In this document: positions 1-64,000 of the stretch, piece by piece
Position numbering within the stretch: the stretch's first letter is position 1
Layout: the number at the start of each line of letters is the position of its first letter
Source: Chiloscyllium plagiosum
Taxonomy: Eukaryota
DNA length: 64,000 bases
Direction of reading: 5' to 3'
Assembly: GCF_004010195.1 (NCBI RefSeq)
Contig: NC_057735.1
Location: 46,040,514 to 46,104,513 of the forward strand
Program-made: the position numbers and the translations under genes
Notes under the pieces: model-generated
What the model was told of the DNA's origin: nothing
Databases searched by the model: none
What the model saw: the letters and a program-made list of their open reading frames with translations, nothing else

Positions 1-410
1 CCTCCAAACCAAGTCTGGGAATTAGGCCTGCTGTTTCCCTTGTAGCTTTTCCTGTGATGTTTTTGTCCTATGTCTGGTTACTCTGATTTGTGTATGCGAC
101 CGTAGCCTGTCTCTTGTGTCCAGAGTGCCTCAGGAGACTTTCCCCTTCTTCTGGTGGTAATGGTATCGCAGCTGCACCGATTTCAGACTCTGAAATTTTC
201 TTGACACTAGATGGAAGGGGAAAACATATGGTTTCTGATGGGTTTTCTGGCCATTCTGAGGGGCCAAATATGTTTTGTCCCTGTCCCGTTTACAAGGTAA
301 CGCCTTTCAAATGATCTACATGTTTATTCAGGACCGCCTCACCTACCCAAACCTTGTAAGTCACGAGACCTGAGCTCGCATCAACCTTGCCTCAAATCCA
401 TACAGTGCTA
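1..410 (-). mobile_element. Gypsy LTR retrotransposon fragment (end of integrase and downstream region), degenerate
   Basis: The minus strand reads ...GKVDASSGLVTYKVWVGEAVLNKHVDHLK..., similar to 5870-5970 of the Gypsy element below. It abuts a PLE at 411. Confidence 0.7.
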
Positions 411-1342
411 TTGTGTTTCTGTTCGCCGAGCTGAGAATTTGTGTTGCAGATGCTTCGTCCCCTGTCTCGGTGACATCCTCAGTGCTTGGGAGCCTCCTGT
501 GAAATGCTTTTCTGATCTTTTCTCCGGCATTTGTAGTGGGTCAGTATATTGGGTCCAGGTCGATGTGCTTATTGATTGAATCTGTGGATGAGTGCCATAC
601 CTGTAGGAATTCCCTGGCTGTTCTCTGTTTGGCTTGTCCTATAATAGTAGTGTTGTCCCAGTCGAACCCATGTTGCTTGTCATCTGCGTGTGTGGCTACT
701 AAGGATAGCTGGTCGTGTCATTTCGTGGCTAGTTGGTGTTCACGGATGCGGATCGTTAGCTGTCTTCCTGTTTGTCCTATGTAGTGTTTTTGCACTCCTC
801 GCATGGGATTTTGTACACTGCATTGGTTTTGCTCATGCTGGGTATCGGGTCCTTCGTTGTGGTGAGTTATCTGAAAGTGGCTGTTGGTTTGTGTGCTGTT
901 ATGAGTCCTAGTGGTCGCAGTAGTCTGGCTGTCAGTTCGGAAATGCTCTTGATGTATGGTAGTGTGGCTAGTCCTTTGGGTTGTGGCATGTCCTCATTCC
1001 GTTGTCGTTCCCTCAGGCATCTGTTGACGAAATTGCGCAGGTATCCATTTTTGGCGAATACGTTGTATAGGTGTTCTTCTTCCTCTTTTTGCAGTTCTGG
1101 TGTACTGCAATGTGTTGTGGCTCTTTTGAATAGTGTCTTGATGCAACTTCTTTTGTGTGTGTTGGGGTGGTTGCTTTCATGGTTTAGGACTTGGTCTGTG
1201 TGTGTGGCTTTCCTGTATACCATTATGGTGAATTCTCCGTTTGGTGTTCTCTGTACCATCATGTATAGGAATGGGAGTTGGTCGTCCTTTTCTTCTTCTC
1301 TAGTGAATCGGATTCCTGTGAGTGTGGCGTTGATGATCCCAC
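411..1342 (-). mobile_element. Penelope-like element (family B), 5'-truncated: RT C-terminus, GIY-YIG endonuclease and terminal repeat
   Basis: ORF 867-1388 carries YRKATHTDQVLNHESNHPNTHKRSCIKTLFKRA. Downstream lie the VYKIPC..C / HYIGQTGR GIY-YIG motifs, with frameshifts. Near-identical to 25618-26499. Confidence 0.9.
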
Positions 1343-1397
1343 GTACATAGCAAGTGCAGCTCCAACAACATTCGAAGCTTGTCATCATTCAGGACAA

Positions 1398-1667
1398 GAG
1401 AAAGTGAGGGCTGCAGATGCTGGAGATCAGAGCTGAAAATGTGTTGCTGGAAAAGCGCAGCAGGTCAGGCAGCATCCAAGGAACAGGAGAATCGACATTT
1501 CGGGCATAAGCCCTTCTTCAGGGCTTTTCCAGCATCATTCAGGACAAAGCAGCCCACTTGATTTGCAAGTATTCACTCCCAACCTCCCACCACCAATGCT
1601 CAGTAACTGCGGTGTGTACTTATCCTGTTCCTTGGATGCTGCCTGACCTGCTGCGCTTTTCCAGTAT
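1398..1667. mobile_element. PLE terminal-repeat (family A) insertion with inverted pieces and a duplicated target
   Basis: Minus-strand copy at 1398-1522 includes the hammerhead motif. Plus-strand pieces at 1523-1533 and 1623-1666. atcattcaggacaa is present three times. Confidence 0.85.
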
Positions 1668-2066
1668 CATTCAGGACAAAGCAGCCCACTTGATTTGCAA
1701 GTATTCACTCCCAACCTCCCACCACCAATGCTCAGTAACTGCGGTGTGTACCATCTACAAGATACACTGTAGAAAATCATCAAAGACAACAGCTTCCAGA
1801 TATACGACCACTTCCATCTAGAAGGACAAGGACAGCAGATACATGGGAACGCCACCACCGCAAGTTCGCCATTCACTATACTGACTTGGAAATATATTGC
1901 TGTTCCTCCACTGCCACTAGGTCAAAATCCTGGAATTTGCTCCCTAAGGACCTAAGCACACGGGCTGCAAAAGAAGGCAGCTCACCACCACCTTCTCAAG
2001 GACAATTAGGGTTGGGCAGTTAGTGCTGGCCAGCAAGCAGCACCCACATCCCACAAGTGAATAACA
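1668..2066 (+). mobile_element. 3' end of a CR1/L2-superfamily LINE (also 1343-1397)
   Basis: Tail gcagctcaccaccaccttctcaagg...caattaggg...tgctggcc...cccacatccc. The same tail motif occurs at about 19280-19330 and (minus strand) 23425-23480. Confidence 0.6.
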
Positions 2067-3769
2067 AGACATTTAAATGCTTCTGCAATAAAAACTGAGC
2101 CTTGCGTTCCTGGGATTTCCCTGTTTCAAGCTGCAAGCCATTGCCTAATGTTCAGCTATCCATGTGCACTGACCTGACTGAGCAGCTGACCAACTTTGGA
2201 CTATATTACATTACCACATTTGGAGCCTATTGACGAAGTAAGGATGTAGGTTCGATTTCACAATGCAGCAATCAAAATACATATGATCAACACCGGTAAC
2301 TGTGATACACATTTCTTGCTTTAATCCTATGATCACTTAACAAGTGACAAGTTTAAATACCTGTGCTTTTGCTTGTTTGTGTCAGCATCACACTCTGCTA
2401 TCTGTATTTCGCTTTATTATTATGAATGGTCCATTCAGTGCTTATAGTAAACAGATAATCCTGTGACATTGAAGGGTAGATATATGGCAGCAAACAATAA
2501 CTTTCCCGTTGTTCTTCAAAATCATATCATGGTACCTTTTACATTGTCCTGAAAATGCAGATGGAGCTGTGGATTAACGGTTCATGAGAAAGATGCCTGA
2601 TGCATCTCAATGCTTGCCATTGCATATTTAGGAGTGGCTTTGTGACTGTCAATCCTATGCTTGTAGTTGCAGAGGAGGCAGGCCACTGATTTGAAGCTCT
2701 GTCATTGGGATTCCTTTGACAGCTGCCCTTTGGCTGTCTGAGACCTTAAAAGCCCCAGCATGTTAATGATTTCCTGCTAACGTACAAGACATTTTATTCC
2801 TCTGGACTGCTGGGGGCTGTGGGATCATTGCTGGAGCAACTCAGTTGCTGCTGTCCTCATTTGTAACAGCCTGAGAGGAACCTTCAGATGTGGAACACAG
2901 CCACTCTTTTTCTTTTACAAAGTTCTCTAGAGCTCATATACAAGGCAAAGACATTCACATCTTCATGCTACTATTTATTTACTGATTGAACCGCTGAATT
3001 TTGTACTCCATTGATGTCACCAGCCTCTTGGTGGAGAAAGCAATGTGCACACACTCTTGAGATATGACAGTACTCGTGTCTTTTCAATTAAGGTTTATTT
3101 GAGCACTTTTTGCCGTATGATGTATATCCCTAACTCGTTGGGAGCTTACATCAATAGCTGACAAGATGATAGGGTTATGCTCATCCTTGTATTGAAATTA
3201 ATGTGTTCTTCCTGCCTGCATCCCTGCTAGCTTTCCCAGTATTCCAATGTCCAAGTTATTTTTTTTTTACATATATTGGCAATGAAAGCTAGCGCTGATC
3301 CAGTCTGAAAATCAACCAGTTAACACGTTCATTGGATTTTATTCTTGTTTGGAGTTTTTATTGTATATTGTAGCAAAGGAGACCCTGATCAGTAATAGAA
3401 GAAAGGTTAAGGCTGAGACTGTTGTTGACTGGGGATCTGGGGTTCCATTACTGTTATCATAGTTCAATGAGTTGATCATGAATAGTCCAGTCAGAAGGAA
3501 AGTCTCTCATCTCCATCCTTCTTCCTATTCTCAACTGATTTGCTATAAAGCTAGAGGTAATGGTTGTGACCTCATGATATAGGCTGTGGAGTGTGGAACG
3601 GATTAGTATGAGTCTTGAAACATGCTTTCCCACTGTAGGACCCTCTTGAGCAGTTCAACCAGTGGATCATTGTTTAAGCACCAAGATGGTACACTCTATT
3701 ACATTTTGCTGGGAAAATGACTTGTGTGATATTAATTCTACTCATTAGTGCATAGAATGGAGAAAGATT

Positions 3770-4300
3770 GAAGAAAGCTATAGAAGACAGAAGGATTTGG
3801 GAGTCTTCACCTATGAAGTACAAAAATCCAGCATCCATGTTCAGTGGGTAATGAGGAAGGCAAATGGATTTTTGACTTTTCATTCAAAGGGAATGGAGTA
3901 TAAATGTTGGGAGGTCATGTTAAAATTAAGTAAGGTAGTAGTCAGACCACATCTGGTTCGGTATGCGTGCTTTACACAGGAGATGTGGAAAGCTTCTTTT
4001 GGACCAGAGGATGTTATCTCAGAATAAGGAGTTGCATGTTTAAGACTGAGATGAAGATGAATTTCTCTGAGCGTAGTGAGTCTGTGGCATTCTTTATTGA
4101 AGAGGGCTATCAAGCTTAGGTTGTTAAATATAGTCAATCCTGAGGTAGAAAGGCTTTTATTTAGTTAAGAATCAAGGGTTATGGGGAAAAAGTGGGAAAG
4201 TGGAATTGAGAATTATCAGATCAGCCATGATCTAAGTGAATGGCAGGGCAGCCTCAATGGGATGAATGGCCTACTTCTACTCCTATATCTTATGGCCTCT
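3770..4300 (+). mobile_element. CR1 LINE 3' fragment, degenerate
   Basis: KANG..F...GMEYK..EVML.L.K..VRPHL motif and a CR1 3' UTR (gatcagccatgatct...gaatggcctacttct). Confidence 0.85.
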
Positions 4301-4719
4301 GACAAGGATGGCCATGCAATACCTCTGAATGGAATTTTGACAAATGGACCTTATTTTGGCAAATACAATACAAGCCATGTAATGCACTGAGAATAAGAGA
4401 TTACTGATGCCTTGACACTGCCCTCCATATCACCTAAGAAAGGCAACACTGGATATAGATTAGCGAATACATACAGTTCAAGGTGAGAGGATATCCACAT
4501 TATCTCTTGTGCACCCTGTAAGATGTTGGTATGTTTGTGGCTACACACATGGATATGTTATTTCTGACAGTCTCTTTGTGGTGTACATAGAACATTCCTT
4601 CTTCCAAACGTACTTGTGTCTCTTCCCACAATTCTTTATCTGGTGCTGCTTGCCTCTCTCATTTGGATTAAAAAAAAAACTCAATTTTGCTTCCCATTTC
4701 CACTTTTCTCTCACCTTCA

Positions 4720-5050
4720 ACTGATCTATCTTTAACTCCTTCCCTCCCATCCTCGGCAAGGACTCCATTCCATTCTCCTAGCATCTTCGCTGTCAAATCT
4801 ATACTGATGATGTCATCTTCTGCAGTGGAGCCTCAAATGTCCACTTTCTTCCTCACCTGAGGATTCCCTGCTGCTGTGGTTGATATCATAAACTGCTATT
4901 TCTGCCACTCCAAATGGGATGAAACCACCAGACATATATTCCCCTGTTTTGTCAGCATTCCGCAGAAAACCCTGGTCCACTCTTCTTCCACTCCCAACAC
5001 CTCCCCAAACCTCTACAGCACGTCCTCACACAATTGCAGACAATACAACA
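4720..5050 (+). mobile_element. Neptune-type Penelope-like element, left part (continues at 8190)
   Basis: Similar to 55950-56360. Interrupted by the Gypsy element at a caaca target duplication. Confidence 0.75.
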
Positions 5051-5464
5051 TGAAATAACTCCTCAAAGGCTGGCATTCCATCACCACGTCACCCTTTATT
5101 TGCATGTGCATAGTACAAGACAATGACTTAGCTAGATCAGAGCTGGCTCCTGGAGTGAGCAGAATCCCTGACACTTCTCTGTAATTTCTTTTGTGCACTG
5201 TACACTGGCTGTGGCCAGCCAGCCCTGAACGAAGGATATTCTAAATCCCCTGTTTATATATTTTGCTTTGTTTTGGTTATCCCCACACTACTGCTATACA
5301 GCAGCAGTGCTTATTTGCCCCCATAGCACCTGTGTTGTATGTGTGTGAGTGCAGGGACTCAGTGAAGATACTATTGTGCAAATAATTTTATTCAATATTT
5401 CCAACACTAGGAAAAACACCCATGTGGCCAGGGACACTCCTGTTTATAGCTGTCGGTCAGGTTA

Positions 5465-5538
5465 ACAGCTTCAATCAGGAAACTCATATATTTTATACGA
5501 TACAGCTTCAATCAGGAAACTCATATATTTTATACGAT
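5465..5538. repeat. Perfect 37-bp tandem duplication
   Basis: acagcttcaatcaggaaactcatatattttatacgat x2. Confidence 0.95.
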
Positions 5539-8012
5539 CTACCTGGCTGGCCTTGTTCCAAACACTACATCCATCCCCAACTAAGTCCTTAACATACACA
5601 CATTATTTTTTCTGTAGCTTCTCTTAAGGCATTTTTGCACCAAGCCTGGTTTCCCTGACTCTGCCTTGGATACTGATGGCATGTACAGACTGTAGCCCAC
5701 CTCTTGGGAGAAATTAATCTTCTGACGGTAAGGGCATTGAGGCTGCGACATCTGCCAGGTCCATCTTGTCCTGGGAGGTTTCTTTGATACTAGGTAGAGA
5801 TGGTTAAGCTATAGGTTCTGACAGCCATGCTGGATGCTCTGAGGGGCTGGGTGTGTTTTGCTCCTGCCCTATTTACAAGGTTGCAGCTTTCATGTGGTCC
5901 ACAAGATTGTTCATGACCTACCCGAACTCTGTACATCGCAGGACCTGATCATGCAGGGCAATTCCCATGGTCTCAACACCAAACATTGTCCCATGTAGTA
6001 AACTGCCTCTCGCTTAGAGGAATGTTGTATCCAGCTTTGATGTTCCTGATGCTGTTTCACATTCCCACCCACCCCCAGGTCTGGGAAGATCAGATTTAAC
6101 CTGGTGCAGAGTCTCCTCCTCATTAGCAGTCTCTGTAGTTGTGTGAGGGGTGGTCCTATGATCAAACAGTAAGCAGGACAGTTTGGTATTGAGTGAAGCT
6201 GTAGACTGCTTCTTTAAGCTTGCCTTCAAAGTTAGTGTGTTCTTTCCGCCAGACCATTGAATGATGGATGGTGGGGAGCTGTTCTTAAATGCTGAATGCC
6301 ATTCATCTTCAGGAAGTATTCAAATTCCCTGTTGGTAAATGATGGCCCAGTGTCTATGTCCAACACCTCCAGGGGTTTGTGTATTGCAAAAGATGCTTGT
6401 AGCTTTTCTGTCATCTTCGCTGTGTTTGACGAATGAAATCTATGGACGTCTAACCACTTTGAATGGGCTTCCACAATGATTGAGAACATAAGGCCTATGA
6501 AAGGACTGGCATAGCTGACATGTGACTGAGTCTAGTGTTTACCTGGCCATTCGTATGAATGTGGGACAGCTGCTGGTGGTAATATTTGTCTTTGTTGGCA
6601 CTCTGGGCACTGCCCCACCAACACAGCTATGTTGGCATCCAGTTCTGGCCATCAGACATAATTTTTCATCAATATCTTCATTTTGGAAACCCCTGAATGA
6701 CCCAAGTGGAGTTCACCCAGTATCTGGCAGTGACCTTTGCTTGGGACAATCATTCTTGCTCTCCATACTAATATCCTATCGTTTACAGTGATCTAGTCTC
6801 ACTGGGTGCAGAAAGGTTTCAGTTCTGGTTGAGATGGCCCTTTGTTCTCCCATCACCACCAGCTGTTTTAGTTTTGCTAGGATGGGATTGTTTTAGTCTA
6901 ATATTGTCGGCTATGACTGGAAGGGTGTCCAGAAAGTTTAAAACCAGAATCAACTCTTCCGAGGAGGCACTACCGCTGGTAACGTCCGCCAATTTGTGAT
7001 CCGTTATTATTACAAATTCCTAAGAAATTATCCTGAATCTGTAGGGCCTCCAGAGTGTTGGTTCTCAGTCTGGCTGAGGTCTTTTGCAGACTTAAGGGTT
7101 GGAGTCCAGAGTTTGGTAAAGACTGGTTCTGCGATAACTAATGCAGCCCTGCTGGGATTGTCCTCCATTAGAACTGGGTGACCATTTAGAGTCAGAGTCT
7201 CATGAGACATTTATTTTGGTTCTGAGTTGGATGTTATTAAAGCAACTTAACTGATCCAAACCAGCTGTAGGTGGACTTTCCAGGATGTGCACCCTCCTGG
7301 ATACTGGCGTATGAGTTCTTTTACTTGGCAGCAACTACAATGGCCTGCAGTGTGGATCCTCAAGAAACGTTTAACTATTTAGCCAAGGCTTGGTTTTGTT
7401 TTAGAGTTTTGCTGTGGGCTGACATAGAGTCCCTTTGTTAAGATACATCCTGAGTGAGGCTATGCAGTTGCCTTCACTCAAGTTGTGTGCCCTAAGCTCA
7501 GTCAGCATGGCGAGGGGGTCTGCTTCCGTCAGAATACCCTGTAAGCCATAAGCTTCTCTTGGAGAGAGGATTCAGTTTTCAATATTACCGTGTAGTGCTT
7601 GTTTGAAATCCAAATGCACTTGAGCTAGTAGGTGCTTTTTGGAGTCGTGATATTCTTTAGCTAAATCTGTCAACTCTTGAAAGCTTTTTAGTATCTGGTG
7701 CCTCAGTATTTTTTCCAAATACTGGGCCCAGTTTTTGACGCAGGATCAAATGAGTCAATCTTAGCAAAAACCCTGACTCAAGGACAATGGTTGTAGAAAA
7801 TTTTCTTAAGAGTTTTTTCTCTTATCGCCACTGAAATAACTCCCCAAATGCCGCTATCTCGCCACCACATCTCCCTTTATTTACAAATGCATCACAGATG
7901 ACATTGACCGATCAAGGTCAAAGCTGGCTCCTAGACTGAGCAGAACCCTGACACTCCTGTTGAGACAGGACTACCTGATTAGACCAGATGAGCCCCAGTC
8001 AGGAAACTCATT

Positions 8013-8136
8013 GCTCGTTGTTGTGGTTCTGTTCGCCGAGCTGGAAACAGGAGGCTCCCAAGCACTGAGGATGTCACCTAGACAGGGGACAAAACGTTTG
8101 CAACAAACATTTCCAGCTCGGCGAACAGAACCACAA
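8013..8136. mobile_element. 124-bp inverted-repeat cassette of the PLE family B terminal repeat, inside the Gypsy 5' LTR
   Basis: 8013-8046 contains the reverse complement of 8111-8136. 13-bp TSD caggaaactcatt at 8000-8012 and 8137-8149. Confidence 0.9.
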
Positions 8137-8189
8137 CAGGAAACTCATTCTATGAAATCCACATGGCTGACCTTATTCCAATCACTACA

Positions 8190-8680
8190 CAACATTTGCT
8201 TGTTTACCTCCTTTCTCCTCATGATCCAAATGAAGGAGTTATTTACTTGCACTTCACTCAATCTAGTTTACTGTACTCATTGCTCACCATGTGGTCCTCT
8301 TTACACTGGAGATACTAAACACAGATTGGGTTATTGCTTTGTGGAACACCTGCACTGTATTCATAAAATTGATCCTGAGATTCCAGTTATCTGCCACTTC
8401 AAAACACCATGTTCCCTGGCCTACATTGCTTTCTCCTCCAGAGAGGCACAGCGCAAGTTGGAGGAACAGCAGCTCCTTTTTGGGGGACCTTGTAGCCTTC
8501 AGTGCTCAATATTGAGTTCAATAATTTAGAACCTGAGCACTTCCTTTCATGTATATTACCCAGCCCCACAGCCCATGTCCTATCAGGACATGGATTACTT
8601 TCAGCACAGAAGGATCACTGGATTTGAAATGTTAACTCTGTTCTCTCTCTATGATACTGCCCTTCCTCCTACAATTACTG
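8190..8680 (+). mobile_element. Neptune-type Penelope-like element, right part (GIY-YIG region and decayed terminal repeat)
   Basis: FTCTSLNLVYCTHCSPCGPLYTGDTKHRLGYCFVEHL in ORF 7960-8529 is a GIY-YIG domain with CxxC. Confidence 0.85.
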
Positions 8681-9645
8681 TTTCTGCGAGATCTTTGTGA
8701 TGGCCCACAGGCATGTTTAAGACTGCCTGTGACTAATTTCATAGCGATGACTATCTTCAACCTGTATTTATCCATGTCATGCTGAAGATTGTGTCTAGGA
8801 TTTGTTTCCCATGAAGTTGTACATTACATACATTTCACATGTAGGGCACCATGATTACCGATAGCGTCACCCTGTATTGTAAAAGTGCCTAATAAATGAA
8901 GTTGGCACTGGAATTGACTTGCATGCTCACAAGCAGAGTCCATGTTCCCACACAGGAAAAAAGACACTTACCCTTCTTATTCCTGGTTATAATCACAACC
9001 ATTTTTCATTTCATTTCATTTTCCATTTCCAGTGCGCATTTACAATTCACATGTCTATAGCAGGCCTCACACGTCATGTTTGCACAATGAGTTGCAGGCT
9101 TAGCTATGTTCCTTTCTTCCTTGTCCTTCCTGTTTAGGCTACCTAAATTGCATTTGCATATGATCCCACACACACTCTTTGAATTGTTTCACCTCAGCAT
9201 TGGCCCTCAGCATACCAAAAATCATGCTACATTGCTTCCCTCCTTCCTTAATGTCAGGGTGGTTGTGAATATCGATGAGACCCCCACCCCACACACACAT
9301 TGATTCATGCCTTTCAGTACAATATTATCTCTCACTCCATTTATACAGAGAATGTACCCTTAAACGTTATTGTCCTCTCTGCATCCCATCTTGCTGCTCC
9401 CAGTCCCCATAATTGACTTCCCTTTTACAGCAGTGGCACCTAATAACTCACATAGGCTTCAGTTGAGCTGATCCTCAGGACTACCATGGCCAATCACCCT
9501 GATCAATGTGGTCAGAGCAGTTCCCCACTTGACCTACAGTGACTCCTTAGAATAGTTAAAACTGCAGGCTGTGCCACTATGTACATTTTCAGAGTTCCAT
9601 TGTATTGTGTATTTATGTTTCTTTATTTTGTAAATCTAACTTTAG

Positions 9646-9715
9646 AGAATTATAATGGCTTTTGAAGAACTTCGCAAGCAAGCTGAAAATTCAAGACTGG
9701 AAATCATTTTTAAGT
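9646..9715 (+). CDS. SYCP1: SYCP1 internal coding exon A (70 nt, phase 0 to 1): RIIMAFEELRKQAENSRLEIIFK
   Basis: Acceptor ctaactttag and donor gtaagt. The peptide matches the vertebrate SYCP1 segment KMITAFEELRVQAENSRLEMHFK as I recall it, and splices in frame to the next five exons. Confidence 0.95.
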
Positions 9716-9859
9716 GTAAGTATACATTTTGTCACGAGTTAAGATTGTTATTTAATAAATAAGAGATATCAGATGTTTTGAATATTGTATTGAATAAAAG
9801 TATGGACTCAATCAAATAATGCAGCAATATAAATAGTACAAACTCAACTTTAATAACGC

Positions 9860-10662
9860 AAGAACAAATGACTCAGAGGCTGGAGTAGGCTTTTTAACCC
9901 CTCAAGCCTGTTCTGTCATTTAATAAATTTATAGCTGCCCTGAATGTAACCTTGCATCTATTCCTGATAACTTTTCAACCCTTTGCATACCAAGAATATA
10001 TCTGCCTTTACCTTAAGAATATTCAGAAAATTTCTTTCTGCGCAATCACCCCATCATTTCAGAAAGACAGTTTCAAACACTTATGATTCAGATTGTAATA
10101 ACTTCGCCTCATCTATTTAAAAGAGGATCTATTTTATTTTTGAGCAGTAACCCCTCATTCTAGATTATTCCACAAGAGAAATAATTTTTTTAAGATCCCT
10201 GAAGGTATTTATTTGGTAAATCTTCACTGAACGGCTTCCAATGCATTTACATTCTTCCTTAAATTAAGTGATCAGTGCCACATACAATACTCTAGATGTG
10301 ATCTTAGTAGAGTCCTGTATAACTGAAGCATATCCTCCTACTTTTGTATTCAATACCCCCTACACTAAACAGTAGCATCCTACCAGCTTTCCTAATTGCT
10401 TGACGTGTCTACAGTGTTCAGTCTTTTGCAATTCGTGCACTAAAAACCTAGATCTCTCTGCATCTCTGAGCTCTGCAACCTCCACCATTTTGATAATAAG
10501 CATTTTAAAAATTCTTGTCAAAATGGATAATTTCACATTTTCCCACATTCTCTTCCATTTGACAGGTCTTTGTCCATACATTTAACTTGTCTATACATTT
10601 TTGTAACCTCCTTCTGTTCTCTTCACAACTTATTTTTTCAACCATTTTTATGTGATCAGAAA
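9860..10662 (-). mobile_element. CR1 LINE 3' fragment
   Basis: ORF 10505-10738 RLQKCIDKLNVWTKTCQMEENVGKCEIIHF; CR1 3' UTR near 9860-10020. Confidence 0.85.
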
Positions 10663-11777
10663 ATTGAATTGAATTGATTTTGTTGTCACATGTACTAAGG
10701 CACAGTGAAAAGTTTTGTCTTGCAAGCAATGCAGGCAACCATTTTTATATGATCAGAAAATTGAAATGAATTGATTTTTTTGTCACGTGTACCATAGCAC
10801 AGTGAAAAGCTTTGTCTTGCAAGCAATACAAGCAATAGTTAAGTAGCATACATAAGTAAATAATAGGTAATCAGTGTCAAAAACAAAAACACAGGTACAG
10901 GCGAATTTAAGAGTTCGTGAGTCTGTTCAGTATTCTCACGACAGTAGGGTAGAAACTGTTTCGAAACCAGCTGTTGCGTATGTTCAGGCATCCGTACCTT
11001 CAACCCTAGAGGTTGTAGAAAAACATTGCCAGGGTGTGATGGATCTTTGAGGATGCTGGCGGCCTCTCGTTGACAGTGGGCCTAGTAGATGGATTCTGTA
11101 GATGGGAGGTTGGCCTTTGTGATTGTCCGGGCCGAGTTCACCACTCTCTGTAACCGTCTCCGATATTGACTGGTACAGTTGCCATAGCAGGTAATAATAC
11201 ATCCAGACGGAATGCTCTTGATGGCGCACCTATAAAAGTTGGCAGAGGAATTTGCCGTCATGCCAAATTTCCTCAGCTGCCTGAGGAAGAAGAGACATTG
11301 TTGAGCCTTTGTAACCAATGCATCCACATGAAGAGTCCAAGAAAGCTTGTGGTGTGTGACCACTCCTAGGAGCTTGACCCTCTCCACTCGTTCCACCTCT
11401 GTGCTGTTAATGTGCAGGGGGGCATGTGCAACATCTGGCCGAAAGTCAATAATGATTTCCTTGGTTTTGCCAGCATTGAGAGCTAGGTTGTTCTTAGTGC
11501 ACCATTTTTCCAGATCTTCCACCTACCGTCTGTGGTCTGTTTCATCCCCATCTGAGATTCGACCAACTATGTTGGTGTCATCAGTGAACTTGTAAGTGGT
11601 GTTAGTCTGATATTTGGCGACGCAGTCATGGGTTGACAGCGAGTACAGTAAGGGGCTGAGTATGCATCCCTGGGTGTTGAGTGTTAATGAGCATGAAATA
11701 TTGTCTCCAATCTTCACTGATTGTGGCATGTGGGTCATAAAACTGAGGATCCAGTTGCAGAGAGTGGGGCTTAGTCC
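10663..11777 (-). mobile_element. Rex1/Babar-clade LINE, 5'-truncated
   Basis: QGCILSPLLYSL.THDC...KFTDDT RT motifs, then WCTKNNLALNAGKTKEIIIDFR and KAQQCLFFLRQLRKFG...NFYRCAI. The 3' tail is (caatt)n. Confidence 0.88.
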
Positions 11778-12164
11778 TTTGGCAATCAAACTTTGAATTC
11801 TTCATCTATATAATAACCAGCTCCAGTGCAAGATGGCAACAGAGTAACAGGGCTGCGTAAGGGCTCTTGCCCAGGGCCCATCCACTCCCATCTGCTTTAC
11901 TTCTTTGTTTTACTTTTGCTTCTGCTCTTTTCTTTCGCTTTATTTTCCTTTTGGTCTTTTTTTCTTATTTCCTGTGGTGGGTTGGTCGGCAGCACCGGTG
12001 CAGAGAGTGGGCCACGTGCAGATTGGCAGAGGTGGCTTCTTCTGGCGATAGGAGACCGGCGGTAATGAGGTAGTTCTCGTGCCATTCGGGGCTTGAGGCA
12101 GTGGAAGCGAGGTCATTCTCTCACCATTCGATGCCTGTGGCAGTGGTAGCAAGGATGTTCTCCC

Positions 12165-12375
12165 ACCCCCTCCAGCCCACCAGCCTTCACATGCAAAGAA
12201 TAATCCTCCGCCATTTTCGCCAACTCCAACACAACGCCACCACTAAACACATCTTCCCTTCCCTCCCCCGTCTGCATTCCGCAGAGATCGTTCCCTCCGG
12301 GACAATCTAGTCTACTGCTCCATCACACCTAACACCTCTCCCGTCACACACGGCACCTTCCCATCCAATTGCAGA
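12165..12375 (+). mobile_element. Neptune-type PLE fragment
   Basis: HPTSLHMQRIILRHFRQLQHNATTKHIFPS matches the linker region seen in the other Neptune-type copies (e.g. 61100-61250, minus strand). Confidence 0.7.
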
Positions 12376-13599
12376 TAGGAAGTTAGTTTCCTATCTAATG
12401 GGACCGTTCCTATTTTGAGGGAGTTTTGGAAAATTTAAAAACAATGTATCAACCATTTCTTTTAAGACCCTAGGATGAAATCCATCTGGATCCAGGCATC
12501 GTAAGCCTATGGCTCTAGTAGTTTACTCAGTACCCCTATTTTCTGGTGGTTAAGGCTAGGAAATTAAAGCTAATGGTGTCAATTGTACTGTGCTGGAGCG
12601 CTGACCAGTGGTGATGGGAGATAGTTGGTCACAGGTGATGGAGGAGATTCAAAAGGTTTCCAAAGATGATTGTGCAAAATGGTTGGTGAAGAAAGGGTGA
12701 AAAGTACTCGAGGGTCAATTCAATAATGGATTCCAGTTCTGGGGTCACTGTACTGCTTGAGAAAGAAGAGTTAAATTTGAGGATAGAGTTACCTATGAAT
12801 GTCAATGAAGACCAAAGTTGGTCAGTGCTGCGTATGGAGCTTCCCTGTTGCTCAATGTTTTTCAGAGTGGAATGAGGTTTTTGATGACCTTTTGCTTGCA
12901 ACTTTCCTTAGCCAGGCAAGTTGAATCAATCAAGAGTTTTGCTGAGGCCTAAAAATTGATTTTAAAAAATTTTGCATAGCATCCTTGTTTTTGCATTTTA
13001 TGTCTCCGAAAGCAACAATCCAATGAATTGAGTCCTTTTGCTCGCCCTAAGCACAGCTGCAGAGGAACTGGCTGAGGGTGACCCAGACAAGTTATTGCAG
13101 CAGCTAGAACATCAGCAAAGATGCACTAACAGTGTGCCAGGCAACTCAGGATGGTGGTAAGCAGGAATCAGTGCGATATTGAATGTTGGCATACTACAAA
13201 ACATACTACAAAAGGTAATCATCTGTAAATGTCAAAAAGGCAATGTCATAGATGGGTGTGGCTTTCACAGACTTATGTCAATTATCTGAGGGGACTATTC
13301 AACACTAGCATTTTAAAAAAAAACCTGTGGCATTGAATTTTCACACATTCTGGGATTTTCCAGAATTTTATGGAGGATTTGTGAGCAATCTCATAGGCAG
13401 TCACTCTCAGTTGCATCAGGGAGGTCATCAATGTTCATTCATAATAGCTAATTATCTTCTATGGTTTTCCATAGATCCTGAGAGCCAGGCAATCTGTACA
13501 ATATGAGGCAGTGGTGCTGAACTAATAACCCAAAACCCTAGACTAAAGGCGATCTTGCAACCACCATTAATTGTCATAAGAGTTTATACACTTCACTAA

Positions 13600-14440
13600 T
13601 GCAGAGAGTAATGGGGCAGGTTAAATGAGTGGGCAGAAACTTAGTAATGTAATGGAATGTAATGTGTGAAAATGTGAGGTTATGCAATTTGGGAGGAAGA
13701 ATAGAGGAGTGAAATTTTAAATGGATAAAGACTGCAGAAAGCTATGAAACAAGGGCATTTGTGAGTCCTTGTATCATAAAAAGCTAACATCCAAGTTCAG
13801 CAGGTAATCGGGAAGTCAAATGGCATATTGGACTTCATTACAAAGAGAATGGAATATTAAAAGTAGGGGGGGTTGCAACAATTAAGCAAGACAATATTCC
13901 AATCGTAGCTGGAATACTGAACAGTTTTGGGCTGCTTTTCTAAAGAAAGATATGCTGACTTTAGAAGTAGTCTCGAGCATGTTTGCTAAACTTATACCAG
14001 ATATGGAGAGACTCTTTGTCTTATGAAGAGAAGTTGAGTAGGTTGGATCTCTACTCATTGATATTTAGAAGAATGAAAGGTGACTTTATTGAAACATACA
14101 ATTTTCTTAAAGGCTTAACAGATATGTAAGGCTTGTTTCCCTTGTGGGAGAGTCTAGGTCGAGAGAGCATTATCTCAAAATAAGGGATTGCATACTTAAG
14201 ACAGGTGAGGAGGAATTTCTTTGTTGCTGGTTGTGAATCTATGAAATTCTTTCCCACAAAGTGCTGTAGAGATTGAGCAATTTAAGTATATTCAGGACTA
14301 AGATTTTTAATCAATTGGGAATTAGAAGTTATGGAGAAAAGGCAGGGAGATGGCGTTGAGGATTATCAGATCAGCCATGATCTCACTGAATGGTGAGGCA
14401 GATTCAATGGGCTTCTACTCTTGCATCTTATGGTCTTATA
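13600..14440 (+). mobile_element. CR1 LINE 3' fragment, inserted into an old SINE (SINE halves at about 13505-13600 and 14440-14595)
   Basis: CR1 RT-end and 3' UTR motifs. The flanks rejoin as ttcactaat|gtcctttagggaaggaaatct, a motif seen in reverse at 18805-18835 and 23830-23870. Confidence 0.75.
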
Positions 14441-15094
14441 ATGTCCTTTAGGGAAGGAAATCTACCATCCTGGCCTGGGCTACATGTGACTCCAGAGTCT
14501 CACCAATGTGATTGATTTTTAACTTCCCTTTAGGAAATTAGAGCTAGACAATAATGATGGCTAATCAGCAAATCTCACAGGCCATAAAGAAGTAAAAAAG
14601 AAATGTTTCTATGGCAATCTTGGATTTCTGCAGTTGACTGCATACATTTTGCTTTGAAAGATCCACGAGCTTAGAGATTAGCATTCATAAATTGAAACAG
14701 TTTCACTCGTTCAAAGCGTAGTTGGTCTATGATCACTGCAAATGAAATCTTTACTTTGCATGAAGTTTTCCTAGTTCTTAACCCTCCGTCCCTGTCAGGT
14801 GCTACATCTGTTTATTTCCCCATAGCAACTGCAGGGATGTCTCCTGGGTGACCAGGGATATCCATAGAAGATCAGGCTCATTGCATGTTTCAAAGCCCAG
14901 CAGAGGAGAGGTATAATTTTACCCATGCCTCAAAAAGGATAACAATGGGTTTGCACTGCTCAGATAAAACGCTGTAGCATGTGCCAAAGATAGAATCAGT
15001 GTACCTGCTGTGTTCTGCGCATCTTGTGCAGCAAAGTGATGAGAAATTTACAGATGAGGATCTGAAAGGCTTGAATTTCTTCTCAGATAAGGAA

Positions 15095-15690
15095 GAAGGA
15101 AAAGGATTTGAGTACAGGAGCCGTGATGTCTTGTTGCAATTATATAGTGCCCTGGTGAGACCACACCTCTAATATTTTGTGCAGATACGGTCTCCTAATC
15201 TGAGGAAGGATGTTTTTGTTATAGAGAAAATGAAACAAAGATTTATCAGACTCATTCCTGGGATGGTGGGACTGAAGTATGAGGATAAGTTGAATCTGTT
15301 GGGATTGTATTCGCTGGAGTTCAGAACAATGAATGAAACCTATAAAGTTTGAATAGGACTATACAGAGTTGTTGCAAGAAGGATGTTCTGGTTGATGGTT
15401 GTCCAGAACCAGGGGACACAGTCTAAGAAAACAGTGTAAACTATTTAGGACTAAGATGAGATGTTTCTTTACCCCTAGAATGGTAAAACTGTGGGACTTC
15501 CTATCACAAAAATCAATTGAGGCCCAAACATTGTATGATTTCAAAAAGGAGTTGGACATAGGACTTGGGACTAAAGGGATTAAAGGGTATGAGGGGAAAG
15601 CAATAACATGCCATTGAGATGGATAATTAGCCATGATCATAATGAATGGTGGGGCAGGCTTGAAATGCCAAATGATCTACTCTGATTTTT
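15095..15690 (+). mobile_element. CR1 LINE 3' fragment
   Basis: GFEYRSRDVLLQLYSALVRPHL and SRTRGHSL...FFTPRMVKLWDFL. Confidence 0.88.
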
Positions 15691-16179
15691 TATATTTAAT
15701 TTGATATTCATGAGAAAGTGGCTGATGCAGCTGTAGATGTCAAGGTGAAGTAGCCAGTCAAGCATCCATATTCCTGCCAGAATGATGCCTACCAGATCAT
15801 CTGCTAAATAAAAGTTATAGTGGAAGCACTACTTCCAGTACAACCTACAGTCAGATGGAATCTGACACTAAAAGGAAAACTGGTGTGGATTCTTAGCATG
15901 AGCAGCACCATACACATGATTTTGAGGAAGTCATATAACTCAGTGAAGCACACTAAACATGCTAACAATGCCTTCTAAGAACTTTGAGTTCACCAGCAGA
16001 ATATGGCATTTCCTCAGCTCTAGATACTGCTTAAACAACAATTTCTGTGGGATAATGGGTGAGCGCACCAACTAGGTTATAAATCACCCTGCCCTTGCCA
16101 GGATACTTAGAGGTCACAATTTGCAAGACCATACTAGAAGCCCAAATCATATCTTTGATCATTCCTGGGGTGCAACACA

Positions 16180-18200
16180 TTGAGACCATAAGGAATAGCA
16201 GTGGGCTGTTCAGCCCTTTTAGCCTGCTCTACCATTCAGTAGGATAATGGTTGATCCGGCATTCCTCGAATCCACTTTCCTACCCTTTTCCTGTAGCCCT
16301 TGATCTACTGATCAAGAATCTATCTATCTCAGCCTTAAATATACAAACAAGGCCACTGCCTCCACAACTCTCTGTGGCAAGGATTTCCAAAGACTTCCAA
16401 TTCTCTGAGAGAAGAAACGCTTCCTCATCTCGGTCTTAAATTGACATCCCTTTATTCTGACACTATGCCCTCTAGTCCTAGACTCTCTACAAGTGGAAAT
16501 ACCTTTTCAATTCTTACCTTGTCAAGTTCCTTAAGAGTCTGATGTTTCACTGAGATCACCTCTCATTGTTCTAAACTCCAATTAGTCGACTCCCAATCTG
16601 TTTAACCTTTCCTCATAAGACAATCTCTCCATACTGGAATCATCCTAAGGAACCTTCTCTGAACAGCCTGCAATGAAATAATATCTTTCTTTAAATAAGG
16701 AGACATAAACTGCTCACAGGACTCCAGAAGTGGTATCACCAACACTTTATACAGTTGCAGTAAGACTCCACTACTCTTATACTCCAAACCCCTTAAAATA
16801 AGGGCCAATATTCCTTTAGCCTTCGTGATTATCTGCTTTTCACCTGTGCATAGCTTTCTGGGTTTCATGCACAAGTACTGCCAATAGAACATAGAACATT
16901 ACAACGCAGTACAGGCGCTTCGGACCTCAGTGTTACGCCGACCTGTGGAACCAATCTGAAACCTATCTATCCTACAGTATTCTATTTTCATCCATATGTT
17001 TATCCAGTGACCTTTTAAATGCCCTGAAAGTTGGTGAGTCTCCTACTGTTGTAGGCAGTGCGTTCCACACCCGTATTAATCTCTGAGTAAAGAGTCAAGT
17101 TCCTTTGTGTTGCAGCTTTTTGCAGTTTTTCTAAATTTCTTCTCACTTCCAAAATGTACAGCTGCTCATTTTCCCACATTATACTCCATTTATCAATTTT
17201 TGCCCACTTACTTAGTCTATTAATATATCTCTCTGTAAACTATTTTATCACTATTACAATGTGCCTTTCTACCTATTTTGTATCATCTGCAAATTTGGCT
17301 ACAGTACATTCGCTTCCTTCCTCTAAGTCATTACTATGTATTGTAAACACTTGTAGTCACAGCACTGATCCCTGTGGAAGCTCACTCGTCACAGGCCATC
17401 AAGCTGAAAAAAATCCCTTGTCGCTTGCCATTTCCTGCTTGTCAGCCAATTCTTTATATCCATGCCAATATATTGATTAGATTAGATTAGATTAGATTAC
17501 AGTGTGGAAACAGGCCCTTCGGCCCAACAAGTCCACACCGACCCGCCAAAGCGAAACCCACCCATACCCCTACATTTACCCCTTACCTAACACTACTGGC
17601 AATTTAGTATGGCCAATTCACCTGACCCTGCACATCTTTGGATGGTGGGAGGAAACCGGAGCACCCGCAGGAAACCCACGCAGACACGGGGAGAACGTGC
17701 AAACTCCACACAGTCAGTCGCCTGAGTCGGGAATTGAACCCGGGTCTGTGGCGCTGTGAGGCAGCAGTGCTAACCACTGTGCCACCGTGCCACTTCCAGC
17801 AATATATCATAAACTCTTAGCTTATGTCTTAACCTTTTGTGAGGTACCTTGTTGAGTACCTTCTGGAAGTACAATTACAATACATCTATAGGTTCCTCTC
17901 TATCATCTCTGGTTCAGTCTTCTTCAAAAAGCTCTAATAAATTAATCAGACAGGATTTCGCTTCCATGAAGCCATGCTGACTCTACTTGATTTTCCAAAT
18001 GTTCTGCTATTGGTTCCTTAATTGATTCCATACTTTTCCAACAGTAGATTTTAGACCTGCTTTTTGGTTCCCTTCCTTTTTGAATAAGGGTGCCCCATTG
18101 GCATTTTTCCAATCCTCTGGTATTTCTCCAGAATCCAACACATTTACTAACTACGTAGTTATTCCTTTTTAATCCTAGGATGCAAGTTATTGTTGCCTTT
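16180..18200 (-). mobile_element. CR1 LINE RT/3' fragment with a nested CR1 tail (about 16885-17095) and an HE1 SINE
   Basis: KAKGILALILRGLEYKSSGVLLQLYKVLVIPLLE; reverse-strand PQGSVL and KFADDTK motifs at about 17280-17380. Confidence 0.85.
17475..17791 (-). mobile_element. HE1-type V-SINE, full length
   Basis: tRNA-like head (A box TGGCACAGTGG, B box GGTTCAATTCC), V-domain GTGTGGAGTTTGCACGTTCTCCCCGTGTCTGCGTGGGTTTCC, CR1-like tail and (TCTAA)n. Confidence 0.93.
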
Positions 18201-18889
18201 AGCCTCCTTAACTGTGCACATCAGTTTGTACAATTCTCAAAATACTAATTTAACAGAGATGAGGGAAATACTTCAACACACATGAACACAAGAGAATGAT
18301 CATATCCATGCAATAAGAAACCGATGCAACTTTGTGCCATTCACATTTTTAAAATTTTGTCTCCTTAAACTATGCCTTCTTGCAACCCTGACAATCACTC
18401 TTGAAGTGGAAACAGCCCTTTGAGTGTTATGTTCGTTGCCTGAGATTAGTTTGGCTGCTGTTCTTTTGATAGTTCAAAACCTAGAGGGCCCTCCTTCCCT
18501 TGTTTAGCTGCATTGTTTAGACTCATTTGCTGAAGGCAATGGGATCACAGGAAGAGGGAAGGAGGAAAGGCAGCATGTGAAGTGTTCACTCCACTGCTGG
18601 TTACATGCTGGTTATTTGCACCCCTCCCATCCTTAGTGTATAAATCCACTGAGTATTTTGTTAGACTTGGCTGTTCATTGCAGTCACCCACATTTGCATG
18701 GACGAAGCCAAGTATTGATATGCAACAGGCAAGACAAAACTCACGACCATGTCATTTTAGAGGCATTTAAGCCTCATGTTAGCCAGAACAGATGAGGTAA
18801 CATATTTCTTTCTTGAAGAAGGATTAGTGACCCAGAGGTTTTGCTCACAATCAATAATGATTACAAGTCACCATCAGTCTAGCTTTTAT

Positions 18890-19030
18890 TGAGTCACAGA
18901 GATGTACAGCGTAGAAACAGACCCTTCAGTCCAATTTGTCCATGCTGAATAGATATCTTAACCTAATCTAGTCCCATTTGCCAGCACTTGGCTCACATCC
19001 ATCTAAATCCTTACTATTCATATATCCATC
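18890..19030 (-). mobile_element. CR1/HER1-type LINE extreme 3' end
   Basis: Reverse complement of the tail seen at 44930-45085. Confidence 0.8.
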
Positions 19031-19096
19031 CAGATGCCTTTTAAATGTTAACAATCATATAACAACAGATTGTAATCCAACAGGTTTATTTGGAAG

Positions 19097-19131
19097 CACT
19101 AGCTTTCAAAGCACAGCTTCTTCATCAGGTG
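19097..19131 (-). ncRNA. Minimal hammerhead ribozyme motif, family C (in a PLE-type terminal repeat, about 19060-19172)
   Basis: Minus strand reads cac-CTGATGA-a-gaagc-tgt-gcttt-GAAA-gc-TA-gtg. Stem I cac/gtg, stem II gaagc/gcttt, palindromic AGCT at stem III. Confidence 0.75.
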
Positions 19132-19178
19132 GTTGTGAAGCAGGACCATAAGACAGAATTTATAGCAAAAGAGGAAAA

Positions 19179-19210
19179 TCAACATTTCGGGCAAAAGCCC
19201 TTCATCAGGA
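19179..19210 (-). ncRNA. Minimal hammerhead ribozyme motif, family A
   Basis: Minus strand reads tc-CTGATGA-a-gggc-tttt-gccc-GAAA-tg-TT-ga. Confidence 0.7.
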
Positions 19211-19633
19211 ATGCGGAATCCACAAAATGTGGTTGACTCTTCATTGTCCTCTGAAATTGCCTAGCAAGTCACTCATTTTAAGGGCAATTAAGGATGGCAA
19301 AAATGCTGGCCTTGCCTGTGAAGCCCATAATCCATGTACCAATTGAACTTGCTGAGATGGTGCATTTTACACCTTAGCTACTTGACTGAAAAATAGTTTT
19401 TTTTTTCTAATTTCTTTTGCGTATTTTCCCATTTGCTTTAATTCCATACATAAACACCCTCTTGGCTTTTTTCTTACACTCATCTGTGCTCCCTATTATG
19501 TGTGCCATCCTTTATGAATATTCACTGTCATGTATGCAACCCCTCAGAGAACAATCCACTGATGTATTTCCCTTCTCATGTACTTATAAGTTAGTATCAG
19601 CTGTTGTTTTATTATAATACTATTTTATTGCAG

Positions 19634-19707
19634 TAAAAGAAGAAATGGAACAAAGAGAGCAACTTAGGAATAAGTATCAACAACAACTAAATGAAAAAGA
19701 GAATGAG
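19634..19707 (+). CDS. SYCP1: SYCP1 internal coding exon B (74 nt): (L)KEEMEQREQLRNKYQQQLNEKENE
   Basis: Acceptor ttttattgcag and donor gtattt. T+TA completes Leu across the junction. Aligns colinearly with the recalled human LKEDYEKIQHLEQEYKKEINDKEKQ. Confidence 0.92.
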
Positions 19708-20216
19708 GTATTTTACTACTTGAATATTCATGATTTAACAGATTTCATTTCTTCATATCATTTGCGTCAATGAGGATCGGATTTGCTTTGGTCACGTAAA
19801 TTTTGAGATTGAATGGTGACTCTGAGAAATGCTGTCCATGAAGCGTTAGTGAGTCTCTGTAGTGTCTTTTATAGTTGGTTCATACTTTTTCCAGAAAGTG
19901 GACTGCCTTTGTACGCAATGTATACTTAAGATGGCGTATAGGGTGCCAGTAATACAAAGGGCAGATTTACACTAGGACTGAATCTTGACATTTTCCATGA
20001 TTTAAACCTGATTTCCTGTAATCATGCAATATTATTTTATGTTAGATTGGGCATGATATCACTTGGAAATGTTTATTGATAACATATGGTACTTTAAAAA
20101 AGCTTTAGAAATTATTAAATTTCTGTCGGCTATGGAATCTGATCTGTAAAATTGTCACAAGTCCTGTCCATTGAGCTCGCTTTCTTTAAAACAATTTAAT
20201 GCTTTTGGAATAAAAT

Positions 20217-20536
20217 GGGGCGGCACGGTGGCACAGTGGTTAGCACTGCTGCCTCACAGCGCCAGAGACCCTGGTTCAATTCCCGCCTCAGGCGACTGAC
20301 TGTGTGGAGTTTGCACGTTCTCCCCGTGTCTGCGTGGGTTTCCTCCGGGTGCTCCGGTTTCCTCCCACATCACAAAGATGTGCAGGGTCAGGTGAATTGG
20401 CCATACTAAATTGCCAGTAGTGTTAGGTAAGGGGTAAATGTAGAGGTATGGGTGGGTTTCGCTTCGGCGGGTCGGTGTGGACTTGTTGGGCCGAAGGGCC
20501 TGTTTCCACACTGTAATCTAATCTAATCTAATCTAA
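20217..20536 (+). mobile_element. HE1-type V-SINE, full length
   Basis: GGGGCGGCACGGTGGCACAGTGGTTAGCACTGCTGCCTCACAGCGCC head, V-domain and (TCTAA)n tail. Confidence 0.95.
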
Positions 20537-20725
20537 AATCTGGAGAAACTCAACAGGTCTAATAGAGTCTGGAGAGAGTAAAAGTTAATTTTTTTGAGCC
20601 CAACTATTCTCTCTCTTTGTTTCAAAGAAGAGCTATTGGACTCAAAATGTAAACTCTTGTTCCTTTGTCCACAGATGCTGCCAGATCTGCAGAGTTTTTC
20701 CAGCAATATGTGTTGTATTTTGTTA
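20537..20725. mobile_element. Old inverted pair of PLE terminal repeats
   Basis: ctggagaaactcaacaggtct... is inverted relative to ...acagatgctgccagatctgcagagtttttccagca. The hammerhead core has decayed. Confidence 0.65.
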
Positions 20726-20829
20726 TAGTTAATACACACCTTGGCTTCAGTATACTGGTAGTGGAGGGAGTGTAGCTTAAGGTGATGGAAAGGGTGCCAA
20801 TCATACAGGTTTGTTTGTTCTGAACTTAA

Positions 20830-21160
20830 TTAAGACTATAAGACACAGTAACAGGCATAAGTCATTCACCCCAGCGAGTCTGCTTTGCTGTTCAGTGAGA
20901 TTATGGCTGATCTGATAATCATCATTTCCACTTTCCTGCCTTTTCCCCATAAGCCTTGCTTCCCTTGCTGATTAAAAGTCTATCTCAAACTTGAATATAC
21001 TTCATGTCCCAGCCTTGACAACCTTTTGCAGTAAAATTTTCCACAGTTTCATTATCCGCTTAGAAAAGAAATTCCTTATTTTTAAGTGTGCAACCCTTAT
21101 TCTAAGATTATGGCTTCTGGTCCTAGACTGTCCCACAAGGGGAAACATAATGTTGACCTA
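20830..21160 (-). mobile_element. CR1 LINE 3' end
   Basis: Reverse complement of the CR1 3' UTR seen at 14150-14440. Confidence 0.8.
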
Positions 21161-21439
21161 CTTGAGTTTTGTTAAAAATGCACTCATCAAAGTAAATGGA
21201 GAATATTTGATCACACAACTGACTTTTGCTTTGCAGTTGTTGGTGAACAGAAGGTCAGTCACATGCTGCAGAACATTCAGTTTCTAACATGGACTTGTTG
21301 TCACAATATTTCATTGGCAGTTCCTGTCCCATTTCCGTTTCCCAGCTGTATGTGGAGCTGGTGTCCAGTCCATTCGAAAGAGATGAGTTGATCATTTAAA
21401 TATTACACCAATGTGCAATAATTAGATTTTCTTTCCATT

Positions 21440-22430
21440 TTAAATGTCATCCTTTCACAGTCCTTGGGACAAACAACAGTCATGGAAAGCAGGAACATGA
21501 GATCAGTAGGTGCTATTTCCCAGGGGTTACATAACCATCTCCCTACCTCTTATCAAGATAGGTCGTTTTCAAGTGCAGCAAGTGCTCATACCAAAAGTCT
21601 TATGTTAAGAAATTATGTCCATGTTATACCAATGACAAAATAAGCTTTGGATAAAAAAGATGACTACCATGTGAATCTGTGCACTGGCCAGGACGAATCA
21701 GGATATCCATTGATTCATAAGTGCATGGGAGGCATGTCAAACGTACCAAACCCAGCAGTGGAAGGAGTCTCTACATCCATGTGATGTTCCATTCATTGCT
21801 TAGCAGAGTTCATGCTGTATGGGGAAGATTACATCCTTGTGATGGATTGCCTCTCCAAATTTTCCATCTTTCAACCAGTGAGTGCAACTAATTCTGACAC
21901 AGTGACTGCTATTTTCAGCTTACTTGATGTGCCAAAATAGATAATGTCTATTAATAGATAGTTGTTGACTGGCAAACTGTTTCAAGATGTGTGCTATGTG
22001 GGAGTGACCCATAGCACATTATTACCCATTATTCTTGCTCAAATGGTCTAGCAGAAAGGTACCATACCATTTGGTATGTAATGTCAAGTTTAAGATTAAA
22101 TACAAGGTTTTGCTTTGCACTGATGCATTTTTGTGCAATACCAAAAGAGGAGGGACCACCATTCCCAGCATGTTATGCTTAGCAAATAAGTACAAATGAC
22201 CTTGCCCAGCAACAAATTGTCCATCTTTTTTGAGACAGGACATTTTTCTTCAATCATAGAGGAGAATGAAAAGATACACAACAAGTGAGTGGGATAGAGA
22301 ACTACAAAAACTGAGAAATCCATATTTTAATACTTTGATACCAGTAAATATTCCTAAAGTATGTAAACAGCTCAAATCATACAAAGTCAGTCCTCATTGT
22401 GCTACCTTTCAGAAGAACAGAAAACCCAAT
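21440..22430 (+). mobile_element. Highly degenerate Gypsy-type integrase region
   Basis: tcaaatggtctagcagaaagg (SNGLAER) at about 22038, preceded by decayed C..C and zinc-finger/DDE-like segments. Confidence 0.55.
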
Positions 22431-22655
22431 CGTACATGAAGAGTCAGGAAGAAAACTCCAAGGATGACAATTTGTGGTGATGTTGAATGATAGCAAACAA
22501 CTGGAGGACAACCAAGTTGTCAAACAAGTGCAACAAAAAACAGCATGTATCTCTCCAGTTACGATCACAAGCTTTGTACAGCTCATCACACCTTCAAGGC
22601 GTTACATCGAAGTTTGAATTGTTCATCTTGTACACTCTGCTTTCACTGATTTGTG

Positions 22656-22747
22656 CTGAAACTTTATTGCTGGAACAGCACAGCAGGTCAGGCAGCATCT
22701 AGGGAACAGAAGATTCGACGTTTCGGGCACATGCCCTTCTTCAGGAA
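22656..22747 (-). mobile_element. PLE family A terminal repeat with an intact hammerhead motif
   Basis: Minus strand reads attc-CTGAAGA-a-gggc-atgt-gccc-GAAA-cg-TC-gaat, with a 4-bp stem I. 9-bp TSD tgatttgtg at 22647-22655 and 22748-22756. Confidence 0.85.
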
Positions 22748-23547
22748 TGATTTGTGTAATTACCAAGTTAACAACCTGTGCCTGTGTACAACCTACATTT
22801 GTCTGTTTGGGTCTTTTCTTATCTTTGGAAAGGAGGGATGTGTTTAATGTCTCGTAGCATGTCACCATAGCATTAAGAGAGACATTAATGATGGGTCACA
22901 TGCTATGATGTAGTGGTAATGACAGTACAAAGGTCTCAGACTCTATCTTTATTCAGGTCACTTAAAGTAAGATACACTGGATGGCAGATACACAACAACA
23001 GACATGGACCTGGTGACTACCTGTGATGTAAACCTTTACTTGAAGTGGCAGATTTGCTTAATTCTTAAATCAGCTTTGAAACATTGAACCAAGGTCATGA
23101 CAGATGCCATCTATAGGAAGATCAGGTGGTCAAGTATAGAACAATGACAGGCCAAGCGAGCTAGAGGCTTGGACATTGTAGCTGGACTCTCCTGAGTACA
23201 AGACGTCATAGACTGCGCACACCTGGCTGTCATGGTGCTCAGACCAGCCAGTGGCTTCATTTCAGCTAAAAGGCTCTCACCCTCAACATCGAATTTGTCT
23301 ATAACCACTACCAATATATCTTGCAGGTGTGTGTAGTTTATCTTGGAAGCAGCCACAAATCTTAGATTATCCTGCACTCCTCCTCCCCCAGTGTTTTGCA
23401 GTGACAGTATTATTTGTTCAGGAGTGGTAGGTGTTGCTGGCTAGTCCAGAATTTATTGCCCATCCCTAATTGCTTAGAGGACAGTTAAATATCAGTCACC
23501 TTGCAGTAGGTCTGGAGTCGTATAAGCCAAACCAATTGGGACGGCAT

Positions 23548-23830
23548 GAAAACAGAAAGTGCTGGAGATACTCAGCAAGTTGTAGAGAAGGGAACACAGT
23601 TAATGGTTTCAGTCCAATATGACTCTCCTTTGGAACTGAGCCTGCAGCAGTGACTTCTTGGACTACTCTAAGGCCTTTGGAAAAAGATGATTGCTGGGTT
23701 CTGAAGAAAAGTAATATTTCGGATCAACATTAACTTTCTCTACAGATGCTGCCAGACCCACTGTGTTTCTCTGGCAGTTTCTGGTTTTATTTCAGATCTC
23801 CCAACATCTGCAGTAATTTTCTTCTATTTC
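23548..23830. mobile_element. Old inverted pair of PLE terminal repeats inside a SINE remnant
   Basis: aaaacagaaagtgctggagatactcagc... versus ...ctgaagaa...acagatgctgccagaccc...gtttctctggcagtttctggtttt. Confidence 0.65.
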
Positions 23831-25617
23831 AGGTAAATGTAGTAGATTAAAGACATTAATGAACCAGATGAGTTTTTATAACAATCAAAGGGTACATAGT
23901 CAATATTAGTCTAGTTCCTTATTCCATAATTTTATTGAATTAAAATTTCAGCATCAGCATGGTGGAATTTGAATCCATGTTCATAGAATGATGTGTACAC
24001 ACACCATGGTTAAATATAGGCAGTTCCTTTGCCTACTTATCCAACTCCTGCACTTCTGAATAACCACTGTCAATGAATTGAAATGGTCATTAGCAACATT
24101 CATCATTTATTACATCGATGGAATGATTGTTACAAAGTCAGGGAGCTGGACATAATAGAATATGAATTCTCTGATAGGGGTCATTATTTAGTCTATTCAG
24201 GGAGACCTGGTCAACTTCAAAGGACGAATGCCAGGCCTAGAGATATTGTGTGCCTGAATGCTTAACTCAGTAAATAAAGAATGCTTGGTAACAGAATGCC
24301 AGCCTCCTGAAGAATTATTTCAATTGGTATTTATGCGTTCATGAACTTTACTCACCACCTGTGATGTCCAAGACCATTTAGAGGACAGTTTAATATTCAT
24401 AAAGATGCCCTGCTGTCATCTGAGAAGTGATGAAACCCTGCCACAGCCCGTGCATGCCTCCTCAACCTAATTTAAAGGCAGTAAAGCATATACTTGTTTG
24501 ATGACAGTGTCCTTGTAGCTTCAGGGCAAATGTCTTGCCTCCTAGAGTCCTAAGTCAGTCTGAGGCTAATAGCTGTCCAATACCGCAGTGTCACGTGGAA
24601 CATCAGTCTATGCCAGTGGCCACACTGCAGTAAGGCCATAGGAACAGGATTATCAGTTGAGTCTCGATCAGTGGTAAATGAGACTCAATCATTGGGACCT
24701 GTCAGGGAGACACCAGATCTTGTACCATCAGCAACCTGAGCTCTCTCCCCTGCAGTCACCAAGAAGCTGGAGGTGCGGATTCCTGAATAGTGGCTCTCTA
24801 ATGATGCCCATGATGCTGATGGGGAGACTTTGAAGTGACGTGACTAAACCTGCATCAGGTCCTAGTATTTCTCACAGAGTTACAAAGACCAGAGTGATCC
24901 ACATACGGTAGCTACACAATTGAGGCCAGGCACAAGAAATACTTCGCTAAAGCATGCCATTTAGGATAAGGCTGAATGTAAAGATATTGCAACAAGATCT
25001 GAAGGCCATCACCTGGGTGTGAAAGCACTCCAGCACCTGACTGCTTTCCCTACGTATGAGATTTGATACATCCGCGGCAATTCAGAGCTTTTATTCCAGA
25101 AGACCAAACAAGCATGTTGAAGGAAGACTTATTGCTATTCCTATATTATTCGTTGTTGATAGTGAATATATCCTTTTGAAGGAAAAAAAACAGGGCTGAA
25201 TCTTACAGTCTAAGCACAACAGTTTAACGGAATCTAAGAGTAAGTTGCAACAAATTTGTTTGAATGATTTTCGCCACAAGGCTGAGTGAGTTTTCTTGTC
25301 CTGTCTTACCAAATTTGCTGCCTTAATTGATGTTGCTGTCCCAATGGTGAGCATCACATCCAATTTCCATTCCATTGTACCATGTACTGATCCAAGAATG
25401 ACTCACTACTCATCAGATATCCCAGATTTTGCCAGTATCCTGGTGCAGTTGTCACGTTTAAAAGGCCATTGTACACCCAGACAAGCAGTATTAGTCTGGA
25501 GCTGCCCTGCACAATTTCTGATATTAATCTTGTTCATGGCAGACAGGGAAAATCAGCGTTTTGTGGCCATGATGTTTGAGTTCCTCCTGGACAGGGTGGT
25601 GCACAAGCAGGACTTGG

Positions 25618-26499
25618 TGCACACACACAGACCAAGTCCTGAACTATGAAAGCAACCACCCCAACACACACAAAAGAAGTTGCATCAAGAACTGTTCAAA
25701 AGGGCTACAACACACTGCAGCACACCAGAACTGCAAAAAGAGGAAGAAGAACACCTCTACAATGTATTCTCCAAAAACGGATACCCCCTCAATTTCATCA
25801 ACAGATGCCTAAGGGAAAGACAACAGAATGAGTACATGCCACAACCCAAAGCACTAGCCATGTTACCATACATTAAGAACATTTCTGAACTGACAGCCAG
25901 ACTACTATGACCACTAGGACTCATAACAGCACACAAATCAACAGCCACTTTCAGAAAACCCACCAGGACAAAGGGCCCAATACCCAGCATGAGCAAAACC
26001 AACGTAGTGTACAAAATCCCATGCAAGGACTGCACAAAACACTAAATAGGACAAACAGGAAGACAGCTAACGATCCGTATCCCTGAACACCAACTAGCCA
26101 CGAAACGACACCACCAGCTATCCTTAGTAGCCACACACGCAGATGACAAGCAACATGAGTTTGACTGGGACAACACTACTATTATAGGCCAAGCCAAACA
26201 GAGAACAGCCAGGGAATTCCTAGAGGCATGTCACTCATCCACAGATTGTATCAACAAACCCATCGACCTGGACCCAATATACCGACCACTGCAGCGGACA
26301 GCTGGAACTGACAACCGGAAGTGGCAGAGACAAGCCACTATAAATGCCAGAGGAAACATCACAGAAGCGCTTCACAGGAGGCTCCCAAGCACTGAGGATG
26401 TCACCTAGACGGGACGAAACGTCTGCACCAGAAATTCCCAGCTCGGCAAACAGAACCACAACAACGAGCACCTGAGCTACAAATCTTCTCACAAACTTT
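25618..26499 (+). mobile_element. Penelope-like element (family B), 5'-truncated, with stops and frameshifts
   Basis: HTDQVLNYESNHPNTHKRSCIK; NVVYKIPCKDCTKH*IGQTGRQL GIY-YIG motif; terminal repeat ending tacaaatcttctcacaaacttt. Confidence 0.92.
26389..26426 (+). ncRNA. Minimal hammerhead ribozyme motif, family B, sense to SYCP1
   Basis: gca-CTGAGGA-t-gtc...gac-GAAA-cg-TC-tgc. Stem I gca/tgc; predicted cleavage after 26423. Confidence 0.75.
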
Positions 26500-27120
26500 G
26501 AGGACTGTCTCTTCCCCCAATATCAGTAGTGGAGGCCATAATATCAGACTATGGTCTGAGGTTGTCACCCAAGTTAGAGAATAAAGGAAGGTGGACATCC
26601 TTCTGTGCTCCACTAGTAAAAGTGCCATAATTTCTCTCCAGCACCTGACACTCACTCCATCTCTGCTACTGCATTGAACTCCCAACAAGGCTCATGCTTT
26701 ACCAGTCTCACAGTTGCTTGTAATATTTTCCTCACTCAGCCTTGCCCACTCCAACCTGCAAAATAACTAACTCTGTATGGCCTCAATGAATAAGGCATTT
26801 GCACACCTACACCAAAATTAATAGCTCTATCATCCACAATAATCTCCCATAATACCTGCCCATATCTCGTTTCATGAGCTAAACAGCTTGCAACAGGGCA
26901 GAAGTACTCAACATAGCTGATGAGCTGCCAATCATTTAGCTGCTCGACCATTATGGGTAGAGGATCCTGACTCTGACTACCCCAAACAGAATCTAGACAG
27001 GTGTTGGAGGCCGCCTTTGACTTACTCTGCTGGCTGCGCCTAAGGCAGGGCTATTAACCGTGATTGAATAGAGGTGACCTGGCCTTCCACCTCGATTCTG
27101 CTTGGCATCTTCAACCATAT

Positions 27121-28085
27121 TGTTATGACGCAGTCTAAGCCAAACACGCAGAAAAACCCACCTTGCCTCCTAACCTGTTAACATATGAATGACAGAGAAC
27201 TCCCAAATTCCACTAGTTAAAGAAAATAATATCAATTTATTCTTTGACTCTAAAAGTGATCATTAAGCAGCTATTCCCAATTCTAAGCCCACCTTTCTCT
27301 TAAGCTGTTTATTAGCTGCTCCCAACTCTATAACAATATACTGTTCCAATAATACACTTATTGAAATTGCACCTACCTAATTACAAAACCATACAACGGC
27401 TGTCATCTTTGGTGTCTTTCTTGTTCCGGCTGAAGATCTCCCTGGGTCATCTTTCTTTTTATTGTGAAGATGTTTCATATGAAAAGGTACCTTTGATAGA
27501 GAGTGTTTTGATATCTTGGGTTTGTCTGTCTCTCTCTCTCTCGATGGCAGTTGCCCTGTCTGATTTTCAAAATGCCTGCCTTTGTCATATCCTCACATTG
27601 GATCGTCTCATTGGTTCACTGTTGCCAAACAATCAATTCAGACCTGATTGGGTTTTAGTATCCTGGGGCATAATTGAAACTAGGAGAAAGTAAGGACTGC
27701 AGATGCTGGAGATCAGAGCTGAAAATGTGTTGCTGGAAAAGCGCAGCAGGTCAGGCAGCATCCAAGAAGCAGGGGAATCGACGTTTCGGGCATGAGACCT
27801 TCTTCAGGACAGATTTCTGAAGAAGGGCTCATGCCCGAAACGTCGATTCTCCTGCTCCTTGGATGCTGCCTGATCTGCTGCGCTTTTCCAGCAACACATT
27901 TTCAGCATAATTGAAACTGATTGGTTAAATTTGAATAGTTATCAAAACAACAACCAACTCAGGTATCTATTTCACAGCCAAATGTTACGTATTTTCAATT
28001 TCTGAGACTTCTCTTGTAAACTCTCAGTGCAGAACAGTGTTCATTCTGTCTTAAAGGTACAGTACACGCTTTCAACTTCATAACA
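27121..28085 (-). mobile_element. Solo LTR (Gypsy-type) containing a PLE hairpin cassette
   Basis: Termini TGTTATGA...TCATAACA form an 8-bp inverted repeat. 4-bp TSD atat at 27117-27120 and 28086-28089. AATAAA on the minus strand at about 27236. Confidence 0.8.
27682..27904. mobile_element. Inverted-repeat cassette of two PLE family A terminal repeats, each with a hammerhead motif
   Basis: 27717-27807 is nearly the reverse complement of 27817-27906. 14-bp TSD gcataattgaaact at 27668-27681 and 27905-27918. Plus-strand core CTGAAGA-a-gggc-tcat-gccc-GAAA-cg-TC at 27817-27844. Confidence 0.92.
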
Positions 28086-29109
28086 ATATCTGTTTCCTTT
28101 CCTTCCCTCCTACTACACCTAGATGCAGATTAGAGGGCACCTGCCCAATAGTTGAGCCTGTCAGTCAACTCAAAGGATGTTTTCAGCGAGAAGGCCCAGG
28201 CATACCTAGTATATCATGTCTAGATGGAGGTTCACCTTCCTTAACCTCTTGTATGATTGACATTTCATTGTAAATGCATTGTCATATTTGCAAATATTTG
28301 TTCACTTTCCAGCATCAGTCATGTGAGTAAATGTCATTTCAGTTGCTACTACAGTAATGAAGATAGAGAAGCTAGCTTTTCTTAACATTACATGATATTC
28401 TAATCTTGTTAAGTGATATCTCTCCTTTCCACAGCATGATTTAATGAGGGAGAATCAGACGATTTGAAGGTTTCCATTAAGTTGTCAGCTTAACTTTTAT
28501 TAAATACCATTAATTACATCGGAAGATCAAGATACAAAGCTGTGTTTTCTTTAGGATTATAAAAGGATGCTGGCCCATCTTCAAAACTTATGCAGCCAAC
28601 GAAAGATGACTTCATGCAACTCAATTCCATTGAACAATGTTCAGAAAAAAGGCCTTACTGTGTGCTTTTGCTGAAGGTACTGTATTGTGCCGTAGTATAG
28701 CAAAGGCGCTGAAGAACATCTCCATCATCTCAATGTTGCAGATCCATCATTCATCTTAATCTTGGTGCATCCTTCAGTTGTTTGGAAAAATCTGAAGCTC
28801 CAGACATGCTCACCAGCAGGTGTTCTTGGGTCTAACATAGATAAAGTACCACTGAGATGTCGGTATCTGAGCTGTTGAGGGTGAAAAGATAGCCTTCCTC
28901 TGAGTGACTAATCCTCTCTGAGATTCTTGTAAGGTAGGCCTTGTGATGGCAGACACCCTTTAGTGGCTGCAAAGGTATAAGAGAGAGAGCATTGTGACAA
29001 AGATATAGAATAAATGCACAATGGGGGTCATGGGAGATGAGCTCAACAGTGACCAGGGTTTCTTGCCTGGATGCCGGGTTATAGAGGTTTCAGCATCTCC
29101 ACATGACTA

Positions 29110-29690
29110 GTCTTGGTCCTTAACAGTCATTTCCAAGACATCTCCCTCCATGGGGTGATGAGACAGAATATCCGACAACCCACCATCACCTATCCTGACT
29201 CTTTGAGCTGTGTTGTGGGCTATTTTTTCCTGAGAAAAAAGTATTGAGTGAGATGAAAGTGGGTGGCAAGGCTGTTCATACTGGTGCAGGTGTGGAAAAG
29301 TTGATGAGGTGTTCTGAGTGGGTGAGTAAGTAGCCAAAGGCCATGCAAAGTTAGTAGAATGGGGGTAGGTAAAAAGAATTGAGGGAAGATGATGCATGTA
29401 GTGGTGAAAGTGACAGTAGGAGGTGCAATAGTAGAGTTAGTGTGAGCATGATACAGCAGAGCAGAAAATGTCATTGACCTTTGTCCTGCATTGCTGGGCA
29501 TTCCTCTGTTCTGTGGACACTTCGCTAACCTGGATAGCATTCTCATTCAAACCTAATAGGTCTGGTTTCCTGGCCTCTTCTGGCAATCTAGTGGAAACAG
29601 GGCACTACTGTTCTGTTCTATCTCTTCTACCAAGAGCTTTAGGACCCTTTCAGCAAAGCAAGGTGCAAAGTTTCTTCATCTCTGCTATCT
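29110..29690 (-). mobile_element. PIF/Harbinger Myb/SANT-like gene remnant with a probable intron
   Basis: Minus strand APCFAERVLKLLVEEIEQNSSALFP...VSTEQRNAQQCRTKVNDIFCSA, then an intron ending ttttttctcag, then EKIAHNTAQRVRIGDGG. Confidence 0.65.
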
Positions 29691-30439
29691 TCAAGTTGAA
29701 TATCTGCAACCATGCTCCAAACACCAACATATTTTGACCAGGTCTGCAGCAAGCATGGTGTCAATGCTATGAAATTGCTGATATCCTGGGATTTCCTGGA
29801 GGTAGTGAGTACTTCTGGCTATGGTGAGTAGGGGAATTGAAATAGAATTAGATAAGAAGGGTGCCGTAGGGGCATGGTAGATAGTTAATGAGGCAAGTTT
29901 GGAACAATCACATGAGAAGAAAAAAACTTCCATAAAACTTGATGAAAATGACACTTCTATCAAAACGTGGGAAGATTCAGCTCTAATGATACATGATGTG
30001 GTCAAGGGTACTTGGACCCAGGATTTCTAGTGGACATAGTAAGTCAATGTCTCAGGTTCACAGAGTATTTTTTGGTAACATTTCTTTTCACCTGTACTGT
30101 GTGGATGTTTGTTAGAAAGAGTGCATCTTCTAAGTTTCTTCATTTGGATTGTGGAACAAAATGTGAAAAAGTTAATACCTAGGATTGTGGAAGGAGTTGC
30201 TGCCTTTTACAAATAAACTACGGGACTCATTATGTATTGTGTTTACATTGTTGCTTTGCCCGAGCAGTGAGGGAAGATACCCAAGGTCACATGGGTGTAT
30301 GTCTAAAGAATGCACAAACAGATTGCTGGTTTGTTTGTGCAATTAGGGCCATTTAAGGAGGTCAACAGTTATGAGCGAGATGACAGCTTTCTGATTCATT
30401 TCTAGGCAAATGAACAGCTTGTTGTATGAACATTAGAGA

Positions 30440-30725
30440 AAGTTAAAAATTGCACAATACCACGTGATAGTCCAACAGGTTTATTTGGAAGCACTAGCTT
30501 TCGGAGCACTTTTCATTCATCAGGTGATTGTGGAGGATAAGACCATAAAACACAATATTTATAGCAAAAGATTGTGTCTGTGTCTTATGGTCTTATTCTC
30601 CACAACCACCTGATGAAGGAGCAGCGCCTGGAAAGGTAGTGCTTCCAAATAAACCTATTGGACTATAAGCTGGCGTTGTGTGTTTTTTAACTTTGTCCAC
30701 CCTAGTCCAACACCAACTCCTCCAA
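30440..30725. mobile_element. Inverted-repeat cassette of two family C terminal repeats (hammerhead-bearing, partly decayed)
   Basis: 30440-30550 is inverted relative to 30580-30695. 14-bp TSD atgaaca(t/c)tagaga at 30426-30439 and 30726-30739. Confidence 0.85.
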
Positions 30726-30990
30726 ATGAACACTAGAGAGGCAGTTGTATCCAGGCTGGAAAAGATACAGGGTCTTTCTCTCTGTCTCTGCACTGAAGTA
30801 ACTGAACACTGAAAGGTAGATATCTACTTACTTCCTTCATTTTCTGGAAACTTGCCTCTAACCAGTAACTGAAAGGCTAAACAAGTAATGTGTCACCTGT
30901 CCTGGGTCTTCAGCAAAGAACTGAAAGGAGCTGGAAATAAGGACATTAGAGATCAGGAGGACTTGGGAGATGCAAAACAAACACCCCATT

Positions 30991-31112
30991 AAAGGCTTTT
31001 GGCCGAAACGTCGAAATTTCTGTTCCTCGGATGCTGCCTGACCTGCTGTGCTTTTCCGGCACCACTTTAATCTTGACTCTAATCTCCAGCATCTGCAGTA
31101 CTCACTTTTGCC
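30991..31112 (+). mobile_element. PLE family A terminal repeat, truncated before the CUGA core
   Basis: ggcttttggccgaaacgtcga...gatgctgcctgacctgctg...atctccagcatctgcagtactcac. Confidence 0.8.
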
Positions 31113-32299
31113 TATCCCATTAAACCTGTCAACTGGTGCCACTGAACTGTGTTTTCCAATTACGTATGTGTGTGTATATGTGTGTGTGTGTTCAGTTGAA
31201 AATTATATATATGTTTCCTTGTGGTTAGAATTGATTTATTTGTAATAAATAGTTCTCCTTAAAGTACAGAAGAATGGTCAGTGCTTTCTATTAAACTGAA
31301 TGCATCAGACTGCTAAACTCAGTAAACTAAGCACTTTGAGTTATTTGCTAAACTCTTTTACCTTAGTGATGACCCTAGAAGAAGTGGGGTTGAACACACT
31401 TTACCAAGTAGATCTCCTGACACTGTTTAATGTTATTACCTTTCAAAAGGCCTCACATAGCATGAAAGTGTATCGTCATCCTTTAAAGAATGAAACACTT
31501 AATTCGCCCACTCTAGGTCTGATGGCAGTCATTTTCACTTCCATTGTGTACCAGCTAATTGGAGGAGAATGGAAGAAAACCATGTTGCTCTTCATTGAGA
31601 GAGTTACTGCTTCAGTCTCTCAGTCTAGATGACCCTCACCAAATTTTCATTCTCTCTTCTTTCTTGCTGTTCTTGTCAATACCATTGGCTTTGTTCTTTG
31701 TCATATTCCCACCCAAATAGTTTGTTTAACTGTTCACCTTCACACTTTACTCACAGATCCTGAGGCATACTGTATAGCCATCCTGGACATACTGCACTGT
31801 CCCCATTAATGCATCAGGTATGCTGACTCTCAATGAACACCCCTCTTGCTGTACCCCTTTCCCTCCCATGCTCTGTTGCCTGCTCCCTTTATTCATTAAC
31901 TTGCCCATTTTCACAATAATTATCCTCTCTGTATCCCAGCATGTTGTCCCCAGTCTCCACAATTGAGTTCTTCAGCTACTCTACCATAACAATGCATTTG
32001 ATAATGCACCCCACCTTGACTTACAGTGGATAAACTCTTAGGACTGACCATGACCCACCCCTCTGACTGTGAAAGACCATGTGATTGATCAAGGAACAGT
32101 CTGATCCCTACTCAGTTCCCCAACTGACTAATCACAACTCTCCAGGCTGGATGCATTGGAACTGAGGGATTAACTATGGTCCAGTCCTTGGACTGTAGAT
32201 GTTGGACCCCTGACTCTGACTCTGACCTTGACTCTGACTCTGATTGTCCAAGTGACCAACTGACAGTGTCCAAACCCCTGGACTGATGTTGGACAACAC

Positions 32300-32900
32300 C
32301 CTTGACTTGTGCCAGTATCTCCAGATTGAATATCATTTGCCTGACTGAGGACTACATCCCCTAGACATTGTGACATGGCTATTTGGTTGAATCACATGCA
32401 ATGTGTTTGCTGTATAAGCTAACACCTGGCACCAGCTGCAGATGTGACATTAGCGTAGTATGGTGCTGTATTCTACTGGGACAATTTGCAAAAAGGCCAG
32501 GCAGAGATGCTATGTGCAGATGCAAAGTGAGTGAGTACTAAGAGAGTAAACTAGGAGCCCGGAGCTCTAATATATGAGATGGATGCTTGTCTTTGTCACA
32601 AAGTATGTCGATAGCAGCATTGCAGTGAAAGATGCTGTTACACTCCAAAGTGCAGTGTTGAAGAGGAGAAACAAATTGTAAGTGGGTTGAAGATGTGCCA
32701 TGGGAATGCAGAGAGGCTGGTGTGCATTTGTTGCCAACTTCCATGGTTAAGGGTATGGGTTGTCACTGCCCCACATTGTGTATCCCGAGGTGTTGGTGAC
32801 TTATCCAGGCGGAGGTCTAGAGGAGCAACCGGAGAGCTGGATTTGCCAGGCCTTACTTTGATGTTGAGAAGTGTCACCACTAATTTCTCTATCACATCGG
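32300..32900 (-). mobile_element. Possible very degenerate Harbinger DDE transposase remnant (similar remnants at about 24900-25610 and 28180-28250, + strand)
   Basis: Scattered similarity to HARBI1-like motifs (e.g. LQLV, colinear spacing); no intact catalytic motif. Confidence 0.35.
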
Positions 32901-33299
32901 AGAACAGGAAAATGCAAATCAGAAGGCGAGATTAACTACGAATGGACACTAAATAGGCCTCTCACCACTCACTAGCAAGATACTTCAGAATTTGGTTGTT
33001 GAAGCTGTTTTCTTGAATTTGAGAATTTAATTTCTGCAGATCTCCAAATTTTCCCAACTAATTCACCACTGCCTATGTCATTTGGGGACTCGGCTGATTC
33101 CACCCTTGTATATGTTTCCAGAGTGATAAATTGAATTTACATTCTACCAGCTGCCATTTTAATTGATGACTGGATTATTTGTAATAACATTACCACTGGC
33201 CCTCATAATGTTATGGACAATGCAAAATTTCTGTCCTTAAGTTTCAAGTTGTCCTGCTTGAAGAGGGTTACAACAATCATGGGAACCAGAGTGATATAT

Positions 33300-35560
33300 A
33301 AAAGAGAGGGAAACAAAGGTGGATATGAAGCATGCAAAAGTGAATGACAGAGGAAATAAGGGCTATCAGCAAATTAGACCTAGTACTAAAGATGTTAAAA
33401 TGTAAAAAAGACATATCTAAAAATACTATATTTGAATGCATGGGACAACTACAAGAAGGTAGATGAAGTAACAGTCCTAATAGTTATAAACAGTGCAGAC
33501 TGGTTAGCAAGTTTAGATTGCATATAATACAGGGAGAACTATAGCAATTATGGAAATGTGGAAGCAGGATGATCAATACTGGGAACTGAACATTTAAGGA
33601 TATTTAATGTTTAGGGAGGATCGGCAAAAAAAGAAAAGGAGATGGGCTGGTGTTATAATGCAAATTTGGCTCAGAGAAACTAGACCCATAATCAGGGATG
33701 GAGCCTAGAAGCAACAAGAGGTGGAATATATTAGTGTGACTTATGTACAGGCCTCTAAACAGTAGTCGTAAGGTAGGACATGTCTTTATGCAGGACAGTA
33801 GAGATACAAAACTAGAACTCTGTGGAAAGTTAGTGAAGTAATTGCTGGGCCCCCTGCTGAGATATTTGTATCTTTGGTAGCTACAGGTGAAGTGCCGTAA
33901 GAATAGAAGTTGACTACCATGGTGTCACTATTTAAGAGACGTGGTAAGGAAAAGCCAGGGAACTGAAGGCCAGTGAGCCTGCTCTCAGTGGTGGATAAGT
34001 TGTAGGAGGGAATCCTGAGGGCCAGGATTGACAAATATTTGGAAAGGTATGGACTGATTAGGGACAGTCAACATGGCTTTGCTCATGGGAAATCATGTAG
34101 TAACAAAGAGGATTGATGAGGATAGAGCGGTGGACGTGATCTCTTTGGACTTCAGTAAGTTATCCGACGAGGTTCCTCATGGTAGACTAGTTAGCAAGTT
34201 TAGATTTCATATAATACAGGGAGAACTATCCATTTGGATACAGAACTGACTTGAAGGTAAAAGACAGGGTGGTGGTAGAGGGTTGCTTTTCAGACTGGAT
34301 GCCTATTACCAGAGTTGTAGCATGAGGATTGGTGCTGGGTCCACTGCTTTTTGTCATTTATATAAATTATTTGAATGTGAATATAGGAGCTGTGGTTAGT
34401 AAGTTTGAAGATGACATCAAATTTGGAGGTGCAATGGATAGTGAAGAAGATTATGTTAAAGTACAATGGGACTTTGATCAGATGAGCCAGTGGGCCAAGG
34501 AGTGGCAGATGGAGTTTCATTTAGATAGATGAGGCATTTTGGAAAGCCAAATCAGGACAGCACTTATATGCCTCAGTATAAGGCCCTGGGAACGTTGCTG
34601 AATAAAGAGTCCTTGGAGTGCAGGTTCATAGTTCCCTGAAAGTGGAGTCCCTGGTAGCCAAGATAGTGAAGAAGGAGTTTGGCGTTCTTGCCTTAATTTG
34701 TTAGTACATTAAATATAGGAGTTGGGAAATAATGTTGCGGCTGTACGGGACATTGGTTCGGATGTTTTTGGAATATTGCATGTAATTCTGGTCTCCCTAC
34801 TGTAAGAAGAATGTTGTGAAACTTGAAAGGCATCAGAAAAGATTTACAATGATGTTGCCAGGTTTGGAGGACTTGAGCTATAGGGAGAGGCTGAATAGAT
34901 TGTGGCTATTTTCCCTAGTGTGTCCGAGGCAGAGGGTCACCTTATAGAAGTTTCATACAATCATGAGGGCCATAGGTAGGGTGAATAGCCAAGATCTTCT
35001 CCAGGGTAGCAGAGTCCAAAGCTAGAGGGCATAGGTTTAAGGTGAGAGGGAAAAGATTTAAAAGGGACAAAAGGCATCTGGATGGGTATATGAATTGGTG
35101 GTGTTTAGAGGAATGTGGGTGAAATACTGGCAAATAGGACTAAATTTATTTAGGATATTTGGTCAGTGTGGATGAGTTGGATTGGGTGATCTGTTTCCAT
35201 GTTGTACACCCCTGTTTATCTCTGACTCTAACACTGGTGCTACAGTAGTCATGGCTGACATTATTCACCATGTGAACTGGGAATTGATATTTGCAATAAT
35301 ACTATAAACAGATGAATTCCTTGAGTTTGTACAATATGAGGAGAAATTTCTTCACTTAAAAGGTGGGTAAATCTGTGAAATTCTCTACTACAGAAGACTG
35401 TACAGTCCAGGTCACTGAATAAACTTAAGAAAGAAATAGATTTCTGGAGACTAAATACATCTAGGGGTATAGTATGGTGCTGAGAAAGAGTATCAGCTTT
35501 GATCATATTGAATAACAGAGCAGCCAGACTGGGCCAAATGGCCTACTCCTATTTTCTATG
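33300..35560 (+). mobile_element. Composite of CR1 LINE pieces: APE endonuclease start, RT and two 3' ends
   Basis: LYLNA / IAIMEMW / FREDR endonuclease remnants at about 33420-33650; VLGPLLFVIYINYL...SKFEDDIKFGG RT motifs; 3' tails at about 35230 and 35560. Confidence 0.85.
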
Positions 35561-35668
35561 TTCTTTTGTAGGAAATGCATTTCTTCAGATAAATCTGAAA
35601 ATCGGGTTACTGTACTTTCACTTGTTTTCTTAAATTGAAATGATCTTTTTAAAATTATCCATATCAAG

Positions 35669-35777
35669 GTACAACATTTGCAACAGCAATATAAACAAAA
35701 AGACAGTGAACTTCATGAGACGTGGATTCATCTGCAAGAGTCTAAACTTAGATGTGATCAGCTAGAAGAAACAATCA
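35669..35777 (+). CDS. SYCP1: SYCP1 internal coding exon C (109 nt): VQHLQQQYKQKDSELHETWIHLQESKLRCDQLEETI
   Basis: Acceptor catatcaag and donor gtaagt. Open frame with heptad character; aligns without gaps to the recalled VSLLLIQITEKENKMKDLTFLLEESRDKVNQLEEKT. Confidence 0.9.
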
Positions 35778-36209
35778 GTAAGTTTTGTGCAATGTAAATT
35801 TAATTAATGTACACTGCTATGTAGTGGCAACGTAGAGGAATAAGGAAGAGAAAGACTTGCTAATTTGCAAATTAGCAGCGTTGAATAGTGCAGTTTAAGA
35901 ATTTGACAAAATGATGAATATATCAGTGAAGTAGTATAATCTTCATCAAATATTACTGCTTCGATCTCAACACCATATAATTATAGTTTGAAATCCTGGC
36001 CAACTTGATCCACCATGTAGGAGGCAGTATCATGATCTAAGATATATTATTAAAGAATATTTAAATATTGCTGTTACTTTTGGAGGATTTCTTAAGATAT
36101 GTAAAGGCATAACTTCAGAGCTGCATAGAACCTTTTCTTTAGTGGGGGTCACTTAGTTAGATAGGCAGAGTGTGATGCAGAATGATTCCAACATCAGGAG
36201 TCCAATTCA

Positions 36210-36853
36210 CATACAAAGAGACTTTGGTGTGCAGGTTCGTAGCTCCTTGAAAGTGGATTCGTAGGTAGACAGGATAGTGAAGCAGGTATTTGGTACGCTT
36301 GCCTTTATTGATCATTGCATCAAGTTTGGGAGTTGGAAGGTCATATTGCAGCTGTGCAGGACATTGTATAGGCCACTTGTGGAATATTCCGTGTAATTCT
36401 GGTCTCCCTATTATAGGAAGGATGTTATGGAACTTGAAAGGATTCAGAAAAGATTTACAAGGATGTTGCCATGTTTGGAGGGTTTGAGCTTTAGGGGCAA
36501 GGGGCATGGACAGGGTAAACAGACAAAGTCTTTTCCCTGGGGTAGCGGAGTCCAAAACTAGAGGGCATAGGTTTAAGGTGATAGAGGAAGGATTTAACAG
36601 GGACCTAAGAGGAAACTGTTTCATGCAGAGGGTGCTGCGTGTATGGAATGAGCTGCCAAAGGATGTGGCGGAGGCTGGTTCAATTACAGCATTTAAAAGG
36701 CATCTGGGTGGGTATATGAATAGGAAACTTTAGAGGGATATGGACAAAATGCTGGCATATGGGACGAGATTAATTTAGGATATCTGGCTGGCATGGATGA
36801 GTTGGGCTGAAGGGTCTGTTTCCATGCTGTACAGCTTTATGACTGTATGACTA
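36210..36853 (+). mobile_element. CR1/HER1-type LINE 3' fragment
   Basis: ESKTRGHRFKV...RGNCFMQRVLRVWNELP; tail gaagggtctgtttccatgctgtac...(atgact)n. Confidence 0.9.
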
Positions 36854-37769
36854 TCAACTGTGGTAATATAGTTTATGATAACATGCCTCCAATTGGTCCA
36901 TCCTTGATGTGTGCTGGGTCCTGTTCCTACACAATTATAGATTTCAATCTCTCTGTCTCTCTTGTGGACAATGGCTAGTTATCACTACCACATTGAAGAA
37001 AATTTTCCCTTCCAAATATCTTGGTTTTAGCTTGAGTTTGATTGCCTTACAACTTTTACCATTTGGAACTATTGCATTTTATTTAGTACGAAATTTTAAT
37101 CCTTTGGTTTGAATTTGTATGATTAGAGACATTTAAGTGAGACTTAGATAGGCACACAGAAGTTAGTACAATGAAGGAGATGTGGGTTAGTCTGATCTTA
37201 GAGTAGGGTGGAAGGCCAGCACAATATCGAGGGCCAAAAGGGCCTGTACTGTGCTGTACTGTTCTAAATTTTCTTCTTCTAAATTGTATCTTCTTCTGCA
37301 TTTTTTTTCAATACTTTAGAAATTCAAGAAGCATAAAATTCTTTGAGGACTTTAATATATTCAGGGAAGAGAACATTTTAAGCTTGTTTGTGACTACCAC
37401 AGAGGTGAATTTGAAAATATCATATTTAAGATATTTAAAAAGCACTGGGTAGTGTGTCCCAATCTTTGTCTCCTTTGAAGCTACTTCGCATTATTGATCA
37501 ATAAGCACTTTATAATGGCAAATCAGCATAAATTTTGTATTAATAGAAGACATATCGATTATTCAAATTGTAATTTAGTTCCAGCAAATCTTGAAAAATT
37601 AAGCAAAATATGCACATTAGAAACATTGCTTAGATTAGTTTGCAGATTGTTACTGCTCCCATGTTTAAGTAAATCAGTTAGTGACTAAGGCTTCTTGCGA
37701 ATATTAAAAAACCTTTATCAAATTGCTGTTATGTCATGAAAACATATATAGGTTCTTTGTAGGAGCTAT

Positions 37770-38250
37770 AATAAAACAAAGTGTAACACTTAGCCACAGA
37801 AAGAGATATTGGGTAATATAAACAATAGCTCGGTCAGAAAAGTAGGTTCTAAGGAGTGTCTGAAAAGAGGTAAGGAAAAGAGGTGGAGAGTTCTAGAGAA
37901 GGGATTCTAGTGCTTAGAACCATTAGCAGCTAAAGGTTATAGCCACAATGGTGGTGCATTGAAAATCAGTGATGCTCAACAGGCTAGGTTATATGCAAAT
38001 GAAAGCTTGGTCAAAAAGGTAGGTTTTAAGGAGTGTTTTAAAGAGGAAAGGAAAAGAGGCAGAGAGATGCAGAGAGGGAATTCCAAAACTTAAAACCCTT
38101 GGCAGCTGATGGTATGGCCACCAATGGTGGAGCATTTAAAATCAGTGATGTGTAAGAGGCTAGAATTTATGTAGACATCTTGGTTGGTTGAGAGAGTTAC
38201 GAGAATTATAGAGATGTGGAAAGGCAAGGTGATTGAGGAAATTAAAAACC
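37770..38250 (-). mobile_element. L2-like LINE 3' end with an internal diverged duplication of about 175 bp
   Basis: gtaggtt(c/t)taaggagtgt...aagagg...ggcagct...gccac.aatggtgg.gcatt.aaatcagtgatg occurs twice (about 37830-37990 and 38005-38165). Confidence 0.6.
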
Positions 38251-38554
38251 TCACAGTTTGGATAAATAATACTGAGTCTAAAGGGCACTTTACATTAATT
38301 CTGCATGGCTGAACCTTTACAAAAATCCAGAGGTGTCCTACATGTTGCAAAGTAAATTTCATTGTACAGTACCTGTTTGTTTTCTGCTTTGTTTCTACTT
38401 TGTTAAGTAATAATATGCTTAAAAATAATGGTGATTTCAATCGGCATCAATTCAAATAGAAAATATGCAAGAAATATTAAACATTTTTATTATGGAAATG
38501 ATCAAAAGCTGCATTATAAAATTTTCACTATTGTTTAATATTTTAAATTAAAAG

Positions 38555-38649
38555 GACATCTTAATGAAAATCTTCAAGAGGCATGTACCAAAGAACAGAG
38601 TTTGACTACAGAACTAAAGAAGACAGAAGACTTGCTGAAGAAAAGAGAG
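38555..38649 (+). CDS. SYCP1: SYCP1 internal coding exon D (95 nt): (R)HLNENLQEACTKEQSLTTELKKTEDLLKKRE
   Basis: Acceptor aattaaaag and donor gtatga. A+GA gives Arg across the junction. Aligns with the recalled KLQSENLKQSIEKQHHLTKELEDIKVSLQRSV. Confidence 0.9.
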
Positions 38650-38719
38650 GTATGATTTGTTACCAAAGTGAAATGCTTGCTTGAAATATTTGTTTTCTGG
38701 CTGCAGAAATGACTTTCAG

Positions 38720-39750
38720 TTGAATAACAATAAATTAGAGGGATAGTCAATCCTGAGGAGGACTGTATCAACTTACAGGAGGACATTAATAAACTTATAG
38801 AGTAGTAATTAGCAATGAAGTTCAATGTATAAATGTCAGCTAGTAGATTTTTGTAGCAAGAAAAGGAAAGCTACTAATTATTTGGAAGGTATGAATCTGT
38901 TGGGGTAGAGGAACAGATACATCAATCACTAACAGTTGCGTCATCATTTTAAAACAAAAGCAAATTGAACCATGTCCTTAATTCCAAGAGGGATAACATT
39001 AAAAAGTAGAGAAGTTATGGTAAGCCTGTAGTGCACATTAGATGAAGCTTTAAGCACTCTATGTAGTTCTGGTCATTATAAAAACACATAGAAGAACTGG
39101 GGAGTTACAAAGATGATTGACAAGGATAATAGCTGAAAATGTTTTGCTGGAAAAGCGCAGCAGGTCAGGCAGCATCCAAGGAACAGGAGAATCGACGTTT
39201 CGGGCATAAGCCCTTCTTCAGGACCCCGAAACGTCGATTCTCCTGTTCCTTGGATGCTGCCTGACCTGCTGCGCTTTTCCAGCAACACATTTTCAGCTCT
39301 GATCTCCAGCATCTGCAGTCCTCACTTTCTCCCTGACAAGGATAGTACACAGTATGATGGATATACATATCCAAAAAGGATAAACTCTTCTCTTGAAAGA
39401 TGAAGACTGAGGAATGACTTTAAAACTGTGAAAGGTTTTGATATAAGTGTTTACAGACAGAATATGTTCGTTTGTGGGGAACAGCATAATTAGAGGTCAT
39501 CAATATAAAATGGTTGTCAAGAAATCCAAAAGGCAATTTAAAAAACTATTTATCTAAGCAATTTTTAAAAAATCCAAAGATTGGGGAGAAAATGGTATTC
39601 CGTAAATACGTTTAAGAGAAAGCTAGTCAACCTTTAGGGGGCCAAATGAAGTGTAGCATTTAATGATAAGATAAGGAGACATGGAATATGGCTCATATAA
39701 AGTATAAATGGATTTGTTGATCTAAATTACCTTTTTCTGTGTTGTGTAAT
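38720..39750 (+). mobile_element. Old CR1 LINE 3' fragment hosting a PLE cassette
   Basis: EEDC..LQEDI..L...AMKFNV.KC remnant and downstream CR1 motifs. Confidence 0.7.
39131..39333. mobile_element. Inverted-repeat cassette of PLE family A terminal repeats (intact hammerhead on the minus strand, 39192-39223)
   Basis: 39131-39204 is nearly the exact reverse complement of 39225-39298. TSD tgacaaggata(a/g)t at 39118-39130 and 39334-39346. Confidence 0.92.
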
Positions 39751-40519
39751 CTAACGAATCAGTGACTGAGAGTGGGAGGTGAAAAGGGAAGGATTCTTTA
39801 ATTTACCTCAACCCACAAAAAACAGATGGAACCATTAGAAATTTTACTGGTGTTTATTCATGTATATGCACAGGAGACCCACTATGGGAAAAATGGATCT
39901 CCCAAAACTGTTACAAATTCTGATTCAATTTGATTTGATTTATTTATTATTGCTGTATTTTTGTTACAAATGCAGTGAAAAGTGCTACATCTTTGATAAA
40001 ATATTTGATTTATACTCTTTCTACGTGGTAATTACATTATTTATATATACCGATCAGTGATAATACTTATAATTCTATCTATAACATTTGATCATAAATT
40101 AACACATGCACAGGAAGAGAAGGGAGATAAGCAGCTGGCTAACTGCTATGTCTTTAATCTTGTTTTGATGAGATGCCTGATCTTTACTTATTGGAATGTC
40201 TTATCTGTTTATAGCCCCAAAAGAGTATTAGGATGGCTCATCTGGTCTTCTATTTGGGAAAGAAACTGTTTGTTCTTGACTTAGCATCATTCACAGAAGA
40301 GAATTATCATTTCATTGTCCTGTGTGAGTCTTTTGTAACTGTGGGTCATGTCCTTTATTCTCTGTTGTGCCCTGTTTGGCCTGCTAACATGTCTGCCCTA
40401 ATGCAGCCTTAATTTACTGGATTAATTCAACTACTTTTCCTAAGTTACATTACTCAATCCAAATACTAAGATTTACTAAATTTTTGTTTTAATGGAATTT
40501 TTCCCTTTTCAGGAGGCTT

Positions 40520-41005
40520 GTAAGATCAAGAAAGAAGTGGTTTAGCCCATCGGATCTGACAGCTTTGTTGCAAGAACATTTTAACTATTTCCGCTCTCCT
40601 ATCCTTTCCACATTGCAATCCCTTTTTCACCCTGACAGTGTTCACATCCCTTTTGAAAGCTACGACTGAAGTCACTTCTACCATATTTTCAAGCAGTGTG
40701 TCTAATATCCTGATTATTCACTGTGAAAAATGTTTTCCTTATGTTACTTGTGGATCTTTTGCTAATTACCTTAAACCTTTGATTCCCAACACTTATTCCA
40801 ATGGGAACAGATTCTCTTAATGTATTCTATCTGGCATCCTTATGATTCTGAGCACCTCTACCAAAGCTCATTTCAGCCTTCCCTTTCCTAAGGCACTTGC
40901 CTAAATTCTCTGATCTACTTAAATAACTGATATTTTTTATTGAACCATTCTCAAATCTTTATTGCACACTCTTACAAGAGTGTAATGAGCCGAATTGGAC
41001 ACAGT
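40520..41005 (-). mobile_element. Old CR1 LINE 3' fragment
   Basis: Reverse-strand CR1 3' UTR and RT-end motifs, heavily diverged. Confidence 0.6.
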
Positions 41006-41299
41006 TGGTGAAAGTTTCCCCTCTTCTGTTGAAGTTTTATTTGTGAGAGATTCATAGCTTAGGGCATCTTTCACTCTTCATATCATTGCTAATGCAACTG
41101 GGTTTTGGCTGGCTTGCATTTTTCAGGGAATAGTGGGCTGGAGAGACATAGATTCTTACCACTGCAGGAATCTTCCAGTCCATAATGTGTCTGGTGCCAT
41201 ATTTAAAGGCTAGCTACATACCATTTCTAATGCTGTAAGCCAGGAACTGCCCCTTACAGTGAGGTACTTGTGTTTCTATATTCAACACATGTCTCAGAG

Positions 41300-41725
41300 G
41301 AGAGATAAGTTCACTCCCTGCTGTGCAGATCGGGCTCTTGAAATTTTGATGATGATGTGGTGGAGAGGAAGCCATTGCTGTGTACTGGGTGAAGCAGGAT
41401 GCCTAATTGTACAGGAGGAAGATCAGTGATCTTCTGCACACCATGAAGGTAAATTTCACCATCTTTTCCATGCTACCTCATACGGACAGGGCCAGAATTC
41501 ACTGCTCATGAGCAACCACCCTCAGTATTTCATGTAACACTTCAACTCAAATCTGTCACTCAATTCATCCTCACAGACCCTTTCCACTTCCTAATCACTC
41601 AATGGTAACATTTAACTACCTGTCCCACTCATGCGTCATGACTAACAACTCTTCCATCCACTTTCATTATACTGCAATCTTTCTGTTTTTCTCATTTGAG
41701 AAAAAAAACTAGCTTTACACCCAGA
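41300..41725 (+). mobile_element. Second Harbinger Myb/SANT-like remnant with a probable intron
   Basis: TPCCADRALEIL...RRKISDLLHTMK followed by gtaaat, then a pyrimidine-rich acceptor region and an EK.LA segment. Same layout as 29110-29690. Confidence 0.55.
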
Positions 41726-41739
41726 CTAATGCCTCCACA

Positions 41740-43380
41740 GCACACTAACTGACCTATCTGTAATCCTGGACTTCTTGCACTGTCGACCCAGAGCAATACA
41801 CCAAAACAAAGCCAAACCTCAGCCAAACAGTTAAAATTTTCTTCAGGCTCCTGACCTGCAAGCCGTTGTAGTTCTTGCCAGTATGCAGATTTGAGATAGC
41901 AAAAGGGACTGAAGAGACCTTAATTAAGTAAAGACTCCTGGGCTGGTATCCAGGACAGTTCGTACCCTAGAAAGTTGACCTAGATCTGGTTTGGAACAGT
42001 TAAATTGCTTAGCAACTTCAAATTCAGAACCAATCAAAATAAATGTCTGGTTAAATCGTCACCTGGTTCTAATGGAGGTTGATTCCAGCGCAGCAGTATC
42101 AGTGATCTCACAACCAATTTTTAATGAAATTCTCTCCGGACTCCAGCCTTTAATTTTGTGCAGGACCTCAGCTAGACTGAGAACCAACGCCAGGGAATCT
42201 TTATAGATTATGGGTGCAACTTCCTTTCCGATCTCTTACGAAAGCACCTGGTTCAGTTACCAGTGTTTGTCGTAAATGACTTGGACCCAAGCTGGATTGG
42301 GCAAAATTAGTCGCAAGAAATTCATTGACTGGCTCAATTAGAAAAATGCTGCTTGAGTGAAGTCCTAATTAAATACCTGAAGGTTTTCCAGGCAAGTATA
42401 GGAACTATCAGAGGAGCTAAGGCCACCTTGTATGTTGACCAGGAAGCAATTTCGCAATTCTACAAATCCTGCCCAGTATCATTTTCTTTTTTGGACAAAG
42501 GTAGTGGCAAAAATCAGAAGAGTGGAAAATGAAGGAATTATTGATTCGTCTAATTTGCGGATTGGGCAGCACCGGTTGTACTGATTTTGAAGCCAGATCA
42601 GTCACTTTGCCTTTGTGGATATTTTAAACAAATCACAGCTGGAGAAAAGCTCAGGCCCTCAGAAGATTTATACGCAAAGCTGGCAGAGGGTGCTGTCCTT
42701 CGCAAAGCTTGACATGAGTAATGCTTACTTGCAATGCATTTAGAACAGGATCTTCAGAAGTATGCTACAATTAATACCAGTAAGGGCTTGTATCAATATG
42801 TAAGACTGCCATTTGGGGTATCACCAGCTTGATGGAAGACATTTTGCAAGATTTTACCTCAGGTCACCATTTACCTAGATAACATCCTAATAACGGGGAA
42901 ACTGATAAGGACCACTTAGAGAACTTGGATATCGTCCTTAGGTGATTTTCCAAGATAGGCATACGCCTAAAAAGGGAACAATGTGTGTTACAGACCCTTC
43001 AAGTGATCTACTTGGGCTACAGATTGGACAAGACCGGGTTACACCCATTGGAAGGTAAAGTGAGGTCAATTAAAGGTGCCGCAGCTTTCATGTCTTGGGC
43101 TTGTTAATTATTATGGAAAGTTCATACGTAACCCTCCTATCTATCCTCACACCTTTGCATCAACTCTGAGAGGAAGGGTCAGCCTTGGGAATGGTCTCAA
43201 ACCCTAGCTTTTAATGAAGTAAAGAAACAGCTATCATCCTCCAAGATGTTGACACACTATGATCCTAAGAAAGATCTGGTATTAATGTGCGGTGCTTCCG
43301 TGTATGCCATCGGGAGCTTAACAGCTCATAGATGGCTCAATGGAGAGGAACAGTGAAGGGTTTATATATGCAGGAGTTTA
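41740..43380 (+). mobile_element. Gypsy pol fragment (protease, RT, RNase H), with stops and frameshifts
   Basis: LNRHLVLMEVDSSAAVSVIS; FAKLDMSNAYLQ; TINTSKGLYQYVRLPFGVS; IYLDNILI; LTHYDPKKDLVLMCGASVYAIG. Same family as 5051-8189. Confidence 0.92.
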
Positions 43381-43384
43381 GGAT

Positions 43385-43695
43385 CTTAGAATCCTTACAG
43401 TGTGGTAGCAGGCCATTCGGCCCATCAAGTCCACACTGACCCACCAAAGAGCAACTCACCCTTCTACCCTATCCTTGTGACCCTGCATTTCCCTACACAT
43501 CCTGGACACTATAGCCATTTAACGTGGTCAGTCTACCTATACAGCATATCTTTAGGCTGTGGGAAGAAACCAGAGCACCAGAGAAAATCCACACAGAAAT
43601 GGGGAGAATATGCAAACTCCACAGTCACCCGAAGGTGGAATCGAACCCAGGTCCCTGGCGTTGAGAGGGAGCAGTGCTAATCGCTGAGTGACTGC
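43385..43695 (-). mobile_element. Older diverged HE1-type SINE
   Basis: Diverged head, V-domain (ggggagaatatgcaaactccacag) and tail. Confidence 0.8.
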
Positions 43696-43964
43696 AGCCC
43701 ACTACTAATAACCAAGGATATGGTGAGTGCTGGAATATGTTGAGAGAGATGAACAGCCAGGATCTAGGCCTGTGGATCAGACTTGTGGGAATAAATGATC
43801 TATGTTCCTGTGGAAGTTTTTGACAGTTTGAAGTAGACACTCAAGTCACCCTACAATTGAAACTTGGCTAATGTTTACAACTATTGATTAGCATATTCAT
43901 TGCTGTGTAAAACAATTTGAATTTGTACTTGGCCTTAAACTGCGCCCTGAGTTGAAACAATAGG

Positions 43965-45088
43965 AGGCTGGTTAGTAAGGTTGGATCTCATGGAGGACAG
44001 GGAGAACTATTTGGATACAAAACTGGCTCGAAGATAGAAGACAGAGGGTGGTAGTGGAGGCATGCTTTTCAGACTGGAGGCCTGTGACCAGTGGTTTGCC
44101 ACAAGGATCGGTGCTAGGTCCACTACTTTTTGTCATTAATATAAGTGATTTGGATGTGAACGTAGGAGGTATAGTTAGTAAGTTTGCAGATGACAACAAA
44201 ATTGAAGGTGTAGTGGACAGCAAAGAAGGTTACTTCACATTACAACGGGACCTTGATCAGATGGGCCACTTGGCTGAGTGGCAGATGGAGTTCAATTTAG
44301 ATAAATGTGAGGTGTTGCATTTTGGAAAAGCAAATTAGAGCAGGACATAAACACTTAATGGTAAGGACCCTGGGTAGTGTTGCTGAACAAAGAGACCTTG
44401 GAGTGCAAATTCATAGTTCCTTGAAAGTAGAGTTGCAGGTAGATGTGATAGTGAAGAAGGTGTTTGTTAAGCTTTCCTATATTGGTCGGAGCATTGAGTA
44501 TAGGAGTTGGGAGGCCATGTTGCGGCTATACAGGACATTGGTTAAGCCACTTTTGGAATATTGCGTGCAATTCTAGTCTCTTTCCGATTGGTAGGATGTT
44601 GTGAAACTTGAAAGGGTTCAGAAAAGATTTACAAGGATATTGCCAGAGTTGGAGAATTTGAGCTATAGGGAGAGGCTGAATAGGCTAGGACTGTTTTTCC
44701 TGGAGCGTTGGAGGCCGAGGGGTGACCGTATAGAGGTTTATAAAATCATGGAGGGCATGGATAGGATAGGTCTTTTCTCTGGGTTGAGAGAGTCCAGATG
44801 CAGGGGGCATATGTTTAGGGTGAGAGGGGAATGAATGAAAGAGACCTAAGGGACAACATGTTCACACAGAGGGTGGTGTGTGTTTGGAAGAGCTGCCAGA
44901 AGTGGTGGTGGAGGCTGACACAATTACAGCATTTAAAAGGTATCTGGATTGGTGTATGAATAGGAAGGGTTTAGAGGGATATGGTCCAATTGCTGGCAAA
45001 TGGGACTCGGTTAGGTTAGGATATCTGGTTGGTATGGACTAGTTGGACCGAAGGGTCTGTTTCCGAGCTCTATATCTCTATGAATCTA
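43965..45088 (+). mobile_element. CR1/HER1-type LINE, 5'-truncated; best-preserved copy in the window
   Basis: WRPVTSGLPQGSVLGPLLFVINISDLD...SKFADDNKIEG; LYRTLVKPLLEYCVQF; 3' tail ggaccgaagggtctgtttcc shared with the HE1 SINE tail. Confidence 0.95.
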
Positions 45089-45479
45089 ATTGTACAAGCT
45101 AAGCAAGGATGACTTTCTCTTTTCCCTCCTCCAAAAATCCCTCAGGATGGAGGACGATCTGCTTCATTGGGTTAAGAGGATTGATCTTTCCAAGATGCAA
45201 AATGTAGTAAATGCAAGCTAGATATTGTTGAGATTTTATCCAATACTTCAACTTAATCCCCATGTGCTCTATGAACAGTGCCTTCCTAAATGAATCCTCT
45301 CCATTGAGACTGTCACAACCTGGGAATTTTGATATTTTTAGGAATTAGCGAGTTCAGAGATATTTTTAGGGATATTGGATCTCACTTTTCTTTCTGAAAG
45401 TATTCCTATTAGTCCTTTCCTATCCATTTCTAGTTATGGACCAGAGTTTAGAACGTTAGGGCAGATATGAAATTTAAAC

Positions 45480-46170
45480 AATACTTGGGCAGAAAGGTGG
45501 AAAGAGACTGCAAACCTGCCACATCCCATTATGGTGAAGGACAATTAAACTCAGTAGAAATGGGGAAGCCCTGCATTGTACGCCATCAAGGCTGAAGCAT
45601 TCACAACAATTCTCAGCCAAAAAGTGACAATGTATGATCTATCTCAGCCTTCTCCAGTCATCCCAAGTATCATAGATGCTGGTTTTCAGCCAATTTGATT
45701 CACTCTGTGTAGAAGAAAGTGGTTGGAGGCATTGATTACTGCAAAGGCTATTGTTCCTGATAACATTCTGGCAATAGCAAGGAGGATTTGTGCTCCAGAA
45801 TTTGCTGCTCCCTTCCACCTGTTCCAGTACAGCTGTACTGGCATCCCCTCGACAATGAAAAATTATCTCGATATGTCCTGTAGACAAAAAGCTTGGCAAA
45901 TCTAACCTTGCTAATTGCTGCCCCAGAATATTCTTTATCAGTGAAGAAATGTTAAGTTTCACCAAGCAGCATCTGCTTAGCAAAATTTCACCAAGCAGCA
46001 TCTGCTTAGCAAAAGCTTGCTCACTTACGCCCAGTTTGGATTCTGTCAGGGCCACTCTGCTCTTGACCTCTTTATAGCCTTGGCTCAAACATAAACTAAC
46101 AGTTGAATTCCAAAGGGGAGGCGACAGCCCTTGATAACAAGGCTGCATTTGACTGGAGTATGGCCAAGTT
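45480..46170 (+). mobile_element. Degenerate LINE RT N-terminal region
   Basis: AKAIVPDNILAIARRICAPEFAAP..LFQ and the AQFGFCQGHSALDL motif. Confidence 0.7.
45957..46014. repeat. Perfect 29-bp tandem duplication
   Basis: tttcaccaagcagcatctgcttagcaaaa x2. Confidence 0.95.
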
Positions 46171-47065
46171 GGAGAATGTTCTCTTGAGTTTGTTTCTGAA
46201 CATGGTTAAAGTAGCCATCAGTAGGTCTAGATAGCAGGCATTGGTGGAGGTTATAATTGCCAAATGCCTGTTCAGCTCTCTTTTCACAGTTATGTCAGTG
46301 TCGGGGTGTCCATGGGGAGATAGGTGCAGTGTCTACTGGTACGTTTGAAGCTTTTCAGGGTAGGCCGGCCCTACAGGGTCTGAAATATGTTAATTCTTTG
46401 CCGACACTATTTTGTTTCGGACTCCCTTTGTTTGGCGCCTTTTTGAATATACTGACTTTGTAACATGGTTGGTAGTGAGCAGTGTGACAGTTTTGTTGTA
46501 TGGGTGATTTGGTTTTTGGGTTTATTTGAAACCTTTAAAAAAAAGTTCTCCTCAAACTGGGAGTTGGCTTCTGAACAGAGAAAAAGGTTCAGAAGGAAAA
46601 GGCATAAACTGCCTTTGTGTTTGTTCTGGACTTTAGCTTCACAATAAAACACCTATAAATCTTTAAAAGTCTTTTCCTGCCAGGCCACACCACCTAGGAG
46701 GAGACTCGAAATAAGGGTATCACTAAAATGTCCAAAGGTGGAAAGTCACACCAGCGACTGATTTCCCTCCTTAATGTGGAGACTCAGAACCTCCGCAGTG
46801 ATGTAATACATGTTTTCATTCCAGGAGAAAATAACCAACATCATCTGTTTTTTATGACAAAGCTGGGAAGTAGGTTCAAAGGGACCATCCAATACTAAAT
46901 GGAGGTGACAAACTGGTTTATGGTCACCTTGCCCCTTGTAAAGCTTGCCCCTTGCAGAGCAGTCCCGTAAAGCACACTGGACAGTGGAGACTTTGGAGAG
47001 GATTCCTTAGCTGGGCTAAGGAGTAGATAGAGGAGATGGGTAGTGCTCTAGGTAAACACCCTTAA

Positions 47066-47222
47066 CAGGTTAGGTTAATTGGCCATGCTAAATTGCCCGT
47101 AGTGTACGTGAAAGGGTAAGTGTAGGGGAATGGGTCTGGGTGGGTTGCTGTTTGGAGGGTCATTGTGGTCTTGTTGGGCGAAGGGCCTGTTTCCACACTG
47201 TAAGTAATTTAATCTAATCAAT
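47066..47222 (+). mobile_element. HE1 SINE 3' half
   Basis: ggccatgctaaattgcccgtagtg...gaagggcctgtttccacactgtaag...tctaatc. Confidence 0.85.
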
Positions 47223-47229
47223 CTTCTGA

Positions 47230-50050
47230 TAAGGAGTACGTCTAACACTGAAGCAGCAGTCCAGAACATTTGACCGAATTGATCCTGGCGGAAGATGCGG
47301 CTGAATATGTTTCCTGGCACTCGCGCATCTTCTCCAAGTCAGTTTGGCAAACTTGAGGAGTACATCATTAGCCTATGGCGAAAGGACCATCCCCCACATC
47401 CGGCCAGTGCAAAGCCAGTACTGACAACTTCCTGTGCAAGAGGCCTAGGAAAGAGAATACAGCAGGCCAGACAAGGAACAGCCTTAATGCACTCCTCTCC
47501 TAAAGTGAAGGACATTGTCAAAGACCTCTTAACTTTAGTTAGACACTGAGACGACTTGCAGAAGTTGGCTTTAGGCAACCCAAACCTGAATGCATGCAGA
47601 CTCCCAAGTAAATATTCACGATCCATCCTGTCAAACACCTTCTTCTGATCAAGAGATAGGAAGGAAATTGAAAGATCAGTCCTCTGAGGAAGATGGATTA
47701 AATCACAGATAAATTGGATGTTGTCATGCATCTTCTGGTTGGTACCATGTAGGGCTGGTCATCGAGGATGGATCCAAGGTGAGACAAGACCTTGGCAAAG
47801 ATCTTGTAATCTTTGTTAAGGAGGGAGACCAGATGGCAGTTCTTTAATAAACAAAGGACCCCTTTCTTGGGCAGTAGAAAAATAATAATCCTGCATCAAG
47901 AAAGGGCAACTCTGTCTCATTGAGCATAACTTCAAGACCTACCCAGAATGGTTTCCACGATTGCCTGGAAAATGCTAAAGATTGCCATAGTCAGCTTGTT
48001 AGCCCAGTGCTCATCAAGAGCCCGATAATGATGTCAGGTAGCTACCCTACTGTGATTGGAGCATCAAACATGCTGGTTTCCCACTCCTGGGCTGACCTGC
48101 TTCAGATTCTCCCAAAGAACTCTGTGACCATCCTTGCAAGATAATTCAGAGAGCATAGAGCAGTGTTTAAGGCTGAGACCTGAGCAGATGCCCTCTGGAT
48201 CTGTGACAAGAGACCTGTCAGCAGCCAGCAGCACAAGGAACTGCTGTTGGGTGCCCTATCTTTTTTTCTAGTGAGTAGAAGAAAAGGATCTTTGAGGAAC
48301 CTGATTCATAACCTAACACACATGGCTTGGGATCCGATGTGTTGCATGTTCCCCCACATACTTTTCTTCATGTTGTATGCCCCTGCAGGGCTGTGTCTAT
48401 GCCAGGTTGACTAAAATGTGAGCATGTCCTTCTCCACATTCTCAAATCTGGATTCCATCTCTATATTTAAGCCATCATATATTCCTGACAGGAGACATAG
48501 ATAAGAATTTTGCTCATATCCCACCATAAATCAAGAAATGTATACTCCCCTGCTTCCTTCTCCAGCAGATCGAGAACAGAGAGAAAGAGTCCCGGAACTG
48601 CTTGTCCTCCAGCAACAAATTGTTCAAATGCCAATACCCAAACCTTAGCTGGGCATACTATAAAACTAGCGCCTCTTCGGTTGTAATCTGAAAATGGCAC
48701 CTGCCACATGAAAGCTGTCAGAATGCACAAGACATACACCAATGTAATCTGTATGTGGTGGATTTTGATGCTGAAAGCCCAGGCTTCAAGGTAGTAAAGA
48801 TGGTGAAGTCAGGATGGAGATCCTCCAGGCATCGAACTAGAGTGAAAGGCTTGACCAAGCTCCTCAGCCCTCCTTTGATACTGAGCCAGTCTGGGCACTA
48901 CCACGGTCCCCTTCCTTAAGGATGCAGTTGAAATCAACCCCACCACCCCATATGGATAACGCATTGGCTTACATTGATTGAGCTGAGAAGAATGAGCACT
49001 TCCTCAAAGAAGTGCATTTGCCTCACTCTGACCGAGGAGTGTAGAACACATAATAAGAACATAAGAACTAGGAGCAGGAGTAGGCCATCTGGCCCTTTGA
49101 ACCTGCTCCTCCATTCAATAAGATCATGGCCGATCTTTTCGTGGCCTCAGCTCCACTTACCCCCCTCTCACCGTAACTCTTAATTCCTTTATTGTTCAAA
49201 AAAAATCGCTTTCAAAACATTTATTAAAGTAGCATCAACTACTTCACTGGGTAGGGAATTCCATAGATGCATAATCCTGTGGGTGAAGAAGTTCCTTCAA
49301 TTCAACCTGAAATTTGCTCCACCTAATTTTGAAGCTATGCCCTCAAGTCTTAGTTTCACCTGCCAGTGGAAACATCCTCTCTACATGTATCTTATCTATT
49401 CCCTTCATAATTTTATGTGTTTCTATAAGATCCCCCCTCATCCTTCTAAATTCCAATGAATGTAATCCCAGGGTACTAAGTCTCTCCTCATAAGCCAACC
49501 CTCCTCAACTCTGGAATCAACCTCCTCTGCACCCTCTCTAGTGCCAGTGCATCCTTTCTCAAGTAAGGAGACCAAAACTGTGCACAGTACTCGAGGTATG
49601 GCGTCACCAGCACCCTATACAGTTGCAATATAACCACATTGCCACCATTGGACACCTGAATAATGCCTCACCTTCTTACATAGATGGGACCACACAGTGT
49701 CCAGAAGGCACAATAAGCTGTTCCCTGATGGACCATAATGAATAATCTTCTGCTGTCTTCTTCTGGGCCAGACAGATACATACCTGGCAATGGAAGGAGT
49801 ATACACTTTCCTTCAAGCCAAGTGGGAGTGGTTCAACCTTTACCTCAGTGCCTCCACTTGGTGCAAATACGGAGGAACAGTTCACAAGCAATAAAAGGTG
49901 GGACTTTTGATATGACCATCTGCTGTTCCATGGCTTTAAGGGAATCAACTGGCAGCTAGATCCTGTCCAAGGTGAGCCCCTTTGCTTGGTCTTCACAAAG
50001 TAAGCAGACTTCCTATACATTTTTGAGGCTGACTGTAGCAGCTATTGCCT
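47230..50050 (-). mobile_element. Tx1/L1-like LINE remnant (ORF1, endonuclease, RT), interrupted by a CR1 fragment
   Basis: DNIQFICDLIH...FLSLDQKKVFDRMDREYL (the SLDQEKAFDRV type); GVDFNCIL endonuclease motif at about 48920-48940. The ORF1 assignment (49630-50050) is weaker. Confidence 0.75.
49045..49630 (-). mobile_element. CR1 LINE 3' fragment
   Basis: Reverse-strand LQLYRVLVTPYLEYCAQFWSPYLRKDALALERVQRR; tail (ttcttatg)n. Confidence 0.9.
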
Positions 50051-51397
50051 TAATGCTGGCCTCAGTGCTCAGGTTGGGGTGACCATAGCTCTTGACCGCA
50101 ATACACTTTAAAAAGAGCTTAAATAGTGAAGAGGTAGCAAGGCTGAAGGTGTAGTTGCTCTTTCATAAATGTAGCTGGATCTCACTACTGGTGACTGTGC
50201 TGTAGAAGTTGGTATGATTTTCAGAGCCACTCTCTTTGATCATTAAGTAATAAAAAGACAATACGCAAAGGGGCAAGGGAATAATTTGGGTAACTCAGAA
50301 GATGTGGTGATTCCCCAGTCATAATACGAAAAGGAGGGTAGGGGCAGGTAGTAGAAGGAGATGTGGGGGTTGGGGGGATGTCACCTGCTGTAAGAATACT
50401 TGAGTATTACTGCTTTCTTGTTCCTGAAAGGAGGAAATTGTAGCAATACCAGGTGCTTGTGTTTGACCAGTGATTTGAGGTTTTATTTGGGTCAGAGGGA
50501 AGGTGATGTTATTGTTTGTTATTGATGTTCTCTTTTTCCATTTGCTGCTCTTACTAAACAAATAACAGCAACACAAAAGCAAAGGCTAAAATTTTCCATA
50601 TATTTCTAAACAACCTGCTTAGTGTTGTGACTACACAATTCCGAAGCAGTTGAGACTTGAGGCAGGGCCTCTGGCTTAAAGGTAGGGACGCTACCACTAC
50701 ACCACAAAGGCTCTTTCCAAGTTCTGCAAGTACAGTTGCAATGAGCATTACCTGCTCTCTGGAGCTTTTATGTTTGGCCTTATAAGGGGTTCTTACGGTG
50801 CAGAGGTAGTGTCTCTACCTATAAGCAGCCCTGGGCTCAAGTAATACTTCCTTCAGAGCTGGGTAATAACAACTCTGAACAAGTTTATTTGAAATAAAAG
50901 TCATATGATTGACCCTTAAAGGGGACTATAAATCCTACATTGGAATAGTAAAGCAAGCTTTCCAACTCGACGCTAAACACTGATAAGGCACCACAGCGTT
51001 TCTGCTACTTGCATTCCAAATTCTGTACCTGCAAATGTACTGTAGAATTGATGTGGTTTAGAAGCTCTTACTAATAATTTTCTTCTGGGTTAGCAAGTTA
51101 TAAGAGATGATTGAACCCAGAGCTATGTAGAGCATTCTGAGCTTCTGAAGATCTTAGGACTGATATTAAAGTGTCCATAACTCAGGACTTCAATACAATC
51201 CTCATAGAAGTGACCACATGCTCTATTGTTGTCTGCAGTCATTCTGTTTCCATCAGACTCCCCTATAACTTGGAGGTGGACTTCTCCAACTTCAACATTA
51301 TGCACCTGCTCCCTAACAGGCTGTCCAGTGCACCAATCAGCTGACAGATTACAACTATCTTCTCTTATGGACTCACCTTTGGAAGTCTTCTAAGCAA

Positions 51398-51728
51398 GGG
51401 CGGCACGGTGGCACAGTGGTTAGCACTGCTGCCTCACAACGCCTGAGACCCGGGTTCAATTCCCGCCTCAGGCGACTGACTGTGTGGAGTTTGCACGTTC
51501 TCCCCGTGTCTGCGTGGGTTTCCTCCGGGTGCTCCGGTTTCCTCCCACAGTCCAAAAGATGTGCAGGGTCAGGTGAATTGGCCATGCTAAATTGCCCGTA
51601 GTGTTAGGTAAGGGGTAAATATAGGGGTATGGGTCGATTTCGCTTTGGCGGGTCGGTGTGGACTTGTTGGGCCGAAGGGCCTGTTTCCACACTGTAATGT
51701 AATCTAATGTAATCTAATCTAATCTAAT
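51398..51728 (+). mobile_element. HE1-type V-SINE, full length
   Basis: A and B boxes, V-domain, CR1-like tail and (TCTAA/TGTAA)n. Confidence 0.95.
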
Positions 51729-51841
51729 CAAAGTGCTAAAATGTGAGCTAATTCTACAGCACCTGGTTCCTTGGTTTTTTTCTCTGCCTTTTCTTGTACT
51801 CAGCAAATCTCCTTTTGAATTGCTAATGAATGTTAACTTTT

Positions 51842-51911
51842 GAGCCAATACTTGCATGAGTAAGAATAATTGATGGGAGCCAATACTTGCATGAGTAAGA
51901 ATAATTGATGG
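51842..51911. repeat. Perfect 35-bp tandem duplication
   Basis: gagccaatacttgcatgagtaagaataattgatgg x2. Confidence 0.95.
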
Positions 51912-52123
51912 TAAACTATAACACACCATCACCAGTAGCATTAGCAATGGATGGCAAAAGCTCACACCAGATAGTAGCAGAAAGTGAGCTCTGTGGCAAT
52001 GCAATACAATTCAAAATAATCTGGGCTTTTTTTTGTTATGAAATTCTCTTGGTAGCTGAATAATGTTGATTTAATGGCAATTTTATATTGAAAATGCATT
52101 CTTATTCTGTTTGTCATGATTAG

Positions 52124-52308
52124 GTTTCTCAAAAGTCTTTTGAAGAAGAATTAGAAAATGCCATGAAGATTATCATTCAGCTTACTGGAGAAAAAGAAAG
52201 CCAAATTGAAGAATTTAATAAAGTTACAACGAACAGTGCATCAACAATTGCTGAACTTCAAAATACAATTGAACATTTGGAGGAATCAGTCAGATCAGAA
52301 CAGCGAAG
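52124..52308 (+). CDS. SYCP1: SYCP1 internal coding exon E (185 nt): VSQKSFEEELENAMKIIIQLTGEKESQIEEFNKVTTNSASTIAELQNTIEHLEESVRSEQR
   Basis: Acceptor catgattag and donor gtaaaa. Clear match to the recalled STQKALEEDLQIATKTICQLTEEKETQMEESNK...LEELLRTEQQR. Confidence 0.95.
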
Positions 52309-52573
52309 GTAAAAAATAAATAAATAATTACTTTGTATTTTTAAACAAAATTTTGTTCCTATGGAATCAAAGCTGTAATAACTATAATTCAGCTAACTAT
52401 TAGGATAGATTTTGCAAACCAGCCTATTCTGAGTATGTTAAATCGGACCAAATCGCGGATGTTTTATTTAACATTGTTTCTTTGGAATAAGCTATGTGAA
52501 GAGTGAAGAAACCAAAGAAGTAAATATTCAGAATGTTTTACAATCTCAGATTCTGGATTTCTTTTAAAAATAG

Positions 52574-52641
52574 ATCCAAACAAATTGAAGAAACTTTAAG
52601 GGTTTCTTCTTTGGAGTTGGAAGAGAAGACATTAGCTCTAG
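52574..52641 (+). CDS. SYCP1: SYCP1 internal coding exon F (68 nt): (R)SKQIEETLRVSSLELEEKTLAL
   Basis: Acceptor aaaaatag and donor gtaatt. AG+A gives Arg across the junction. Aligns with the recalled RLEKNEDQLKILTMELQKKSSEL. Confidence 0.9.
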
Positions 52642-52744
52642 GTAATTAAAAACTGCATTTTAAAATTTATTTTTTAAGAAACATTAAACATATTTATTAT
52701 GGTTACTAATATTACCGTCAGTAAATATAAAACATTTATTTTCA

Positions 52745-53340
52745 AAAGATATTTGAAAATGTGTCACATGAAAGGTTAATGCCCAATGCTGTTGGGGCTG
52801 ATACATTAGCATGTATAGAGGATCAAATAGAAGGTACATCACAGGAAACGGTCAGAAATAAATGGATAATTTTCAAGTTTGCATGTTGGCTTTTCTATTT
52901 ACAATATGTTAATGATTTGAATGAAGGTATTGCATCCAATAGTAATAGTAAAATAAGTAAGAATGAAAATTGTGAGCATGATACAAAGAGTGAAAAGGAA
53001 TATAAATAAAGTGACCTGCTGACAAAATCTGTGAGACAGGAAAACTGAGGTTATGCATTTTGTCAAGAAAATCAGAAAAGCTGAATATCATTTAGGATGG
53101 AATCAAATCAGAGAAATTTCCAAATTCTGATGTATAGAGAGATCTGAATGTGTTGTACATGAATCACAAAGTCTGAGCTTCTAAATATCTATGTAATTAG
53201 ACATATGGGATGTTGATCTTTATTATAATGGGAATGGATTATAAAAGTTAGGAAGTCTTGCTCCAACTATACAGGACATTCTGGAGATTGTATTTAGACA
53301 ACTGTGTACAGTTTTGTGGTCTCCTTGACTAAGCTCAGAC
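52745..53340 (+). mobile_element. Old CR1 RT fragment (probably continuing at 57095-57555)
   Basis: ttcaaaag.tatttga.aa.gtgtcacat (FQKAFD.V.H type) and LLQLYRT....LD.CVQFCGL remnants. Confidence 0.7.
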
Positions 53341-53359
53341 AAAGGTTTACGAGACTGAA

Positions 53360-54353
53360 TATATATGCTGAAGACAGAGTGGGATGGTGGGGCAAAGGTG
53401 TAAATGAAGGTGGAGATAGAATCCAGAGAGACAATGCAGCAGTTATACAAAGGCTTGGATAATGGTGAGCTGGGGAAAAAGAAAAGCTGATAATGGGAGC
53501 CATTTATTAATAGGAGAAAGTGAGGACTGCAGATGCTGGAGATCAGAGTTGAAAAGCGTGACACTGGAAAAGCATAGCAGGTCAGGCAAGCATCCGAGGA
53601 GCAGGAAAGTCGAATGTGGAGGCAGAGGGAAAGGGAACTGAGGGTGGGGTGGGGTGGGGGATAGCTGGGAAGATAATCAAATAAATGCAAGTGGGAGGGT
53701 GATAATGATAGATCAGAGTGGAGGGTGGATCAGATGGATGGGAAGGAAGATGGACAGGTAGGACAGTTCAAGAGGGCGGTGTCAAGTTGCAGGGTTGGAT
53801 CAGGGATGAGGTGGGGGGAGGGGAGATAAGGAAACTGGTGATATCAATGTTGATGCTGTATGGTTGAAGCGTGACAAGGCACAAGATGAAGCATTCTTCC
53901 TCCAGTCATCAGGTGTCTTGGGTTCGGTGGTGGAGGAGACCCAGAACTTGCATGTCGTTGGCAGAATGGGAGGGAGAGTTAAAGTGGTTGACCACAGGGC
54001 GCTGGGGTTGATTGGTGCGTGAGTCTCGGAGATATTCCCTGCAATGTTCCGCGCGTTGGTATCCTGTCTCCCCATTGTAGAGGAACCCACATCAAGAGCA
54101 ATGGACACAGTGGATGAGGTGATTGGATGTGCAGGAAAATCTCTGCTGATGTGAAAAGATCCTTTGGGACCTTGGATGGAGGTGAGGCAGTGAGGTGTGG
54201 GTGCAGGTTTTACACCTCTTGTGGCGGCAAGGGACGGTGCCAGGAATGGAGGGTAATTGGTGGGAGGGAGGGCTTGGACCTAACGAGGGAGTCATGGATG
54301 GAATGATCTATGTGGAACATAGATAAGGATGGGGAGGGAAATATATCTCTGGT
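53360..54353 (-). mobile_element. Neptune-type PLE 3' part with a family A terminal repeat
   Basis: GTVPCRHKRCKTC and FSCTSNHLIHCVHCS..G....G.T GIY-YIG remnants; terminal repeat at 53512-53615. Confidence 0.85.
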
Positions 54354-54989
54354 TCAAAGTTTGTGCGAAGATTTGTAGCTCGGGTGCTCGTTGTTGTGGT
54401 TATGTTCGCCGAGCTGGGAATTTCTGGTGCAGATATTTTGCCCCCTGTCTCGGTGACATCCTCAGTGCTTGGGATCCTCCTGTGAAACGCTTCTGTGATG
54501 TTTCCTCCGGCATTTGTAGTGGTTTGAATCTGCCGCTTCCGGTTGTCAGTTCCAGCTGTCCTTTTGTGGCTAGTTGGTGTTCATGGATGCGGATCGTTAG
54601 CTGTCTTCCTGTTTGTCCTATGTAGTGTTTTGTGCAGTCCTTGCATGGGATTTTGTACACTACATTGGTTTTGCTCATGCTGGGTATTGGACAACACTAC
54701 TATTATAGGCCAAGCCAAACAGGGAACAGTCAGGGAATTCCTAGAGGCTTGGCACTCATCCACAGATGCAATCAATAAGCACATTGACCTGGACCCTATA
54801 TACCGACCACTGCAGCGGACAGCTGGAACTGACAACCGGAAGCGGCAGATTCAAACCACTACAAATGCCGGAGGAATTATCACAGAAGCGCTTCACAGGA
54901 GGCTCCCAAGCACTGAGGATGTCACCTAGACAGGGGACGAAACGTCTGCACCCAGAAATTCCCAGCTCGGCAAACAGAACCACAACAAC
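54354..54989. mobile_element. PLE family B insertion with a twin inverted structure; intact + strand hammerhead at 54910-54949
   Basis: Minus arm 54354-54687 (GIY-YIG NVVYKIPCKDCTKHYIGQTGRQLTIRIHEH) and plus arm 54688-54989. 13-bp TSD atatatctctggt at 54341-54353 and 54990-55002. Core gca-CTGAGGA-t-gtcacct-agac-aggggac-GAAA-cg-TC-tgc. Confidence 0.92.
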
Positions 54990-55319
54990 ATATATCTCTG
55001 GTGGTGGGGTCATTCATTAGTAGGTGAAAATGGGTTGATGATAAGCCAGGATGTGGGGACGTGTAAAGGAAATGGAATAAGTTGTTCAGGCCCTAAAATT
55101 ATTAAACATGATTTTTAGTCCTGAAGGCTGCAGTGTTCCCAAGTGGAAAATGAGATGCTCTTCTTTAAACTTGCACTGAGTTCTGATGAAGCATTGCAGC
55201 AGGTCTGAAACATTGTTGGCTGGTGAACATGGTGATGCATTGAAGTGGCAGGCATCCAGAAACTTGGGGTAATTATTACAGAGAAAATGTAAGTCTTCAA
55301 CAAAGCACTCAGCCAGTCA

Positions 55320-57090
55320 ACATTTTATCTCCCCTCTCTATGGGGTTGGGGACTGTGAGCTTGGGGGCTGTGGTTGCAAGATCCCCAGATAAGAATTTTG
55401 AGTTTATGGGCACTAGCCAACCCTCTTCATGATGGGTGTGCAACCCCTTTATACTTGCATCAGGATGATCTTGGAGCTCTCCACTTCTTCCTGATAAAAA
55501 GGCCTGAACCATCCCCATTTACCATCTCCCTCCTCTGCCTGGCTGAGTTTGTCCTCAGTTTGAACAGCTTTTCCTTTGACTGCTCTCGCTTTCTTCAGTT
55601 CAAAGGTGCGTACCTGCATGGGCTCCAATAATGCTTGCTCTCTTTGTGGGGTTCATTGAACAATCCTTGTTCCAATCCTATTCAGGTCCCCTGAAAAATG
55701 TTTTCTCTGGTACATTGATGACATCACCGGTGCTGCTTCTCCCTTTCATCTGGAATCAGAAAACAATGATCACATTCACTTCTATTTTCTACCTGCTTTC
55801 ACCTGCACCTGATCCATCTCTGACACCTCCTTTCCCTTCCTCGGCTTTCTTTTTCCATTTCTGGTGTTAGACTGGCCACTAATATCCACTACAAGCCTGA
55901 TTCCTCCTGTTGTCTGGACTATGCATCCTCACACCTTGTTTCCTGTAGACTCCATTCCATTGTCCGGTGTCTCAGTTGCATCTGTTCTGGTGATGCCACC
56001 TTCCACAAGAGGTCTTAGAAATGTTCATCTTTTTCCTCAATCAAGGATTCCTCATCACCGTGGTTGACAGGGCCCTCAGCTGTGTCAGACCCATAGTTTG
56101 CATTCCAGCCCTCAACTCTTGTCTTCCTTTCCACTACACCAAAGGATTCCCTGGTCCTCACTTTCCACATCTACATCCAAAAGATCATTAGCCACATTTC
56201 CCCCACTTCAAGCCAGATGCAATTCACAGATAGGTTTCATTCTGTTCCCTTTTCAGTATTCCATAGGGATTGTTCCATCCAGGACATCCTGGTTCACTCC
56301 TCTACTCCACACACCTCACGGTTCCTTCCCATTTAATCATAGAAGGACTAACTCCTGTCTGTTTCCTTCCTCCCTCCTCAGGTGAGGCAGTGATTTACCT
56401 GCACTAGACTCAATATGGTCTCTGTATTTGCTGCTCACAATGTGGTTTCCTCTATGTTGGAAGACGAAACACAGACTTAGCAAACATGTTGCAAAACATC
56501 TACATATTATACACAAACATAACCTCATCTTCTAGTTATCTGCCACTTCAACACACCACTGTGTTCCCTGACCAGCATTTCTGACATGGGCCTACTGCTG
56601 TGCCCCAGTGAGGCTTAGCACAAACTGGAGAAACAGCATCTCATTTTCTGCTTGGGGTTCCTGCAGTCTTTAGGACTCAAAATTGAGTTCAATGATTTTA
56701 GGGCCTATTCACAACTACACTCCAGGCCCTGTCATCACATGGCTGCTTTCATCATAGCCGACCCATTTTCACCTACTAATGATTCCAATTATCAGCTTTT
56801 CTTTCTCTCTGGTTTGCCATTATTTATCCCTTTGCCTAACTCCTATTATCTCCCTCTGGTCTCCATCTCCTATTATCTCCTTCTAGACTCCATCTCCACC
56901 TATCATTTATTCCTTTACCCCAACTGCTGTCTTCAGCACTTTTCCCCACCTATATCCAGTCCTGAAGAAGTGTCACAGGATCCAAAACTTTGACCGTGCT
57001 TTCTCTCCACAGATGCTGCCAGACCTGCTGAATTTCTCAGCAATTTCAGTTTTTGTTTCAGACTTACAGCATTTGCAGTTCTTTGCTTTT
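55320..57090 (+). mobile_element. Neptune-type PLE (RT, GIY-YIG, decayed terminal repeat), preceded by an inverted segment at about 55040-55300
   Basis: YIDD RT motif at 55711-55722; LFVGFIEQSLF; C.QCG.LYVG.TK; ctgaagaag...acagatgctgccagacctgctg tail. Confidence 0.85.
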
Positions 57091-57094
57091 TTTT

Positions 57095-57555
57095 TGCAAG
57101 GCTGATTCCTGGGGTGAAGGGGTTGTCATGAAGAAAAACTGAGTAGGTTGGACTTTTACACATTGGAGTTTAGAAGAATGAGAAAACGTTTGGTTGAAAA
57201 TACAAGATCCTGTGAGAGATTAGTGGAGTGGATGTTAAGATGTTTCACTTCAATGGAGATCAAGAACATTGGGACACAGTTTAAAAGAATGGGCCTCACA
57301 TTTAAGATGGAAATGAGGAATTTCTTCTCTCAAAGGGTTGCTGTCCTTTGAAATTATCTTCCACAGAGAGCAGTAGAAGTTGGGTCATTAAATAGCTAAT
57401 TGAATTGTACACATTTTGGAAGTACGAGGGAGCTGATAGTCAAAGGTGGCAGGCAGGATAATGGAATTCAGGCCACAATCATGTTAGACATGATCTTTTT
57501 GAATAGCAGAGGCATCTCAATGGACTACTGCTCCTTTTTCTTTTGATCTTATGAG
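57095..57555 (+). mobile_element. CR1 LINE 3' fragment
   Basis: LEFRRMR...FKMEMRNFFSQRV motif and 3' UTR. Confidence 0.8.
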
Positions 57556-59199
57556 TACACAGGAGAATTGTCTTTTACAGTTACTACACTAACAACTTGG
57601 TTTTGTATATAACTTACATTATGCTATTTGTTATCCGTTTATTTCAGTTCTAATTGCTATGAAATAGTGGATCAACATGTGATGACTGAAGTCACCTGAT
57701 TGCTGTACCTGCTAATAATGATTTTTCTTATCAGGCAGGTGAAGAAAGTAAAGCAGAAACGTTTTTAACATGCACTAGTTAAAATTACTGCACTAGTGAG
57801 CTTAGCAATTCTCATACATGTGTTTTGTAAAACTAGAAGTATAGGCCTCTATGCACTCAGCATTAAAATTCAAATTCTGCAGGAGTGCAAGTATTGGAGG
57901 TAGTATTTAATGCATTACCTGGCTTAATTGGATATCACCAAATCCTGATTATTGTATTAATCCCACTTTAGGTTCCCTGTGTACTCTTTTTCTGAAGAGG
58001 TTTAGGTTGACTTGGTTTTCTGAAGAGCTTTATATTCACCGAGTACTTGGAACTGTTACTAGGAGGCTTATAGCTTTTTGTTGAAGAACTTGCAGTTGAA
58101 AGCTAGGTTGCTGTAATAATGAGACTTAATGTTGAGTTTTCAAAATATGTTTTAGATTGGGGAGAGGAGAGGAATTAGGCTAGTGTCAGGCAATATACTG
58201 GTTTTTCAGAAATCAGCTTTAGAAGCAGCATGTACACTGCAGAGATTGACCAAGGCTTCTTAGGCAGCACATTCCAAACCCAAATCCAGACTAAAAAGCA
58301 CACAGAATTCTCCAATTTACCTAACGTTCAGCTCTGGATTGATGGAAAATATGGACTGAGTTTTGTACTGAACAATAATTACTATTTTATAAATAAGTAA
58401 GCTCTAGCCGACTCTACTATTTAAAACTCAAAGCCTCTTGTAAAATTCCTCTCTACACAAACATATAGACAGGCACGTAAACAGAATGAATGTAATAGGC
58501 AGAGGGAAAGGCATAGAAGGCAGTTCGGTGGTTCCTGCCCATAGGCATTGCTGACATCATTATTTCTTTCTCCATATACTTCCAATTGTTTGCAAGTGGG
58601 AGAGGAACTGCTCCACACTTACGAGGGTTTTTGATTTATCAAAGCTACAGTTTACAGCAACTGGAAAAGGGAAATAAACTGGCTATTTTCAGACTTGAGT
58701 TTGCTTTACTGCAGAGGAAGGAACAAGCTTTTGCTTTTACAAAGCTTCGATTCCTTCTGCAAAATATTCATAGCCCTAAGCTGTTCAGCTTCCTTGGAGT
58801 CAATCACGTATTTGGTACAGGTCCTTGTCATCGATAACAGATCACTGGAATGAACTAGTTTTGCCAGCCAAAGTTTCATTTGTACACTCCCCTTGGCTCT
58901 AGCTTGTATGCAAACTAGACTTCCACTACTGCTTGAAAAGTAGTTGTGTAAACAGTACTTAAAATGAGTGTCCGGTTATTTGCTTTTAAAAAAGGCAGGA
59001 ATCCTTCAACATTAGTTTTTAAAACAGATCTTATCGCATTCCAGTCTACAATCAAAACTACAGACAAACAAAAATGTAAGGTCTTTACAAACCTCCACCA
59101 TTAAAAAAAACTGTAATAATATTTTTAGAAGTTTCATTATGAAATATGTAATATATAAATAAACGGCAAGACCTGCATCCATATATTCTTTCTTGCCCT

Positions 59200-59522
59200 G
59201 GTAGTGATTGTAATGAGGTCAGCCAGCTGGACCTCACAGAATATGGGTTTCCTAATTGGCACTGTTAACCTGATCCAATCAGGGATGCGTGACTGACATA
59301 AAAGTCACAACCACCTGATGAAGGAGCAGAAAAGCTAGTGCTTCCAAATACACCTGCTGGACTATAAACTGATGTTGTGTGACTTTTAACTTTGGACATA
59401 AAAGGATAAATGTCAGGGATCTTGAGCCCTGAATGCCTGACACAGTGAGAGATAGTGGTATTGTCAAAGACTGCATTTGTAAATAAAGGGTGATTGATGC
59501 AGGCCTCTGAAGAGTTGTTTCA
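59200..59522 (+). mobile_element. Solo LTR related to the 5051-8189 Gypsy LTRs, carrying a family C terminal-repeat insertion (59305-59394)
   Basis: gtagtgattgtaatgaggtcagccag...aaataaagggtga...gttgtttca matches the reverse complement of 7832-8189. The insertion is flanked by gacataaaag at 59295-59304 and 59395-59404. Confidence 0.8.
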
Positions 59523-60003
59523 ACTGCGACGAAAATAAAGCATTATCCTTAAGAAATCTGTTTGCTGCAGTCGTTTTGAAGTTGCTGTAAGCATTTTCTT
59601 ACATCATGCCTCTGTTCCAGAAGCTTGATTTGCTCAACCTGACTGTTGAGGACTGAGCCCAGTATGTGGAAAGAATGTTATTTTTTTCCTCTGGCTTTGG
59701 CAGATGGAAAACAATGAGTAATTCTCCTGACAGCCTGTGCAGCTGCAGCTTTTCATATACTAATCTAAGTGCATTTTAAAAGTCGTAATTATGCCAGCAT
59801 CCACCATTTCCTCAGGAAGCTCATTCCACACACGCACCACCCTCTATGTAGAAATATTGCACCCATGTTTTCTTTTTTACTCTCCTGCCACCTTAAAAGC
59901 ATGCTCCCCAGTTGTGAAATCCCTCATTGTTGGGAAACAACATCTACCATTAACTGTATTTATAGCCTTCCTTCATTTGTAAACCTCTTCAAGTTCACCT
60001 CTC

Positions 60004-61460
60004 AGGAGAAAGTGAGGACTGCAGATGCTGGAGATCAGAATCGAAAAGGACAGCATCCGAGAAGCAGGAGAATTGAAGTTTCATAAGCTCTTTGTCAGGA
60101 ATGAGGGGTTGGCCCAAGAGGGTCGAGAGATTAGATTACTTACAGTGTGGAAACAGGCCCTTCGGCCCAACCAGTCCACACCGACCCGCTGAAGCGCAAC
60201 CCACCCATACCCCTACATTTACCCCTTTACCTAACACTACGGGCAATTTAGCATGGCCAATTCACCTGACCTGCACATCTTTGGACTGTGGGAGGAAACC
60301 GGAGCACCCGGAGGAAACCCACGCAGACACGGGGAGAATGTGCAAACTCCACACAGTCAGTCGCCTGAGGCGGGAATTGAACCCGGGTCTCTGGTGCTGT
60401 GAGGCAGCAGTGCTAACCACTGTGCCACCGTGCCGCCCTAAATGGGATAAATGGGAGGGGTGTGTGGGGCTGGGTGGAAGGTAGCTGAGAATGCAAAAGA
60501 TAGTTGGAGGTGGGGGGGAATGGTGATAGGTCAGAAAGGTGGTTGGAGCAGATAGATGGGAATGAAGGTGAACAGGTAAGACAGTTCAAGAGGGCAGTGC
60601 CAAGTTGGAAGATTGGATCTAGGATAAGAGGGGAAATGAAGAAACTGGTGAAATCTACATTGATCCTGTATGGTTGGAGGGTCCCAAGGCGGAGGATGAG
60701 GTGTTCTTCCTCCAGGTGTCAGGTGGCTAGAGTTTGGCGGTGGGGGAGGCCCAGGACTTGCATGTTCTTGGTGGAGTAGGTGGAGTAGGTGGGGCAGTTA
60801 AACTATTTGGCCACAGGTCAGTGGGGTTGTTTAGTGTGGGTGTCCTAGAGATGTTCTCTGAAACATTCTGCAAGTTGGCATCCTGTCTCCCTGATGTAGA
60901 GGAGATCACATTGAGAGCAACAGACACAGTAGATGACTTGTGTGGAAGTACAGGTAAATTTCTGCCGGATATGAAAGGATCCTTTGGGGCCTTGGACAGA
61001 GGTGTGGGCACAGATTTTGCATTTCTTGCGGTGCAAAGGGAAGGTGCCGGCTGTGGAGGGTGGGTTGGTTGGGCCATGGACCTAACAAGGGAATCGCGGA
61101 AGCAATGGTCTCCTAATAGAGGTGAGGAGGGAAATATATCCCTGGTGCTGGGTTCTGTTTTTGGTGATGGAAATGGCAGAGGATGATGCATTGTATCTGG
61201 AGGTTGGTGGGATGGAAGTTGAAGGGGGGGGAGGAACTCTGTCCTCGTTGCAATTGGAGGGGTGGAGTTCAAGGGTGGAGGTGCAGGAAGTGGAGGAATT
61301 GTGCTAGAGGGCATCATCGACCACGTGGGAGGGGAAATTGGGGTCCTTGAAGAAGGAGGCCATCTGAGATGTTCTATGGTGGAATTGGTCCTCCTGGGAG
61401 CAGATGCAATGGAGGCGGAGGAATTTTAAGGGACAGTGTTTTTACAGGAGGCAGGATGGG
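60004..61460 (-). mobile_element. Neptune-type PLE 3' part, interrupted by an HE1 SINE
   Basis: HRKKCKICAH...GPKGSFHIRQKFTCTSTQVIYCVCCSQCDLLYIRETGCQLAECFREHL; decayed family A terminal repeat at 60004-60100. Confidence 0.9.
60128..60438 (-). mobile_element. HE1-type V-SINE, full length
   Basis: Reverse complement of the HE1 copies at 20217 and 51398. Confidence 0.95.
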
Positions 61461-61829
61461 TCTGGTTACACTACTCCAGATGAGGCCTCACCAATTTCCT
61501 GTACAAGCTCAAAATGACATCTTAACTTCTATACTTACGACTTCAGCTCGGCTGAAAACCCATACCTAGGGAACCTTTGTAGGTTAAGGGTACAACCTCT
61601 GTTCTGGTTTCCTTTGGAAGGCAGTTGGCTTGGCTACCAGTAATTTTAGTAGAAGGCTCAGGCCCAAGTTTAATGGGGAGAAATTGGTTGCGAGAGATTC
61701 ACCTATATTGGCTCAAAATGTTTGGATTTGAAAATGGCGTTTACTCAAAAGACTAAGCAGTGAAGGCAGGTGTGCTAAATGCCTTTAAACCTTCCCTTAA
61801 AGGGTTGCTTAGAGACCATCCAGTATGTG

Positions 61830-63097
61830 GGATTAATGATATGACTTGGGCCTCCGTTGATTTGCTCCTTTTATGCCTGTTATATGTCTCTTTTCTATTT
61901 TATCCCTACTGAATATTTCTAGACATGAAAGTTCTTTGCACTTGTTGCTTCTATATTTCACTCTAAAGGGAACATATTGAGACTGTACTCTGCCTAATAT
62001 CTTTTTGAACTTTTGCAGACTATCATTTTCCTTTTTCATAACAAACTTAAAACATGTTATGGTCACTATCACCAAAATGCTCCCATCATTATCATCTGCC
62101 CACTCCTTTCCCCAGAATTAGATCCAGCATTGTACTGTCCCTTGTAGGATCATCCACATGTTGATACTGAAGGTTTTTCTGAATACATTTCAAGAAATCT
62201 GTCTCATCTACACCCTTTATTCAATGATTATTCCAATGAATATTGGAGTAGTTGAAATTTCCTAATATAATTACTGGAGTGAAATGACTGTATAGTTGAT
62301 CCTCAACTGCGCGCTGACTGGACCTGCTAACAGTGTGACTGACTGCCCCTTTTTTATTCTCAAACTCTACCTGCAAAGCCTTATTTGGTAACTCTTTCAA
62401 GACATTGTCCCTCCTTAATATAATAAATGACTTCTTAATGAATAATGCTACACAACCTCATCTTTATATCTTCCCCATCCCTGAAGATCCTGCACCTCAG
62501 AATAATGAGTTGCTATTTCTGCTCCTCCCTCAGCCACATATCTGTGACTGCCACAATATTGCAAACCATGTGTCAATTCACATCCTTAACTCATCTGCCT
62601 TACTTATAAGGGTTCAATCATTAAAATAGAGGCCCCACAGCTTTGCTGTACTTCCCTAAGACACAACTTGAAATTGTTCTATCTTGGTTCCTTTTCTAAA
62701 GTGTGCTGTGTCATTATTGAACTAATGCATTGGGTCCCTGCCTCTGCTGACTATTTTAAATTCCTCCCAACAGTGCCACAAGAATGTTGGTCCCATTCTG
62801 CTTCAGGTGCAGACTGCCATAGTTGTCAGGGTCCTCTCTACCCCAGAAATGGTCTCAGTCATCCAGGAATCTAAAACCCTACCACCCCCACCAACTCTTG
62901 AATCTTATATTCATCTGCTCTATTCTGCTTTTTCTGTACTCAACATAACATGGCACTGGGAATAATCCTAAAATTACAACCTTTGAGATCCTGCTTTTTA
63001 ATCTACCTTGCTTCCTGAACTGTTGATTCAATACCTCATCTCTCATTCTATCCATATTATTTGTACCAATGTGCACCATGACCATCATCTTATTCCA
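61830..63097 (-). mobile_element. CR1 LINE 5' region: ORF1 esterase (SGNH-like) remnant and endonuclease region
   Basis: VMVHIGTNNMDRMRDEVL...LKSRISKVVILGLFP; downstream DIVAVTDMWL, I.GNFNY and VLDLILG endonuclease-like motifs. Confidence 0.75.
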
Positions 63098-64000
63098 CTA
63101 CCACTTTGATTGGATTGAGAGCATGGAGTGCAGTCAATTCAAAGGGAGGTAGATTTGAATGGCAGAGAAATGAAGGTGACCAATGTCATGTTGACAGTTT
63201 TCGATTAACAGGTCGAGTGAAGGTAAAAAACAAGAATGAGGTATCCAGTTGCAGGTAGGTTGTCGAATATAGGGATCACTAAAGGCAAGAGAAGACTCTT
63301 GTCCAAAGAAATAGGCGTAGAGGTGAAGGTGACAGAGGAAGAGTTCATTATCACTCATGCCCAAAATTCATTGAGGTGGAGGCGCAGAGGGATGAAACTA
63401 AGACCTTTGTTGCGTGCAAAGTGTTCAGCATCAGAGAATGAAAGGTCAGAAGTTGCATTAGGAGAAGGGACGGAGACAGAGGAAAGGACAGGGGAGGAAG
63501 GTTCCAAAGGGATGTGGCTACCTCTGAGTTGTTGCAGCTTGTGTCCTTTAATGCTTGAATGGAAAAGAAAATGTTTCTTGTTAGAACTTTGAACTAGCCG
63601 GAGAATGAAGTATAACAAGGGGGCAGGGCAACTCCAAGAAAGCGTGAAGCGATGCTAATAGTCGAGAATGGGCATATGGTGGTGCTGGGCATATGGTGGT
63701 GCTAGGCATTGATTGTGGATCTCAGGATGGAACAAGAATGGCTGCCTGAGGAGCATTGTGTGTCATCAAGATTCCTATGATCTTGGGTGGATTCAAAAAA
63801 TAAAGAATGAAGGTTTAGTTGGAAACCAGGTAGGATCAATCAGAGCTAGACGCAGTCACTAAGGAACCTGTGGAAGCAAATTTTTGTAAATACCTTGTCA
63901 AGCACTGAAGCAGCAATGAAAGATGGTGACCAAGAGAAAAGATTAGAACAGAAATTCTGTGGAAAAGAAGAGAAGAACCTCTTCAAAGTGGGCATTACTG
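63098..64000 (-). mobile_element. Neptune-type PLE N-terminal coding region (runs off the window)
   Basis: SDLSFSDAEHFARNKGLSFIPLRLHLNEF and LPSLDLLIENCQHDIGHL, the KGL.F.P region found upstream of the PLE RT. Confidence 0.75.

Follow-up and report, generated by a model that had tools for sequence, protein, structure and literature searches.

The window, the whole 64,000-nt stretch of DNA analysed here, derives from Chiloscyllium plagiosum (GCF_004010195.1, NC_057735.1, forward strand 46,040,514–46,104,513). It lies in SYCP1, which is encoded on the plus strand and gave Pfam SCP-1 matches within the window and on both flanks; a single SYCP1 exon was located in the window, at about 52124–52309. 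Alongside this exon, the following insertions were delineated, most of them assigned to three hammerhead-bearing families, A, B and C.

411..1339, minus: 5'-truncated copy of family B (Poseidon-type); remnant of thumb and GIY-YIG, core 482 broken (GAAA to GAAG), short tail
1398..1522, minus: family A hammerhead and long tail, beginning 1 nt before core 1521; core intact, palindrome altered
1620..1664, plus: family A fragment, tail only
8012..8138, plus: family B hammerhead (core 8065 broken, GAAA to AAAA) and tail; inverted tail piece at 8012–8046
19044..19171, minus: family C hammerhead and short tail; both the core (19128) and the AGCT palindrome intact
19172..19212, minus: family A hammerhead, core 19208 intact, palindrome lost; abuts the family C copy at 19044..19171
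22653..22750, minus: family A hammerhead and short tail, fully intact; begins 6 nt before core 22744
25594..26495, plus: 5'-truncated copy of family B; remnant of thumb and GIY-YIG, stop codon overlapped by core 26392, stem II with a 2-nt deletion, cut after 26423, long tail
27682..27906, both strands: family A head-to-head insertion; minus core 27807 (stem II mismatch), plus core 27817 (intact, cut after 27844); a single long hairpin predicted
30436..30727, both strands: family C head-to-head insertion; minus core 30523 (stem II damaged), plus core 30610 (damage to stem II and palindrome); AATAAA at 30485–30480 in the minus-strand half
30988..31113, plus: decayed family A-type hammerhead and long tail, absent from the first list
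39125..39332, both strands: family A head-to-head insertion; minus hammerhead intact (core 39221), plus arm beginning inside stem II
52124..52309 (approximate bounds, AG..GT), plus: SYCP1 coding exon, from a Pfam SCP-1 match at 52115–52348 and sequence
53512..54353, minus: older remnant of Neptune type; fragment of GIY-YIG, tail resembling that of family A
54388..54991, both strands: family B head-to-head insertion; minus core 54465 (GAAA to AAAA), plus core 54913 (intact, cut after 54946); long hairpin predicted
55458..57053, plus: fourth, older Neptune-like remnant (RT to GIY-YIG) with a decayed hammerhead end at 56962, family D, absent from the first list
59306..59398, plus: family C hammerhead and short tail; begins 9 nt before core 59315; a deletion removes stem II
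60004..61460, minus: older Neptune remnant resembling family A; fragment of thumb and GIY-YIG, decayed hammerhead near 60098, tail

Hammerhead motifs and their abundance

All 15 hammerhead motifs listed in an earlier note on this DNA were found at their places. The features of minimal type I hammerheads are present, namely CUGANGA, a stem II with a bulged base, GAAA-NN-UH, a palindromic NN and a short stem I; the core is common to families A–E and stem II is different among them. The accompanying claim that the CUGANGA/GAAA/UH core is kept held for 11 of the 15 copies and failed for four, 482 (GAAG), 8065 and 54465 (both AAAA) and 59315 (deletion). Judged by eye, core, full stem II and palindrome were all retained in five of the 15 (19128, 22744, 27817, 39221 and 54913), and copy 26392 kept its core and palindrome with the 2-nt deletion in stem II. 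Nine motifs are antisense to SYCP1 on the minus strand (cores 482, 1521, 19128, 19208, 22744, 27807, 30523, 39221 and 54465) and six are sense (8065, 26392, 27817, 30610, 54913 and 59315). Because the pairs 27807/27817, 30523/30610 and 54465/54913 are head-to-head halves of one insertion each, the 15 motifs represent 12 insertions. Further decayed motifs, absent from the first list, lie at about 30985, 56962 and 60098.

A strict descriptor returned nine matches in the window (eight family copies and one unrelated match at 39407) versus an average of 0.1 across 30 first-order Markov shuffles. An Rfam search of the window at the gathering threshold gave 0 matches and a Pfam search of nine window ORFs gave no Penelope family, the identification coming instead from genomic copies.

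Strict motifs numbered 76 in 979,699 sampled bases, which extrapolates to about 2.8e5 in the assembly. There was one family A, B or C copy covering the motif per 6.5 kb across 100 arbitrarily chosen stretches (0.98 Mb), one per 4.7 kb across 193 kb surrounding the window and one per 3.8 kb in the window itself. The suggestion that SYCP1 had been seeded with roughly one motif per 4 kb is overstated, as the gene has not been specially targeted: density is close to the genome background, with a mild excess of 17 window copies versus 9.8 expected (P ~0.02, before allowing for the choice of window and double-counted inverted pairs), and 8 strict intact motifs versus 5.0 expected (P 0.13). Family B was about four times denser near SYCP1, with 20 copies in 257 kb of window and flanks versus 18 in the 980-kb sample. 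The strands were evenly used, with 87 plus and 94 minus copies in the sample and 30 plus and 34 minus in window and flanks.

Protein-coding partners of the three families

Judged from sequence, each family is identified as the terminal repeat of its own Penelope-like element encoding RT and GIY-YIG domains, with A and C assigned to the Neptune type and B to the Poseidon type by sequence motifs. The hammerhead sits on the coding strand of the ORF encoding RT plus GIY-YIG, just past the stop codon in A and C and across it in B, and a second hammerhead lies upstream of the ORF in long B and C copies, where the start codon opens stem II in B and the ATG is 92 nt past the cut site in C. The proposal that three separate Penelope-like lineages contributed minimal type I hammerheads, their stem III being palindromic, was borne out, inter-family protein identity being 25–35% over aligned stretches (28% for A versus C). 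A CX4CxxC linker was present in translations of A (L099) and C (L052 and L049), and the Neptune clade is defined by a CX2-5CxxC zinc-finger linker between RT and endonuclease (PMC8557442). Translations of family B (L079 and L071) showed no Cys linker and a CCHH endonuclease, with an ORF that begins inside the hammerhead. Pfam matches to the element proteins were weak, and two of six proteins had none.

The family A motif lies about 160 nt past the endonuclease match in 28 of 30 loci, and one locus (L099) carries RT and endonuclease motifs in one frame, with a GIY-YIG match just under the cut-off (E 1.7e-4). Neither 10 extended loci nor 27 long-tail matches yielded a full-length family A copy; a short partial tandem stands alone (L124), its cores 334 nt apart. 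The variation noted earlier in the family A stem II loop is real: among 89 sampled copies the loop read TTAT in 36, TTTT in 20, CTGT in 10 and TCAT in 9. For family B, the motif was carried by 14 of 14 endonuclease loci. Its copy L079 has the layout motif-ATG-ORF-motif, with RT and endonuclease motifs in one frame and an RVT_1 match just under the cut-off (E 8e-7).

Family C had been described as lacking a coding partner and perhaps being a non-autonomous, ribozyme-only mobile RNA. The first part stands for the window, where no family C coding sequence was found; the second is contradicted by ORF-bearing copies elsewhere in the genome. A genome search recovered the family C motif downstream of the endonuclease match, on the same strand, in 23 of the 30 best loci (one being the query locus itself), and locus L019 likewise has a GIY-YIG remnant upstream of the motif on the same strand. 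In locus L052, RT and GIY-YIG are joined by a frame of 403 uninterrupted codons, after which comes the motif; its RVT_1 match is below the cut-off (E 0.0025), and locus L060 gave one above it (E 4e-7), also with RT and endonuclease motifs in a single frame. Three of 10 extended long C copies (L290, L291 and L294) show motif-ORF-motif with the motifs 3282–3481 nt apart, and a fourth (L292) has the same layout with an insertion. No fully open long ORF was found, the longest stop-free frames in three long C copies being 544, 523 and 288 codons. Five seemingly long family C frames were rejected as assembly gaps.

It is therefore very improbable that family C spreads as a SINE- or retrozyme-like RNA using the enzyme of another element. 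Such an origin would fit the empty window, the mostly short copies (24 of 47 sampled begin within 12 nt of the core) and the animal non-LTR retrozymes known to derive from Penelope repeats (10.64898/2026.07.22.740005). However, the family C motif and tail flank a family-specific RT and GIY-YIG ORF, the short-stub pattern is also seen in family A (37 of 54 young copies), and none of the window's 14 tandem-repeat rows is a tandem array of hammerhead units. The finding of linked copies removes the non-autonomous idea for the family as a whole, since a Neptune-type element encoding RT and GIY-YIG in an ORF of its own has this motif as its terminal repeat; in a surviving narrower form, a separately amplified non-autonomous subfamily could be present among the short C stubs.

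Copy ends and the fate of the motifs in SYCP1 RNA

The 5' ends of young family A copies fell at −12 to +12 of the core in 37 of 54 cases and at +13 to +37 in 3 of 54; for family C the figures were 24 and 9 of 47. Left out of these counts are rows that touch the edge of a stretch or a gap, the window's own rows and family A copies below 90% identity. Short copies starting at the cut site, as a trace of cleavage, were rejected for A and mostly for C, the ends piling up at the 5' edge of the hammerhead. The 3' ends fell at two lengths in each family, about +83–92 and +123–128 in A, +74–80 and +105 in B, and +80–84 and +115–120 in C. RNA reads carried poly(A) 28 nt beyond the cut site of family C. 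Reads of a poly(A) single-cell library, which is uninformative on start sites, showed no places where many molecules begin or end. A possible intron acceptor was also seen within the family C tail.

The 5'-end pile-up in A and C, together with the family C polyadenylation site, hints at an LTR-like terminal redundancy. A tentative model for these Neptune-type elements, which we regard as possible but rather doubtful, places the hammerhead inside a short terminal redundancy resembling the R region of LTR elements. Transcription would start a few bases before the core, the family C poly(A) would be added 28 nt past the cut and reverse transcription would be primed in the tail; the 90–130 nt stubs would be strong-stop cDNAs inserted directly or folded back, and full copies would arise through a jump to the 3' hammerhead repeat. 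If true, this reading would explain, in a testable way, how more-than-unit-length Penelope copies arise, the ribozyme staying uncut in the RNA that is copied. The literature searched, which covered few subscription papers, did not describe families A–C or the strong-stop model, and none of the hammerhead papers listed dealt with shark elements, judging by title. With so sharp a pile-up, mapping of 5' and 3' ends could test the replication cycle of Penelope elements, and L124, L290 and L291 are natural two-hammerhead substrates.

In the 89 copies of family A, the commonest letter averaged 96% over the 10 non-CpG columns of the core, about the level of invariant tail columns, and subfamily differences sit on N7, loop II and the tail. 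Core, stem II and palindrome were together kept in 38 of the 89. Core versus tail conservation gave P 0.029 for family A (n=89) and was not significant for B and C (n=11 each).

The previously predicted cuts after 26423, 27844 and 54946 are correct as positions; their use in SYCP1 RNA is judged unlikely from modelling, because 27844 and 54946 lie in predicted fold-back hairpins and 26423 belongs to a copy that stands alone and whose stem II is shortened. In the folding predictions, the stem II of 27817 paired with probability 0.99–1.0 alone and 0.0 with its inverted partner, and that of 54913 had a probability of 0.0 with its partner. Three sense copies with core and palindrome (26392, 27817 and 54913), the 1.4 kb between 26392 and 27817 and the mild local excess around SYCP1 would suit cleavage of SYCP1 pre-mRNA, in cis or by cross-family dimers through the shared ACGU palindrome, with an effect on processing. 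Such an activity is highly unlikely, as two of these three copies are predicted to be locked with inverted partners in long hairpins, family B monomers favour another fold (stem II probability 0.0–0.08) and strand bias is absent. In published work, moreover, monomers did not cleave and dimers did so little (PMC4209133), one of nine Xenopus dimers was cut, and the green anole Poseidon hammerhead requires the element's protein (PMC11167929).

Taken together, the motifs are, with a probability of about 90%, hammerhead-bearing terminal repeats of three protein-coding Penelope-like families, present here as truncated, often head-to-head insertions that are likely inert passengers in SYCP1 introns. 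By analogy with published work, two motifs in the element's own transcript would pair through their ACGU or AGCU palindromes, possibly aided by the element's protein, and cut weakly. Reverse transcription primed in the tail just 3' of the hammerhead, on uncut RNA, would leave the many 90–130 nt hammerhead-plus-tail stubs, and inserted copies would then decay without selection. Since the motifs are genome-wide retrotransposon debris, they are of little importance for SYCP1.

Comparison with known systems

That minimal hammerheads accompany Penelope elements has already been published (PMC4209133). As with the minimal hammerheads of metazoan Penelope pseudo-LTRs described there, the present motifs are type I with a full core, a single bulged base ahead of stem II, a G-C pair at the stem II base in the family patterns and palindromic positions 15.2–16.2; several consensus families occur per genome, and most copies are single and tied to truncated elements. 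Stem II, of 4 bp in A, 7 bp with a mismatch in B and 5 bp in C, is counted as a difference. So is copy number, about 2.8e5 by extrapolation versus about 4,000 in coelacanth and 9,000 in Xenopus, counted there with a different descriptor. By extrapolation the genome would hold a few hundred thousand intact-core minimal hammerheads of at least five families, far above reports for other vertebrates. The term shark appeared in neither of two supplementary files of that paper that were searched.

Family B resembles Poseidon_Ac of the green anole (PMC11167929) in the lack of a Cys linker before the endonuclease, an ORF starting at the start of stem II, a cut site just under 30 nt past the start codon and two tail lengths, and the motif-ATG-ORF-motif layout of L079 is the one reported for that element. 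Unlike Poseidon_Ac, its downstream-repeat hammerhead also overlaps the ORF stop codon.

Families A and C share with the Neptune clade (PMC8557442) the C-terminal GIY-YIG with CCHH residues, the CX4CxxC linker, partial tandems, 5'-truncated copies in inverted orientation and a 30–40 nt tail extension that is optional. They differ in forming two separate lineages at 28% identity, and particulars of family C are a 3' UTR of about 600–1,300 nt with a CA-rich tract and the ATG 92 nt past the cut.

Animal non-LTR retrozymes, reported in the sole cartilaginous fish sampled (10.64898/2026.07.22.740005), likewise carry a type I hammerhead from Penelope terminal repeats. Retrozymes are head-to-tail arrays without an ORF, whereas the copies here lie dispersed, either single or head-to-head, with family C possessing an ORF of its own.

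Hammerhead motifs and their host gene

A sequence scan of the window recovered all 15 minimal hammerhead motifs listed by the earlier note (15/15), nine of them minus-strand and six plus-strand, with the catalytic core retained in 11 and lost in four. Three motif pairs proved to be the two arms of head-to-head insertions, so the 15 motifs represent 12 insertions. Nine sites in the window matched a strict descriptor (CUGANGA, at least 3 stem II pairs, GAAA-NN-UH), eight of them family copies, against a mean of 0.1 in 30 shuffles. Three extra decayed motifs absent from the earlier list were also present, and an Rfam search of the window at the gathering threshold gave no match. Plus-strand Pfam SCP-1 matches lie within the window, 57 kb before it and 129 kb after it, which, with an AG..GT-bounded exon, identifies the host gene as SYCP1 on the plus strand. 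One SYCP1 exon was located:

near 52124-52309, plus strand: SYCP1 coding exon, AG..GT-bounded, inside the Pfam SCP-1 match

At least two additional hammerhead families (D and E) occur beyond A, B and C, including in the genome sample. An older fourth, Neptune-like element at 55458-57053 runs from an RT to a GIY-YIG remnant and terminates in a decayed hammerhead whose stem II is different. Other retroelement fragments, LINE-like with RVT_1 and ALKBH8_N-type matches (11082-11522, 36157-36729, 45639-46205 and 47339-47758), are unconnected with the hammerheads.

Coding partners of families A, B and C

The proposed origin of the motifs from three Penelope-like lineages held, each family being tied to its own RT and GIY-YIG ORF. 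The family A hammerhead lies about 160 nt downstream of a second Neptune-type ORF in 28/30 loci, and the family B hammerhead accompanies a Poseidon-type ORF, one that lacks the Cys linker, at 14/14 loci; these clade names apply the linker criterion in the available text of PMC8557442 and are not tree-based. Protein identity over aligned stretches is 28% between A and C and 25-35% between B and either of them, and Pfam support for RT/GIY-YIG in the three families is weak and consistent. Stops or frameshifts interrupt every long copy seen. A natural partial tandem of family A was observed on the minus strand of one locus (L124, cores 2593 and 2259), where two intact hammerheads stand 334 nt apart and the first tail continues into an apparent ORF start.

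Family C had been considered a possible non-autonomous, ribozyme-only RNA, an idea set beforehand to fall with a link to an ORF-bearing Penelope-like element; this link was looked for and found, and the idea is contradicted. A 35-letter pattern for family C matched the genome exactly at 1,563 sites, and among the first 30 of these L019 has a same-strand GIY-YIG remnant upstream. The 30 loci that this remnant matched best include the query locus itself; 23 of them carry a family C hammerhead downstream in the same orientation. In another locus (L052), a 403-codon frame without stops leads from RT motifs, by way of the thumb and a CX4CxxC linker, into the endonuclease. When the genome was searched with the N-terminal part of the ORF and 10 loci were extended, three copies showed a hammerhead-ORF-hammerhead layout with motif spacing of 3,282-3,481 nt, and a fourth showed the same with an insertion; in the long copies the ATG lies 92 nt past the cut site of the upstream hammerhead. 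Since hammerheads flank the RT and GIY-YIG ORF, family C forms the terminal repeats of a Neptune-type element that encodes its own protein. In loci L262 and L268, the family C tail that separates the upstream hammerhead from the ATG includes a branch-point-like stretch and, a short way ahead of that ATG, a CAG; together they look like a 3' splice site.

Among 89 family A copies, a set limited to those aligning across the motif and biased toward well-kept ones, the mean frequency of the commonest letter was 96% for non-CpG core columns and 94% for stem II, falling to 80% for loop II and 51% for N7; the tail stood at 90%. The core exceeded the tail in conservation (P 0.029), and subfamily differences fall outside it. 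The core is kept in 54/89 copies, and the core, stem II and palindrome together in 38/89. For families B and C (11 copies each), the difference between core and tail was not significant. This pattern would reflect selection in the source elements, then neutral decay once inserted.

Density and predicted cleavage in SYCP1

The proposed density of about one motif per 4 kb stood, and special seeding of SYCP1 did not. Copies of A, B and C spanning the motif numbered 150 (one per 6.5 kb) in a genome sample (100 stretches of 10 kb chosen arbitrarily across 40 chromosomes, with 979,699 called bases in all), 41 (4.7 kb) in 20 stretches flanking the window and 17 (3.8 kb) in the window. The 17 window copies compare with 9.8 expected (P ~0.02), an excess that is mild at most because the window was picked for this feature and inverted arms were counted twice. 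Strict motifs numbered 76, 20 and 9, respectively, extrapolating to ~2.8e5 in the assembly, and strict family motifs in the window numbered eight against 5.0 expected (P 0.13). Around SYCP1, family B reaches roughly fourfold its density in the genome sample (20 copies in 257 kb of window and flanks L210-L229 versus 18 in 980 kb). The strands are balanced in window and flanks (30 plus, 34 minus), so sense-strand copies have not been purged.

Of the six sense copies, three retain both core and palindrome (26392, 27817 and 54913). In folding predictions, stem II of 27817 pairs with probability 0.99-1.0 alone and 0.0 with its inverted partner, 54913 is caught in a hairpin with a folding energy near -400 kcal/mol, and family B monomers prefer an alternative fold; stem II of 26392 is shortened. 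In the available text of the published studies, minimal hammerheads did not cut as monomers and cut weakly as dimers (PMC4209133), one of nine Xenopus retrozyme dimers cut (10.64898/2026.07.22.740005), and the anole motif was cleaved only with the element's protein, uncut RNA being the main template (PMC11167929). Cleavage of SYCP1 RNA of any consequence is thus predicted to be unlikely.

Short copies, polyadenylation and published elements

Copy 5' ends lie no more than 12 nt from where the core begins in 37/54 family A and 24/47 family C copies, the young set being quoted for A because a few older "unique" copies resemble diverged UTRs by eye. Only one end each for A and C lies in the 25 nt upstream of the hammerhead edge, and the 25-nt span containing the cut holds 3/54 and 9/47. 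Most piled-up copies adjoin an inverted arm or unique DNA, not diverged UTR, and 3/8 long C copies reaching the upstream hammerhead likewise begin at its 5' edge. Family B copies showed no 5' pile-up at this edge. In family A the edge falls at TCATT, which we take to be initiator-like. Internal promoters are described for Penelope repeats in the available text of PMC2377424 and PMC3846280.

The family C tail is the source of a working polyadenylation site (30467-30485, minus strand, covering AATAAA and the poly(A) joint). In one poly(A) single-cell run of the same species label (X19), where 96% of reads continue into sequence unlike the window and hence derive mostly from other loci, poly(A) joins the minus-strand C copy at 30467-30468 (736 and 526 reads), 13 nt past AATAAA and 28 nt past the cut. 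At 30507, loose ends of 326 reads continue into an intact family C hammerhead, and such reads therefore span the cut site uncut; cut fragments would be too short for detection in this run. A strand-biased X19 read pile at 27219-27409 with many fixed differences is evidently of other-locus origin.

Short copies may accordingly be strong-stop cDNAs: RNA would start at the hammerhead, and reverse transcription would be primed inside the tail, as in the available account of the anole element (PMC11167929). The 5' pile-up, the uncut poly(A) reads and tail-internal priming fit this origin. A comparable pile-up would also result from stalling at a hammerhead that is structured or bound by protein. 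No strong-stop model for Penelope elements was found in the literature covered, which included few subscription papers, nor, with supplements covered in part, any description of these particular families.

The motifs are genuine and their RNA family was correctly named by the earlier note; its novelty claim was wrong. Minimal hammerheads were reported in Penelope repeats in 2014, with several families per genome and mostly single truncated copies (PMC4209133, available text), and the window copies share with that description the Penelope origin and the several families in one genome. At the family B locus L079, the start codon lies within a hammerhead at the base of stem II and a second B hammerhead spans the stop codon 2.5 kb on, which is the layout described for the anole Poseidon element in the available text of PMC11167929.

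Follow-up and report, generated by a model that had tools for sequence, protein, structure and literature searches.

The 223-bp non-coding insert at positions 27682-27904 of the window (the whole 64,000-nt stretch of Chiloscyllium plagiosum DNA analysed here) is very probably an extremely 5'-truncated insertion of an endonuclease-bearing Penelope-like element (EN+ PLE). It consists of an inverted and a direct copy of one pseudo-LTR end, placed head to head within a single pair of target-site duplications (TSDs), and is a dead stub, roughly 5% diverged. The best explanation overall, held here with good confidence, is a PLE insertion stub whose hairpin was built by dual priming and end-joining; dual priming itself is favoured with less assurance as the route. 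Judged from the related copies described below, the hairpin is most likely a by-product formed anew at each insertion. The architecture of this cassette has already been published (Arkhipova 2013, Cervera 2014, Craig 2021, Frangieh 2024), and the cassette is not a new kind of mobile element.

Anatomy of the cassette and its host LTR

The cassette interrupts a host element at 27121-28085, which has TG...CA ends and 8-bp terminal inverted repeats, is flanked by a 4-bp duplication (ATAT, 27117-27120 and 28086-28089), and is multicopy in public contigs, as seen in the depth over its left part. These features support the assignment as a solo LTR. The left boundary of the LTR is present in a contig of organism B (26906-27206, with 11 other letters and 7 gaps over about 300 nt); the LTR insertion is thus shared and probably older than the split from organism B. 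The organism B contig covering 27545-27677 stops within the TSD and so decides nothing on the presence of the cassette there. No host exon was recognised with Pfam among the 75 open frames of at least 92 aa in the window, a search in which short exons would be missed. Pfam matches were obtained for 4 of the 75 frames: one integrase, two reverse transcriptases (RT), and an ALKBH8_N domain beside an RT frame. The ALKBH8_N frame with the adjoining RT frame is presumably a LINE remnant. Also, decayed remnants of LTR elements and LINEs lie in short frames at 6235-6531, 11085-11801 and 43979-44335 (Pfam integrase core, RT, ALKBH8_N). A scan for bacterial promoters, a method not applicable to this DNA, returned counts at chance level.

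The left TSD (27668-27681, plus strand) is 14 bp long and AT-rich, and is matched exactly by the right TSD (27905-27918, plus strand). The chance of an exact flanking 14-mer is ~2e-6, even with 21 × 21 offsets allowed. The TSD edge is uncertain by 2 nt, since 27905-27906 are both the start of the right TSD and the last two bases of the arm. The 14-bp TSD and the 223-bp insert without coding sequence in a solo LTR, as described in the initial annotation, were thus recovered. The repeat unit (family A) is 128 nt long on its sense strand, namely 92 nt beginning just upstream of a hammerhead core, followed by 36 nt. The complete unit makes up the left arm (minus strand, 27682-27809); the right arm (plus strand, about 27813-27906) is limited to the first 92 nt. 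In the left arm the 36 nt form a PLE 'tail' (27682-27717, minus strand), which lies outside the hairpin, occurs on this arm only, and has a sharp outer end in public contigs with unrelated AT-rich flanks; the remainder is the inverted copy of the 92-nt pseudo-LTR end (27718-27809, minus strand, delimited by arm alignment). The direct copy (27813-27904, plus strand) is without tail, its last 2 nt (27905-27906) coinciding with the TSD. Because the tail stands between the left TSD and the inverted repeat, the latter is not terminal.

An inverted-repeat search placed the arms at 27718-27807 and 27817-27906 (90 nt, 96% complementary, separated by 9 nt); aligned over the full 92 nt they are identical at 87 of 92 positions, in agreement with the minus and plus copies and the near-perfect arms of about 90 bp noted earlier. 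The 9-nt spacer noted with them holds as the distance between the arms, but it is mostly arm sequence: the non-family filler at the head-to-head junction measures 3 nt (27810-27812), or up to 5 nt should 27813-27814 lie outside the family sequence. At the filler position family A normally continues with other letters (public contigs, loose ends behind 27809). Two substitutions (alignment columns 16 and 41) are common to both arms and absent from both sister family-A cassettes of the window. This is expected of one template source; later conversion between the arms, or copying of the cassette as a unit, would give the same result.

The parent element and related insertions

The PLE parentage of the repeat is visible in two longer family-A copies, both on the minus strand. 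The copy at 53512-54340 comprises a broken end of a GIY-YIG ORF, a 3' UTR, the pseudo-LTR end and the tail; the copy at 60004-61120 comprises a broken GIY-YIG ORF end, an interspersed repeat (60128-60439), then the pseudo-LTR end and the tail. In both, the family-A repeat is the terminus of the element, downstream of the broken ORF end. Together with the one-sided 36-nt tail this bears out the proposed PLE origin, and the reading of the cassette as a minimal product of PLE insertion is likewise supported. The two ORF remnants are 51% identical to each other over 157 aa, and the 60-kb remnant has 1611 protein matches at E ≤ 0.001 (phmmer, 1.84 billion representatives). Seven of the 150 listed homologues were scanned with Pfam. 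The six long ones (752-891 aa) carry a C-terminal GIY-YIG domain in 6/6 cases and RVT_1 in 5/6, several of these matches lying below Pfam's curated cut-off; the seventh (272 aa) gave a weak GIY-YIG match. Pfam matched none of the frames of the ORF remnants themselves (0/4 and 0/3), a word-indexed search of longer proteins yielded 111 candidates and none significant, and no RT region of family A was seen in the window. Both the 53-kb remnant and the protein P0004 have a Cys-rich motif (C-x4-C-x2-C-x-H) upstream of GIY-YIG. Such a motif before the endonuclease is described as a mark of Neptune and Nematis in the work cited here (PMC8557442), and the parent element may be termed 'Neptune-like' at most on these protein features.

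In the long copy at 53512-54340 the hammerhead core is wholly missing (53600-53625), with the breakpoints in the two strands of stem I, the upstream 3' UTR and the remaining pseudo-LTR being kept. The interspersed repeat at 60128-60439, which interrupts the other long copy, belongs to a family of ~310 bp, SINE-like in size, found also at 17475-17791, 20218-20536, 51397-51719, 43386-43686 and 47066-47224; four copies are 94-97% alike and two are older. A metagenome scan with a 34-nt family-A motif gave 0 matches, and one with a 20-nt motif gave 17, none of which aligned to the unit beyond 26 nt and which were taken as chance.

Family A is represented by 15 BLAST pieces in the window, including two further two-arm cassettes. 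The sister cassette at 39118-39347 (minus strand) lies in the opposite orientation, with a 14-bp TSD (13/14, 11 exact) and a tail on one arm; its tailed arm is without the first ~19 nt, its tail-less arm holds, at 39225, about 19 nt absent from the tailed arm, and its centre is different. The third cassette (1383-1679, plus strand) has a 15-bp TSD, a full tailed arm and a short direct arm, the tail-less arm ending 13-15 nt short of unit position 92. At its centre lies a 97-nt stretch copied from the cassette's 3' junction and the target DNA downstream of it (1523-1619 equal to 1655-1751, 96/97 identical), a templated insertion at the joint that suggests polymerase-mediated end-joining. Single-arm insertions are present as well: one without tail at 22647-22756 (minus strand, 9-bp TSD), whose repeat copy (22655) ends at internal unit position 92, and one tailed, family-A-like, at 30985-31124 (plus strand, 9-bp TSD). 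Among the family-A cassettes of the window that are readable in full, the centre is different in each (3/3); for the question of whether the central junction is formed de novo or shared, this favours formation de novo. The tail is one-sided in all three and also in a family-B cassette (54341-55002). Of the seven family-A pieces with a recognisable CUGANGA box, six have their start within about 7 nt upstream of the box rather than at the cut site, and one (60051-60102) extends further into the upstream part of the element. Starts near the box would be expected either if the template RNA begins there or if the RT stalls after the ribozyme fold.

Two further families were observed. Family B is PLE-like, with a two-arm insertion at 54341-55002 (13-bp TSD, tail on the inverted arm only, internal deletion within that arm) and a smaller two-arm version at 8000-8149 (13-bp TSD). 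Family C is hammerhead-bearing (30439-30695, 19044-19150 and 59295-59404), its core ends being GAAAGCUA and GAAAGGUA. At 30439-30695 it forms a head-to-head pair with a longer centre, at which no TSD was found; the piece at 59305-59394 has a 10-bp TSD. On one strand at 19044-19213, a short family-A-like piece adjoins a family-C piece, their hammerhead motifs being ~80 nt apart. In total, TSDs were found at 8 of the 17 sites tested in the window (9, 9, 10, 13, 13, 14, 14 with 11 exact, and 15 bp) and were absent at the other 9. A fixed-length TSD, which had been named as a mark of a true DNA-transposon MITE, was thus not observed, the lengths ranging from 9 to 15 bp.

Public contigs were compared over 26900-27816, i.e., the left flank and one arm; sets X1 and X5 are from organism A (the library type of X5 being unrecorded) and X9 is from organism B. 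An RNA run (X22) placed 0 reads on this stretch, a count that carries no weight on transcription. The stretch is matched by 69,776 contigs of X1, and the depth peaks over the repeat; summed depth is about 12 in the unique flank and reaches 10^6-10^7 within the repeat, a figure that is not a copy number. Loose ends are concentrated at the tail end (27681-27683: 459+677+563 contigs in X1; 440+710+619 in X9), and the flanks beyond it are AT-rich and unrelated (consensus agreement 0.32-0.34). In the joints listed, one partner is a variable inner position (27759, 27760, 27770, 27779, 27793) and the other lies at 27720-27722 or 27682, as expected if the 3' ends are fixed at two places and the 5' ends vary. 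The 15 best-supported joints include no strand switch at the centre, a result still compatible with a shared centre at modest copy number. The one strand-switch joint among those listed (27683/27722) ties the two outer ends together, with no target DNA between them; it is supported by 12, 1 and 10 contigs in X1, X5 and X9, respectively. This joint is not predicted by the dual-priming model; it would possibly arise from tandem cassettes.

Hammerhead motifs and the hairpin fold

Each strand of the cassette carries one minimal type-I hammerhead motif, in line with the initial annotation only at the level of the motif. The minus-strand copy (27780-27807, CUGAAGA...GAAA-CGUC) carries a private change at 27797 that disrupts stem II and leaves 2 contiguous pairs, versus 4 in the sister copies. 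The plus-strand copy (27817-27844) has an intact core, a 4-bp stem II and a G-U first pair of stem I, and is predicted to be cut after 27844. Both are without helix III and have the palindromic ACGU, and their cores are 9 nt apart. The motifs were found with our own minimal type-I descriptor, filtered for stem II of at least 3 and stem I of at least 2 pairs. In the 64-kb window it gave 13 raw hits, of which 8 passed the stem filters, compared with 0.01 in 100 shuffles. An Rfam scan of the window at gathering score gave 0 hits. The plus-strand RNA of the cassette is predicted to fold at -183.7 kcal/mol, compared with -74.1 ± 4.5 for shuffled sequences (z = -24.4, 0/200 shuffles as stable), and the minus-strand RNA at -173.9 kcal/mol. 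In the folded full cassette no core base is unpaired with a probability above 0.074, and for 19 of the 20 core positions this value does not exceed 0.003. The fold prediction supports the view, already put forward in the initial annotation, that both cores are masked within the hairpin; a Dicer or ADAR substrate, also raised there, is a conjecture.

Motifs of the same kind were described for metazoan PLEs, in the account cited here, with CUGANGA, an extra nucleotide, stem II and GAAA, palindromic positions 15.2-16.2, no helix III and a short stem I (PMC4209133). In Schistosoma, dual minimal hammerheads were reported on opposite strands about 100-700 bp apart, and a monomer showed no cleavage and dimers low cleavage (Cervera and de la Pena 2014, PMC4209133). 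The cassette differs from these in that its cores sit 9 nt apart and one copy is damaged; no shark is named in the portion of that work drawn on here. Since a dimer is presumed necessary for such a motif and each strand holds a single copy, one stem II is broken and the cores are predicted to be masked, ribozyme activity at the cassette locus appears unlikely.

Origin of the hairpin

An inverted copy, a one-sided 30-40-bp tail and a TSD are described as typical for EN+ PLEs (Arkhipova et al. 2013, PMC3846280; Craig et al. 2021, PMC8557442). The complex insertions of such elements and the cassette are alike in the inverted head-to-head copy, the one-sided tail (36 nt here), the TSD of variable length at an AT-rich target, the parent with a GIY-YIG ORF and the hammerhead in the pseudo-LTR. 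The cassette differs in that only the pseudo-LTR ends are left, giving a 223-bp near-perfect hairpin; also, TSDs of rotifer PLEs are given as 8-10 bp (PMC3846280), as opposed to 14 bp here. The formation of the inverted arms of PLEs was still described as undefined in the work cited (PMC8557442). The literature search found no description of palindromes of pseudo-LTRs alone in sharks; Repbase, Dfam or supplements may hold examples.

The following course is proposed for the anatomy, the variable centres and TSDs and the two fixed 3' ends observed. The GIY-YIG endonuclease would nick both strands of an AT-rich site in the solo LTR, 12-14 nt apart. The 3' end of the bottom strand would prime the RT at an internal start site (unit position 92), and that of the top strand at a second start site 36 nt downstream, at the tail end (position 128). 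Both cDNAs would run for about 90-130 nt and halt just 5' of the hammerhead core. Host end-joining would then unite the cDNAs in head-to-head orientation, adding a few filler bases, and the TSD would result from fill-in. Nicking and extension of both strands, and two RT starts bounding the tail, are carried over from in vitro work on a related PLE, a Poseidon-clade element of an Anolis lizard (Frangieh 2024, PMC11167929). In the experiments cited from that study both target strands were nicked and extended, RT started at two sites bounding the tail, targets were AT-rich, uncut RNA was the main template, and a dimer was predicted. With two RT starts and extension of both strands, one strand would receive an arm with the tail and the other strand an arm without it. 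The cassette resembles the lizard system in these starts, in the use of both strands, in the AT-rich target and in copies with an uncut ribozyme. The lizard element belongs to another clade than family A, which has the Cys-rich linker of the Neptune/Nematis type, and in the part of that report used here the joining of inverted arms is not addressed (PMC11167929).

Twin priming, as named in the initial annotation, was not upheld in its classical form. In L1, both nicks prime cDNA and two inverted fragments come to lie in one TSD pair with filler at the inner junction, as in the cassette; classical twin priming yields non-overlapping inverted fragments with an internal deletion, whereas dual priming proceeds on two RNAs (Meyer et al. 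2010, PMC2837659, for the cases described there). Both arms of the cassette span the same 92 nt, and classical L1-type twin priming was therefore rejected; the full overlap of the arms fits dual priming from two RNA copies or a repeated pass over a single RNA. Unlike L1 insertions, the cassette has no poly(A). We infer end-joining as the last step from the filler at the cassette centre and from the target DNA copied into the centre at 1383.

A more specific form of dual priming can be put forward as a rather doubtful suggestion. The template would be a discrete, SINE-like mini-PLE RNA of ~130 nt whose 5' end lies a few bases before the hammerhead core, in place of random 5' truncation. Two such RNAs, paired via the palindromic ACGU, would be delivered to the two nicks of one target by a dimeric PLE protein; the minimal hammerhead would then act as a dimerisation signal besides or instead of cutting. 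This suggestion draws on the six of seven pieces starting near CUGANGA, on the near-equal stops of the two cassette arms, which end within 3 nt of each other at the 5' side, and on their shared private substitutions; stalling of the RT at the ribozyme fold explains the same ends. If the two-RNA reading is true, each hairpin cassette would be the footprint of an intermediate with two RNAs and two RTs.

Copying of one arm from the other by self-priming, whether the first cDNA folds back on itself or an antisense template is used (the latter as in Arkhipova 2013), is considered improbable. It would account for the near-symmetrical centre and for the private substitutions common to the arms, and it was inferred in rotifer PLEs from palindromes at inverted junctions, in the passages cited (PMC3846280). 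However, the 36-nt tail is confined to the second arm and could not be gained by fold-back of a cDNA that lacks it; the template switching invoked in the initial annotation fails at the same point. If the tailed arm came first, the copy would have to stop at position 92, which is the end of single-arm tail-less copies and is explained more simply by RT initiation. Neither the tail-less arm of the 39225 cassette, with its ~19 nt missing from the tailed arm, nor the 1383 centre with its copied target DNA is a simple fold-back product.

Amplification of the cassette as a non-autonomous unit, transcribed, perhaps circularised, and reinserted in trans by PLE protein (a retro-MITE or retrozyme-like element), appears quite improbable. 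The two private substitutions common to both arms are compatible with it, as is the joint between tail end and internal end without target DNA, such as tandem or circular cassettes would give. Pseudo-LTRs alone are reported to suffice for mobilisation in trans (PMC3846280, for the elements covered there), and tandem retrozymes are described as derived from them (bioRxiv 10.64898/2026.07.22.740005, in the text cited). Against this stand the three different family-A centres in the window, the lack of a central strand-switch among the 15 best-supported joints, and a hairpin of -174 to -184 kcal/mol that would mask both ribozyme cores, with no head-to-tail tandem as in retrozymes. The non-LTR retrozymes of that preprint are, like the cassette, non-coding, hammerhead-bearing and derived from PLE pseudo-LTRs. 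They are head-to-tail tandems with two same-strand type-I hammerheads, whereas the cassette is head to head with one hammerhead per strand, and membership among retrozymes was rejected on this ground.

The initial annotation had called the cassette 'MITE-like'. MITEs of DNA transposons are likewise small hairpins without ORF and with a TSD; they have true terminal inverted repeats and a fixed TSD length, and the cassette has neither and descends from a retroelement. A MITE of PLE-derived sequence moving by cut-and-paste would be short and non-coding with a long inverted repeat and a TSD, as found here, yet it is very improbable: the inverted repeat begins 36 nt inside the left end, so that terminal inverted repeats do not abut the TSD on both sides, TSDs measure 9-15 bp and occur also on single-arm copies, three different centres were seen (in the window), and the repeat is the 3' end of copies with a GIY-YIG ORF. 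Membership among MITEs was accordingly rejected. An origin of the palindrome from two independent insertions or a later DNA rearrangement, conceivable in view of the great abundance of family A (69,776 contigs in X1), deserves hardly any credence, as both arms lie within one TSD pair and share private substitutions and the polarity is the same in 3/3 family-A cassettes.

As a single locus the cassette matters little. For the class of minimal two-arm stubs, genome-wide counts of junctions could tell dual priming, self-priming and unit amplification apart. Such stubs are a trap for repeat annotation, in which they would be filed as MITEs, and their transcription within introns or UTRs would, if it occurs, be a source of long double-stranded RNA.
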